The notes beneath the pieces were generated by a model. It did no database searches. It saw only the letters and a list, made by a program, of their open reading frames with translations, and was not told the origin of the DNA. DNA of 64,000 bases, from positions 744,001 through 808,000 of the forward strand of contig CP158635.1 in assembly GCA_050273025.1 (NCBI GenBank). Direction: 5' to 3'. Made by a program: the position numbers and the translations under genes. This document shows, one piece after another, positions 1 through 64,000 of the stretch; the stretch's first letter is position 1; the number at the start of each line of letters is the position of its first letter. This DNA is from Cenococcum geophilum. Lineage: Eukaryota.

Positions 1-2
1 CA

Positions 3-1085
3 CCAGCGTTCAATCGGCCGCAACAGCCGCAAGTTTATCAACCGCCTCAGTACCCTCAATCGCAGCAAGCGATACAATCGCAGCCCCGCCCAAGTATTGC
101 CCTCCACCCACTTCAAGGAAACGCTGCTTCTCGAAAACGGCGCCGCGACACCAGCGCCATCTATGAAGGTATCTCAAAAGCTTATCCCTACACCAGTGGC
201 TTCCACCGCTTCTTCGGACTTATTCGGGAGCGATTCCCCAAAGACAAAGAGATACGGATTGCTAGAGCACTTGCTGCAATCCGCCCATCTTTCATTGCTT
301 GCACTAAGGATTTAACGGATCAAGATCTCGTGTTCGGCGAGAAGAACCTGCAACGCCAACTGCTTACCTACGAAGACTCGATCGAGAAAATCGGCACGCC
401 AACTATCATATGCCGTCGGACAGGCGAAGTGGCAGCTGTAGGGAAAGAATTCAGCATCCTTACCGGCTGGCGGCGTGAAGTGCTGTTAGGCAAAGATCCG
501 AACGCAAACATCAACTGGGGCAGCTCTAGCGGCTCTCAATCAGCGAATACCAGCGGGAGCACGTCTCGCGGCGCCATGACGCCGTTGCTCGCAGGCCAAG
601 AACAGGACACGGGCCCGCGCCCCGTCTCAATCGCCGAGCTAATGGACGAAGATTCCGTCGTGCAGTTCTACGAGGACTTTGCGCAGATGGCGTTTTGCGA
701 CTCGCGCGGCTCCGCGCTGCGCTCCATCAAGCTGCTCAAGTACCGCACGAAGGAGGACATGATGAAGCTGGAGGAGCTCGCGGCCAACGAGGGCAAGGGT
801 GTCAAGGCGGATCCGCCGGTCAAGCTGGAGAGCTCGATCGGTGGCGAGTCAGGCATGTATAGACTCGGGGAAAGAGAGGGTATGGTGCAGTGCATGTGCC
901 AGTGGGTGATCAAGAGAGACATTTTCGATATGCCTATGCTGATTGTTATGAGTGTACGTTTTTTCCTCGCTTTAACCACCCCATCCCCCTTTCTCCTCCT
1001 ATCTCCATCTCCCCCTATCCACCCTCACCTTCCCCTCATAGGCCACAACTAACGTTATCCTCCGCAGATCTTGCCGGAAATATGA
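3..1085 (+). CDS. acuK: 3' part of AcuK/Ert1-type gluconeogenesis transcription factor (PAS-like C-terminal region); exons <3..953 and 1068..1085; 5' end outside window
   Basis: Frame 3 is open from base 3: RKRRRDTSAIYEGISKAYPYTSGFHRFF...IRPSFIACTKDLTDQDLVFGEKNLQR...GTPTIICRRTGEVAAVGKEFSILTGW...KRDIFDMPMLIVMS. Intron 954-1067 (GTACGT...CTAAC...CAG), then ILPEI*. Motifs recognised from the fungal AcuK/Ert1 family. Confidence 0.85.
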
Positions 1086-1848
1086 AACGGCTAAAGGAAC
1101 TCCTTTCGCCCAACTTCGCTACTTTCGTTATTCACAGAGCTCGGACATCAGCCCAACCCGAGTTTTCCCGACGAGTAGTCGTTTGTCGCACTATACCATA
1201 TCCGGATTTTCGATTTATTACCTCGCCTGCCTCGTTGCCTTACCATGTGCTTTTCGGCGTTCACCGGCGTTATGCGTGACTATGCGGCCTACGGCTCTCT
1301 GCTACAGCACAGCCTCTCTCAAATACCTCAGAAACAAAGCTTCGACGCACCACAACTAAAAAAGCACAGGAAAAGATCATAGCGTCAATGCACACGAGAC
1401 TTGGCCTTCAGTTGCTGCTGCATCCGGGTATATTTAAGGCCATTGGAGGGAAATTGGGAAATTATAAAAGCATGTGCGTATGGCGACTTTTGCCACATTT
1501 TTTGGGGTTTTTTTCCTTATTATATCTTCGCTTCTATGACGGGCTTGTACATTGTCGATCCGCTTGGACCGACGGTTAATGGCATTTTCAGGATATGTGA
1601 TTGCGGGTCTGCTTTCTGCTGGGATGGGGCCATAGAAATCTGGATAGAGATATGCCTGGGTTGGGTTGCGATTGATCTATATCTATGCATCGTATCAATA
1701 CCAAGTTTAATCTACATGCTGTGCCTAGCCGAGCCTCGATTTTGCCGATCCTAGTCCTCCCGGCTCTAGAAAGAGGCTGAAGGGCGAAGACTCCCTAACT
1801 CCTCCCTATAACACACTACCCCCGTGTGCCTATCTCCCCTCACCACCG

Positions 1849-2865
1849 TCAACTCACCACCTCCCCCTTCTCCTCCTCTCCAACCTCCTCATCCTCCACA
1901 TCGTCAAACTCCACCAGCGCCCTATCCTGCCTATACCGCACATACCCCGGCCGCGCCAAACTCCTCGCCGCAACCTGGATATCGGTCCTGATATCCTCGA
2001 TCAGGCTCTCCTTACTCACATAATCGTACTCCGGGCGAATGTACCCCAGGATGACGAGACTGAGCCGCGCGCCGTAGAAGTCGCGCGCGAAGTCGTGCAG
2101 GATGTGCACCTCAACACTGCGCACCGTGTTCTTGTAGAAGGGGTTGTAGCCCAGCGACATCACCATGGGGAACACGCGGCCGCGGCCGGCCGCGGCCTGC
2201 TCCTCGTCCTCGCGGGCGAGGGCCGCGAAGATGGCAGATGTGTCGAGTTGGAGGGCGGGGTCGTCCGAGGGCGGGGACGCCATCAGGTCGGCCGAGGGCC
2301 GGCGTGCGGCGGCGCTGTGGGCGGGCGGAGGGGTGGGCGGGGACGCGAAGTCGAGGCCCGCCCAGCCGAAGTAGATCCCCGAGTCGAGGGAGGAGTTGCC
2401 GCCGACGCTGAGGCCCGAGATGGGGATGTTGGCAGTTGGGATGCCAAGCTACTAGTGCAGAGAGGGTGGGTGTTAGCTATGTTGTTCACTCTTTTGCTAG
2501 ACAAAGTGCGCGGGCGGGGGGCGGTGGGACAGGGTGAGGCTTGGGATTGGCTGTTTTGGGAGGGGGGGGGGGGGTGGGGGGCAGCTTTTAGCTGGAGGTG
2601 CGTGCAGAGAGGGAGAGGGAGTTTCAGATAGGACGGTTCCTGAGCCTGGGGGACGAGTTGCGAGAAGGGAAAGGGGGAGAGGAGAGCGTAATTGGCGCAT
2701 TGGGAGAGGGAAAATAACGCGTGTAGGGTGAAAGGGTTGGCATACCTCTTTGCTGCCTCGTCCGAACCCTTTTATCACTTTCCCTTTCAACTTAAGCGGG
2801 AAGGGCGGTTCGGGGTCCTCCGGACCAACGATAGGTTCGCGGGGCTTGGAGCTGGGTGGTGGCAT
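1849..2865 (-). CDS. FMN1: Riboflavin kinase; exons 2865..2746 and 2448..1849
   Basis: Exon 1 [40 protein letters not shown]; intron GTATG...CTAAC...TAG (2745-2449); exon 2 LGIPTANIP...[10 protein letters not shown]...[33 protein letters not shown]...GYIRPEYDY. These are canonical flavokinase motifs. Confidence 0.95.
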
Positions 2866-4110
2866 TGTGAACGATAAAGGTGAGGTTGTGGAATTGCAAG
2901 ACGGTAGATGGAGGTTGATATAGAAGTTTGGTTGTTGACAATTCCGCCGGGAGTCCTGCACGTAATAATCCGACCCTGCCGACAAGGCTTTTGGTGGGGC
3001 AGAGTTCTGCCGCTAGCGGTAAGAGAATTAGGTGTTAACGTAATCCTCGTAATCGTAGGCTACCATGTCCGCGGTCACTTTTCCGATAGCGGCAACCCGT
3101 CGCAGCTGCATCCGCCGTACAGTGCCTGGCACCTGTAATATATCTCCCCATTCCTCATTTTCGATAAGTAGTTTGAGTGGGAGGGCTTATTGTACGCGCT
3201 AAGAGGAGATAGTGTTCGGCCTTAATTCTGCAATTATAATGGATCCGGTCGATAGACCGTCTTAGAGCACGCAATGTCAGGCGAGTTTTAGGGTTAGGAC
3301 GTTAGTGACGTGCCAGCGGAGGCGATACCCAATAAGAAAGCTAAAGCTTTATTGCTATAGCATAGATGTTTTGGCTTTAAATTCAAAACGCACGTATAAC
3401 TTTCCTATCCTGACCTTGTAGGACGCTTTAAGGATAATACTTAGATTATAACGCCGTAGATGGCGCCCTGAAAAAGGATCGATGCCATCTAGGAGCGTAA
3501 AAACATTGTAAAATAATACAGTGAGTTTGTTTTGTATAGAAGATGGTTAGCCGAATTAAGGGGTTGTTCGGTTGCATCTCCATATGGAGGTTTCATATTG
3601 TAATCGAAATGGAGCTCAAATCTGAATATGAGGCTGTTGTTCGGTAGATCTGACGACTTTTAAATATGGAACTCCTCCTTATCGGTAAGCGCGTTAAATT
3701 TGCAAGCTATCCCTTACAACGTTGGGGTCCTTAGAGAGTTCGCTACTGGATTTAATTGGGCACTTGCATTGAGCCAGGTTCTCCGATTGGCTAGTCCCTT
3801 ATCGATAACCGCAGGGCCCATTTCAACATTGTAAGGTATATATACTATGGTATCAGGCATATATTTTGTATTATCTGTGCGTTACAGGGCTCCCTGCAGC
3901 TGAAGACCCACACACAAAATATATGCCTGATACCATAGTATAGTAGTTGAAATAAGGTTCTCGGCACGTAGCTTCCAGCTCCTGTTCCATAGAAGTCCTT
4001 CCCACCTTGTGCACGGCCCCACCTCGTGCACACCGCCCAATCCGCACCAAAAAACACTAAAATACGTCTTTTTAGAACGCTTATATCTTAACAACTATAA
4101 TAGCTATTTA

Positions 4111-4317
4111 TATAAAATTTTAAATATGGTTTATTAAGTAATAAATTAAGCGCTTTATAAAATAAAAACGTAAAAAATATAGTATATAGCATAGTATAAA
4201 AATTTCATCCCAAAACTACCTAAAAATATGAAAAACACTATATAAAGCACAAATTCCAATTCCCAATTTTATAAAATGCTTAACTTATTACTTAATAAAC
4301 ATATGTAAAATTTTATT
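4111..4317. repeat. Imperfect ~52-bp inverted repeat (4111-4163 vs 4266-4317)
   Basis: tataaaattttaaatatggtttattaagtaataaattaagcgctttataaaat is nearly the reverse complement of attttataaaatgcttaacttattacttaataaacatatgtaaaattttat. Confidence 0.75.
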
Positions 4318-4599
4318 GACCCGAGGTACGAGTGGTCTATTACTTTTAGGTGTATGGGTGTCCAAATTTTCAAACCCTCGCCAAGCCAGCCTTTGATTGG
4401 TTAAAAAAAACTTGCGCGCGGTAAGTTATGGCAGAATCCACGTGACGAACTTTAAAACCTTAAGTTCTACCAAAGCTCTGCAAAAGCTCTACCATCTTAG
4501 TTGACTTAGGGAGAAATGCGGGTGATTCTTTTCTATATTATTATACTATTCTTACGCCTACCCTATACGGACACTGTCACGTTAGCCAAGTTGAGAACG

Positions 4600-5929
4600 G
4601 GAAGATAGAGACGGCAGAGGTGGAAGGAGGCTTGACGCGTTAACTGCGTTAGGGACGCGCTAAGACAACTAAGGCCCTTGAAGTCGACAGCTACGAAAGC
4701 GATATAGAAAATACGGTTTACGTGGCAGCAGTAGCCCCTGGTGCACCACGATTGAAGCGTATAGGGAAAAACTTACGCTTTAAGGATTAAATACTGTTAA
4801 CAAGAAACCTTATAATGGCTGAAAAGAGAATAGAGCGATTGGTAATAACAGCCACTACGGTAAATTAATTAACAACTAAGAAGACAAATGCAACATTAAA
4901 TAAGTATATTAAGGTGCTAACTAACCTAGTTATATTACTACTAGGGGCAATAGAGGAGCAAAAAGAGATATAAGCGAACTAAATTAAAGCTCTTACCAAA
5001 ATGTTTATAGAGTAGATTAATATACTTAGAGTAGAGGTTATGGAAAAGATAGAGGTGATCTAGACCTAATTGTCCAATATTTAAGCACTACCGAGCGCGG
5101 ATCCGTCGTACGCGGAGGTTGCCCATACGCTGCTAAATAGTTAACTAAATAACCTAACATCCTTCCCTTTAAGGAATACTATGCTATTAACTATTACCGA
5201 TACGCTGTACTGTATAGTTAATATATCTAGAGTTAAAGAAGAAAATAAGAATAAAGCATAACTAGGGGTAATTAGGTAAGTAATTAAAAGTGGTATACGC
5301 TTAACGGAAGGCCACGAGAGCTGGCGCTGTATAGCAGTGATTAAAGACCCTAGAAACCCCGTATGTATTAAGATAACTTATAGGAATAAAGCTAAGCTCT
5401 AATATATAAAAGAAGCGGCCTAAAAGACCTTAGCACCTAGTGTTTGGGTGCTGCGAGACTAGCTCTATTTAGTAAAAATTAACAACGCTAATTAAACAGC
5501 AGTTCTTAACTAGGAAGGAAAGATTTAAGATAAAGTAGTAGAGGTGCTAGGAAAAGAGAACAATGTATATATAGCCTAGATAGGATGACTTAGTAAAAAA
5601 GATATAGGAAAGGTATATAGATTAATAGTTGTATACGTTACTAAAAGTAGTAAAGCAGTATGGTTGCTGTAGGACTAATACTTTTATATTATAGGGGAAT
5701 TAGCCTACATTAGAACCTATAAACCTAAAAGCGGTCTAATATAATGCTATTAGTGTTAGACACTAGGATATAAAGCATTTACATATATAAGACCGCAAGT
5801 ATATGCTAGATGCGCTTAAGAAGGACATTATTATAATAACTGCTAAGGATAGATCCTAAAGTGTATACTATGCGGAGGACCACATAAATTGTTTAGTAAA
5901 AACTATTAAGTGCTTTATCCTACCCGCTA
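4600..5929 (+). pseudogene. LINE-A ORF1 (gag-like, three Cys/His knuckles); start approximate
   Basis: RIP-reverted reading at ~5740-5925: QCYxCQTLGHKAFTCTRPQVCARCAQEGHHxxxC...PKCVLCGGPHESFSKNCxVLYPTR. Confidence 0.8.
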
Positions 5930-6349
5930 TATAACAGGACCTTATAGTAGATACTACAGTAGGCTTGTTAATAGGCTGGGTATATAGGAATTGCAGGAAG
6001 TCAATAACATAATAATAACTGGTGGAGTGGTTGCCTAATAAATTAACTCTAATTATATTCTAAGAATTACTATAAGGAAGGAACTATCTAGGTAGGGACT
6101 AAGGGTCCTTAAATACACAACTATACTCCTAAGAAAGTCGTTACTTTATCTATTCTATCTGCTCTATTCGCTTTGTTATAGATCTTGTAAATTATACAGA
6201 TTACACAGATTATATCACGTGACTCTGCTTACTATTCCTTGTTACATAGTTCCACAGGTTCTATCCTAAACCGTGCCTATATTAACCAACTAGCTTCCTC
6301 TAACTTCTTTCTAAGTAGTTATAATATTATACTTAAAGCGTTCGTAATA
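5930..6349 (-). repeat. Gypsy 3' LTR
   Basis: Direct repeat of 13534-13953; abuts the PPT (ccatctccctcctcttt on + strand). Confidence 0.92.
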
Positions 6350-9300
6350 CCATCTCCCTCCTCTTTATCTTCGTCCTTAAAGATACCTAGTATCTCTAAG
6401 TCGTTTACTAGAGGTATAATATCCGTTTAATTAATTTGGTTAATATTGTTACTTATAATACCTAAAGCACCTTCTTTTTCTTTAACCTTTTGTTATACGC
6501 GTATAGTCTCTTCTATACTATTACTTGGTGAAGTAATGCTATCTCCGTATTCTCATTATGTAAAAGAGGGGTTAGTTTATGTTACGTTAGCGAGTCCTTT
6601 GTCTTAACAGCCCTCTTTTTATATAGAGTGCACTAAAGCAAACGTCCGATTGTCCTGCGATGTTCGTTTAATTTCTAACGCTAAGTATACGCGTCCTATG
6701 ACTCTTAATAGTCTCTAAGTTCCCTAAGTAATTTGTTATAAGGTCTTATATTTAATTTGCCGCTGCGAAGCTTAATAATAAACTGTTTGTTGCCCTAGTG
6801 GAACTTCATCATTCGCGTAACGCTAAGAAGGAGGCTATTAATGCTTAGCAATGGGCTCTTAATTCTCGTCTTACTGCATCTACTTAGTTAATTTATCTTA
6901 AGAAGGTTTATAAGAAGGTTTATTTTAAGGAGTGGAAACTTATAGAATAAGGTTTATAGGAACTTAGTAATAAAAGAACGGATTCTCTTTTAATAGCGAA
7001 GGAAACAACTCTAAGTAGTTCGGCAGTCGCTCTTCTAGGTCCCCCTTAGGTAACTTATTCTTTGGCGATTTTCCTTTATTAATATTGCCTGACCTTTTCT
7101 CTTTTAATACTCCTATACCTTTCCTATAGCGTTCTTTAGGTTCTCTAGTAGTTACTAGGTAGTCTTATTATAGCCTATTTACTTTACTTCGTACTATATT
7201 TTATTATTTATGTTCTTATAACTAACGATTTTTAAAACTTACTATTTGTCTTCTTCTTATCCTCTATATGTGTCTGCTTTATAAACCGGTGGCTTAATAT
7301 TCCTGTATACTAGCTCTAGTATTGCGATATACTATATAGGGTAGATCTTTATTTTAGCTAGTAGATTTAACTTAAATATAACTAATAAATTTTTTTTCTT
7401 AATTTCGAAGGGTCCTAGTCTAACGTGGTCTAACTTCTTACTTAGTTGTTAACTCTTAAAATTTTTGTATAGTAGCTATACTTTATCTCCCTCCTTAAGA
7501 TCTAGTCCCTTAGATCTCTTAGTATTATAGTACCTTTTTATTCTTTGCTGTACTACCTTAACTATTTTTATAAGGTTTATATAAAGATTTATTAATATCT
7601 CTATTCTTTATTTAGCTGTGCTACTTATTTTCTTTACTTATTATAGCGATAATAAGGTCCTTAGCTTATATCCGTAATTCGCCTTAAATAGTAATATGCC
7701 TATTCCTTTCTATAGTGTTATATTATATACAAACTATATAACTGGTAATAGCAATACCTAATTATTCTATGCATAATTAATATAATGCCTTAAATACTGT
7801 TCTAGTATCTAATTTAATCTTTCTATTTAACCGTCTGTCTGCGGATAATATATAGTAGAAGTTACTGCTTAAACTCCTTACTCTACTAAGAATACTTCCT
7901 AGAATACTGCTATAAATCTTAAATCTCTATCCAATATAATTTTGCTTAGTACTCTATGTCTTATAAATACTTCTTTAATATAGATTCTAGCGATATCTTC
8001 CGCTAATATTTCTTTTATACATGCTATAAAGTATCCCTACTTTATAAGCTTATTTTACTATTACTAAGATCACGTTATAATCTTGTCCAGTAATAGGATC
8101 TCTTAACTTTAGTAACTTAATAATAAAGTCCCACGATATAACCTCCTATATTCTCTTTAGTATTTCGATAGGTTATAGCTCTCTATATAGCTTATGCTTT
8201 GTTAGTTTATTCCTTTAGTAATTTAGACATTCTTTTATAATTTACCTAGCTAGTTTCTAAATTCCATTAATAATATACTCCTCTTAAAGTCTTAACACTA
8301 AGCCTATAGCTCCATTGTGTCCTTAAGTTAGTCCTTTATAAAATAACTTAATAAACTCCTTTGCGATACTCCTAGGCACGTATATTACTTCTTAATTTTT
8401 ATACTACTCTAAGTCTAGATCCTCTATTTATGCGTCTAGGATCTTTTATATCTAATTACTCTCTAGTAATTTATAGATCTTCTTTTCTTATATTACTATA
8501 ATCTTTGGGTAATTATACCTAATTAATTTGTCTATATCTCTTCGCAACAAAGCCCCTAATAGCTTATTATCGTTTTATAGTTTAGCCTTTTTACTTAAAG
8601 CGTCTACTTATACATTTTCTGTACCCTTAGTATACTAAATCTCGAAATAGTATTCTGCAAGCATCTCTGCCTATCTAACCTATTTATAATTAAGTTCTTT
8701 CGTTATTAGGAACCCCGTTAGGTTCTTATAATCTATCTTAACTATAAATAATTTCTTTATACCTTATAAGAATGATCTCTATTCCCTTAATACTATAACT
8801 ATACCTAATAACTCCTTATTATAGATATTATAGTTCAGTTCTGGTGGTATTATCTTCCAACTATAGTATGCTACTAGGTGCCATCCATCTTAATGTTTCT
8901 ATAGGAAGTACGCTTTTAGTGCATAGTCTAATGCATCCGTCTTAACTACTGTCTCTAGTTATAGCTAATAGATTTTAAGAACTGGCTCCTAGGTAAACAA
9001 CAGCTTAATCTTCTTAAACAGTTCCTTTTATTCCTCTCCCTATGCCCATAGTTCTTCTTTCTTTATTAATTTTATAAGTAGCTTAATGTCCTTTAACTAT
9101 TAAGCTATAAACCTTCTATAGTAATTGCAGAACCCTAAAAATAACCTTAACTATATTACATTTTCTAGTTCTTGCCAATTTACTATAGCCTTAATCTTCT
9201 TTAGATCTATACTAAGTTAGCCTAGTTTAATAATAAATCCGACGAAATCTATCTTCCTAATAAAGAACTCGCATTTCTTAATTACTACTAGCATTTATTC

Positions 9301-12300
9301 TTCTTATAGTCTCTTTAAAACCTATTTAATATATTCTCTATATTCTTCCTTACTTATTAAGTAGATAATAATATTATTAAAATATACCATAACAAATTTA
9401 TCTAAGTGTTCTCTTAATACGTTATTAATATATTTCTAAAACGTTACTAGTGCGTTTATAAGCCTAAATTACATAACTAATGGTTTATATAGTCCTTCCT
9501 TTAACCTAAAGGCTGCCTTCCATTCGTCGCCTTCCTTAATTCTAATCTAATAGTACGCCCATTTTAGATATATCTTCGTAAAGATTTGTGTATTGCCGAT
9601 CCTATCTTAAATTTCGCTAATTAAGGGTAAAGGATATCTATTCTTTCTGGTAATGCTATTTAACTATTTATAGTTAATGCATAACCTAAGTTTTTTATTC
9701 TTCTTTAGTACGAACAGTACTAGATAACCTACTAATAATTGTAATAGTTTAATATATCCCTTTTATAAGTTTTCTTAGATAAACTCTTTTAATGCTCTAC
9801 CCTCTTCTTTAGTAAGCTTATAGATTAGAAAGAACTATAGACTTATTCCTAGTTCTAACTCTATTTTATAGTCCTATACTATATACTCTAACAGCTTTTT
9901 ACTTTCTAGTAACTATAATTTCTTACTATACTTATGGTATTTTTTTAGTATATAACTTAATCCTTAATTGGTCTCCTTATATATCGCTCTAACCTAATAC
10001 TATACTAACTTAGTTTATTATCGCATCTTATATTATTGCGTATCTTTAATATTAACCTCACTTATAACCCAATTAATCTTTAAATTATATTCCTATAACT
10101 AAGGCATTCTTAGTATTGCCTTATTATTCCCTAATAGTAATATATCGAAAGACATCTTAACTTATCTCCCTTTAATAGTTAACTAAATAGGTCCTGTTTT
10201 AAGATTAATAATACCTCCTCTATAGGCTATTAGATCTCCTAAAATTGTTACTAATAGGTAAGGACGTTCCTTCTGTCTATATAGTAACCCCATTCTTTTA
10301 ACTGCTGCTAGTAAAATATGGTTTCTTATTACTCCACTATTTACTAATACTTCGAACTGTTAATCTTGCCATTTAATTTTTAGATTTAGGTATTGTCCTT
10401 AAATTCCTTTAAGGGTCTAAGGCTCTACCACTAGCTCCCTTTAGTCCTATAGGCCTCTACTTTTCCTAACTAATAGCTACTAGATCCTGTTTATACTTAG
10501 TCCAACTTAGGCCAATACTTAGTTCGTTTCTTTTCTTTAATATACCATAGATAGGTGTTCTCTAGACATTCCCACTATTATTGTCTATCTAGGCATTTTT
10601 CCATAAGGAATCTTCCTGGTTAAAGTATTAAGTCCCCTTATTTTTAAACTTCTATAGGGTACCAACTATATATATACTTAGCGTTTCTGTACTTTATCTT
10701 ATCCGGTGCCTAATATATCCTTACTAGGTACTTCCAGTTCTTATCTTTTAGTACTTTATATATATTGCACGCGTTATCTATATATATAATCCATGCCAAC
10801 GTATAATGCGCTTAGTGTCTTAGGTTAACTCTCGGCTCATCTTTATTCTTAAGTTTAAACCTTTCTTATGTTAATCTAAGCGTTATAACTTTATTTACAG
10901 GTACTAAGATGCGTCTCTCGCTTCTCTAGTCCTCTAATCATTCCTCTAGATCCTTTAATATTATGATTAAGGCTCCCTTAATGTGATTTATCGCTTTTTC
11001 CGTAATTAGGTGGTCTTAGATAACTTTCTCGTCTAACCACATATAGAAATCTTCCTACTCGTTATTGTGCCTTTGTCTATACCACTTTTAGTATAGCTGC
11101 TGGAGTATATACGGCTTATCTGTAAGAAAGTATCTTTTTATTACTATATTATAATAGCCCTTTATATATCGTTCTTTAAACCTAGTTAGAATCCCTAGAT
11201 CCTCTTTATTTTCCAGTTTAGTAAGCTACTTAGCTCTTAGTATGCCTATTCTTAGCCTATTAGTAATTCTTTATATAGGTACTCTGTCCCTTATATAACC
11301 TAGTATACTAGATTTTATATCTAGTTTCTTTTCTTACTATAAGGTAATTCTTGCTCTAAATTCCTCTATGGTTTCTTTCCTTTCGCGTCTTATAAGTGGA
11401 TTTTTAAAGTCTTCTTGCTTCCTAATCGTTGTATTAACTTTTTAATCTTTAGATTAAACACTGTGTTTATCTAGTAAGTCTTCTAGGTTTATATATCTGT
11501 CTCCTAATCTAATTACTATTTGCACTATAGATTCTCTAATCTATAAGGAAGCTCCTTACTTTTTAATTATAGGTGTTCTAATCCGTGTCCTAAATTCTTA
11601 GTCCCTTAAATTCTTTAATCCTAAGCTTGCTTCTAACTTAAGCTTAGCCCCAGCCTTAGTCCAATTAGGCTTTACTAGTATTCTTATCTCGTCTTAAGAG
11701 TCTTAAATCTTACTTATCTTATCTTAAGAATCTTATACCGTTAGGAATACTTATCCCAAGCTTATTTATATATTTTTAAACTAAGCTGCTGCCCTGCTCT
11801 ATCGGTTTGCGTCTATTATAGGTCCTTAAGCGTACCTCATCTCGTCTTAAGAATCTTAGTTATCTCTTATCTCGTCTTAAGAATCTTAAGCCTTTAGCCT
11901 TTTGCCTTTATCGAGTGGTAAGCTAGCACTAGCAGTTATCTGCTTGCTTAATTGTCTCTAGATATTACTCCTTCTGTCTTATAAAGCAATAGATGCCGTA
12001 TCTAATGGTATTATAATGCCCGTTACTAAACCTTACTCTATAGCGGTCTTAGTCTCTACTTCTATTACGTTATTAAGGTTTAGATACCCCCAGTTAGTTC
12101 CTTTACTATCCTCGTCGCTATTAATTAATAAGTACTCTAACTTTATTGTTATTATTACTAATTATTATCCGCACATTGCTATAATATCTTAATCTAGCTT
12201 ATAGAGTCGATCTTATTCTTTATCTAACTCTTTAGTTCCTTTAAGTCCTTTTAACTCTAGCTCTTATAGCTAATAGCTTGCACCATACTTAGCGTCTTTA

Positions 12301-13533
12301 TAAATTTAGTATGCGTTATTATAATAAAACGCAAAACTTCTAATTAAATATTCTTTTATTCTTTATAGTGCACTATTATCCCTTTATACGTATATGTTAT
12401 ATACTACTAGTCTAGTTCCCTTTACTATATAGTAACTCTAACCACTTCTATAGTCTTTAGCGAAATAACCCTGTTTTCCGCAATTTATATAAGCTCTATC
12501 TTTAAACTATTACTTTTGTTATAGAGTCCGCTCAAACATCTTCTGCTACTAAGATCCTTGGTTTAGCCTATACTCCCTAGTCCTATAATCGCTTAATCCT
12601 TAACCTCTAGGTTTCTATAGTTTCTTACTCCATCTCTTATAGGCTTCTTTAGTACCACTTAGGTCTATTAGCTCTGCGCCATACTATAGTTTCTAACTTA
12701 GCTTTAGTTATTGCGTGCTTTACGTCTTATACAACTATAAAACTCTATCTTAGCCTCTTTTAGCCTGTTCCCTTTAGAAGATCCTATTATTAATCTTAAT
12801 CGCTTAATCTATTAATTCCCTTAGGGTATCCACATCTTCTATTAGAATAATTACGTCCTAGACTTTAGCCTTAAGTCCCTATTTATACTGTGCTATAAGC
12901 GCCTTATCGTTCCATTCGACCTATATAGTAAGTATTTAAAACTATATCGTATACTTAATTACTAAAGTTCGCTGTATTAGGTCCTAAAGCTTTTTTTCTG
13001 CTATAACTGTTGCTTCTAGGTCTCTAAATATCTGTATTAATCGTTCCGCGAATCCTACCTAGCTAAAAAACACAAATCGTACCTCTTAATTGGTAGTAGT
13101 TATTCCGTTAGTCTGTATTTCTATTAAGTAGGGTTTAAACTATTTAAGTGCCCAACCCGTTAGGAATAGTCCTGCGTAGGCTATCTAATCCATTATCGTG
13201 GCTAACTTAGCCCCCTCTTGCATAACTTTAAAATGCATTTACATTAGGAATCCTTTAAGCTTTAATCTCTCTCCTAAGAATCATTTAATTAAAAGTAATT
13301 TAACCTTTGCTGCTCCAATCCCATTAAGTCTTTCCTTAAGTATTTGGTTGTTCTCGTTTAACCTATTAATAATTTCCTATAGCTGCCCAACCGTAACTGG
13401 TTGTAAGTCAGTATCTTGTATACTTATATCTCCACTTAACCTTAAAGTGGTTGCTGCCGTTAACGGCGTCGTAGTGGCTACTTTTAGTAGCATGTTATTT
13501 AACTTCTTAAACCTATAACCGTGGTAGTAATTG

Positions 13534-13953
13534 TATAATAGGACCTTATAGTAGATACTACGGTAGGCTTATTAATAGGCTAGGTATATAGGAATTATAG
13601 AAAGTTAATAACGTAATAATAACTAGTGGAGTGGTTGCCTAATAGATTAACTCTAATTATATTCTAAGAATTACTACGAGGAAGGAACTATCTAGGTAGG
13701 GACTAAGGGTCCTTAAATACACAACTGTACTCCTAAGAAAGTCGTTGCTCTATCTGCTCTGTCCACTCTATTCGCTCTATTATAGATCTCGCAGATTATA
13801 TAGATTATACAGATCATATCACGTGACTCTACTTACTATTCCTCGTTATATGGTTCCACGGGTTCCATCTTAGACTGTGCCTATATTAACCAACTAGCTT
13901 CCTCCAACTCCTCTCCAAGTAGTCATAATATCGTACTTAAAGCGTTCGTAACA
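13534..13953 (-). repeat. Gypsy 5' LTR
   Basis: Direct repeat of 5930-6349; ends ...gtaaca, followed by TSD cgcta. Confidence 0.92.
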
Positions 13954-13957
13954 CGCT

Positions 13958-16900
13958 ATATATAAAACACTTTAGATACTTTAACTAAATGTTTAAAAGT
14001 AGAGTACGGTATAGTAGAGCCTAATAAACGATAAATAACTAAAAGACTTTGGAGTGTTAGCGATATCAGAGCTATACGCATAGAAAACGGACGATATAGT
14101 TATAACAGTCTCTATAGGATACTTAAATTGGACTAAGGTAATACCTATAGTCTAGCGTAAAGAGAGGTGGGCGGTATGGAGTATGCTATAGGTTTAAAAA
14201 GACATTAAGGCCATATAGGTGCCAGTACAATCAGCAGACCTTACCGCGGCGGTGCTGCGCCTTTCCGACCGATTAGTACTAGTAGTGTTAGTATACGTTA
14301 AGGGAAAGAATATAGAGGCACTATAGGATATAACTGGTAAACTATACTAACTAATCTAGGAAATATAGAATAAGATAGGTATATAAACCGATATAATACT
14401 CGCAGGAGACTTTAATTAGCACAATTAGCTATAGGGAGGAAATGACGTATTATAGGCGAGATAGGGAGAAGCCGACCCAATTATTAATCTTATAGTAGAT
14501 TACTCCCTACGTAGCCTACTGCCCAGGGGTACGAAAATATAGCAAAATAGCAACCGCGAGACAATAATTAACCTAATTCTAGCATTAAACGAACTAGCAT
14601 CTATAATGGTAAAGTATATAGTATATGGGATAGAATACGGATCTAATTATAGGGCAATCGAGACAGTATTTAATATTGCGGTCCCTAAACGCGCTATGGA
14701 ATAAAGAATGCTCTTTAAGAATATATTATAGAACAAAATTAGAAATAGGGTCGCTACCGCCCTCCGTATTATCCTAGTGGGTAGTAAAGTATAGCAGTAA
14801 ACAGACCAGCTTATGGATATAGTGCTAGAGGTAGTCTACATATTAACTCTAAAAGCTAGACCGTTACTATATATAAAAAGGTAGTAGATAATAGACCTTA
14901 CGAAGCTCTACCGGGTATATACTTACTAGAGAAATTAGGTAAAGAACTAACGCTAAGCAGGCCAGATGTTACTAGAACTAGAGCAATAAGCAAAGGAGGC
15001 CTTAAAGGAATACTATAATGTAATACGGAAATAGAAAAGGATATATTGGGACAACTTCCTGGCTAATAACGTAAACATTTAGTAAGTAGCAAAATACCTT
15101 AACCTAAGCGGCAACTCAGCGTTTAATAAGATACCACTATTAGTAAGGGCGGATAGATCTACTATAAAAGGTAAAAATAAGCAAGCAGCAGAGCTATTAA
15201 CTATATTTTTTCCCCTACTGCTAATAGGAATAGAGGATAAGGGCCCGCGGCCTTAATAAACGCTAACACTAATGGCGCGTCTTATAATGGAAGAGGTAAA
15301 ATAGAAGATATTTGCGGTAAAGCTATAGAAAGCGCTAGGGGATAATAGACTACTAGCAATAGTATAGAGGCAGATATGGCCGGTAATAAAAGATAGGGTC
15401 CTGCTCCTCTTTTAGACCTTACTAAATAAAAGCGACCTTCCTAACTAATAGAGAAATGCTAAGATTATACCGCTTAAGAAGCCGAATAAAGGAGACTATA
15501 TAAAGGCAAGGGCATAGAGGCCTATCTCCCTACTATCTACGCTAGGTAAGATGCTAGAGTCCGTAGTTGCCGAGAGAATATCGTACGCGGTAGAGACTTT
15601 CAGTTTACTGCCTACAAATTACTTTAGGGTAAGGAAGAAGCGCTCTACTAAATAGGCGCTGCTGCTACTGTAAGAACATATCTATAACGCGTAGAGGTCT
15701 AAGAAGGTGCTTAGCCTTATTAGCTTTAATATAAAGGGTGTATATAACGGAGTATATAAAGAGAGGCTATTATAGAGGCTTATAGTAAGAGGTATACCGC
15801 CAGTACTAGTACGGTAGATTAATACATTCTGCTCTAATTAGACGGCGACTATCTTAGTTAACGGCTATACCTCTAACTAGTAATAGTTACTATAAGCAGG
15901 ACTACTATAAGGATCGCTGCTCTTACTAATACTGTTCCTCTTTTTTAACGCTAACCTAGTTTAGCACCGGCTTAATGCAAATGGAGGCTTAATAGCGTTT
16001 GTGGATAACTATAATATATAGGTTATAGAACCATTAGTAGCAGTAAACCGCGAAGGTATTTAGGCTATTATTAATAGAGTAATAAACTAGGAGAAACGAA
16101 GCGGCGCAACGTTTAAAGGTAAAAAGACTATATTAGTGCACTTTATAAGAAACGCGGAGCGGACTAATACTACCCCGTTTATAATTAAGGGAAAAACAGT
16201 TGCACTAGGGCATATAGCTAAGATTTTAGGGGTAGTTATAGATATAGAGCTTCGGTATAAGTAACATATCACAAAAGCAGCCACTAAGGGCCTTATCGCA
16301 GTAATAGCACTAAAGAGACTCTAGATAGTATCCCCTTTAACTATAAGATAACTATTTAGGGTAACGGTAGCGCCAGTAGTGGACTACGCCTTAAATATCT
16401 GGATGTACGCCTATAGGGGTTCCGCGTTAGCCGTAATAAATAGGGTATAAAGAATTAGAGCGTAGGCAATTATAGGAACTTTCCGCATAGTAGCTATAGT
16501 TATTAGGGAGGCCAAAGCAAGTATACAGTTAGTACGCGAGCGGCACTTAGAGAGGGCCATAAAGCTATAGGTCGACCTCCGTACACTATATAAGATAAAC
16601 CCACTATTAAGGCTCCGTACTAAGGTGCTCTAGAGGTTTACATCCCCACTATAGAAGATAGCCTATATATACTAATATACACCAATAAACAAGATAGAGG
16701 TTATATAACCCTACGTAGTACTACTATAGAAGGACTAATTACCTATAAGCATTAACCCAGATAAAGATAAGGTAACTAAAACAGCTAACTCTACCTAAGG
16801 GATATAGATCGCAACGAGCTCGTCTAGGAGGAGAGGCATAGTAGGGATAGAAGATATTATCCGTAACACCCTTAGCAATAGGGAAGCGGTTATATACTTA

Positions 16901-17712
16901 ATTATATTAGGACTAAGAGCAGAATAGAACCTATACACGGCTAAACTAGTAGTAATATTAATGGTGATAAGATGCTTACTACCGGATCTATAGGGGAGAT
17001 AGATTACTATATTTATTAGTAATTAGGCAGTATTACTAGCGCTTAGCTAACCTAAGTAATAGTCCGGCTAAATAAGTATTGCATAGATTTATAATATAGC
17101 CCGTACGCTAAGGTAAAGAAGTAACCGCTTTCTTATTATATAGGTCCTATAAGGGGAGTTCGAACTAGGCAAGAAGGCAAAAATAGTAGTATAATAAGCC
17201 ACTATACAAGGACGCCTACCGCGAGGACAATAATACTAGGCTAAGGCTACAATAATAAACACCGCAAAAATAAAACAGTGGGGTAGGAAAATACTACCGG
17301 AAGGAGTAGGAAGGTACTTAAGAAAAATGGATACAGCGCTACTAGGTAAATATACCTATAGGCTATATAACTCCCTTAAGCGAGGGGAGGTAAACGTATT
17401 GGCCTAGTTATGGACAGGAATAATATAACTTAATGGGTATCTGCACCGCATTAGGGCGGCAGAATTAGATTAATGTAATTGCGGTTAGGTAAGAGAAATA
17501 GTTAAACACTTCCTCTTTAGGTGTATAAAATAGATAGTATACTAAGAGTAAATGCTATAGCAAATAGATATAAGAAGAGGCAGCTTATCCTTCTATCTTG
17601 GGGGGAAGGCGCCAACTAACCCTAAATAGTGGACACTAAATGTAGACGCGGTCTAAGCGATAGTAAAATATGTAATAGCTACTAGACGACTTAAGGTAGA
17701 ATTGGATTAATA
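13958..17712 (+). pseudogene. LINE-A ORF2 (APE endonuclease, reverse transcriptase, RNase H, C-terminal Cys/His motif)
   Basis: [Q]IL[Q]LNV at the start; AGDFN ~14402; RPISLLSTLGKMLE ~15517; G[SP]LS[P]ILFLFFNA ~15910; AFVD[D]Y ~15995; NxYTA[E]L ~16928; C.CG..RETVKHFLFRC ~17475. Confidence 0.88.
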
Positions 17713-18048
17713 ACCCGTCTACTACAGTTAGAAACTCCTCCCCTTCCCCCCCTTTACGCTTTAACTAACCTATACTACGCACCCTTATGCTACTAGCAGA
17801 TCTCGCTTTAATTACCGAAGATAGGACACTAAATACTTGGAGGAACACCCCCCCCTAAGACTACCTGTTATTAACTACCTACGAGATTTTATAGAATAAG
17901 GTATAAGTAACACTAGGGAATACTAAATAAGGTATATGTACGGGCTTGTACGAGAATATGGCGAGACTAAAGGAAGCGTAATTATGTAATATAGTACTAG
18001 TGCCCTTTAGGCTTAGTGCCTCCGGGCGGAATAAACTTCATTATTATT

Positions 18049-20095
18049 AAAAGCTCTACTAAAAGCTCTACTAAAGGCTTTGCAGCACCTCTACCTACCT
18101 AGTGTACTGGCTAGAGCACACAGTGCGCAGTGGGGTCTAAGAGGGTCCCCCTTAAAGCTCTGCTCGAAGCTCTACTTAAAGCTTTACTTAAAACCCTATA
18201 CGGAGCTCTAAAGCTCTACTAACATACAGCACTAATATACTAGGAAGGTTCTGCAATCGGCCGTATAACCGCCTATACGGTTAATTGCCGTATAATTATC
18301 TTTACAAACGGCTCCACGAACGGCTCCACGAACAACTCCACAAACGGCTTTACGAACGGCTTTACGAACGGCTCTATAAACGTCTACACGATCGCCTATA
18401 CAAACGTCTATATAACTGCCCATGCGATCGTCTCTATAAACGTCTCTACAATTAATTACCCGTACGAGCGTTTGTACCCTATACGCCTATACATAGCTCT
18501 ATAGAAGCTCTATATAAAGCTCTATATAAAGCTCTGTAAAAGCTCTACTAAAGTCTCTACTAAAGCCTCTATAAGAGCTCTGCCCACGTAGTAAATAGAG
18601 CACGTAGTACGTAGGGGGGTCTAAGGCGGTCTCCCCCTTAAAGCTCTACTTAAAGCTCTGCTTGAAGCTTTGCTTAAAGCCCTATACAGAGCTCTAAAGC
18701 TCTACTAACTCGCAGCACTAATATATTAGGAAGGTTCTGCAATCGGCCGTATAACCGCCAATACGACCAATTACCGTACAATCGTCTCTACGAACGGCTC
18801 TACAAACGGTTCTATAAACGTCTACACAATCGCCTGTATAAACGCCCGTACGAACGCCTATATAAACGATCAATTAAACGTCTATATAATTGCCTATACA
18901 ATCGTCTCTATAAACGTCTCTACAATTCATCGCCCGTATAAACGTCTACACGCCTACATATAGCTCTATAGAAGATCTATACGAAGCTTTACACGAAGCT
19001 CTACACGAAGCTCTGCAAAAGCTCTACTAAAAGCTCTACTAAACGCTCTACCAAACGCTCTACTAAACGCTCTATTAAAGCCTCTGCAAGAGCTCTGCCT
19101 ATATTATAAATGGAGCACGTAGTGCGCAGGGGGGGTCCAAGGGGGTCTCCCCCTTAAGCTTAAAGCTCTACTTGAAGCTCTACTCAAAGCTTAATACGGA
19201 GCTCTAAAGCTCTACTAACACGCAGCACTGATATACTAGGAAGGCTCTATAATCGTCTACATAAACAGCTCTACAAACGGCTCTACGAACGTCTGTATAA
19301 TCGCCTGTACGAACGTCCATACAATCAATTAATTAATTAAACGTCCATGCAATTGCCTATACAATCGTCCCTACAAACGTCTCCGCAGTTAATCGCCTGT
19401 GTGAATGCCTGCATGTGGCTCTGTATAAGGCTCTGCACGAAGCTTTACCAAAGCTTTGCATAAAGCTCTACCAAAGCTCTAGACAAAGCTCTACCGAAGC
19501 TCTACACGAAGCTCCACCAAAGCCCTACACGAAGCTCCACTAAAGATCTATACGAAGCTCTGCAAAAGCTCTACCAAACGCTCTACTAAAGCCTCTGTAA
19601 GAGCTCTGCCTACGCGGTAAATAGAGCACGCAGTGCGTAGGGGGGGAGGGGGGTCTAAGGGGGTTCTCCCCCTTGAGCTTAAAGCTCTACTAACATACAG
19701 CACTAATATACTAGGAAGGCTCTATAATTATCTATATAAACGGCTCTATAAACGGCTCTACGAACATCTGCACGATCGCCCGTATAAACGCCCATATAAT
19801 TAGTTAATTAATTGATTAATTACCTATATAAACACCAATATAATCAATTAATTAACTAACTAAACGCCTGTATAAACGTCTCTATAAACGGCTCTACAAA
19901 CGTCCATATAATTAATTAGTCAATTAATTGCCTATACAAACGCTCGTACGAACGATCGATCAAACGCCCATACAATTGGATATACAATCGTCTCTATAAA
20001 TGTCTCTGCAATTAATCGCCAGAACAAACGGCTGTACGTCTACACGTCTGCACGTCTGCACGTCTGCACGTAGCTCTACCAAAGCTCTGCACGAG
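18049..20095. repeat. Higher-order tandem repeat: four ~480-520 bp units built from 11-12 bp subrepeats (aagctctac / aacggctctac / aacgtctac)
   Basis: Unit marker gagcacgcagtgcgcagggggg..tctaagggggtctccccctt recurs at ~18115, ~18598, ~19113 and ~19624. gcagcactaatatactaggaagg occurs in each unit. The same subrepeat lies left of LINE-A (4465-4494). Confidence 0.85.
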
Positions 20096-20477
20096 TGTTG
20101 AACGGACGATCAGGAATGAAAACTCTCCTTATTAAAGAGGGCTCTAGAAGCTCTCTTATATACATCAGGTAGGTCCAAATACAATAACAACGACGTCGTC
20201 ATGTAGTAGGTCATAGTTAAGAGAAATAGGTAATAAGACGTTCGATAAGACATACGAGCTCAAGATACGAGACAACTAAGACATAGTTCGTATAGACGAT
20301 CTAGGTCGTCAGACAGTATTACGATGGTAGTTACAGACCAAAACTCCCCTTGGCGGAATCCGACTCGGTTAGTCAGCATCGCCGCTCTACTTAGGCGCCA
20401 AGCACGCTCGACTTACCCACTGCTTAGGCTGCTCACCCTCCCGCTTAGGTTATGCTTAGGCTGCTTAGTCACGTTAC
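20096..20477 (-). mobile_element. LTR-like fragment inserted in the tandem repeat, apparently truncated on the right
   Basis: The subrepeat stops abruptly at TGTTGAAC (20096). The reverse strand has tatataag and aataa motifs and ends ...ttcaACA, as LTR 3' ends do. No matching opposite end or TSD (acgag) was found. Confidence 0.5.
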
Positions 20478-20908
20478 TGCTCCTCCATCTTATTAACTAA
20501 TTATGCCTTAAAAGTGCTACGTCCTTACTAATGCAAATTATTAACTCTATACAACAATCTTAAGGGCCGCGTTTTAGGCCTACAGGGTTTCTAAAACTAG
20601 GCCCCCCTTAAAATAAAGCATTTGCCCATCCTAAGCTACGCCTATATATAACATGGCGTCCCCAAAGGTATTAGTTAAAGAGGAGGTGCCTTATCTCTTG
20701 CTATAAGATCTCCTCTGGTCGCGTCCGTTCGCTCCATTCTACCTACCTACTACTTAATTTCCATCCTATCTTCTCTCTCTCTTTCTCTCTTTTTTTTTTA
20801 CCTACTGCTCTATAGCTCGCCCATCTATTCCTATAAGCTTATCTCTATATTCCTCTTCCCTCCCTTCTTTATATTAGCTTCTACTTACCTTATCCATTTC
20901 TCTATAAA

Positions 20909-23900
20909 ATGCTAAGAAAAAAAGACCCTTGCGAGTTCCTCGCCGTAGTAAGGGTAAAGGGCTCTAACTAAAGCAGGGAGGGTATAAACGGCACTAAAGT
21001 TTAAAAGCGTCTTAAGCTAAAGACAGAGAAAGCTTATTTTAGAAAGGTAGAGCTATAGTACTAGTAAGTTATAATTAGCGTACCGTAGCGGTTAGATTCC
21101 ATCCCGCTCTAACCCTTTACTAAATAAATTCGCTAAAGAAAATCCTAGTTCTTCTCTATATAACCTAGCATCCTTAAAAGATTTCGTTAAGAATATGGCA
21201 TATAGTATTAATGGCGTTAAGGATAATTTAATAGCAGCCTTAGATACCATTAGCTAGTACTAAAAAGAATTTATAGCTAGCTAGCGTCGTATTAATACCG
21301 TAATACCTATAAATATAACCCTCTCTATTACGAATATATATTCCGTTTATATTTCCCTATTTTCTCCTTATTAGAGTTCTAATCTTATTTAGTTTATTAA
21401 AGGCCCGCTAGCCAATAATCTAAAAATACCTAGAAAAAAAAGGCCGAAAAGGTTTATAACTAAGAACTACTTTATTTATTTAGGAAAGCAGCTATAGACG
21501 GCAGATTAGGTTGCGTATAAACGACCGGCAATAAGAGTAAACAATTAGGCGGACCTTATAGCCATTATTTATTCTTCCGCACAAGTTGGCGAGTATATTA
21601 AGTTTAGCTGTTAAGCGGGTTCTAGCTAGGGTTTGCACTATAAGGTAAAGAAACCCCCCCCCCTCCCTAATACGTATATATATATAGCGTAGTAAGTAAA
21701 TAAATTAACTCAGTTATAATATAGGATGTAACTTTTATAGTATTTCGCAATAAGTACAGAAATATAGAGTTTGCTATTTAAATCGTTTAAGATACTAAGA
21801 ACATAACTATAACACTAGATAAGAGGTAAGCGCTAGGTTGCTTAGCCTATTAAGTTAAGCGGCGGTTCTAATTCTTATATTAGTAAGCCAGAATACTCTC
21901 TATATAAGGGCATAGTAGTAATACCTCTTATTTACAGCCCCATGCTCCTAATACTGGCTATACTTATTATAGCAAAGGCGTTTAGGGACTATAACACTAT
22001 TAAAGAGCTCCTTAACATAGTACCACCGGAAGGGAAGATGCTTTATTTATAATAGAAAGAAAGTATACTTAACACACCTTTCTTTAAAAGTATATCCGTA
22101 AGACAGAAAATTAAAAAGGCGAACATATTTAGCTTTCGCCTTAAAGCGCTAGGTATCTATATAGGATACCCTCAGCCGCTTATAATTTACGACTTTAGGG
22201 CAGAGGGCTTATACTAGATTGGTATATATATAGTTGTTCCTTCTATCTTTAGGCTACTTACTAATTAATTTCTGGCAAAGATAAGCTGTATTTAGCCGCT
22301 TAAAGAATAAAGCATACTAGGCAGAGAGATTTAAATACGTTTAATAATTACTATATGCCTAATAATAGTGGCATAGATAGCTAGGCAAACTACTTCAGCA
22401 CTAAGCTACGCAGTATTATTAATAACCTTTTCCATGGTTTATCTCTCCCTTATAACCCAAAACTATAGCAATCTCTCCTAGTAGAGAAGCAGTATAAATT
22501 TAAGAATAGCTTAAAATATATTAATATAGAGGAGGAGATTGCCGCTCTAAAAGGGAAGAAGGACGTAAACTCTATAACCTATTAAAAGGAGCTTTATACG
22601 TAGAAACGTAAGCTAACTACTAAAGAACTCCATAAGTGGTAGAAGGTGCAGCCGTATAGACCAGATATCGGTAATAAGGATAATACCTTACCATACTATT
22701 ACCGGACTATATTTAACCAAACTTGATTTCTTATACCTAAACGGGACCGCCTTATATCTATACTTTTCGAGGTCACTACCTTATGGAGCCCTATAGGTCT
22801 TAACGCTCTCTACGATATAGTTATACTATATTAAAAGGATACCAAAGTAGAGTTTCGACCAGGCTTGGAGCTAGAGAAGTACCGTTACTCTAACTTAGCA
22901 GGCCAGCGGAAGACAGCTTAATCTCCGCTTAATAATACGAAGATAAAGACGACTTATAATTGGAGGCATATATATAACTGCTATAAGAAGAGTTATAATG
23001 GCTTTTCTAAGCTATGCTTCTAATGTAACTAGTGGATTTTTAGGAAGGCATAATAGAGCGGCCACTGCTAAGCGTATCTAGACGACCGTAAAAGACTTCC
23101 TATTTAATATAACCCTCTTATATACAATAGGGTGCTCGCCACTACTAGCTACTATCCTTTTTGCCTTAGTAGTACTGCGCTAGCTATAGTGTAAATGCAT
23201 TAATTCCTAAAACGGGCTATATAGAAAGAGCATATCTACAGATATATAGAAACCCTAAATAAAAGTAAACCACTAAATTGCCCTTACCTAGGTTTACAAT
23301 ATAGGGCGACATTTAATTTAGTTAGGAAGCTAAAATTCCATCTCTAGGATATTTATTACCTTAACTTTATTAAGGAACCAAAATCATTAAAAAGATTAAA
23401 AGAAGACTGTAAGGTAGAAATGCAGCTAGCCGAAGTTAAAAGGCAGAGGTCCGGCTATAAGAAGGAATTAAGCATAGGTAATAAAGCTCCAGCTAAAGTA
23501 GGATACGGTTTTATTAATAAGATAATAGAAAGCATTAGCCAATGCCCGTTTAACAGATCTATAACACCCTTAAGCCGTTTAATATTAGATTTCGGCAGTT
23601 ATATAAGTAGTGGCTAGACTAAAAACGGAAGCTTTCCTAGTACTAACACCCCACCGCTATCTATGTACAGTAGGATACTTAAGATAATTAACCCTAGACT
23701 TCTCCCTTAAGTGGCCATCCGGAGTAGCATAATATCTGAGTATAATGTAATTAATATAGTGGACCTTATAAACCCTAATAAAGACAGAACGCTTGCTCTA
23801 AATTAAAAAGATTCTAATATAACTTTAACTTCGCGTATATATTAATAACTAACGGCTAAGATTATTGCGTCTAATTAGGGTATAGATCGTCTTATATACG

Positions 23901-24436
23901 TAAGAGATATAGAGGACTATTTAGCTATTAAAGCCTTATTTTACGGCGTGAAACTAAAGGACTTAACTAATACTACTCTAAGCTTAGAATATATGGAGAT
24001 TAGGAAGCAGGAGTATAACGCTCTAGATACTCTAGTTGTTCTTAATAGCGCTAATCTACTTAGCCCTAGGTATATTAATTTTAGCATAACCCCTTATAGC
24101 GTGTACTTAGGATATACCTCTACTTCTAATCCACAAATTAATAGCCTACTATTACCAGCTAAATACACCAAGGGTAATATTAGAGAATTAACCTCTATAC
24201 AAGCTACTCGAGATATTGGCCCACTTACCCCCGTAAACGCGGAGGATAACCAGTTCACTATTAAACGGCTAGTCAAAAAGCGCCTCTGCTAAGTCAGCAG
24301 ACGCAAGAAAGTCCAGTATCTGGTTAAGTAAAAAGGGTATCCTAATAGCGAAAACACTTAAGAAGATAAGATAGATATATATAATGATCTAATTAAGGCC
24401 TTTAAAGCCCGGAAGCGCCTTAGCGTCTTAAAATAA
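20909..24436 (+). pseudogene. Starship captain: DUF3435 tyrosine recombinase with Cys/His zinc-finger-like region and C-terminal chromodomain (multi-exon, RIP stops)
   Basis: ATG at 20909. SSA[R]VGEYI...G[R]GLHYK (21573-21645). GYPQPL.I[H]DFRAEGLY (22165-22215). [QRM]KH..QRD..TFNNYYMPNNSG.D (22300-22380). C.QC..W......HC..H and CP......C..TF.....LKFHL.DI[H] (23010-23360). VQYLVK[W]KGYPNSENT[W]E (24311-24365). GT..AG introns at ~21646-21724 and ~22222-22280. Confidence 0.9.
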
Positions 24437-24949
24437 CCGTGGCCAGGGTCTAAAAGATTATCGTTTAATTATTACTCTTACTCCCTATTAGGTTTAAGGT
24501 TAAGCCTATAACTCTATAATTAGACGGACACATTAGGCACTATTTTCTATTATAATTTTTTCCCCTTTTCCTTTAACTTTTAACTTTGTTAAGGATACTT
24601 TAAGAATGCCTTTAATAGTTATAGTTATAGTTTACCAATAGAGATTTACGCCCCTAACTATATCCCTACTATATAGACTAAAGTTCTTAAATTCTAAGTA
24701 ATAAGAATTAATGCAGTAATATAGACCTACGCTAATTTTAGTATTACTACCACTTACCTCTTAAAAATGTTGCGCCATTGTCTTTCTTATAGTGTATCTT
24801 AGTTATACTATAAATATAAGGTTCCTAGAAAAGGTACCCTACTTAAAATAAGTATCCTAGGACTAGTTCTAGGGCCCTAAATCGCATTTTATTAGAACCT
24901 ATATTGTTTTTATACTAAGCTAAGCAGCCTTATATTACTTAGTTTAAAT

Positions 24950-25720
24950 AAATAAATATATCTTTTATTCGTTTTTTTGCGGATTATAGAGGTATAAACT
25001 AAAATAGCTCTAATACAATCAAGCAATATTAAACGCGGAAAGTAGAGGAATAAGTGCCGGGAGCAATTATTAAAACATATAGGTAAGACTAAGTAAGCTC
25101 TATTTAATTATAACTAACGCTTTTATAGGGAGTAAGTTAAGAATTATAATAGAGCCGTCATAAGTCCGTCTTATTTCTGGCCTAGACGACCCTTATATTT
25201 AAAGAGTGCTGCTAAAAAAGGAGAAACTATTCTTAAGAATTTTTTTAAAAAATATAAGCGATTATTCTATTAGTGCTTATAAGGAATTATATAAAGGAGT
25301 TAGTATAACGTTTAAGGCTGTATAGGTTATAGCTACTATAAAGATAAACTCTACAAAAGTATAAGGCGTTATAATATCGGTAAATGTGTATAAGATGTCT
25401 TAAATTATTAGGTTTCCTAACTTCTTATAGACGCTAAACTACCTAGAGGTTAGCTTTAGTGCAAAAATTAATAAGCTACAAACGGAAAATACCAGGTTAG
25501 CTTAAAAGTTAAGTAAATTAAGAGACAAGATATCTATAGAGATAGAGCTTAAGTAGCAGGCAGAGGAAGAAGTAAGTTAGCTTAGGAATATTAACTAGCA
25601 ACTTTAACGGGAGGCTTAGGACAGCGTAATAAAGTATATTTAAGGGCTTAATTTAATTAGGCTCCTATTAGAGGAGTTAAAGACCTAAGCGCCTCTAGGA
25701 GGTTACGAGGTCTTTTATTA
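24950..25720 (+). pseudogene. Hypothetical cargo gene with C-terminal coiled coil; boundaries approximate
   Basis: Intron gtaaga...ctaac...tag (~25083-25128), then KLRII.EPS[Q]VRLISG.DDPYI[W], then an E/K/Q-rich heptad-like segment at 25440-25690. Confidence 0.45.
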
Positions 25721-26699
25721 AGTTAAATCCCCAATCTAAGCTAGTAATTTAGATAGTTAAAAAATTTAAGTATATAAAATTCGCTATAAAAATAAGAGAT
25801 ATCTAGAAGGTTATAAGAGTGAGTAAGTAAGTAAGTATATAAAGTGGGAATAAAAGAGTATAGGACAAAAAGCGTTCTTTTTTTTTAATCCTAGTTACAC
25901 TAAGCATAGGAACTACTTTAAAAATATAACAAGTAATTAGGCGTTAGGCTTCGCGCTCTAACTTAAGAAAAAGATATATCCTTAACTTTAGACTAGTAAG
26001 TAGTTATAATTTACAAAGATTCCTAGCTATTAACGCTTTACTTAAGCAAGTACTTCCTAAGGCTTAATAACCTAAACAAAACTCTCTCCTCGGAACTGCC
26101 GTCATCGTACAGTAACGCCAATAACTCGCTACCTAAATCGATATTATTATGTAGACGTATAGTAATATTTAGGAATACACCGTCTGCGTTATTCCTGCTA
26201 TTAAGCATTAAGTATTACGGTAGGGGTTCTTAGGTTAAGGCACTTAATTCCATTAGTTGTTATTTATAGGCCCAATTAAAAACCTAATAAGAAAAACGAT
26301 AGATATGGGGTTTTAAACGGTTCTAAAGCATAGGTTAAGACCTAGTAAAGGCTATAACCCGTAGTAGGCGTTTAATAATAATAAAAATGCATATACTAAT
26401 AATTAGAGATATTATTAGTTAATAAGGAGACGAGATAGTATAATATATATATATTTCTAGTATGGATTTTATAAAATTATCTAATAATATTAATTTATAA
26501 AAAAAATAGAAAGGGCCTAATTCTGGGCCCCCATTACATCGCTATAGGTTGGCTATTTTTATATTACTTAGGACCATTTTTGGGACTAGAAGTTCTTATA
26601 TAAGTATTAAAAGAATTTATATAGAAACTGGCCTATTCCTATTTTAATATAACTAGTTTTAAAGCATTCTCTTAAAGTTTATTATCCTCTTACTATAGC

Positions 26700-27615
26700 G
26701 AAGGGAGGAACGTAGCTAAAGTAAGGTGTCTTAGTTACCTTTATACTTGCCGCTATCTATTATATAGTTCTAGCGCTGTAGGTATTATATAAGGAAAGCA
26801 ATATAAAGGCGGGTATTACGACCTTAAGCGTAAGATATTACTCTCTATCCGGATTTTTATAAGTGGCTTTAACTAATAGGTTCTTAAATTTAGTTTAATT
26901 TTACTATTAAACCTCTAGATAATCCCTTTGTTATACTACGCGCCCTTCCAGAGCAAGACATCCTTTAATCTTTTTAGACTAAAGTTATAAGTGTTACTAA
27001 TAGCGTTACGACGGCCATCCCTAGTACTATTAGCCAAGTATAAAGCGCCGCAAATGCTGCCGCTATAGTCATTCCTAAAGCCATTAAGGAATTAATTCCT
27101 AAAAATTGCTCACTAGGCACGAAACAATTCTGTGTCGGATTTACTTATAATATAATATGTGATGACTTACCATTAACTCTCTCTAATATAGTGCTAGAAG
27201 AGGTTAAAAGCTTTCTTAGAGACTAACTTAATAACCTTTAATCTTTAGAAGGGATTTTAACAAAAGCCACTTCTGTATATATCTAGGACTGCTTAATTAT
27301 AAAGCTGGTTTTAATGCTTATCTTAACCACTATATTCTTCTATTTAATATTTAGCCGCTTATTTTATATCGCGGCCATTCTTCTAAGGCTTAGCGTTTGA
27401 TTAAGGGTAGTAATTTATTTAGTATTAGGTATAGTATATTGCATCCCTCTCTTTATACCTATTGTTATTTTGTATATTTTCCAGTTAAAGACTAAGAAAC
27501 TATTTTCCAAGATTAAGATGGAGAAAGGTAAGATAAGTGGATTATATTTAGGAGCTCTCTGCTATACTATTGTGATGACATTACTAATTACTCTTATACT
27601 GGCTATTATTTAAGA
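26700..27615 (+). pseudogene. Multi-pass membrane cargo protein (possibly SUR7/PalI-like topology); start approximate
   Basis: IPKNCSLGTKQFCVGF...C.DLP (~27095-27175), followed by three hydrophobic segments (27290-27610). Confidence 0.45.
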
Positions 27616-28711
27616 ATATATTGCAAAAACAAAGGATAGGCGATAGAGGCGGAAATTAGGGGTGCTAAAGGTCATATTTAGAGATTATAATAGCTATTTA
27701 TAAAAAAATACTTTAATTAAAAACTGGGAGTATAACCGGCGGAGAAAAAGGGCGCTTTATAGGGATATTTTGTTATAATACGTCAGAAGGCCGTATTGGG
27801 AAGGTCTAACTACTAATAGCGTAAGTTAGCGGAAGTATAAATTTTCTTAGATAGCTTTGAATACATACAGTTCTTTATAGCGTTTAGTTTCGGGTTAGTT
27901 AGCACTTTATTTAAATATATATAAATAATTAGCAGCATCTAAATCCCTTATAGTTAGAACTAAGTATAAGTAGCGAAAACATAATACCCTAACCGCGTAA
28001 TACCTTTTTAGGGATCTTAGATGTTTAAATAAGAACTAGTATAATATTACTTTAGCTATCAGTATTTATAATTGCCGTTATCTTATATATAGTGGCTAAT
28101 ACAGCTAAGCGTTCTAATTGGGTTACTCTATAGGCATTAATAGGCCATATAAGCTAGACGAGACCGCGGAATTAATATAGCTAAAAATGTTTCCCTATTG
28201 CTATTTATATTAAGGGGACTATATTTAGCCCCTTTAGCATCCTTAAAATACTTCTCTATTTTAAGATATATTTTATAGCTGCGCTTAAAATTAGTTATCC
28301 TTCCTATTATTTAATCCCTACATCCTATCTATAAATAAATGCTTAAGCCCGCAAAGCCCTACTGTACGCGTCCACGTCGCCGCGGGTGGAAACATTATCG
28401 GGAAATTATTTCTTATAATGGCTAAGTGCAGAGGTGATGGAGGAGAGCCGTCGCAGCGCGCGCAGCGCGCTAGTGTTGCGACTTTGTGGTGTTGAGCCTA
28501 TGACGCGTACATTACCCTTAATAATACCAGGAGTCCTACTGCCCTTACTTAGGGCTCCTGCCATACCATTTAGGGGGGCCATTAAGGGAAACTGGGATAC
28601 GAAAACCGCCCGACGTATAACTACCTAGCTCGCAGCTAGGCCCGAAACTGGCCTTATTCAGCCAGTTAATATAAACGCGCCCTAGGCGTACAATAGGACA
28701 CCCTTAGGCTT

Positions 28712-31700
28712 TGTTGGAATTATAAGGTCATAAGGTCACAGCGGAGGTGTCTTAAGGGTCTAATTGATGATAGAGATGACGCAGACGATGAATTTTGATT
28801 AATTCGTGATGCAGTAAATGCGGTTGATATCTATCTAAATTATATACAGAGCTTAACCTCACAAGGTGTCCAGAGCTTAGTCAGCACCTTATCGCTAATT
28901 TCTGACACTCCCCTATGCTGACGACGCTCTCCTTATCTATCCTAAATAGGCAATAATGAAGCTATTCCTAAATACCTTATAAGTGCCATTCGGCCTATAT
29001 ATAGAGGGAAAACCTAGTAGGTAAAAAACCTCTATTACCTGCTCTGTTAGTTACTAATTCCTAGCGTTACATAGTGCTTTGTAAATTGGTTAATTAGTAG
29101 CTGCTTTATAAGTATATCTCCTGGCTAATCTTTACCTAGTATATATATTACTTTAAGTTAATCTTACTAAACCATATTATTTCGTACGAAGAGGTATTAA
29201 ATCTTAATATGCTTGGCTTTCTAGTGGTATCTTATGTCGTATAAAAGGTTAACTATACCCTTATTGTCACAGTAGAGCATAAAGACAAAAGGGTCGTTAT
29301 TGTCTCTCTCCCCTAGATCTTTTGTTAGCTTCTTAAGCTATACTATTAACCTTACTCCTTTTAATGCTGCCATAATCTCTGCTTTTATTAAGCTTAATGC
29401 CGTTAACCTCTATCTTTAAGCCATTTAGATTACCGCTCCCCTATAGCGCATAACTGCTATGCCTTAAAATAATATCCGATTGTGTTCTGTTCCCTATATA
29501 GCGTTAGTAAAGATACTGTAGCTAGTAGGCAGGTTAGTTAACATAAGCTTATATAAAGGTAGGTAAATCTCTTAATTTAAGTAGGTAATTCCTGTTTTGA
29601 GAGTGCCGTTTAGATATTGTAGTAGTTGCTTGCTTAAGCGGTAGTGTAATTCTCCTAGTACTGCTATGAACCTAGCTAGCTAACTAACAGCATAGCTAGT
29701 ATTAGGACGCGTGTAGTTTAAGAGGTAGATTATAGAGCTAATAATCTATTAGTATACCGTCGCATCGTCGTACTTAAGGGGACTTTTGATATTAGGTTTC
29801 AGAACAGTACTAGCTAGTATTAGTAGCTTAGCCGGATTACAGTTGTCCATTTTTAACCGTTTAAGTAGCTTTTTAGTATATATCGTCTGATATAGCTTAA
29901 GGGTTTGGTTTGTACGGTCTTAATAGATTTAGAAGCTTATAAATACTTCTATAGAACCTAGGTCTTTACATCTCCATTCTCTTAAGATTTTTACCTTCGT
30001 AATATTAAGGTGTCTGCGCTTTCCTACAATTAGCATATTATTAATAAATAATAAAATATACACTTTATTTCCTATAAAGAGATTAGGGTTAGCGTTAGCT
30101 AATATTAAACCTATACTCTTAAAGAACTTCTTAACCATCTAAAACCATTCTCTCGGTACCTGCTTTAGGCCGTAAAGTGACTTATTTAGCTTTAAGTAAG
30201 CGTCTTTTACCTCCTTAAGGTTAGGCTTAAAGTCTCTTAATAGGTTAGGAATCTATATATAAACCTACTCTTATAACGGCGGGTTTAAGAATACTGTTTT
30301 AATATTGACGTGGTTAAGTTTAAGGTCTTTAGCTGCTACCTTTACCATTAGGAACTTAAAGGTGTTGTATTATATAATAGACGCAAACGTCTTAAAATAA
30401 TTAATGTTAGGGGTCTACTTGTCTCCCTAAATGTATAGTCTTACCTTCTTACGAATTACTTCTCCCTTAGCATTATACTTGTGCTTTAGTACTAGCTTGC
30501 TTAGAAGTAACAACCTTCCTTCTAGTACTCTCCCCCTTATAATAGTATAGGTGTGCATTCTCTTTAGGGAGAGAAATTCTTTAAAGATAGCTTTTATCTA
30601 GCTAAAAGCGTCCTCCCTTAAGGCCTAATCTAACTTAATAGCGTTAAAAGGTGCTATAGGTGCTCCTATAGAGGTAGTGTTTTTAGCTTTTAGGTGGATA
30701 GCTTTTATAGCTATTACTAACTAAACCACCGTATTATTAAAAACCCTTATATTTAGTAACCTTCTAGACCTTATTCTCTGTGTATAAGGAATGCGTATTA
30801 ATATACTTTATATAGGCGTCCCACCCTTTATATTACCTTAATTTAAGTATCCCGCTTAATCTTAACCTAGGCTTCCCACTTAATTTAAGCGGCCCACTTA
30901 GTCTTGACCTAGGCTTTCCACTTAGCTTAAGTGGCCCACTTAGTCACCATCTAGCCTACTCTTAGTTCTCGTAACTGGAGTCTCTGTTAGCGCGTTTAAG
31001 GTAGTAGGGGGAGGTCTAGGTCGGTTTAAAGCTTAGCTTATAGCTTGCACCTAAGGTACTCTATAAGGGAACCTGTACTTATTTACTTTAGCATCTCTAA
31101 AGAGCTTAATTGCTTGCGTATATAGGTTTATTATTTTAAATTAACTACTGCCTTTTAACCCTATAAAAACATAGTTAGGTCTTATTTTTAAATTATACTT
31201 CCTAGGGTATTTCTTAAGCGTATTAATCAGGTTGGTATAGCACCTAAAAACAACTAGATTCTTAAGGTTAGGGACTTAATAGGTATATACCTCGTAGGGT
31301 ATAATAGCACCACTATACTCGTCGTTAAATGGGAGAGCTAAGGTTGGTACTTGATTCTTAATCCAGATAGTATATTCGACTGTATAGTACTAGCGTTTAA
31401 CTAGTATATTTCCTTAAAATAGAAGTAACCTTATTTTGTAGTTAACTGTATAGATTGCGCGCTTGATCGCGCTATTATATAAGTGCTTATATAGCGGACA
31501 AGGCTCAAAATTAATACCTTGGGGTATTAATTCGTCTTGAAATCTGCGGCCAAATTCCCTCTTTTTATTATCTGCTTAAATCCAGACAGCTCTATTACTA
31601 GTGAATCTCTCTACTCTTATAATAATCTCTTTAATATACGGCAGTACTTCTTTAGTTTAGAGGGTTTTAAGAGGAATGACCTAGGTATAGCGTATGGCGT

Positions 31701-33629
31701 TATCTAGGGCTAGGAGGTAGTAGTTATAACCTCTAATTAATATACCGATTCGTCCTATAGTATTAAGGTATAGCCCTTAACTAGGTACCTTCTCGCGCCT
31801 AGTTATCTTCTTACTTAGTATTTCTTGTATCTTCCCTACTAGGCAAGCTTCGCACGTACTTTTACCAATTAGTACTACTCTCTTCTTAAGCCTTATACCT
31901 AGTGAGGAATGCTATAGCTTAAATAGGTCGCTATAATTTGTATATCTAGTTTGGCGGTGCTATAGCTTAGCATCTGTTTTACTGACGTTTGGTTATAAAT
32001 TGTATGCTTTTACTATCGCATTAAATGCTTCCTAATACTCTTATAGTACGTAGAGGTTATTTCTTATAATAGCCTTAAATATTACACCTAATCTATACTT
32101 GCTAGTAGCTTAATCGTCCATATTAAAAGTAATTAAGTAGCCTTCCTAAGTAAGAGTCCTTACTAAGATTAGCTTAATTGTCTTAAACGAAGGTATAAGC
32201 TAGACGTCTTTTAGCTTTAGGGTACCGATTTAAACTTGACTATAGCCTATAGTAGGTATAATAGTCCCATTTGCAGTGCGGACCTATTATAGCATATTCC
32301 ATCTCTTTAAGTATATTAGGTCTAATTGGTTACTAGTAAAGTACTTAGTTGCTTTTAAGTCAAGAGCCTAAGCTAGAGACGTTGTTATAAGTATAGCACG
32401 TTTAGGGTTAGGGTTAAGGTAGATTAAATCGCTGTCAAATTCTTCCTTAGCTATTGCTACATTCCCTACTTCCTCTGCCTTAGGAGCACCTTAATCTGTC
32501 TTCTTGGCGTTATTAAGTTAGAATTGTTTAAGTAGGGGATAGTCCTTCTGGTAGTGACCTTTCTAATAATATATTCTGCACTCATCTCTTTCTAATTATC
32601 TTGGCTCTTTGCTTACTTAAGACGACGAGCTATGGCGATTATATAAGGAATAGTCGAATCTACTAGCACGACCTCTGCCCCTTATTCGACCTTGACCTTG
32701 GTTTCCCCTTCTCCCCCTAGGTTCGTCTTTCCTCTCATATACGAGTGTAGCAGTTTGTGTAGGGAGAGTAGTCTCTTACTCCTAAAGAAGGGTAATATAG
32801 CTCTTAAGGTCTCGTTTGTCTTGTAGGTACTAGGTCTTCGCATTCTGCTATATAATATCGCTTAATAGGGCTAGAAGGAGTTGTTCTTTAATATCGTTAT
32901 TAGTTAGTGCTTGAGATATCGAGGCTAGATTAATCTTAAATCGATTTAATATAGTTAGGAACTCAATAATTCGCATCTTTATAGGGTTAAATGTAGTGCT
33001 ATAGAACTCTTTGCGAAGTCTAGAGATGTAGACCTCGTCGTTGGCCTTATTAAACTTCTTTATTTCTTCCTATATTCCTTAAATATTGTACGCCTTTATT
33101 ATCGTACGTATCTCTTCCTAATAGTCGTCTCCTATCGAATTATAGATGATCTTATTTGCTTCCCCTCGTCTTCTTCTTCTATCGGCTGAATTGACTTAAG
33201 CTAGGTCTTCTATACTAGTGACGAAATCCCATTCTTTTGCTATAATTAGGGCTGCCTTATAGGTACACTCCTAGTCTGCAAAGTTATCTTTATTGAAAAT
33301 GACAATTTTACCTGCCTTATGATCGTACGTAGGTGTCGTTAAGGTTGAGGTAGAGGAGGTTATTTTTAGGGGTTAATTTTCAAGTTAGGAGGTGTTGCTA
33401 CCTAGGAGAGATTTGCTACCCGGGCTTATAACCTATTGGAATTATAAGGTTATAAGGTTATAGTAGAGGTGTCTTAAGGGTCTAATTGATGATAGAGATG
33501 ACGCAGACGATGAATTTTGATTGATTTGTGATGTAGTAGATGCGGTTAATGTCTATCTAGATTATATGTAGAGCTTGACCTCGTAAGGTATCCAGAGCTT
33601 AGTTAGTACCTTATCGCTAATTTCTAACA
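28712..33629 (-). mobile_element. Complete Ty1/Copia LTR retrotransposon, RIP-degenerate
   Basis: 196-bp LTRs at 28712-28907 and 33434-33629; TSD ggctt (28707-28711 / 33630-33634); PBS ggttataagccc (RIP of GGTTATGAGCCC) next to 33433; PPT next to 28908. Order: gag, protease, integrase, RT (LNKSLYGLKQ ~30165-30190), RNase H (KAKHI ~29210). Confidence 0.93.
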
Positions 33630-36559
33630 GGCTTGTACTAGCTCTAAGACTAAGAGGATACGGCGAGGGCGTAGGGAACCTCTTTTTATAAGAACTTATT
33701 AAGGTTAACGTGTCGCAGATACTTTATATAAAACTTATTAAGGCCCTAAGGCCACTATAAAGAACTTATTAAGGCCCTGCCTAGAAAACTTATTAAGGCC
33801 CCTTTATAAGGGCCTATCTAGTATCTAGTACACCTAGGTAACTTAAAAGAGGGTCTTAATAGGCGTAGTACGCGCGACCTAGACGACGGCAACGCGCTAG
33901 CAACGTAATAGTAACGCGACGGTGACCGGACGGCGACTAAATAGCTTAACGAGGTAGAAACACGGGTAAAGCTCTAGGCAGCGGAAATATAGGCTAGCTT
34001 TAACGGCCCCATAGCGTTTAACTTATAGTCAACTTACGGTTAACTTACGGTCGACTTACAGGCGACTTATAGGAGGGTCTTAATAGGCGTAGTGCACGTA
34101 ACCTAATGCGTATATATATAAGGCGACTTATAGGAGGGTCTTAATAGGCGTGGTGTATATAACCTAATGTATATATATAAGGGAGGCTATAGGGGAAACA
34201 CAGGCTAGTTAGATAAGGACTTAACAGTTAGAGATATAGGCCAGCTTATAAAAAGGGGGGACACAAGCTTAGTTAGTAGGAGGGGGGAGAGTAGGTCGCC
34301 TAGTGCGGGACCTAATCTCTACAGCCCCCCTCCTATAAGACACGGTCAGCCTGTTATAAGGAAACTCTTATAGGTAACGCGAAACGGGAACTAGTAGTAT
34401 ATAGGGTGTTGCGCCCCTATATTACTACTAGCTTCCTATAGGGCGTAGTATATAGTAGCTATTACTGGCTCTAAGGACCTTATTCTTTAATTAGGCTCTA
34501 ACCTTTAGTATACCTAGTAGGCAGGTAGGATTATACCCTAGCTAAAGAGACTACTATGTGGCTTAAAAGAACGGATGCGCGTGTTAGTATATTAATAGAC
34601 GGAACCGTTCGCCTCTAGGGCGGCTTGTTAGTAAGATATACTTAAGGAGTAAATAGGAGTTACTTAGGCGGGAGAAGCAGTGGCTCGGCCTTGTCTGTAA
34701 AAGGTGTACCCAACTATATTATAGGATGCAGCTATAACGCCTCTATAGGATTATGTTAGTAGGCGCGAAGATGGGAGTTATAACCCCTAGAAACGGCAGC
34801 TTATGCCTACGCCGGCGGAAACAATAAAGAAGGCGTGAAACTAGAGGCTATAAAAGGTTCCTAAGCCGTATAAAGGCATATTAACTCTAGGAGGAAACTC
34901 TTATATAGACTACTAGGGGGTAGACTAGTACTCGGGTAATACCGTTATAAGATATCTAAAAGAACTGGTGAAATTCCCCGCAATTAGTGGTAGTAGCTAA
35001 CTACTTATAGTTTGGGACCAAAGTACTAGAAAACTGGGGTAGAGGCCTAGATAAGCAGGCATGTTAAACTCTACTATATTACTAGCTAATATATAACTAC
35101 CTGCCTCTAACGGCTAAGTAAAATCGAAAATAAGTATAACTCCCCCTTACCGGCGAACCGCACCTGGGCCGCTGTAGCTGCGCTTTTACAGTATAGGGAA
35201 CCCACCCCCCTTAAGTTAATAACCGGGTATATAATTATAATATGACTAAATATAGAATAAGTAGAGGGGCTTAGGGGATAATTAGAAACAGAAGTCCTTA
35301 TAGAGATACGCAAAGAGGTCTATAACGCTGTTGTAGTCTGATACCTTAAGAGCGGAGATATTAGAGTTACCCTAAAGGACCAATAGGTAAAGGAATAAGC
35401 TATAAGGGCAGGGGATAGGCTAGGAGAACGTATTGGCATAAAAGTACTCCGCGAGGATTACCTAGTTAAGGTCCTAGCGGTTCCTATAAGCCTTAGGGTA
35501 GAAAAGGGACGCTAGGCGGACAATATAGCAATTATATAGGAGATAGTAAGACAAACGGAACGCCTTATACCAGGACTTGAAATCACCCAAATTTAATGGC
35601 TTTAATAGGAAAATATAAACTAAGTATATAATGAGAATAACGAGAGGATATAAGGGTTGCTAAAGACTCGCTAGGGAGACGCCGGACGAACGCATAGCTC
35701 CTTTATTGTTAGTATATATACACCAGGAATACAAAAACTCCTTATTTAAAAAGGAATAATTATAAATGGCCTTATATATAATATAAGGCTCTATAACCAC
35801 AGACTACGCCTAAAATGATGCTATTGCTATGTATAATGGGGATATACCTAATCTATATACGCAGTATAGGTGTGCTGCGGCTACTATACAGGCCCCTATA
35901 ATACGAGATATTGCTTAAATTAAGACTAAACAAAATGCGTAAACTGCCACCAAAGCATATATAAGGCGTAGGAGAGAGAAGACTGTATTAAATACAGAAG
36001 ACGGAAGGCAAGGGCTTAATAGCTGCGGGAATAACTGCACGCTAGATTATACAAATAGAAATAATAGGCGATAAGCTAGGGGGACATAGGCGCCTTCCTA
36101 GCGTTTCCTACCTTTAATACTGGAGGGCTAGGCCAGCTATCCTAAGCCTTAACGGGCTAGAAGCGACGCTGTGCGATATTACTAGACCAATTAGGGATAT
36201 AAGGGTCACAGGGGACATAAGGGAGAGGACGCCCTATAGGAAGACCCCTATGGACAGTAATAGTAGGCTTAAGACCAGGATAATTAAGAATTAGACTTAA
36301 TGCGGCAAATATAATATTTATAGCCGACCTATAAAGGGTATATAGCCGACCAGTAAGAATAGGGGAAGAACCGGTAATAATAATAGATTTAGATATAGAA
36401 GCGCTAATAGGAATATAAGATATGGGAATGGAAAGCTCTATATAAAATAAATAGTAACTAGGGTGTAGATATAAGAGATAAAAGCTCTAAATATTCTAAA
36501 GAAAGTAGAAATAGAAGAAGCAAGGAACGAAGGAGAGTTAAAGGACCCTCGCTGGGGGT

Positions 36560-39500
36560 CCGCTACCTATCCATTATATAGTATAACTATGGCAATATAA
36601 ACCACCGCCTTGTAAGGCCCCTACTAGATAGTCTAGACCTAGAGAAACACTATATCCTTGCTATATAAGAACCGTATTATAATACCTTTATATAATTAAC
36701 ATACTGCCCCTAAGGATTCCAGCTCCTATATAAACTAAAAGCAGCTATACGCGTGTGCTTTATAATTAGCAAGGCTATCAGCCTATCCTTATAGTTATAG
36801 CAGGCAGTTAACCCAAATATTATAGTTATAACAATCTAAATATATAGGGGACTGGTATAAATTATTAATGTATATAACCCTAGGGTTAAAGGGGTCCTAT
36901 AAATAGAGAATATTATATTGGTAATAAGCTTACTAGAAACCGAAGGTATAGAGTCTATCCTACTAGGAGATATAAACCTCTACCACCCGCGGTAGGGGGG
37001 TATCCATATTGCTGCAGATTAATAGTTAGAGTGCCTACTAAGAGCTATGGATATCTAGGGCCTTAAGCTAGCCACCCCCCTAGGAGTAATTATATAGTAA
37101 TAAGGCACTGCTAGAAGTATAATTAACCTTATATTTATAGACAAAGGCCTATACCAGAAACTTAAAAGGTGTAACCCCGAAGAAGAATAGGTACTTACCC
37201 TAGACTATATCCCTATTTAGATACAGCTAGACCTAGATACTAAAGCGCAACTAAATAGAAAAAGATATGTAATAAGGAAGCTTAAGATAAATAGTTTCCT
37301 TAATATAGTTAAATAATAACTTTAAAACCTAGAAGAAATCTACCTAATACCAAACGAGCGAGGCTTATTAGCTACCCCTAAGGAAATTAACCAAAGACTA
37401 GAAAGGATCTAGGCAGTAATTAAAAATAGGCTAGAAGAGCACTGCCTAATTTTAAAACTGGGCCCCTATACGCGACACGTATAGTCCATATAATACGCAG
37501 TTTTGGTTACCAGCCAATAATGAGTAAGAAGGAAATATATAAGTAGCTATAACCCTAAAGATAAGAGATAATATAAAGATATAAGAAACTAGCTAAAGAA
37601 TACCCTAAAAAAAGAAGTAAGGAATAACTGGAGACGGTTTATAAACAAGTATACTTTTAACCCGAGCCTCCCCTATAATAAGGGCCTTTAGGCTATAGTA
37701 AAATGGGTAAAAAAAAAGGTAGGGCGCCTAGCAGAAGACTTACACCTACTACCCCTATAAAGAGTAGGAGAATTATAGGCTATAAACAACAACAATAAGA
37801 AGGCAAAGATCCTTATAGAAAGGTTCTTTCCCTAACTAGCTCCAGCAGACCTTAGTGATATTATGGGTAAAACACCGGTGACTCGCCTGTGGGTCGACAG
37901 CGATATAATAATAGAGGAAATGGCTAGAACTATTAGCCGCCTTTTAAATAATATAGTACTAGGACTAGATGGGATTCTAAATGAGGCCCTAAAAACCTAT
38001 AGGCCACTTATAGCACCTTGGCTTGCAGATGTAGCTAGAGCATGCTTTACTATAGGCTACTACCCGCGACTCGGAAGATCTATAATAACGGTTATCCTAC
38101 GAAAAGAAGGTAAAGCAGATTACTTAATCCTAGGAAGCTACCGCCCTATTGCCTTAGAAAACACCCTTAGTAAGATCTTAGAAAGGGTAATAGCGGAACG
38201 TATAGTAGATACGGTAGAGGAACACGCCTTATTACTATAAAGCCAAATAGGGGCAAAAAAGAACCGCTTAACACTATTAGTACTTACGCTACTCGCTACT
38301 ACTATTAAATCTATATAGGCGATGCGAAAGGACTTTATAGTATTAATGCTTAGCCTAGATATTAGTGGTGCCTACGATAATATACCCTATGAGTGTCTCC
38401 TATATATCCTTAGGGCAAAGGGCTTCTTAGAATGGATTATATAATTTGTCTAAGGGTTTATAGGCCAGAAAGAAACTTTATTAGTCTTTAGCGGATACTA
38501 GAGCCCCCTTATTATAGTTATAATAGGAATACCATAAGGATTACCCCTCTCGCCTATACTTTTCCTTTTCTTTATAAGCAACCTGCTTAATTCCTTTAAG
38601 GAAGGGGCGACCTAGGGGATAGGCTTTATTGATAATATAAACCTAATTATATACGGGCTAATAGCTGCAGAGAATTGTAGAACACTAGAGAAAGCCTATA
38701 ATACTTATATAGAATAGGCAAAACGTTATAAAGTCTAATTCTTACCAGAGAAATACTAGCTAATCCATTTTATAAGAAAACGCAACTAATCTATAGATCT
38801 CTAGCATATAATTCGCATCTAAGGCTTTAGGGGTTAACCAGTTTAGGGCCTAAGGGTATTAGGAGTATGGGTAGATAGTAAGCTCTAGTGGAGCGCATAT
38901 ATGGCGCAAGCGGCCTATAAAGGCCAAGCATAGTTTATCGCTTTATCTAGGATTATTAACTCTATATGGGGTCCATGCTTTTAGAGGTCACGCCTATTAT
39001 ATATAGTAGTCGTTTAGCCAACTATAATATATAGATCCAGTATTTGGGCCATTAGAGAAACTAAGAAGGGCCCCCCTAAATTACTCCTTAAACTACTTTA
39101 AAAGGTCTAGACTATCTGCCTTTAGAGTATTATAGGCGGGTATAAGCGAACGGCCACAGCACTGCTTGAGAAGGAATCCAATATTCCCCCCCTATAGTTA
39201 TATATTAAAGCCGCTGTAATATAAAGGACGTAAAATAAACGTAACTTTAATGTTATAAAGTACATTAAGACACGCCTAAGTAAACTATAGAGGGACCTTA
39301 GGGTGCCCTATAGGAGAACAAACCAACAACTCTAAAGTAGGGAAGAGATATTAGAGAAATAGGTAAAGAAAGTAGAAGAAGAATAGTGCCGCTTTAGGGC
39401 CCAGGCCCATATAGAGGAGGAAGGAAGACGCGTAAGAGGTTAGTAAAGATAATAGTAAGACAGAGAAAGGAGCTAAAGTAGAACATATAAGAATGCCAGG

Positions 39501-40010
39501 AAACTATCTACCGTAATGTAATACTGGTTGGACTAATGCTAGAGAGGTAAATAGGAGTTAAAGGTATAGAGGCTAACTTAGGCAAGATAAACCTAAGCTA
39601 TAGTATAGTTAATGCTATAGGGGGTAAATACCTAAGGGCTTTAAGAAGGCCTAATAAAGGCAGAAAATATAATAGTAATACTCTTAAGAATAGGAATAAT
39701 AGGACTAAAAGATTGGCTTTACTAGGTAGGTATCCTAGTAGGTAGCCTAAGATGCGAATATGGCTAGTTAAGATAAACACTAAAACACGTAATACTATTA
39801 TGCCCCCTACGCACTAATTAAGAAATAATGCTCTTAGTAGCTGGCATAGAGAACTATAATACACTGCTCTTAATATAAAAAGGCCTTAAGGCGGTTACCT
39901 AGTGGCTTATTAGTTAAAATGTACTAAATTAGTTCCGGGTTGCAAGGGAAATGGTAATAAAAAGCAAGGGGGCGAGCAGCAGGTGCCCCCTAGTAACTCT
40001 ATAGTAGTAG
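36560..40010 (+). pseudogene. LINE-B ORF2 (APE endonuclease + reverse transcriptase); boundaries approximate
   Basis: I[LQ]YN ~36575; LGDINL[H]HP ~36962; SYRPIALENTLSKILE (ORF 37863-38240); GIP[Q]G[S]PLSPILFLFF ~38525; GFID[D] ~38622. Confidence 0.88.
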
Positions 40011-43000
40011 AGTAATAGTTTATAATACTAGCGCGTCCGTAGGCTTATTACGGCAGCAGTAGTTCCCAAGGAGGTTAAATAGTAAGGTAGTAGAGCACTA
40101 TAGGCGACTCGTAGGCGCTAAGTAGGCGAGTCCTAAAAGGCGGGGAGATGGATCACGGGGTTTTCTCATTTTTCTTAAATAGAGTTTTCTCCCTATATGT
40201 AAATAAGGAGTAGTCCGCGTGGGCCCAATAGGGATCTAAATTGGATATTAAGCAATGAATTATTAAATAAATGCTTAAATAATAATTAAGTGAGTATAAA
40301 AGGACGTCCGTTTTAACTTATTAGTAATTATACAAAATCTACCCCCCCCCTAAAAAAAAAATACGCGAAACTGAGATTTACTACCTTCTATCCTATAACG
40401 TATTTACAATCCTAGCAATATATCCCTTACGAACTTTCAGCTCCGCTCTCCTTCTCAGCGTTATCTCTTAACTTATCTCCTTATCCCCTATTACCCTAAC
40501 CCTTATACGGCGTTAAGACACCGTCTTAGCTAGCTTCTATTTTATAGGCCTAGACGCCTATTGCTTTAATCTTAGATTTAAGGGCAATATATTTAGCGCC
40601 GCGTGCTTATTAGTTAATGCCGTGCCTAAGTTTTTAAGCGTAAATCTAGATTAATATATTATAAATGCTATGGGGAATATAGGGTATTTGTTTAAGTAAG
40701 TCTCTAATCTACTACTTAAGGGGAAAGGAGGGAAGAAGTAAAGTAGAAATACGTGCTAATACGGGGTAGTGGCGGTGCCTTTAGCTCCTATTTAGACTAT
40801 ACCTTAAAAAGCAATACGTTGGAATTAACTTGCAATTGTGTAACGGGTGCTTCCAATACATTTAAAACGTCTACTATTAATCTTAATAAGTAGAAGTATA
40901 AAATGTCCGTATACTCTATAAAACTAATAAAGAAGATAGATGGCACAGCGGAAGTTAATAAAAACGGCGTATTCGTACGCAATAACGGAAGAGTTAATTA
41001 CCGAGCTCCTAGTGCTGCTTAAATTTAAGATTATAAGCATATTATAAATATAAAGGTATAGCGTATATAGTCTAGGCGAACGACTTCTAATAAGTCGAAG
41101 ATTTTACTTACTATTTTAATTGCCTTCTCCTCTTAAGTATTATTTGAGACTATATCCTACCTTATAACCGTAGTCTATTAATTATATCGATTAACATAAT
41201 ATATATTTTGTAAAATAAAATCTACTGTTCTCTTCTAAGGCTAATAGAAAGAGGTAACTTAATAAGGATTTAAGTCGCGTATATGTGTTTAAGTAGAGCG
41301 GTAATATTTAGGAGATTGGTACTAACTATCTATAAGAGGGCAAAGCTTAGAAAGCTATTACTGTCCCTCCCTACGTGCTAAGATACCCTCCGTGCCGAGA
41401 TATATAAGGGGTACTTTAACTTGCGCGCTATAGCAGATACAATGCTAATAATAACTTCCTACTATTATAATAAGGCTCTAAGGCTTAGATAAAACCTTAA
41501 TATAAGTATTATAAGTGGTAAGAGCTTAATGGTGGTACTATAGTAAAGGGACATTATTACGCTATAAAAGGAGGCTCTCTATAAATTAGGCGCGAAGGCG
41601 ACGATATAAACGTAATTTATAGGTAGGAGGGGTCCCAAATGTTTAAAGGTAGCTATAGTACATAACTTGTATAGAATTATAGTAAAGCTTAACGTGTGCG
41701 CAGAGTTATAGTTGCTTAAAGTCAAAGTACTACTTATATTTTCCGATATAGTGGGTTTTCCGCGACCCGGGGATAGACGCTATACTTTACTGTCCTCCTT
41801 CGGAGTAGTATAGATAACTTACACCTAGGCCAGATAAACTAGCTAATTAAGATTAATTTACTAGTAGTAATGCTGCTCCTTATATTATAAAATTTCTCCC
41901 GCTTAAGGGAGTCTATTATTAGTTGTTTAAAGCTTAGGGAAATACCTAAAGCCTTTTTAAGCACAACTACCATATTTATAAGCGAAATTTAGTAGCCTAT
42001 TTTAGGTGTAAAGGAAGGAAAGAAAAATTTAGTCTAACTACTACCTAATATTTAGAGATCTGGTATAGGAATAATTTTAATAGTCGCTAGAACTAAGGAC
42101 TATAATTGGGTTCTATACGGACCTAAAACTAGTCTACTTATTAGTTGGTGTAGTATTTAAACCCATAGAGCCCGTTTCTAGGTCCCCTATTTTTAGCCGT
42201 TAGAGGTAAGAGTGGTGTAGCCAGGTATAAATACATCGTTTTTTTTAATTAGTCTCTTTAAGTTTTAGCCCTATTTTAAAGTTTACGTATAGAATATTCC
42301 TAGCCTTCTAAAAGAAAGCAATTTAAATATATAAAACTATATTCTAGAGTCTAGAATAGGTTGAGCCCTATAATACAGAAGTGTATTCTAAATAAAAAGT
42401 AGGTATAATATTCTCGTAAGAGGATAAAAAGCTTCTAAATACTTGTCTTTTAAACCTCTAAGAGGCGGGGAAGTTGTGGGTATAGTAATCGCCGGTATTA
42501 TGTTTATTATTATACTGCTTACTCTTTATATATATTTGCGTTGTTAGAAGCGCGCTATACACAATAGAAGCCTTAAAGTTAGTTTTAGTATAGTTTCGCA
42601 GCAAGCCTAGTAACGGATAGCTTATCTATAGATATTATTAGTTGGTAGTAAAATACTAATCCTATATATATTCTTACCTACTATAAATATGCAGTTGTCC
42701 CTAATTTAAGAAAAAAAGTTATTAAGCCCTAGATGTATATATATACCTCTATTAAACTAAATCGGATTTCCTTACTACCATTTTATTACTGTCTTTAAGA
42801 CTAGAACCTAATATCTTACTACCCCGCTACTTATAATTGTATATCTTATTAAATGTCTTATTAAATATCTTATTACCTGTTTCTATTACTAATTACTAAC
42901 TCTTAAATCTTAAGCGGACGGCTTATAGTCGTATTCACACTATTTTTGTAAAGATTACTATATTGCTATAAACTTATAGGGAGCGTGCCGGCAGCCTACT

Positions 43001-43121
43001 TAGGTAGCCCCCTTATATAAAAAGACCAACTATACTACAGATAGATTAGGCTAAAGGGCGCCGATTTATGCGAAGACAAGTTACTAGAATATTTAATAAG
43101 CCTTTAGACTTTTATTATATA

Positions 43122-43487
43122 TATTACGGCACTATTATAGACCCTAGTTAGGGGCTCGGCTAAGCCTTAGCGCCATATATATAGACGTGTCCTTTTATTA
43201 GCGACTTAGTTAATTAAGGCACGAGCACGGCAAAAGGGATACGTAAGCCTATATAAATGGTAGTCTATAAACGAGGATCTAAAGCTAGAGAAAGGAAAGG
43301 AGAAGAAAAGTAGCGCCGGCTAAAGTAGGGTTCTTTTATGCGGTCCTCTAGTTATGTAACTATAAAGTTTTGCCAATTTCTGCTAGTGCTATAATACCTT
43401 TCCTTGACCTTCTTCCAGACCTTGTCTTAGAATTCTCGTTTACTAGCTACCAATAGATTCTATTCTTTTAACTAAGCCTTTATAATA
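43122..43487. repeat. Short LTR-like dispersed repeat (copy 1), interrupted by a 201-bp insert
   Basis: 43122-43195 plus 43402-43487 match 57907-58059 colinearly. Confidence 0.7.
43196..43396. mobile_element. Solo LTR (201 bp)
   Basis: Termini tatt...aata are compatible with RIP of TG...CA; 5-bp TSD ccttt (43191-43195 / 43397-43401); absent from the paralogous copy at 57907-58059. Confidence 0.75.
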
Positions 43488-43787
43488 TACTAACTAAGAT
43501 ACCTTAGAATAATAAAAATATTTTATAACAAATTATAAGTTTCCTTAGTAGTGGCATAAGAAAGTGCTATTAACTTTAACGCAACAATTAAACGAACCAA
43601 GCTTTGCTATTTATGCTCTTTACGGAACCGTGGCGGATAAGTAAGAAGAAAGTTTTATATTTATTATACACCTATATAGCGAGAATATTACTACTTTACC
43701 TATTCTATAGTTTAAATGTTAAAATATTAGGAAAATAAAAAAACCTAAACTTCGTATAACGATATAATAAGACCTTTCTACTTTCTT

Positions 43788-44816
43788 TTAGGAAGGTAAT
43801 ATAATAACCGGCCCTGCCATTGTTATAAGAGTTAGATCATTGACATTATTAAGCTACTACACTATTACTACAGCGAAAGTTACTCTGTTTATTTCTTGTG
43901 GCATATAAACAGTCCCCCTTCTAAGGGTGGTAATATTTAGAGGTGTATATACTAGCATGTTAAGCTAATTAACCCATCTAATAAAAAGTTACTTGCCTTC
44001 TTTAGCAATAAATGGTATTTGCATTAAATCCTACGTAAACTCACTCTCTAATAGTCTGTTAGTGCTGTTACTAAATACTCTACCAGTTAATTGTGCAATA
44101 GTTAGTCTTAGTAAAATAGGCAATAAGACTTTAACCGGGCAAAATCCAGAAATAATAAATAAAAGAGCAAGATTATATGCCCATATATTGCTAATCCCGG
44201 TATTAAATAGAGCCGGATTAGGTACTTCGTCCTAGATATAATAAAAAAATGCATTATAGCGGGATTTAATAGTAAGTATTAATAATACCGATCTTAAAAG
44301 CAGAGGATTAGTAACTGCGAGTTATTTAGTAAATTTAATAGTGGCTCTAATACTTACTAAGGTTATAAGATAGGTAAGTCTAAAGAACCCCTTAGTTGAA
44401 TTTATTAGGAAGAAGTAATTATAAGGAGAAATTAATGGTACGTTATAGGCCTTAAGCAAGTTTATAAGGCTTTTAAGGTGGACCTCTTCTTACTATAAGA
44501 GTATTAGGTAATATTTCTAGACTTTAAAGTAGTAGTATACTTACAGCAGCAATCTTACTAACAACATCAATAGCATTATTAGGATATTCATTCATTCCCC
44601 ACTTTATAATTTCCGTTAAGCCAGTATTAAAAAAGGACGCCTCTAAATTTTCAAGGAAGTGCGCTAATTAAAGTTCTTTAATCGCACCCGCAGATATTAT
44701 GGTTGGTACCCCACTGTTCGGCGGACCACTACCTACTATAGCTGTAGTATTAGAATAAAGGGGCGCCGCGGTAGTAAAGCTTCCTAGAGCAATAGAAGTT
44801 ATATAAAGGAGAGCAT
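43788..44816 (-). pseudogene. Secreted ferritin-like domain (Rds1-type) cargo protein
   Basis: Hydrophobic N-terminus from ATG 44816; EL[Q]LAHFLENLEASFF; intron gtaagt ~44543; [Q]EEVHL; ILTI[E]SR[HD]AFF; VPNPALF[D]T. These are ExxH/ExRH-type helices of the ferritin-like fold. Confidence 0.7.
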
Positions 44817-46958
44817 TAATATCCGTAAAAGGGTATATAGTTGCGGTCGAAATAACTATAGAGTATAATTTGCAACTCTAAAACCTACTAGATTTATAGG
44901 ATATATAGTAAGAAATCCCTTTACTATTTCTAATTTCTATTTTAACCCTTAAATTTTAAGTTATAGGGGTCTGCTTTAGGGCACCCTAAGGAGTTATTTA
45001 TAGTAGGGTCCCCATTTTAGGACCCTTAAATTATCTTAAGCAGCTTGGCAAAGTACATTGCCTTAATATAATAGTTATTAATAGGGGTAATACCTTATAT
45101 TAAATTGTGTTTAATAGACACTTTATTACCTATCGCTTTATTATACTAACTAATCTCTCGTTTTACCTATTCTAAGGATTAAGTTTTGTTTATCCGTTAG
45201 TTACTAATATTGCGTAATTATAAGCACGTTATTAGCTAACTCGGAAACTGCCGTATATACGATTTACAAGCCACTAGCCCGTCCGCCTATTTATAGCAAG
45301 TTTGTTTATTTTACTAGCAGCATTAATATAGGTTCTGCTACTAACTAGCAAGCCAAAGTAACGTTATCCCTCTTATATCTTCCTATTACTTTTTTTAACC
45401 CGCGCCGTAATAATTAGTATAAAGATTAGATATAGGAAATTTCTAATCTATAGTTCCGCGAGCATATTAAGTGGGAGCTTAATTATTTAGACCGCGCTAA
45501 CGTTATTGCAATATTCTTTAATAAGAATAGCATATCGCCAATTAGCCTTCTTAAGCTTAGTCTATATGCTCTTAGTTATAAAATAGTTGTTTACTGCCTT
45601 AAAGGTTACTAGAGACGCGGTAATATGCAGATTATTTATAACAGGTTCAATATCTAGCTCGTAAAGAATTTAGAAGAGTTTATTAAAGAGACTAGAAAGA
45701 TGTTAAAGATCTAACTAAATATACTACTAGAGATATCCTTAGTTTTATAATAATTAGGATGGCAATAATAAGATAGATTAGATTTATTTATTAGCTTAAT
45801 ATATTTAGTATCTTTTTTAACCTCTAAAGCTTATTTAATCTAATTGTGGTATTTATTCATCACAAATACCCGATACTTAAGGATTTGTAAAGAAGAGGCC
45901 TAGTGGAACGTAGTAGAGCCTAAAGGGGGGGATTATAAGACGGAAGCAGTAAATACGACCCCTTTATTAGATAAGCGATAATACCCTAGCTCCGCAAGGC
46001 TGCTAGGGCTAAATTCGGGTCCTTAGGATAAATATAGACTTATTTACTTAGTGGCAGGGCTAACAAGGTAAGTGAAATCTAATATTAGTTAATAAGCGAT
46101 ATTAATAAGCTAATTATATTCCTTAATAAACACTTCGTCCTATATTTGGCTTAATTAAAGAGTACTAGCGTACCTATTAAGTGTTTATAAAGGTAATATT
46201 ATAGCCCAAATTATTATATAAGTAAATAAACTTATTCTCCGTAACACTTAGATGTTATTATAGCAGCTATCTACCAAGTATAAGTATTAGAGCGTAACGC
46301 TCTACCTAAATAGGAAGGGGTGGGAGGATTAGCGCTCATCGTGTTAGTTATATATAGCACTAGTAATACCGTATATATATTAGCAAAAGGATCTATTATA
46401 TACGCTGCTATTAAAGCATAAGTTAAAAACGAGGGTAAGTAATATACGGGATTAAAAGTAAAATAGTAAGGGTAGGTAGCGTAGCAAGAAGAGGGTAAAG
46501 CACGCGACTAAAGTAAGTAGTAAGATGGGGGTGCGCGATAAGGAACTAGGCAATAGGAAATAATTAGCGATCTATATTATAATAGTAATAGTAATATAAA
46601 TCTAAATAGGGTAAATATAGAGGAGACGGAAGACAGGAGGATTAGAGGTATAATATTAGTGGGTAAAAGGTTAATTTTTAATGGCTAAGATATAGATATT
46701 AAAAAACTGGTCTATTTCACTTATTCTAAACACTAATATACTACTCTTATATTTCTCTTACTTCGTAATAATCCACTAGGTTAAGTTACTTTAGTCTTAG
46801 GCATAAAAGCGGTAACTACTACTTTATAATTACGGATAAATTGCTAATAAGGAAATTTTAACCTCTTAACGGTACCTATAATAAGAAGAAAGAAAGCGAG
46901 ATCTAATATTAACTTCGAACACTAATTAGACGTACCCTCTTATAAACGGCTTTTATAA

Positions 46959-48710
46959 TCACGCCGGCTAATATCCTAGTTTAAGAAGCCTTACTTTATT
47001 ATTTAAATAGCCACGTATAAGGTCCTATAGATAATCTTATAGCTTATCGCTTCCTAATACTATAAACGGTTAGCAGCTTAAGAGTGGCATAAGGTAGGAA
47101 ATCTTACCTATAACTAGCATTTCTCCTTACTTCTCTGCCTCGTTTTGCACCCTTTTAATATATTTTCCTGCCCTCTTTTTTTAAAGAATTATCTCTAGGT
47201 TCGCAGAGCCTTTATATACTATAGCACGTTTACCAAATAATACCCTGCCCCTCCCCCCTAATCTAATATAGATTAAGATGCCAAGGATCTATTTTAAGTT
47301 AGCGTAAGCTATAACAATAATATTATTTAAGCTACTAACATAACCATTATCCAAGGTGTCGTTAGTTAGAGCATTATTAAGTAAAGACTGTACTACGATT
47401 CCAATATCTATATATTATAAGATTCGAATTTATAAACTACAATTTAGGGCTTACTAATAGTCTCCAATTGCTATACTAAATAGACTCGCTAGGTGCGAGT
47501 CTTATAAGCATTATACCTATATATTAGCTAAGTAAGGTAAGGCAACTACGCGGCTATGCCGAAACCGCTTACTATTATAAGAACAGTTTTATAATCGCCT
47601 ACTAGTGCGCTAATCCCGTATAGCCCGCTAAACAGAGCTAGATAGGGCGGTCCGCCGTAATAGGTCTTGCTATAATATAGTAATCTCTAGGTTAAGCCTC
47701 TATAAGGTTCTATAAACAGATCTAAAGAATTCTATTTCCCTTCTAACTAGGACGTTACAGTAAAAGAATAAGTTTGTAGAAAGGACTAAAAACTTACTAC
47801 TAGAATCTACAGACCTATATACTACCCTGCTTTAATTCTTAACAATTAAAATAAACTTAAATATATCTTAATAATATTATTAATATAACTAATATAAGCT
47901 CGAGAACAGCCGGAGCCTATAGCCCTATTTTAGTAAATAAGGAATCCAGACTACAGAAGAAGGGTTAAAAGAAATATTATTGCAAAGATATAGATATATA
48001 GCCGAGGAGGGAGCGGCTTTAATATTAAGTGCCGCTAAATAAAATAGGTAGAAAGGATTACTAATACTTAGTATACGCGGATAAATATTTCGTATAATAG
48101 CCTATAAAGAAAAGGATAAGAGAGTAGGAGAAGAAAGCACAGTAATAATCCCCCCTATGCAGTATTAGATATGGTTAGTAAGGCATTAGTTCTATAAAAA
48201 GGGGGAAGAGGGGGTAAGGCTTATAATAACTCCCCACATATTCTCCGCTATACGTAAAGGGAAAGAGTTTCAGCTAGCTATTACCGTAAGAACGTAAAAG
48301 AGTAGAAGGACGAACGATATTATCCTAACTAAGCGATAAACTCGTTAGTATATATTTAGAGAAACCCTAAGTATATCTATAAGAAAGTTAAGATAAGGAC
48401 TAGTAAAAAGTAAAATTATATTAATTAATAAGAGATTTACAGCTTATAAACCGGCTATCTAAATATCCTAGACTTTAAAGCTAATATAAAACGCATTTAC
48501 CGTAATATAAAATAACTATAAAAGGATATTAGCCCGACTCTATGGACCTAAATATTAATAGCGGCAGATTAGCTGCGGATAGGTAAGATATTAAGATACT
48601 AGAAGAGAAGTAGTTTTTAAAAGTAACTATATATAGGGACGGAAGTAAACAAGGATAAGAAAAGTAAAGATGCCACCTATAGCTATAGTATACACTTAGG
48701 TGATTTCCAT
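46959..48710 (-). pseudogene. Ferric reductase / NADPH-oxidase-like (FRE) Starship auxiliary gene
   Basis: MEIT[Q]VY.IAIGG at the start; TM region NLLLIN.ILLF.SP.L.FL.DILGVSL..Y.RV[H]R; FAD motif QT[H]SFTVTS[W] (~47750-47778); FSG[PH]G; NAD motif VL.I.SGFGIAA[Q]LPYL (~47535-47590); ends L[E]LGY[Q]PA*. Confidence 0.85.
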
Positions 48711-51134
48711 AATAATCAGACTATTATTTAAGGGCGGAAGAAAAAGGAATTAGCAAAGTATGGTAAAAATTAGCGGAAAACTCGTTAATTTAAGGGATGC
48801 CTAAAAATCCGTTAAAGGCAAAAATAAAAAGGGACCAGAATTAAAAACCTGGCGAGAGGCCTAGAACTAAAAACCTAGTAAGAGGTTTAGAACCAGGTCT
48901 AGAACTAGGAACCTAATAATAAACCTAGTAATAGAATCCTAGTCACTAGCTAGAATTAAGTGAAAACATTACTACTTTATTAGCTATTAATACAGGTAAT
49001 CTAGCAAAATTTCTAAGTATACTCGCGAGATAAAAAACGTTTAAGAAGAGCTACCTATTCTAGTGGATACTTATAACCTATACGCGCCCTAATAGTGGCG
49101 AAAGATACCAATCCCGTAAGCACTTCTTTTTGCTAAGGAAGTTGCAATAATAGATACTAGAGAATATTAGTAGATAACAGTATAGGAAATAAAGCTCTAA
49201 CGTACCTCTATTAACTTAATAACTAAAGTAATAGAGGTTATCTTAAAGAGGAATCCGGCGGCGTTAGAGTCGGGCGGCTAATAACGCAGGTTATCTACGC
49301 CAATAGCTCGCTCCTCTTTAACGTATCCCTGTATTAGTTCTATAATAATATCACTTAGCGCTCTAATACCTTAAGGTTTAGCATTTTATAATGGGCGGGT
49401 ATAGCAGTATTCTTAATACACTATAACATTTTATTAGTAAAGGCGGTTTTAAAACTAAGTAATTACTAACCGATTTTTACATCTCTATATAAATAAATAA
49501 GTATATTTAAACAACTTAATAAACTATGCTTTAATCCTTTTATTATAAGGTACGCAAGCCCGTTAAGTATCTACTATAGTTAATACCCTACTTAATAGTT
49601 ATTACGCTATTGGGTTTTTACCTATCTAAGTATTACAGCTAAGTAAATTTCGTTAAGGAGAGGATTACTAGCAACGTAGTACAAAGAGTAGGCTATAAAC
49701 TTAAAAATAATATAGGAAGTCTCCTTAAATCTAAAAACCTTAAGAGTAGAGATAAAGTTGGCGTATTATATCTATTAGAACTTACAGAGCTTTTCTTTAA
49801 TATTAGGTCCTAAAAAACTCTACACTATAACGAGATTTAATAGGGGATCTTTCCGCTTACTTCTTACTGTAATAACATTAGACGGATAATCTCTTCTCTT
49901 AGCCACTATAACCTAATCTTTAATACCAAGTTATAGCTAATAGGTCTTCTTATAAATCCTCTATAGAGATCTATATTTTATTCTTACATATTTATATACC
50001 CTAACCCCAGATTTAATAGCTTTAGGAAGTCTAAAATGCTATAGGCCAGTCTTAAAATCCACATCATCCCTATTTAGGGAGTAGAGTCTTTTCCTGGCTA
50101 AAGCATCGCGATTATAAGGGGTGTTACCTTCTATAAGTTAATTAAGGAAGCCGGTCTAGAAACGTGTCTTAAGTCCCTCCTAGTACTTCCAAATCGATCT
50201 ATATATAGCGTTTTTTAGGCGTGGAAATTATCCTAAGCGGTATATAATAATAGGAAAGTCTGTTTTCCGATAATATTATTAGCTAGAGAATAAATGCAAA
50301 GGACAGATTTATACCTCTTATAATTTACTAAAGGAAAAAAGCGATAAATATAATAGGGGTCCGGAATTAGACCCCTAGGTTTCTATTTAAAGCATAGAAG
50401 GAACTTATAGTAGGTAACAAATTTAGAATAGTAAGTACTACGGATAAGAGGCTATAAGTAGCCTGTTCTCCTAGGCGGATTATACATTCCTTCTAAAGAG
50501 TTATCTTAAGATATAATGGTATAATTCCTCTAATAGGAGCAAAGACTCATAATAGAGAGGAGCATTAGTTAAAGAGGCGCGGCTAGCATTAAGATTAAGT
50601 TGCCACACTTTCCATTTAAGGGAGCTAGTAATAATAATATTAAAAGACTTAAGAAGTTTAAAAAAAGAATAATTGCCGTTAATTATTCCTATTAATCTAC
50701 TAAGAGGTAGCTATTAGATCCACATAATAGCTACCTAAAGCTAGATTTTCCGGCCGATTTCTATTTAGAATAAAAAATACTAAGTCCTAGTAGCCACAGA
50801 AGTCCTTCCTCTAGAAGTTTAGCGCTAAACTATAGATTATATCTCGCATATAAAGTATCCTTACACTTACTTCTTAACAGAGCTTAACTATAAAAGAGAG
50901 TACTAAAGTAGCTCTAGATACTATAAGGTAAAGGTTTTATCTACAGGCGTTTTAAATTACTAATTATATTCTATACAAAACCTCTACAATCTTAATTATA
51001 TTAGATTATAGATTTTATATTACACTTACGTTTAGAGGCGCTTTACAAACTTCTTCTTAAGGCTGTGTTAACAAAAGTACCGCGTTTAAATCTATAGTAA
51101 TGAGATATATTAGGCGCGGTAGAAAGAAGGCAAA

Positions 51135-51815
51135 ATAGGTAAGACTTAGACTAGACCATTATTCTCCAAATATAACTATTTGTTAAACTAGTTACTAGAC
51201 GTAACTACTCCAGATATAGCTATTTTAGATATAGCTGTTAAATATAGCATTCTTACTCTCTAGATATGACTATTCTCTAGATATAGTTCTCCTATTTAGC
51301 GCTACTAAGAGGACTAATTATTTTAGGCCAATTGGGCATCCAATAATACAGACATAGTTTCCTATTTAGCGCTACCAAGAGGACCGGTTATTTTAGGCCA
51401 ATTAGGCATCCGATAATTCTCCAGACGTAGCTGTTCTCTAGACGTGGTATTAAAAGGACCGGTCATTTTAGGCCAATTAGACATCCGATCTCCAGACGTA
51501 GCTATTCTCCAAATATAGTGTCCTATTTAGCGCCGCTAAGAGGACTAGTTATTTTGGGCCAATTAGACATCCGATCTCCAGACGTAGCCGTTCTTCAGAC
51601 GTAGTGTCCTATTTGGCGCTGCTAAGAGGACCGGTCATTTTAGGCCAATTAGACATCCGATCTCCAGACGTGGCTATTCTCAAGACGTGGCTATTCTCTA
51701 GCGTGGTTTTCCTATTTGGCGCTGCCAAGAGGACCGATTATTTTAGGCCAATTAGGCATCCAATAATTCTCTAGACATAACTATTCTCTAAACGTAGCTA
51801 TTCTCTAGACGTAAC
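51135..51815. repeat. Tandem repeat array (~70-105 bp units with tctccagacgtagctat subrepeats)
   Basis: tcctatttagcgct.c.aagaggacc..ttattttaggccaatt.g.catcc recurs at ~51290, 51360, 51450 (partial), 51520, 51607 and 51710. Confidence 0.85.
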
Positions 51816-51964
51816 TAGGATCCCTTAACTACGGTTAGCTAAAAATAGAGGGTCCCAGAATTGGGTTCTAAGGATAATATTTAAAGCGCAGCTAAAAACT
51901 TATACCAGTTATAATAAATAACCTATTCTCCTGTAGCAAATATTATTAAATAAGCCATATAGAT

Positions 51965-54900
51965 ATGTAAAACGCATAATTCCTTAAGCACGAACAAAGA
52001 TTTATAGCGGAGAGGAGGATTAAGTATAGAGGTACTGCTAGTGTTAATCTTAAAGTGCTATATTTTATATGCGAAAAGGACAAAGTAAATATAGCAAGAC
52101 TTAAGAATTTCTTCCGGAAGAATAGTTGCGATCGCCTAGATATTCAAAATTATCTTCCTACTGTTATTAATTAGGAGCAGCTTAACGCTGCTATTTAACT
52201 TTTGGAAACTTCTGCTAAGGCGCTAATAGGTTATCTACGTAATAATTATACAAAGCTAAACTTTCCTCCTAATTTCCGTTTAGAATGTCTCTACGGCCTA
52301 TACTAGGTTTAAGCAGCTACGGAGTTCCTTCCTTTAGGAGATAAGCGCTAGATTATAGATCTATATCTTATAGGTAGGAAATTCCCGTTTTATATACGCA
52401 GTAGGCTCTAACTCTAATTATATCTAGACATTAACTATAAACTAAAGACAACTATAATTAAAGAGTACTCTTATAAGAAGAAGCCTAACGATAGTAAAAT
52501 CTACTATAAAATTCGCCAGTACCAACTGTTAGGGAATGCGTACTTTGAGGAACGATAGTAGGCTTATTTAGCCGCTATATCTAACCGGAAAAAGTAGAAT
52601 CTAAAGCGTATATTAAATCGCCCAAAATATAGAGCAGTATTTAACTTGCAACTAGATATTCCTAGGCTTAAAAAAGGTATAAGACTAGGCACTATATATA
52701 TATAGCTTAATATAGGATATAATAAGGTAAGGATTTATATCCAGGCGCTATAAGTTGCTAATAACATTTAAATAGCCAATTCTCTATCATCTTAATTATA
52801 TTAGGTATATCTAGTCTAAGATCTTTAGTAATAATAGATAGGCAATATAGAAGGTGGATAGACTTACTATAATAGCATTAAAGCTTACTGCTTTTAGAGC
52901 GTGTAGTGTAGATACTAGAGCTTTATATAGCTAGTTACGGCGCAGCCAGATCTTCGGTAATTTCAATAAGTAAGATCGTGAAGTTATATAGAGTAAAGTG
53001 CTCTCTATCTCCACTAACCACTTAATCCCTTCTTTCTTTAATTTTTTTAAGGATCTTAATTACCTATAAGGCCCGGCTAACTGCGTAAAATAACTAATAC
53101 CGCTATTAGGTAAGAACTCCTTATCCTATACTTTATAGTAAATGTTCTCTAATATAAACTAGCGGATTGATTAATGTGTAATCCAAGAGTCCGAATCTAG
53201 GTTCGTATTTAGGCCAAAAAGTCTTATAGATTAAGTAGACCTTAAATGCCAACAGATATAGATAGGTGCTATACGCGATTTCCTTAAGATCCTAGCGCAG
53301 CGTAAAAAGGCGAAGGATAATTTATTAGTAAAGCCAACTAATAGTCTAAGCGAGACTGCCCTATATAAGTTTGCCGCTCTTACCTACTAATTAGGCTTTA
53401 AGTCCGACTAGATCTATAGTTTAATTTAGCGGTCTACTAACAGGGAGATCGCCTATATAGCTCTATAAGAAGCTAGAAAACCAGGCCGCTAATAATATAA
53501 TCCTATTGCCTTTAAGGGCTTTATAGAGCAAATAATAGATTTCTTTTCTACCGCTTAAGAGATAATAGAGGAGGAAACGAGAGCTATAGTCAATGCTAAT
53601 TATTCTAATAGGTTACTAAAGAGATGCGGGATTCTAAAAACTTACAATTATAAATAAGATAAGCTTTTACTATTTCTAGATAAGCTATACACTAATAGGG
53701 TATAAGCTAATAAGATAACGTCATTCTTCGTCCAAAGATCCGTATACCTCGCCTTTTTTAAAAAGCCGAACCGCACTAATGTTAACGGTGGTATAACTTA
53801 TAGGTAAGCACAGATCCCCAAATAGGTAATACTTAAGCAAGAAAAGCTTAAGCGAGAGAGGCTTAAGCAAAAAAGACTTAAGCGGGAGAGGCTTAAGCGG
53901 GAGAGGTAGTAGTAGGCTAAACAAGAGACGCTTAACTAGAAGAGGCTTAAACACAAGAGGCTTAAATAAGAGAGGATAAAGTAGAAAAGGCTTAAATAAA
54001 AGAGAATAAAGTAGGAGAGGCTTAAACAAAAGAGGCTTAAGTAGGAGAGGCTTAAATAGAAAAGGCTTAAGCAGGAGAGACTTAAGTAGGAGAGGTTGGA
54101 ACAAAAGAGGCTTAAGTAGGAGAGGCTTAAGTAGGAAAGACTTAAGTAGGAGAAGTTAAAATAGGAGAGGCTTAAGCAGAAGAGGCTTAAGTAGGAGAGG
54201 CTTAAGTAGGAGAGGTTTAAGCAGGAGAGGCTTAAGTAGGAAAAGCTTAAGTAGGAAAGGCTTAAGCAGGAAAGGCTTAAGCAGAAGAGGCTTAAGTAGG
54301 AGAGGCTTAAGCAGGAGAGGCTTAAGTAAGAAAGGCTTAAACAGAAGAGGCTTAAGTAGGAAAGGCTTAAGCAGGAGAGGCTTAAGCAGAAAAGGCTTAA
54401 GCAGAAGAGGCTTAAGTAGGAGAGGCTTAAGCAAAAAAGGCTTAAGCAGGAAAGGCTTAAGCAGGAAAGGCTTAAGCAGGAAAGGCTTAAGCAGAAAAGG
54501 CTTAAGTAGGAGAGGCTTAAGCAGGAGAGGCTTAAGCAGGAGAGGCTTAAGTAGGAAAGGCTTAAGTAGAAGAGGCTTAAGCAGGAGAGGCTTAAGCAGG
54601 AGAGGATAGAGCAGGAGAGGCTAGAACAGGAGAGGATAGAGCAGAAAAGGCTTAAGTAGAAAAGGCTTAAGTAAAAAAGGCTAGAATAGAAGAGGATGGA
54701 GTAGAAGAGGCTAAAACAAGAAAGGATAAAGTAGGAGAGGCTTAAAGAGGAGAGGTAGCGGCAGGCTAAGTAAGAGAGGCTTATATTTAAGTAAGAAAGA
54801 TAGATACAGGAGATATAAGTAAGGAAAGAAGAAAAGACCGTAAAGGAAAAGTAAGAGAGACTAGCAAGAGGATAAAAGCCTTTATTAACAGCGGAGTAAG

Positions 54901-55400
54901 ACTAAAGATAAATTACCTAGATTAACTTAGATAAACTTATAGAACTAATAGGCTAAGAACTAGTAGAAGAAGATTAGGTATTAAAGACTATACCCTAAAA
55001 CAACTATTAAACACGGTAAGACTAAATAGAAGTTAGTAAAAACACCTATACTACGCGGGATAATATAGATTCCGTAGTAATAGATACTACTAACTTAACT
55101 TCTACTTCTAACCGGAGGATAAAGACCCAGAAAATTTAAATAGACTTTAAGATTATAGAACGCGGCACTTAGAGTTTAGTATATAGCCTCCTAGTTAATC
55201 CCTTTAAGCTATTAGAGGTAAGGTAAGTAGTAGTAGAGTATATAAGAAAGAGGGGAAGGATAAAGATATATAATACAAATAAATATATACTAAGCCCTTA
55301 AATATATTTTAAGGACGTTATTACTAATAGGATAAACACTATACTTTTAATTCCGGAATCGGAGAGGGACACTATTAACCTTTCCCTTATATCGGGATGA
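51965..55400 (+). pseudogene. DUF3723 protein with long coiled-coil repeat (Starship auxiliary gene)
   Basis: KYRGTASV.L..L.F; N[H]LP.VI; FRLECL[H]G.H...AA.EFLP.GDKR[W]I.DLY; intron ~52373-52427; EYS..KKP.D[GE]IYYKIRQY; LIPSF..FF[E]DLNYL; ICADFL...KPT; C-terminal LSP..CF.DV..D..NTILLIP. Confidence 0.85.
53845..54785 (+). repeat. 15-bp coding minisatellite (consensus cttgagcaggagagg = LEQER), roughly 60 units
   Basis: cttaagcaggagagg / cttaagtaggaaagg repeats in 15-bp register; variants are G>A and C>T changes. Confidence 0.92.
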
Positions 55401-57906
55401 CTTATAATTTACTCTTAGCGGTAGCTATAACCAGTTTAGAATATATATAGACTTTTTGCCCTTTAAGATATTATATTTTAGTAAAAGATAAGGGTCTAAT
55501 AGACCTTTCTCTATTAGAGGGGAGGTTTTTATTATAAGGATGGACGAGGTTTATGCTAGTAATATTAATAGTTAAAACTCTTTAGATTAGATTAGTTCGG
55601 TTTAACTAAAATCTTAAAAGTAACCGGTTTGTCGGTTTAATTAACTTAATTTAGATTAGTTATTAGGCATTTTAATAAACTAGTTATTTAATAAAACTAA
55701 ATAGCTCTAGCTATAATATAAACACAAGCCTCTATATAAGCCTCTGCCACAGCCTTACCCTAAAAGAATAAGCGCTACAACCTAAATAAGGCTAGCTTCT
55801 GCTAAGGCCAAAAAAACACGCTAAAATACGTAAATAAACACTTTTAAGACGTATTATCTGGTTAAATCTAGTTTAACTAATGCTATAACCGGTTTAAGCC
55901 TTAAAATTGTATTTTAGATTAGTTTTAATGTCTATCCCTAGGTCCTAAAATATATACTATAATAAGATAAACTATAGGTACTTTAAGTTTAAAGTAACAG
56001 AAACTCTAATAGCGTATTAATATTTGCGTTGTTCTACTTACCTCAGCAAGCTTAAACCGTAGAATTAATTAACGGATATATATATATCCGCAAGCGGATA
56101 TCGCTAACCTTTTTTATTAAAAAGTTAATTCTATAGTCTAAGAGACTTTTCTAGACTTTATTAAGCGACGCGACTTATTTTATATATAGAGCAGTTACCT
56201 TTTTTAATGAAATTAATCTATAGCTTCTTCTATATCGCGCTTTAATTCCCTTTATTATTCTACTAGAATAGAAGTCGACTCATATACTTAATAAAGGATT
56301 TTTAGGCAACGTTAACCAGCGTCTATAGGCGATATTTACTCGGCTTATCAATTATATAAGTATCTTATTTAATTAGGTACAATTCGGCTAGTAACCTTTA
56401 CCTATACTATACGGAATGTCTCTAATAGTCGCGCCACTATTTTATATAGTAGCCTTTTTCTAGTAATGCGCTCTATAACTAAGACCGTGGTAATTCTCGT
56501 TATAGACTAGTTTCCTAGGGGAGAAATAGCTGAAGAATAGTAATATATTAATAACAACTTCGCAGACTTATAAGGGAGAGACTTAAGATATCTAAACTGT
56601 GGATTTGTCTTGGGACGGGGTGCGTCTCTTAATGTAGGGACGGACGTTAGCTTTATTTTTAAAACGTAACTTAACCGTTAACATCACTAGTTGCCTTAGA
56701 AATTAGTTTTCTACTAAAAGGCTAAGTATTAAATTTAATAAGGCGGGAATATAGTATACCTAATGTTTACTAAGCCACTACTAAGAATATACATAGCTCG
56801 TTAACCTACTATTGCCTAAGACTCTTATAAGGTGCCCTAAAACGGGTACCCTCCACTATAAATAAACTTATTTCCTTTAGTTATCTTAATCTAGATATAG
56901 CCGAAGTTTATTTATAGATATAAAGGGACCAGAATTAGGCCCCTTATAAATTACAATTATAAAAAGGCCCTTTATAGCACTAAGTACTACTTATTAAGTT
57001 AAACTAGCTTTACTACTATATAATATCTATAATAAGCGTGCCAGTTAGCGTTCCCTCTACCGCCTAATATACCCGACCTTAACCTATTCCTAGAAACCCT
57101 AAAGCCTTAAATTAAAATAAGAAATATATACCTTATAAAGCACCTACAATATAAATACCCTATATGGTAATATCTATCTAGGTAAATAAAGCTTCCACTT
57201 AGCATAATGCCCTTGCTGCAATTTTTTCCTAGCTTATCCTTATAGGATATATTGTATTCCCTAGCACATTTACCTCTCTTTAAAATTCTAATAGTCTTAA
57301 TAATAGTAAAAGAGAGAAATTCGTCCAATATACTGTTAAGAATGCGCCGCTTCTACCTATAGCAGGCGTTTGCTATATCGTTAAAATAGTTAGCACATAT
57401 TAGTTATAGCAGAAGTAGTAAAAGAATTATATATGGCTAATTGCTCGGATATGCTTATAAGTTATTTATAGCTGTATAGAGAATATATATTAACTTATTA
57501 GATAAAGGCCCGGTCTACTTAATTCGTTTACTAGCTTATTTACAACGCTTATTAGTATCTATACTGCGTAAAGCAGACACTAGTCCGTAACGGCTAAATT
57601 TATAATTAAAATAATCGGTTTATATATAGCTCTATTAGCGCTAACTCTAGCATAAAACCTAAGAAAGCTAGATAGAATTAAGACGCAGTATAATAAAGAA
57701 GTAGCTAAGCACAGTAAATCGTAGAGTAGTTTAATAGAAAATTATATTAATACTTAAGCTAATTAAGGTATTAGAAGCATTGTTATTCTAGATTTTATTA
57801 ACTAAAATTTCTAATAAGATAATGGAGACCCCCTATATAACAATGCGAGGATATATACTAAGATTAATATTAAAACAATAAGTAGCAATATTTTTAATAA
57901 GATATC

Positions 57907-58059
57907 TATTACGGCACTATTACAGACCTTAGTTAGGGGCTCGCTAGAGCCTTAGCACTATATATATAGACATGTCCTTTCCTTAACCTTTTTCTAGTCT
58001 TAGAATTCTAGTTTACTAGCTACTAATAAATTCTATTCTTTTAACTAAGCCTTTATAAC
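57907..58059. repeat. Short LTR-like dispersed repeat (copy 2, uninterrupted)
   Basis: Matches 43122-43487 minus the 201-bp insert. Confidence 0.7.
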
Positions 58060-59384
58060 GGCCCTTTAATTCTCCTATAAAAATATTAAGGGAAGAGGGG
58101 CCCGCTTACGGGCCTAGACGGGCACGCTTCTAAATTTAAAGGTTCCTTAAAACGGTCCTAAATACTCTCTATAGCTTCCTCCTATATAATATACCTTCTA
58201 TCTCGCTCTAATAAATATATATACTAAGTAAGGTCTTTAATATATCCACAGAACCTCTATTAATGGCATTTAGCAACCTAGATAAAGAGGGTTAGAGATC
58301 CCTTCTTAGTAGTATAAGTATACCCTCCCTCTATACCTTCTATAGGTCTTTGGCAAATGAACCTACTAGTGCATATACACTATTAGTTACGCTAAAAAAG
58401 GTCCTTAAAGCCGTCCTTAAGAGTATAGACATTGTAGATTATCTAAGAATTATTTAACTAGTGGCAATAAAGAAGCAAGTATCTGCTCTCTCCTTAATAG
58501 AAGAATCTAAACGGATAGAAGTACTTAACATTATAGACGACGCTAGCCGTAAAGTGGCGATTGAAAAGCTTTAGTTATATAAAAGAAGGCGTATAGAGAA
58601 ATGGGGCTCTCGCTGTTCCATAGCACCTATAATTAGAAAGCATAGTATTAATCTTATAGAAGTAATTATGCATAACTACAAATAAGTTAGACTAATAATT
58701 AAGGAAAAAGGCAGCTTAAGTTAAGGACTAAGAAGTACAGTTAGAAGGCGGCTCGGAGTATTAGATTCTTTAGTAGTTAAAGATTATAAAGATTATATAA
58801 TAAGCGTGTAGATTTCTTAGGTTTCTGACTATTATATATAAAGACACTTATTAGCACACTAAGATAGAACCGTCGCAACTACTATACCGTTATAAGGCAA
58901 GCGCCAAGGAAACGGCCCTTAGATCTCTTTAATCATATATTACTAACAGAGAGATTAGCTACTAAGACTACTAAGCTTGCTTACTTCGCAGCTAATACTT
59001 TATTTCATTAACTCTAACCTATAATATTAAAACGCGGAGTAATTTATATTAAAACTTATTATAAAGCATTAAAAGAATATACTAAGTCTACGCCTTTTAA
59101 AGCCTCCCTAGTAACCCTTCTCTTATTTTATCCTACCTAAATCAGAGGCTAGATCTATACGGCCTTTCTCTAAACTCTTAACTATTTTATACTTCTAGTT
59201 ATATATCTATTAACCTTTATTAAGTTATTTATAGAGACTGTGCTAGGCTTATCGGATCCCATAGCCAAACCCATCTAGTTATTTTACTTAAATTTGTTAG
59301 AGAGCTGCCCTAAGTTCTAAGTATATCTAGTCTACTATAGAGCCTTTTCCGAGATATAAGTCTTAAAAGCCTCTACGATATCTA

Positions 59385-62140
59385 TCCTTAAGCGTTTAGA
59401 ATCTAATATGTCGTGCTAACTGCTAACTAAAAGACCGTTTATCTAAAGCGCTAAGTTTCTTATAACTATTAGGCCGCAGCTAGACCTATCTTTCTATTAG
59501 GGGGTAGGCTGCTTACTAAAGTCTAAGATTAGCCTATTGGTAACAATATTACCTAGGGTTTTAGTACGTACCGCCTTAATATATTTAAACTTTAAGTAGC
59601 TAAACTCCTCCTACTATAATATTAGCCATATCTTTAATTATTTAGCTAAATCCTAACTCACTTATATAAGCTTCCCAACTTAAGTTAATTCTAATATGCC
59701 ATTAATAACATCTCCATTTACTATCGAATTATAATAATAGATCTTTTCCTCTTGCCTATTTATCTTAAGTAATATAAAATGGCTACCTTTACAGTTTAAT
59801 AGGCAAAAGTACACTAGACGAGATTCCTCTCTATACTCTTTCTAGGCTTCTCTATAGAACGCTTTAACTTTCTTTCTCTAACCTACTAGAGGCCTAGTAA
59901 CGCGTTTTATCTTACCGTTTTTACTAAATTTCTTAAATTAGTCTAGTGGGATACTATAACCGTATCTTATAAAAGACGGTTTATCGGATATTATTATACT
60001 AGCCATTAAAAGCTATCTGTTAAACTATTTACCTTAGCGAAGCCTATTAAATATATTGTACGGTAGCTCTATTCCGTCTTCCATAGAGACACTATTATCT
60101 TCCTTAAGCTTCCGCTTGCCTAGGACTTTAGTATTAATATTCTCTATTAAATGGTTAACAGCAGCATCTAAGGATCCCTTTGGTATCGCCTCCTATGCTA
60201 GAAATATCTACGTTAATCTATAAGCTTCTCTCTTTAAATAAGTAACTTACCACCTCTAGCGCAAAAGTAGCTATTAATTCCCTACACTCTTCTTCTAATA
60301 TAAGACTCTCTACCGTTAGCGAAGTAAATAGGGAGTAAAGGTTAGGCTTTCCTTTGTTTATTAACAGCTCTAACTATTAACTTAGAATTTAGAGCAGTCG
60401 CATACGCTTTAAGTCTGCCTAAATATCTTTAATTAGGATATCAAGTTGCTCCATATCTTTCTTAGTATACTCCCTACTTAAAATTGGTTTCTTAGCAGCT
60501 AATAGGTATTTAGGGGGCAGGCCGCTCACTAGATATTTAAGCTAAAGAGTATCCCTAGGCCAAGTTCTTTTACAAGCTTTATGCTTAGCTTATACCCTCT
60601 ACTAAGCTGCGTATTAATCTACTTCCTTTATAATTATCTATTCCTCTTTATAATACTAATATCTATCGAGTTGCCAGATCTGCTATAGTCTTCTCTTATA
60701 GTTAGTCTCCTAACGCCTCTAACCCACTTCCTAGGTTGCTTAGTTCTTATCTGCCGACCTTATATTTTATCTAGTACGTAAATTAATGCGCCCCTGCGGT
60801 CTATTAGCTTATTCCTTTTAGTATAGATTATAACTTACGCCAGTTTAACCTGCCTATTATACTACTCCTAAGCTCCTATATACTCTAGCATGTTAAATAT
60901 TATAACTCTTTAGGTCTCGGAAAATCCCGCTTTTAGTATACGCATCTATATAGAGCCATCTAACCACTTACCTAAATTTGGCAGGCTTAAAAGCTCCTTA
61001 CTATCCGCCCGCAATATTTATAGGATCCTTAAGTAAACCGCCTTCGGAACCCCTTACTAATACTAGCTAAATCCGTGGATAATCTAAACTGCCTTAAGGA
61101 CTATATCCCTTACTATAGTAACCTCTATAGGAGGCGAGCCTACGGTAGGGCTAGGTAATGAGGAAATACTCTTAACCAATATTAGTATCTTCTCTCTATA
61201 GATCTCTTCCGTCTAAGGTAAGGTAAATATATTTCTTTCTATCTGTTGCGCCGGTGTAGCTAGGGCTACTATACTTAGCAATAGTGCTTAAGGTAGGGTG
61301 GTATGCCTCTCCAATTCCACAGGCTCTGGTTATTAATTTTAATCTCCATTTAATACTAGGGTGGTTCTAGATTCTAGGATTCCTTTCTTTATAGGTGCAC
61401 TGCTAATCTATTGGCAACCTATTACCAATTCTACTCTTATAAAATCCTCTTTAGTAGCATTAACACCATCGCCTAATTCGAGGTAGTATACTTCGACCTT
61501 ATTATTATATATACCTTTATCCGGTGCCAGTAATGCAGTAGCATCTTTCCTAATCTTACTCTATCCATTACCATTTTAAAGAACTTTGCGTTTATCCTAA
61601 TAGATTAGCATATCCCTAAACACCGGAGTAGCCGGTTAAGTTAAGCGATTAATACTAAGGCTACTTTTACTTTACTATAGATTAAGCTTGCCTAAAGGGT
61701 TGTCTTTCTTTACCTTAGCCTTAGCGGATTTTAGAGACTAATAGGAATAACCCTTATATCTTACGGACTTTGCAGCTTTATCCTCTATATCCTCCTGGAG
61801 CTGCTATAGCCCTCCAGTTACATCCTATATGCCGCCATTTATATTACTATACTCCAGGATTATATTAGCTAAAGATTAAGTAGCCTTAGGGGCTTTCTTA
61901 TATAGACTGCGTACGAGCCGAGGGAACTAGGCCGATTAATGGTAAGATCCTCTAAACGGGATGCGCTCTTAATAAATAGCCCTTTTATATATCTTAGGCT
62001 AAACCTATATTCCGACTATTACGTCTTAGGTAACCTTAGTAACGAATTTATTAAAGAGTATTAGCAGTACTTTACTTCTACTAATTAACGCTCTTGTACC
62101 CTAATTAATAATTAGCTTGTTATTTATACGGCAACCATCT
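59385..62140 (-). pseudogene. Large multi-exon cargo gene with C-terminal Ulp1/Peptidase C48-like (SUMO/ubiquitin-like protease) domain; start approximate
   Basis: Minus strand: RLR.GK[W]F[D].[W]LL (~60010-60050); VYFC.LNCKGSHF.LL.IN (59761-59815); KIY[H]Y[D]S (~59724-59745); PTP[QQ]KDRSSCGL.VIRN (59457-59508). Introns at ~60250-60208 and ~59662-59612. Confidence 0.7.
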
Positions 62141-63496
62141 CTTAGTAGTCTACTCCTACCTCCTAGCTTAAAGTCTCTTTTTAGACATTTATTAGCTCTA
62201 TACTCGCGGATACGCCTAAGTTATTAAATTCCATTACGGCTCAAATTTCCAGGTTATCCTAGTGTGGTGCTTAAAAACGCATTAAAGGTTAATCAATTAT
62301 TATAAAACTGTGATAGTAATAAGAATAGCAAGAAAGGATCGGATTAAGAGGACGCGTATATATATATATAAATCTTACAGGTATTTCAGCATCCTAAGAT
62401 ATTAAAATGCTCCACTAAAAGTTATTATAAACAATTACACCGCTATATGGCAACTAAAGCCGGCTAGATGCCCTAATAGCGGTATTATATAACCGTTTTA
62501 GAAATAAGGATTAATAGCTATTACGTGGTTAATAGAGATAGGAAATATAAAATACGGATCTTAGGGTTGCTTGGCTAATGGTAGTATATATAATCTTAAT
62601 TCTTATTAGCTTATATAAGTATCCAATTACTAGGATTTAGAAGAGCTATAAGTCTAATATATATCCTATTACTTAGAGATCCTGGTGCCAACTAATAGTT
62701 TAAAGCGCTATCTTAGGTAAGGGAATTTTACAAGCCGCACCATTAAATACCCTTTAGGGGCTTTTAATACGCTCTAGCGTCTTATTACCTATAATATAAT
62801 ACAATAGGGCGCATAAAGCCGCATATCCCACTTAAAAGCCCCACTCTCTCAGTATTACTATTAACGTATACTACTACTACTAACGGACAGGTAACCCAAG
62901 GGATTACCGTATCGTATGCCTGTATATAGGAAAGATAAATAATCTATATCATTTAATCCTTCCTAAAGTCCCCTAAGATGTAGTCTTAAGAAACCTAACC
63001 ATTTATAGTATAGTTACTGGTTTATATAGAGCCCGTCTAGCCAAAAGAGTATTACCAGTTAGCGCCTTAATATTAGTAATATCATTTTATAGTTTAAGGA
63101 GCGGTAATAAGGCGATCCGTATTCCAACGCCATTGGCGCTGCGATTTATAACACGGCAACCTCTCGTACTTAGATCCTAAGCGTACATTTATGCCCACAA
63201 ACAAGTAACCTTAAATTAAGCCCCTATAGACGGTTAAGGCGGCACCGCTTAGCTTATTAAATTATAGTAATATCCTCTCTTCCTTCTAGTGTTACAAACT
63301 TACGCATTACTAGTATATATTAGGGGCGTTTTAGCAATCCTCCTAGCATGCTCCCTTATAACTTATTGTCTTATATAGCACGAACTAAATTTAACTGCTT
63401 ACCTTAGGGGGGGGGTTAAAGCAGACTAACTAGCATCTATAGCATATCTATTCCTTAGGCCAAGAGCGTATAAGCTGCCCTTAACTTTATATAAGA

Positions 63497-63705
63497 ACTA
63501 GGGAATAGGCTTTATTAATAATACAAACCTAATTATATACGGGCTAATAGCTATAAAGAATTGCAGAATACTAGAGAAAGTTTATAACACCTATATAGAA
63601 TAGGTAAAATAATATAAAGTCCAATTCTTACTAGAGAAATACTAGCTAATCTATTTTATAAGAAAACGTAACTAATTTATAGATCTTTAGTATATAATTT
63701 ATATT
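63497..63705 (+). mobile_element. Isolated internal fragment of a LINE-B-family RT
   Basis: Colinear match to 38612-38820 (gg.ataggctttatt.ataata.aaacctaattatatacgggctaatagct...). Confidence 0.85.
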
Positions 63706-64000
63706 AGTCCTTAAAATCGGACTCTACACCTATATATAGTGAGGTCTATAAACCTACTAGTCTTTAGACTTAGTAGAGCTAACGTAAAGACGTCACACAG
63801 CTATAGGTAGGAGGTAGTGGTGGTTGACGAAATGTTATAGGGGGTAGTGAAAAGTTTTTATATAGGATGGTGAGATCTCAAAAACCACTACTAACGGTAA
63901 CCCCCTTCATAGTAGATAACTGCTATACTCCTATTTAACCCTATATAATCCTTACGGATATAAGATAAAATTTAACGTCCCCTGACCCCTAATTAAAAGC

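What the first reader, a model, noticed from the sequence alone, without database searches (positions are those of the whole stretch)
20478..64000. RIP-fossilised Starship giant transposon invisible to ORF calling
Seen: a spliced gene with DUF3435-type motifs comes first, followed over >40 kb by RIP-damaged non-TE genes (FRE, DUF3723, ferritin-like, Ulp1-like, membrane proteins). Established: Starships are Pezizomycotina elements with a 5' DUF3435 tyrosine-recombinase captain, often with DUF3723 and FRE genes. Inference: these genes form one element extending past the window. The element class is known, but this element and cargo set may be undescribed.
Basis: partly seen in the sequence, partly recalled or inferred. 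Interest (0 to 1): 0.85.

Follow-up and report, generated by a model that had tools for sequence, protein, structure and literature searches.

The report
Dead, mutated Starship-type transposon relic
A fungal DNA block riddled with defence-induced mutations holds the dead recombinase gene of a giant "Starship" transposon and at least one of its usual companion genes, an ordinary decayed member of a known kind whose full extent cannot be shown from this window.

Summary
The core observation holds. All of 4001-64000 carries the RIP signature. At 20909-24412 (+) lies a spliced, dead DUF3435 tyrosine-recombinase gene. An intact 667-aa DUF3435 homologue aligns to it end to end in five collinear pieces. 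It continues into a zinc-finger-like stretch and a C-terminal chromodomain, the architecture published for the Enterprise captain Kirc. A complete DUF3723 domain lies at 52127-53760 (+). A Ulp1-like protease relic lies at 59320-61275 (-).

No ferric reductase or ferritin-like gene appeared in a six-frame Pfam scan. About a quarter of the claimed "non-TE cargo" is a Copia element and LINE copies.

Contigs from three runs break at 20331, 577 bp upstream of the start codon, which may be the element's left end. There is no right end, repeat pair or empty site.

Best reading: a derelict Starship-like region in a Gloniaceae-like Dothideomycete, nested with retroelements. It is a new member of a known kind, of low to moderate interest. 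The single-element claim is plausible but unproven.

The parts
4001..64000 (.). RIP-mutated AT-rich block (context; wider than the finding)
   Evidence: composite RIP index 0.85-1.9 in all 30 bins of 2 kb. GC 28-43% against 53% in 1-4000.
5930..13833 (-). Ty3/Gypsy LTR retrotransposon in the upstream flank (not part of the element)
   Evidence: LTR pair 5930-6229 / 13534-13833, 90% identical. RVT_1 E 8.5e-15, RT_RNaseH E 1.4e-18, Integrase_H2C2 E 7.7e-4; summed contig depth 60,000-220,000 against about 28 in the host flank.
13802..17600 (+). LINE (endonuclease plus reverse transcriptase) in the upstream flank
   Evidence: Exo_endo_phos_2 E 8.8e-8, RVT_1 E 1.1e-7.
18146..20331 (.). High-copy tandem or satellite-like repeats ending at a junction
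   Evidence: families D2, D3, D6, D9 and D11, periods of about 475-515 nt; summed depth 2,000-28,000.
20331..20334 (+). Candidate left end of the element (junction; TTAC at 20331-20334)
   Evidence: table 7: contigs of X1 (3), X5 (4) and X8 (4) match up to 20331 and then continue with one shared other sequence. One search gives the sequence; that continuation is not in the window.
20909..24412 (+). Dead captain gene: DUF3435 tyrosine recombinase, then a Cys/His zinc-finger-like stretch, then a chromodomain. At least 5 exons: 20909-21055, 21102-21644, 21725-21826, 21885-22214, 22280-24412.
   Evidence: P0001 and P0004 align collinearly. DUF3435 20.3 bits and Chromo 25.8 bits; 44 stops in 1085 codons.
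24257..24412 (+). C-terminal chromodomain of the captain
   Evidence: PF00385 E 1e-5, 25.8 bits (gathering score 25.1), in the same frame as the exon starting at 22280; relatives P0051, P0006, P0012 and P0059 also carry Chromo.
27014..27613 (+). Transmembrane-looking ORF relic, no family
   Evidence: no Pfam family at E<=0.5. The hydrophobic stretches were read by eye from the printed translation.
28714..33629 (-). Nested Ty1/Copia LTR retrotransposon
   Evidence: LTR pair 28714-28907 / 33436-33629, 89% identical. RVT_2 E 1.9e-27 and 1.1e-26.
34800..40500 (+). Nested LINE (limits approximate)
   Evidence: RVT_1 E 5e-16 at about 38109-38865; codon log-odds peaks at 35282-39661.
45304..45610 (+). 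Small nucleoside 2-deoxyribosyltransferase-like gene relic
   Evidence: PF15891 E 8e-15, 55.5 bits, profile 4-105 of 105; 5 stops in 102 codons.
51288..51795 (.). Tandem repeats of about 86 bp upstream of DUF3723
   Evidence: families D5 and D10.
52127..53760 (+). DUF3723 gene relic, whole domain, with one frame change or intron near 52.70-52.78 kb
   Evidence: profile 1-169, E 2.8e-32; profile 181-507, E 2.9e-60; 33 stops in 517 codons.
53798..54900 (+). 15-bp tandem array continuing the DUF3723 reading frame (charged pentapeptide repeat)
   Evidence: family D1, 53 registers of 15 nt; translation of the frame; only low-complexity sub-threshold hits.
59320..61275 (-). Ulp1-like (peptidase C48) gene relic, 3 exons detected
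   Evidence: PF02902 E 0.0038 (below the gathering score). P0152 E 1.7e-40, P0153 E 1.3e-33; collinear tblastn pieces with gaps of 59 and 61 nt. P0153 has PF02902 with E 2.4e-7.
63495..63699 (+). Second copy of the LINE reverse-transcriptase segment
   Evidence: family D7, 88% identical to 38609-38813.

Best explanation
The stretch from about 20332 to beyond 64000 is most likely the RIP-killed ('derelict') remnant of a Starship-type giant transposon in a Gloniaceae-like Dothideomycete.

Shown:
- Its first gene was a captain: a DUF3435 tyrosine recombinase with a zinc-finger-like stretch and a C-terminal chromodomain.
- Further in, on the same strand, it carried a DUF3723 gene.

Inferred:
- When active, the captain would have cut and rejoined the element's ends to move the whole block.
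- A small nucleoside deoxyribosyltransferase-like gene and a Ulp1-like protease gene were also cargo.
- The element inserted into a satellite or TE-rich site.
- It existed in more than one copy and so became a target for RIP. RIP filled every gene with stop codons and changed residues that I read as catalytic.
- It was also invaded by a Copia and a LINE element.

It is now inert sequence.
For: 1. Captain identity. P0001 (PF11917 E 1.2e-14) aligns over aa 1-666 in five collinear exon-like pieces at 53-68% identity. P0004 gives the same exon pattern.
2. Chromodomain. It lies in the same frame. Of the 19 relatives I scanned, 7 carry Chromo, and P0051 has DUF3435 plus Chromo in one protein. Kirc of Enterprise is described as YR, Zn finger and C-terminal chromodomain (PMC8092012, Fig. 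4 legend).
3. DUF3723. The whole domain is present. DUF3723 is one of four gene classes reported to colocalise with DUF3435 in Starships (PMC9156397 passages).
4. Left junction. Contigs of three runs break at 20331 with a shared continuation. This is 577 bp upstream of the ATG and fits a captain at the 5' end.
5. Other copies with RIP-type differences. Metagenome contig L001 is 85.6% identical over 2200 nt, and 302 of 313 substitutions are transitions; 84 of the 115 C>T changes are at CpA. Variant contigs within single runs differ by C>T or G>A, and summed depth over the captain is about 8 times the host flank in X1 (this is not a copy number).
6. Nested LTR elements are reported inside Starships.
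7. RIP-inactivated copies are a named category, 'derelict'.
Against: - No right end, no terminal or direct repeat pair and no empty site. No inverted repeats of 60 nt or more were found in the window.
- RIP and TEs begin 16 kb upstream of the captain, so composition marks no boundary.
- About 27% of 20.3-64 kb is retroelement sequence.
- FRE, PLP, NLR and ferritin-like families were not detected.
- The direct DUF3435 Pfam hit on the window is below the gathering score.
- The 20331 junction comes from short Logan contigs. It may only mark a truncated satellite copy.
- If the host is like C. geophilum, most of the genome looks like this: 78% TE, 73% RIP-affected, and 37 Starship YRs catalogued. 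Neighbouring relics could then come from different elements.
Confidence: 0.6

Rival explanations
1. TE graveyard with unrelated relics. A solo dead captain, or the head of a truncated Starship, happens to lie near a DUF3723 relic and other decayed genes that arrived separately, from other Starship fragments, other transposons or host genes hit by leaky RIP. There is no single 43-kb element.
For: The whole 60 kb is RIP-mutated and TE-packed, with Ty3, two LINEs, Copia and satellites. No right boundary was found. The captain family is multi-copy. Earlier notes of this scan list many solo dead captains (unchecked leads). Genomes of this lineage are reported as 73% RIP-affected.
Against: DUF3723 is specifically reported as a Starship companion gene, and here it lies on the captain's strand, 28 kb downstream of the captain's end. 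My own rough estimate is that a few dozen copies in a genome of about 180 Mb would make chance proximity within 43 kb about 1%. The true relic number is unknown.
Confidence: 0.28
2. A small cargo-less tyrosine-recombinase element (Crypton-like, or a minimal captain-only unit) inserted at 20332. Everything downstream of about 24.5 kb is unrelated.
For: Only the captain has demonstrated extra copies: L001 covers 21062-23257 only, and P0001 comes from contigs of 3.4 kb or less.
Against: The gene belongs to the DUF3435 family and has the YR, Zn-finger and chromodomain architecture described for a Starship captain. A DUF3723 gene is present downstream. The short lengths of L001 and the P0001 contigs reflect assembly, not element size.
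Confidence: 0.08

Closest known systems
Starship Enterprise and its captain Kirc (Podospora anserina)
   Same: The captain has the same domain order: N-terminal tyrosine recombinase overlapping DUF3435, a central zinc-finger region and a C-terminal chromodomain (PMC8092012, Fig. 4 legend). One Enterprise version also carries DUF3723 (PMC9156397).
   Different: No sequence comparison with Kirc itself was made here. The window copy is dead, with 44 stops. No Spok genes and no defined ends. The host is a Dothideomycete-like genome, not a Sordariomycete.
Voyager and other Macrophomina phaseolina Starships (Dothideomycetes)
   Same: A DUF3435 captain at the 5' end with DUF3723 among conserved companion genes. 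These elements are also colonised by LTR elements (PMC9156397 passages).
   Different: FRE, PLP and NLR families were not detected here. No 5S rDNA target was seen. Boundaries and an empty site are unknown.
'Derelict' or 'degraded' Starships (starfish nomenclature)
   Same: Copies mutagenised by RIP and no longer active. Insertion into AT-rich or TE sequence is common in several families (PMC11162782 passages).
   Different: That catalogue lists captains but zero bounded elements for Cenococcum geophilum (37 YRs) and Glonium stellatum (5 YRs) (Table S8 rows). A bounded element from this lineage would therefore be a new entry.
Cryptons (tyrosine-recombinase DNA transposons)
   Same: A tyrosine recombinase as the only mobility enzyme.
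   Different: Cryptons are small and carry no cargo. This gene is a DUF3435 member with a chromodomain and lies upstream of a DUF3723 gene. This comparison is recalled from memory, not tested here.

Membership tests
Starship | Captain gene: a tyrosine recombinase of the DUF3435 (PF11917) family | tested here: met
   The window's own hit is 20.3 bits, below the gathering score of 25.8. The 65%-identical homologue P0001 scores E 1.2e-14 and is collinear over aa 1-666.
Starship | Captain is the first gene at the 5' end, reading into the element | tested here: inconclusive
   A contig-supported junction lies at 20331, 577 bp upstream of the ATG, with TE and satellite sequence upstream. It rests on short contigs, and no second end was found.
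Starship | Defined ends (direct repeats, sometimes TIRs) and an empty site in another genome | not testable with these tools
   No genome is held and the window ends at 64000. There are no inverted repeats of 60 nt or more. The sequence that continues the interrupted flank is not in the window.
Starship | Cargo of non-transposon genes moved with the captain | tested here: inconclusive
   DUF3723, Nuc_deoxyri_tr2 and Ulp1-like relics lie downstream. Co-mobility was not tested.
Starship | Frequent companion genes: DUF3723 | tested here: met
   PF12520 profile 1-169 with E 2.8e-32 and 181-507 with E 2.9e-60.
Starship | Frequent companion genes: FRE, PLP, NLR (common, not obligatory) | tested here: not met
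   No PF01794, PF08022, PF08030, PF01734, NACHT or HET at E<=0.01 in the six frames scanned, + strand 20.1-64 kb and - strand 19-64 kb. Sensitivity is limited: the Ulp1 relic was missed in the same scan.
Starship | Host in Pezizomycotina | tested here: met
   The best named homologues come from Glonium stellatum, Exophiala xenobiotica and Aspergillus tanneri. The RIP signature is present.
Active tyrosine recombinase | Open reading frame and catalytic R...HxxR...Y residues intact | tested here: not met
   There are 44 stops in 1085 codons. Where P0001 has ARVGE, HDFR and NHY, the window has AQVGE, YDFR and NYY. Calling these residues catalytic is my own reading of the canonical motif.
RIP (repeat-induced point mutation) | C>T and G>A transitions with CpA preference in duplicated DNA; raised TpA/ApT and lowered (CpA+TpG)/(ApC+GpT) | tested here: met
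   Indices. Against copy L001, 302 of 313 substitutions are transitions; 84 of 115 C>T changes are at CpA and 52 of 99 G>A changes at TpG.

The most novel reading that the evidence does not exclude
This is one copy of a lineage-specific Starship family of Gloniaceae-like fungi. On this reading, its chromodomain-bearing captain steers insertion into RIP-mutated satellite or heterochromatin, and the family multiplied to many copies before RIP killed it. It would be the first bounded element from a lineage where only captains are catalogued. Its cargo would be an unusual set: a Ulp1-like protease, a nucleoside deoxyribosyltransferase-like gene, and a DUF3723 with a 1-kb pentapeptide repeat.
Probability: 0.15. 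Interest if true: 0.5.

Novelty: new member of a known kind. Interest (0 to 1): 0.3.

Why it matters
If the single-element reading holds, it adds a decayed Starship to a fungal lineage with an extreme TE load, in which a published catalogue lists captains but no bounded elements. It would also show that giant cargo transposons, and not only retroelements, fed the RIP-mutated fraction of such genomes.

It is also a methods point. Genes that ORF callers and Pfam thresholds miss after heavy RIP can be recovered through intact homologues. It does not change what is known about how Starships work.

Tried and rejected
- **Whole-genome searches:** no genome is held.
- **Stop-density map:** it often picked the antisense frame of real genes, for example 13.8-17.4 kb, so I abandoned it as a gene finder.
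- **Codon log-odds map:** trained on the window's own relics. It gave candidates at 24.9-25.8, 33.6-34.5, 46.1-47.9, 48.2-49.4 and 57.2-59.0 kb. None had a Pfam family at E<=0.5.
- **FRE motif hunt:** one YPFT on the minus strand at 44824-44835. The surrounding 400 aa gave only chance-level PDB matches, E 0.065 and 0.13 to coat proteins. Rejected.
- **Search for longer proteins joining the C-terminal extension to the recombinase:** none found, which is weak evidence. The link was shown instead through P0051.
- **Metagenome scan for flanked copies of the captain:** only one 2.2-kb contig, with no flanks.
- **Laying Logan contigs of four runs on 2001-22000:** contigs in the repeats are 60-200 nt, so presence or absence of the element in other strains could not be judged. 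X14 had no cover on 2001-3334. A joint 4487>18153 (one contig each in X1, X5 and X8) has only 20 letters on its shorter side, so I did not use it. The 0.34-0.43 word shares of the organism-B runs were not interpreted as absence of anything.
- **Right-end search:** the flank continuation has 0 matches at 3 or fewer mismatches and only chance-level purine/pyrimidine matches.
- **ESM Atlas look-up of the membrane-like relic:** Not pursued.
- **Earlier-findings look-ups by place and by sequence:** nothing found.
Full report
**Setting.** The window has two parts. Bases 1-4000 are about 53% GC with no RIP signature. Bases 4001-64000 are 28-43% GC. In every one of the 30 bins of 2 kb there, TpA/ApT is 1.48-2.29, (CpA+TpG)/(ApC+GpT) is 0.36-0.70 and the composite index is 0.85-1.9. 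Of 14 stop-to-stop ORFs of 120 aa or more, 8 lie in 1-3012. The other six all fall in three places in the RIP part, one of them a tandem repeat. So "RIP-fossilised and invisible to ORF calling" is correct. But the RIP block starts 16 kb before the finding's start. No whole genome is held for this window.

**Method.** I read the DNA through its stops as X and scanned it against Pfam:
- + strand 20101-26102, three frames.
- + strand 26000-64000, three frames.
- - strand 19000-64000, three frames.
- Selected frames elsewhere.

At E<=0.01 the finding's interval gave six real families:
- DUF3435 at about 21927-22203 (+): 20.3 bits, E 3.1e-4, below the gathering score.
- Chromo at 24257-24412 (+): 25.8 bits.
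- RVT_2 at about 29.8-30.5 kb (-): E 1e-26 to 1e-27.
- RVT_1 at 38109-38865 (+): E 5e-16.
- Nuc_deoxyri_tr2 at 45304-45610 (+): E 8e-15.
- DUF3723 at 52127-53760 (+): E 2.8e-32 and 2.9e-60, covering profile positions 1-507 of 508.

The only other hits were sub-threshold low-complexity matches on a tandem repeat. No ferric-reductase, ferritin-like, patatin or NLR family appeared. The scan is not fully sensitive, because it missed the Ulp1 relic described below.

**The captain.**
- A word-based search with 22052-24499 found two proteins. P0001 (667 aa, precomputed PF11917) had E 2e-129. A Glonium stellatum hypothetical protein had E 4e-88.
- tblastn places P0001 aa 1-666 on the window in five collinear pieces at 53-68% identity: 20909-21055, 21102-21644, 21725-21826, 21885-22214 and 22280-23218. 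The gaps are 47-80 nt, the size of fungal introns. A 19-codon insertion inside the second piece is probably a fifth intron.
- P0004 (773 aa, DUF3435 E 1.4e-14) gives the same pattern. The "spliced DUF3435 gene" is therefore real, and its ATG is at 20909.
- It is dead, with 44 stops in 1085 codons. Where P0001 has ARVGE, HDFR and NHY, the window has AQVGE, YDFR and NYY. These are RIP-type changes at positions that I read as the recombinase's catalytic Arg and His. That assignment is my inference from the canonical motif.

**Captain architecture.** The last exon's frame runs on through a Cys/His-rich stretch to the chromodomain.
- An exhaustive HMMER search with 22280-24499 found 405 proteins at E<=1e-3 and 32 at E<=1e-30.
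- I scanned 19 proteins against Pfam: P0001, and 18 of the 150 listed hits. I chose the 18 because they were long or matched the query's C-terminal part.
  - 5 carry DUF3435 above threshold.
  - 2 carry DUF3435 below threshold.
  - 7 carry Chromo. One of these, P0051 (956 aa), has DUF3435 at 176-451 and Chromo at 893-934 in one protein.
  - 6 have no family.
- The Enterprise captain Kirc is described with exactly this order: recombinase, zinc finger, C-terminal chromodomain (PMC8092012, Fig. 4 legend). The chromodomain is therefore part of the captain and is not novel.

**Other copies and RIP.** A metagenome contig (L001, 2200 nt) aligns to 21062-23257 at 85.6% identity, introns included. Of 313 substitutions, 302 are transitions: C>T 115 (84 at CpA), G>A 99 (52 at TpG), T>C 38 and A>G 50. 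This looks like two independently RIP-mutated copies of one sequence. Laying Logan contigs of four runs on 2001-22000 showed two things over the captain:
- Variant contigs within single runs differ by C>T or G>A.
- Summed depth is about 235 against about 28 on the host flank in X1.

This is consistent with several copies, though the tool warns that summed depth is not a copy number.

**Left end.** In X1, X5 and X8, 3, 4 and 4 contigs respectively match the window up to 20331 and then continue with one shared sequence that the window lacks. Left of 20331 is a high-copy satellite-like array. Right of it the window reads TTACAGACC..., and the ATG follows 577 bp later. The simplest reading is that something beginning at about 20332 interrupts a repeat that is continuous elsewhere. 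That fits a captain at an element's 5' end (PMC11162782). It is a lead, not proof:
- The contigs are short.
- The shared continuation could also reflect a truncated repeat copy.
- The TTAC is suggestive only by recall of the Hephaestus-family target, TTAC(N7)A, mentioned.

**Flanks and nested TEs.**
- Upstream: a Ty3 element with LTRs at 5930-6229 and 13534-13833, 90% identical, with RVT_1, RT_RNaseH and Integrase_H2C2. Then a LINE at 13.8-17.6 kb with Exo_endo_phos_2 and RVT_1.
- Inside the interval: a Copia element with LTRs at 28714-28907 and 33436-33629, 89% identical. Also a LINE at about 34.8-40.5 kb and a second LINE fragment at about 63.5 kb.
- Together these make up roughly 27% of 20.3-64 kb.
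- Starships are reported to be colonised by LTR elements (PMC9156397), so nesting does not argue against the reading. It does contradict "non-TE genes" as a description of the interval.

**Other gene relics.**
- DUF3723 is complete, with one frame change or intron near 52.70-52.78 kb and 33 stops in 517 codons. Its frame continues into a 15-bp tandem array of about 1.1 kb.
- The Ulp1-like relic gave only a sub-threshold Pfam hit, E 0.0038. Homologues from Exophiala xenobiotica (E 1.7e-40) and Aspergillus tanneri (E 1.3e-33; PF02902 E 2.4e-7) align collinearly to 61275-59320 (-) in three pieces with gaps of 59 and 61 nt.
- A full-length Nuc_deoxyri_tr2 domain lies at 45304-45610.
- A hydrophobic ORF relic at about 27.0-27.6 kb has no family.

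**Comparison with what is known.**
- Starships are defined by a DUF3435 captain at the 5' end, cargo, direct repeats and sometimes TIRs. RIP-inactivated copies are called derelict or degraded. AT-rich and TE insertion sites are common (PMC11162782 passages).
- DUF3723, FRE, PLP and NLR genes often accompany captains (PMC9156397 passages and Table 2).
- The starfish catalogue lists 37 Starship YRs and 0 bounded elements for Cenococcum geophilum, and 5 and 0 for Glonium stellatum (Table S8 rows; the file was cut when stored).
- A 2026 C. geophilum genome paper reports 78% TE and 73% RIP-affected sequence, and mentions Starships only in its reference list (passages).
- The window's host is only inferred to be of this kind, from the Glonium homologue and root-metagenome holders.

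**Verdict.**
- The captain is a Starship-type captain relic, about 0.9.
- That it, DUF3723 and the other relics were one element running past the window is plausible, about 0.6, but unproven without a right end or an empty site.
- It is a new, dead member of a known kind, in a genome type where such debris is expected.

Noticed in passing
window 53798-54900: A tandem array of 15-bp units, about 1.1 kb long, continues the DUF3723 reading frame as a charged pentapeptide repeat. It leaves a 321-aa stop-free ORF on the opposite strand (53936-54901) that is a repeat artefact. GC skew is +0.33 and the RIP index is highest here (1.9).
   Followed up: partly
window 6003-14006: The Ty3 element's k-mers reach summed depths of 60,000-220,000 in run X1, against about 28 for the host flank. 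This is an extremely abundant family in all four runs laid.
   Followed up: no
window 4487 / 18153: One contig each in X1, X5 and X8 joins 4487 to 18153, skipping 13,665 nt (the Ty3 and the LINE). The shorter side is only 20 letters, so it may be a chance or paralogous match rather than an ancestral arrangement.
   Followed up: no
window 43117-43485 and 57902-58058: A small repeated element occurs twice at 86-94% identity, with different internal spacing: 304 nt against 92 nt between its two matching parts. It is unclassified.
   Followed up: no
window 20388-20470: Four or five close copies of a CTTAGG/GCTTAGG-like motif lie within about 80 bp, just inside the candidate left end. They could be subterminal repeats or chance.
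   Followed up: no
window 44700-44900 (-): The translation contains an 'AIVGSGP..SG'-like stretch resembling a dinucleotide-binding GxGxxG motif. There was no Pfam or PDB support.
   Followed up: partly
window 51288-51795: Tandem repeats of about 86 bp lie directly upstream of the DUF3723 gene.
   Followed up: no
window 1-4000: GC-rich host sequence without RIP, containing long ORFs (for example 3-1052 +). Not analysed.
   Followed up: no

Follow-up and report, generated by a model that had tools for sequence, protein, structure and literature searches.

The locus raises the question of whether a tyrosine recombinase, a Cys/His region and a chromodomain that follow one another in a single reading frame once made up one protein and, if they did, what that protein could have meant for the mobile element that encoded it. 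We examined it within a window of 64,000 nucleotides, the whole stretch of DNA analysed. Comparison with relatives identifies positions 20909-24436 of the plus strand as a five-exon pseudogene of a DUF3435 tyrosine recombinase, a Kirc-like captain, composed as follows:

about 20909-21058, plus strand: exon 1 (tblastn with P0002)
about 21102-21644, plus strand: exon 2 (tblastn with P0002; HSP of 53% identity)
21725-21825, plus strand: exon 3 (tblastn with P0002)
about 21884-22221, plus strand: exon 4 (tblastn with P0002)
22222-22280, plus strand: intron 4, GT..AG, from reading of the DNA
22281-24436, plus strand: exon 5, the last exon (tblastn with P0002)
24434-24436, plus strand: terminal TAA, probably the original stop (P0009 ends ...KRLDVSK where the window has ...KRLSVLK*; stop density climbs afterwards)

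The exon limits derive from P0002 (667 aa), the closest relative, which is 65% identical to the window translation. Its residue 1 aligns by tblastn to the ATG at 20909, and the protein extends over all five exons, with four HSPs at 63-68% identity and one, at 21102-21644, at 53%. Reading of the DNA showed that GT..AG borders are preserved in introns 2-4, while RIP has blurred intron 1. Against the Pfam family DUF3435 (PF11917, cut-off 25.8 bits), P0002 scores 54.6 bits; exon 4 of the window, taken alone, reaches 23 bits (E 4.5e-5), under the cut-off, which is consistent with RIP damage.

That damage is extensive. The last exon contains 28 internal stops, or 29 in 719 codons when the terminal TAA at 24434 is counted. 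The two other frames over the same exon have 70 and 105 stops, and the gene frame, followed downstream through two further blocks of 719 codons, shows 66 and then 51. A scan (≤4 stops per 150 codons) singled out frame 2 at 23252-24451. The single-frame pattern of the last exon is above chance, and in 18 of the 18 cases that can be aligned to P0002 its internal stops stand opposite Q, W or R. RIP indices are 1.68 / 0.51 in the pseudogene vs 0.82 / 1.18 at the window's left end, which is GC-rich; from ~4 kb to 64 kb the window is RIPped throughout. Differences from copy to copy in run X1 are transitions at 1191 of 1247 changed places (~95%). RIP killed the window copy.

The motifs of the recombinase can still be followed through this damage:

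21573-21596, plus strand: box-I region, SSAQVGEY (alignment; SSARVGEY in P0002, the presumed catalytic Arg having become Gln at 21582)
22188-22199, plus strand: HxxR of box II, YDFR in the window (IHDFR in P0002; the His is gone through a C-to-T change)
22313-22354, plus strand: the second His, at 22313, and the presumed catalytic Tyr, at 22352, within KHTRQRDLNTFNNYY (motif alignment; the "H/Y region" of the preliminary description)

In P0002 the corresponding motifs are SSARVGE, IHDFR, KH and NNHY, assigned by motif only and spaced HxxR-(18)-H-(12)-Y; the Arg of SSARVGEY is what we take to be the box-I residue. The last exon begins ...KLYLAA*RIKHTRQRDLNTFNNYYMPNN, where the homologous stretch of P0002 reads ...RIKHAGQRDPNTFNNHYMPNN, and 22283 is its first full codon. 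An AlphaFold model of P0002, built from an alignment of 8 rows, had a mean pLDDT of 43 and a pTM of 0.25, too low for a structural alignment. A pentad R-K-H-R-Y is described for Kirc (PMC8092012); its Lys was not located here.

Downstream of these motifs, in the same exon, lie the remaining parts of the protein:

23015-23077, 23153-23245 and 23279-23356, plus strand: three C2H2-like Cys/His motifs (alignments with relatives)
23357-24256, plus strand: in-frame linker, ~300 residues long and probably disordered (collinear with P0109, P0107, P0006, P0008, P0005 and P0015)
about 24257-24412, plus strand: chromodomain (Pfam Chromo PF00385, 26.7-27.4 bits, E 3-5e-6, cut-off 25.1)

RIP turned several Cys and His of the motifs at 23015-23356 into Tyr. 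The third motif, for instance, reads CPYLGLQY...KFHL*DIY in the window and CPHLGSQC...KFHLQNIY in P0006, 23279 being its first Cys. Pfam matches to zf-C2H2 in the relatives are weak and all under threshold. Positions 23420 (ATG) and 23948 (GTG), landmarks of the preliminary description, are start codons within the stop-to-stop ORFs 23348-23617 and 23879-24292. Together with 22283, 23279 and 24251, where the motif QFTIKRLV begins, they lie where that description had placed them, all in one frame (start mod 3 = 2). In the linker part of the model of P0009, pLDDT is about 50-69.

Relatives that escaped RIP indicate whether this continuity is original. Cys/His region, linker and chromodomain occur in one protein in three of them. 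One, from Lachnellula arida, is a gene model with 879 aa; the two others are ORFs without interruption, 397 and 440 aa in length. P0107 residues 237-878 align to window 22385-24424 as a single HSP in frame 2 (E 2e-67), and P0109 residues 1-393 to window 23195-24412 (E 1e-20). P0079 joins two chromodomains to a Cys/His region that matches P0107 at E 3e-10, and the linker is tiled by the ORF fragments P0006, P0008, P0005, P0015 and P0009. These fused relatives came from a profile search for longer proteins; a homologue search with P0001 residues 690-1010 among proteins of 605-1925 aa passed 0 of 4124 candidates. Judged from these alignments, the fusion is ancestral, and recombinase, Cys/His region and chromodomain formed one ORF. 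The in-frame fusion first proposed for the locus holds, being continuous from recombinase to chromodomain in the last exon of the window and from Cys/His region to chromodomain in the relatives. No relative in the compared set combines a complete catalytic region with a chromodomain: P0002 ends at a W codon ahead of the third zinc-finger motif, and the gene model of P0107 has neither the box-I nor the KH...Y segment. P0003 (41% identity) and P0004 (37%), two further recombinase relatives, carry long C-terminal tails that lack a chromodomain, so that the domain is not universal in the lineage.

One could suspect that the chromodomain is foreign, either the end of an integrase from a Ty3/Gypsy element (chromovirus) or an independent ROU50-like gene, which came to lie in frame downstream of the captain by chance. 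The window does contain a RIPped Gypsy (7317-9873, minus strand), tblastn places the Gypsy polyprotein P0040 on 24035-24412 (E 1.6e-13), and a separate chromodomain gene is described at the far end of the Starship Sanctuary (PMC12506042). The length of the P0040 alignment, which begins well upstream of the domain, was not reproduced with un-RIPped relatives, and we read its upstream part as compositional: what these relatives have in common with P0040 is only the 61-residue chromodomain (49% identity), and the 300 residues ahead of it are homologous to captain-linked ORFs. Pfam matched Chromo and nothing else in the three plus-strand frames of 23400-25800, with no rve, RT or RNase H. Stops between zinc fingers and chromodomain are all TAA or TAG and fall at Q/W positions where close relatives align. 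A true stop ahead of the chromodomain in intact homologues, or a Gypsy fragment around it, had been named as what would speak against the fusion; the relatives have no stop there, and no integrase or RT domain adjoins. A foreign origin is very improbable and already largely refuted, and we continue with the fused protein.

The chromodomain itself is well recognisable. The Pfam search proposed earlier returned PF00385 in the broken window sequence above the cut-off (27.4 vs 25.1 bits), and the relatives score higher (P0107 44.6, P0109 49.6, and P0079 63.3 with two domains). Fold was assessed on the relative P0009. Residues 91-148 of its model have block-mean pLDDT of 89-97 and belong to the class with a three-stranded sheet and a C-terminal helix. 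In Foldseek, the best PDB match was CBX7 (4x3s_B; TMt 0.84, rmsd 1.2 Å, 44% identity), and HP1 (1kna) gave a TMt of 0.86. The chromodomain of this relative is thus predicted to fold as a canonical HP1/CBX chromodomain. In alignments to 1kna, 6asz (Y24F) and 6mha (Y24W), HP1 Y24, W45 and Y48 correspond to P0009 F89, W114 and Y117, W45 and Y48 being what we take to be the numbers of the HP1 cage residues. The window has F at 24254-24256, a TAA in place of the W at 24329-24331, and Y at 24338-24340. The F/W/Y methyl-lysine cage is kept across the captain-linked chromodomains.

We then considered the element that carried the gene, for which the following features could be delimited:

20215-20331, plus strand: piece of an unrelated high-copy repeat, the left flank, ending ...ATGGTAG (second copy at ~42775-42890, minus strand; loose contig ends)
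20332-20908, plus strand: putative 5' terminal leader, 577 bp from the left end to the start codon (junction; ATG alignment to P0002)
24437-28227, plus strand: downstream sequence, repeated about as much as the gene (summed depth, variant-contig counts)

The left junction (20331/20332) is sharp and lies inside another repeat. Loose contig ends reach "behind" 20331 in 4 of 4 runs with a common consensus, AAGGAACTT..., and the repeat copy at ~42775-42890 (minus strand) shares the left flank and diverges after GGTAG; blastn pairs the flank copies at 20218-20253 / 42888-42853. A search for the continuation of the flank gave one match on the minus strand with 3 mismatches, equalled in 12 of 100 shuffles; only its collinearity with the blastn pairing gives this match meaning. 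The element is inserted into, or abuts, the repeat at 20215-20331. Its gene is the first ORF at the 5' end, on the plus strand and pointing inward, with the ATG 577 bp inside. The right end was not found when the flank continuation was sought on the plus strand of the window, where it had no match, and self-blastn showed no further copy of 20101-28300 in the window. Direct repeats and cargo were likewise not found.

Summed contig depth is not copy number, so we used only variant-contig counts and depth steps. At place 21886, distinct variant contigs numbered 17 in X1, 17 in X5, 16 in X7 and 8 in X8. Summed depth stayed roughly level over 20609-28227 in each of the 4 runs; it jumps at 28228. 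The element family is multicopy in the sequenced genomes, and 24437-28227 is probably part of the same element. This downstream part has a stop-poor frame at 27077-27751 and may be degraded cargo; the three plus-strand frames of 24437-28400 contained no Pfam domain. We also considered the motif RGGTAG, the target-site repeat flanking Enterprise at either end, as a signature of that element. The left flank ends TGGTAG, a 5/6 match, and RGGTAG occurs 92 times in the window vs a shuffle mean of 120, so that the motif is uninformative and carries no weight.

Most probably, an Enterprise/Kirc-type mobile element has its left part here, from 20332 to 28227 or beyond, and its first ORF once encoded a recombinase-zinc finger-linker-chromodomain protein. 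Both Kirc and Enterprise-family captains have been reported with this order of domains (PMC8092012, PMC11162782). Kirc, from the Enterprise / Spok block of Podospora anserina and P. comata (Vogan et al. 2021, PMC8092012), has an N-terminal DUF3435 (YR) domain, a zinc finger and a C-terminal chromodomain, as the preliminary description had stated for the chromodomain. As in Enterprise, the gene is the first ORF near the left end, after 577 bp here and after 463 bp ("bufo") in the description of Kirc (PMC8092012); Enterprise copies, too, are described as degraded, RIPped or TE-interrupted and as lying in TE-rich regions (PMC8092012). The likeness to Kirc is one of domain description, not of sequence identity or captain phylogeny, and there are differences. 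The left flank is TGGTAG here and RGGTAG in Enterprise, and the window family has many copies per genome, unlike Kirc/Enterprise and unlike the low copy number given as typical of Starships (PMC11162782). The hosts differ as well, the named relatives being Helotiales and other Leotiomycetes, not Sordariales.

Several Enterprise-family captains are reported to carry CHROMO domains, which were proposed to affect site choice (Gluck-Thaler & Vogan 2024, PMC11162782). That family, whose members are defined by captain phylogeny, is associated there with 5S rDNA insertion sites; the window copy lies inside a repeat. HhpA, the captain of Hephaestus in Paecilomyces variotii, is a DUF3435 captain like the window gene and was experimentally required for Starship excision and reintegration; the available text (PMC10104507) mentions no chromodomain for it, and puts it at ~14% identity to Kirc with the target site TTAC(N7)A. 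That text also reports that duplicated Starships are hit by RIP. ROU50 of Sanctuary in Bipolaris sorokiniana is likewise a Starship-associated chromodomain protein, but is described as a separate 3'-end gene, not fused to the captain (PMC12506042). In chromoviruses such as MAGGY, too, the enzyme that integrates the element ends in a C-terminal chromodomain, and the chromodomains of P0109 and Gypsy are 49% identical over 61 residues; by analogy, the presumed chromovirus logic, a tether to methylated histone H3, may be shared. Unlike chromoviruses, the window gene encodes a tyrosine recombinase and not a DDE integrase, has no RT, rve or LTRs, and its sequence ahead of the chromodomain is unrelated.

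The ancestral protein would have worked as follows. The recombinase would have moved the element by excision and integration, as HhpA was shown to do, the zinc fingers would have contacted DNA, and the chromodomain may have tethered the enzyme to nucleosomes marked by H3K9me3 or H3K27me3. New copies would thereby have landed in RIPped, repeat-rich heterochromatin, as with chromovirus integrases and, the family being multicopy, its members would have been destroyed by RIP. We infer heterochromatin targeting from the conserved aromatic cage and from one insertion into a repeat (n of 1). Since the window gene is a dead RIP relic, the original suggestion that this captain may target heterochromatin applies to its ancestor only.

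The same data could be read in two other ways. It is possible, though we doubt it, that the chromodomain had no role in steering, that the location among repeats reflects survival of the insertion and later RIP, and that the domain served otherwise, for example in regulation or silencing of the element. Conservation of the aromatic cage among captain-linked chromodomains and the position of the left junction within a high-copy repeat argue against this, as does the comparison with chromovirus integrases, whose chromodomains, cited as steering integration, reportedly direct it to heterochromatin (from the work of Gao and colleagues in 2008). With a RIPped span of ~4-64 kb, co-location with repeats is nearly unavoidable, since almost any insertion into this 60-kb block would lie among them. 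Survivorship bias is moreover named as an alternative in PMC11162782, which ties the Enterprise family more to 5S rDNA sites than to AT-rich ones. An unlikely reading, concerning the size of the element, keeps the architecture as described and assigns it to a Crypton-like transposon, compact and high in copy number (a "solo captain"), some 8 kb long or slightly longer and without Starship cargo, that would have spread as ordinary repeats do. It would account for the many distinct variant contigs per position (8-17 per run at 21886) and for the level summed depth over 20609-28227 in all 4 runs; Starships are expected to have low copy number (PMC11162782), and Enterprise has itself been placed among the Cryptons, as one group of them (PMC8092012). 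Yet Enterprise in Melanconium sp. is described as four copies of about 70 kb, 3 of the 4 RIPped (PMC8092012), so multicopy RIPped Starships exist. Against it stand also that summed contig depth is not copy number, that the right end, on which the size of ~8 kb depends, was not found in the window, and that 24437-28227 may contain degraded cargo.

Returning to an Enterprise/Kirc-type element with a chromodomain captain, one can go further and imagine a distinct lineage of such captains, mainly in Leotiomycetes, that behaves like chromoviruses and unlike a typical low-copy Starship: it would home to heterochromatin, accumulate to at least 10 copies in a genome, in two or more related organisms, and then be RIPped away. 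It is also seen in a root metagenome. We rate this as speculative and quite unlikely. The sister forms P0079 and P0064 carry tandem double chromodomains, which would suggest that chromatin targeting in tyrosine-recombinase elements is still being tuned.

Taken alone, the locus leaves the general picture unchanged, as it is a dead copy and the idea of heterochromatin targeting was published before (PMC11162782). The locus is a further example of a published arrangement, not a new arrangement. Its interest lies in the fact that the chromodomain of Enterprise-type captains is the one published clue to a possibly chromatin-guided tyrosine-recombinase transposon, in a field where the site choice of Starships is poorly understood. 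With this locus, the recombinase-zinc finger-chromodomain architecture is seen in a second, unrelated host lineage. The element has a defined left junction inside a repeat, the many copies of the family mean that many insertion sites could be compared with histone-mark maps, and relatives with one, two or no chromodomains provide natural contrasts.

All positions at which a preliminary description had placed a captain recombinase, a Cys/His region and a chromodomain in one frame (22283-24436) proved correct:

22281-24436 (+), last exon of the captain gene
22283 (+), first full codon of this exon
23279 (+), first Cys of the third Cys/His motif
23420 and 23948 (+), ATG and GTG starts within two stop-to-stop ORFs of the same frame
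24251 (+), Q of QFTIKRLV

Stop counts clearly mark this as a coding frame in decay. Over the last exon it has 29 in 719 codons and the other two frames have 70 and 105; farther downstream the count in this frame is 66 and 51. Three relatives of the captain recombinase came from a word-based search: P0002 (667 aa, 65% identity, DUF3435 54.6 bits), P0003 (687 aa, 41% identity) and P0004 from Lindgomyces ingoldianus (1087 aa, 37% identity). Starting from an ATG at 20909, P0002 aligns onto the window in five blocks, switching back and forth between two frames. At three of the four breaks the DNA has GT..AG introns of 58-80 nt, and the first break is blurred by RIP. The P0002 motifs SSARVGE, IHDFR, KH and NNHY resemble a tyrosine-recombinase active site, with Arg changed to Gln and two His to Tyr in the window. 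The catalytic roles of these motifs are presumed, from the motifs typical of the family and from the residues described for Kirc, captain of the Enterprise element in Podospora; a predicted structure was too poor to check them. P0002 (Logan) is an intron-less ORF, whereas the window gene has four introns, and it ends at the W codon that also reads as a stop in the window; a transcript from a copy with few mutations may be its source.

An exhaustive HMMER search with 23348-24436 (E up to 0.001) gave 89 matches, comprising many chromodomain proteins plus short ORFs that tile the linker. Among the latter, P0006 takes in the third Cys/His motif and extends into the linker, more of the linker is covered by P0008 and P0005 (80% identity), and the un-RIPped P0015 leads from the linker into the chromodomain; the relative P0009 ends in ...KRLDVSK, at exactly the place where the window has ...KRLSVLK and then a TAA (24434). 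A profile of the linker-tiling ORFs, run against longer proteins, found eight, including P0107 (879 aa, annotated in Lachnellula arida), P0109, an ORF of 397 aa without interruption, and P0108 from Hyaloscypha bicolor. P0107, whose gene model lacks the box-I and KH...Y segments, matches 22385-24424 of the window as a single frame-2 HSP (E 2e-67), and P0109 aligns over 23195-24412; both span the Cys/His region to the chromodomain in one protein. In another relative, P0079, the Cys/His region (matching P0107 at E 3e-10) is followed by two chromodomains in tandem. The Pfam check suggested along with the preliminary description returned Chromo as the single match in the X-filled frame (~24257-24412, 26.7-27.4 bits vs cut-off 25.1).

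A chromodomain in this position could also be a Gypsy fragment, or belong to a separate gene, the refuting case given in the preliminary description. Among the relatives collected, no protein is both catalytically whole and chromodomain-bearing: P0002 ends at the stop that it shares with the window, and the C-terminal tails of P0003 and P0004 carry no chromodomain. Both origins are nonetheless very unlikely, because the window is collinear throughout with the linker/chromodomain relatives in a multiple alignment; because, among the 28 internal stops of the last exon, the 18 that align to P0002 all sit opposite Q, W or R; because Pfam finds no integrase or RT domain in any plus frame of 23400-25800; and, for Gypsy, because the un-RIPped relatives have only the chromodomain in common with a Gypsy polyprotein.

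The model of P0009 shows a confident three-strand-plus-helix fold (mean pLDDT 89-97 for residue blocks within 91-148) that superposes on CBX7 (TMt 0.84, rmsd 1.2 Å, 44% identity), HP1 (TMt 0.86), Polycomb and other H3K9me3 or H3K27me3 readers. By alignment to HP1 and its Y24F and Y24W variants, the cage positions are F, W and Y in the captain-linked family; the window retains F and Y, and the W codon is now TAA. Two tandem chromodomains follow the Cys/His region in P0079 (440 aa) and P0064 (217 aa); in P0079, Pfam Chromo matches two stretches (63.3 bits), both aligning to the single domain of P0107, and the portions of the literature available contain no mention of such a double variant. The Pseudogymnoascus proteins P0110 and P0111, which combine a Myb-type DNA-binding domain with Chromo, also hit the profile of linker plus chromodomain (E 3.6e-13 and 4e-12); chromodomains of this type may be joined to different DNA-binding modules as well.

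Comparing contigs from four runs (X1, X5, X7 and X8) with 17000-29000 gave thousands of short matching contigs, 85-99% alike. Differences among copies are nearly all transitions (1191 of 1247 changed places in X1), every copy seen carries RIP-type differences, and a single place in the captain gene has up to 17 different variant contigs. The captain family is therefore multicopy. Summed contig depth is approximately level over 20609-28227, and far higher leftward and again from 28228. In all four runs there are contigs that track the window as far as 20331 but have AAGGAACTT... from there on. A second copy of the flank in the window (~42775-42890, minus strand) also has ...ATGGTAG and, past it, goes on as the diverging contigs do, so the left end of the element lies at 20332, inside another repeat. 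From there to the start codon there are 577 bp, compared to 463 bp before Kirc in Enterprise, and the left flank ends in TGGTAG, compared to RGGTAG (PMC8092012), a motif too common in the window to carry weight. No right end, direct repeat or recognisable cargo was found in the window or by Pfam on the plus frames downstream. The co-repeated downstream part includes a stop-poor frame (27077-27751, plus strand, no more than 4 stops per 150 codons) with long hydrophobic stretches resembling membrane helices and no Pfam match, which could be a degraded passenger gene. In the root metagenome X7, contigs 85-99% alike cover all 12 kb, and 660 reach at least 99%; a root sample therefore contains the fungus or one closely related to it.

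The window is fungal, and the captain gene is situated inside a RIP block. The first 3.3 kb of the window have a GC content of 0.55 and no RIP signature; from ~4 kb to the end, GC is ~0.27-0.44 and the RIP indices are strong (TpA/ApT 1.6-1.85; (CpA+TpG)/(ApC+GpT) 0.46-0.65). Besides the captain element, the window holds:

3-1052 (+) and 1849-2448 (-), long ORFs in the GC-rich un-RIPped edge (1-3300)
5930-13954, full-length RIPped Gypsy-type LTR retrotransposon, pol remnant at 7317-9873 (-)
5930-6350 and 13534-13954, its 421-bp LTRs, 89% identical to each other
15485-16141 (+), RIPped reverse-transcriptase remnant (RVT_1 32.6 bits vs cut-off 29.6)
18146-20100, satellite of ~500-bp period directly left of the captain element, with 12-bp and 23-24-bp sub-repeats
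28714-28907 and 33436-33629, direct-repeat pair, spacing 4.7 kb
38609-38813 and 63495-63699, direct-repeat pair, spacing 24.9 kb
43117-43485 and 57902-58058, direct-repeat pair, spacing 14.7 kb
53832-54755, minisatellite, 62 copies of the 15-bp unit CTTAAGCAGGAGAGG, strongly skewed in GC and AT

Judged by eye, the edge ORFs, ordinary in appearance, may encode a transcription factor and a riboflavin-kinase-like protein; the RIP block therefore begins right beside normal genes. No chromodomain of its own was detected in the Gypsy element at 5930-13954. The reverse-transcriptase remnant appears, by eye, to be part of a non-LTR (LINE-like) element reaching ~18.1 kb, and the three direct-repeat pairs (86-94% identity) may be the ends of other nested elements. 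In each of the four runs, summed contig depth peaks by a wide margin at the satellite, reaching ~87,000 in X1.

The domain architecture of the captain gene is already published: PMC8092012 describes Kirc, with logos from 279 homologs, as a tyrosine-recombinase domain (R-K-H-R-Y) followed by a central Zn finger and, at the C-terminus, a chromodomain. The gene described here is a further, dead example of this Kirc-type architecture. In the most likely account, the tyrosine recombinase would move the element, as HhpA, captain of Hephaestus in Paecilomyces variotii, was shown to do (PMC10104507), the zinc fingers would add DNA contacts, and the chromodomain would hold the enzyme at methylated H3 and so favour insertion in heterochromatin. 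Such a bias has support from the conserved cage and from a single insertion into a repeat; against targeting, anything within a 60-kb RIP block sits among repeats. A search of the literature outside supplements found no published report of this captain lineage. What it adds to the work on Kirc is modest: many copies, a left junction of defined position, and relatives that carry a pair of chromodomains.
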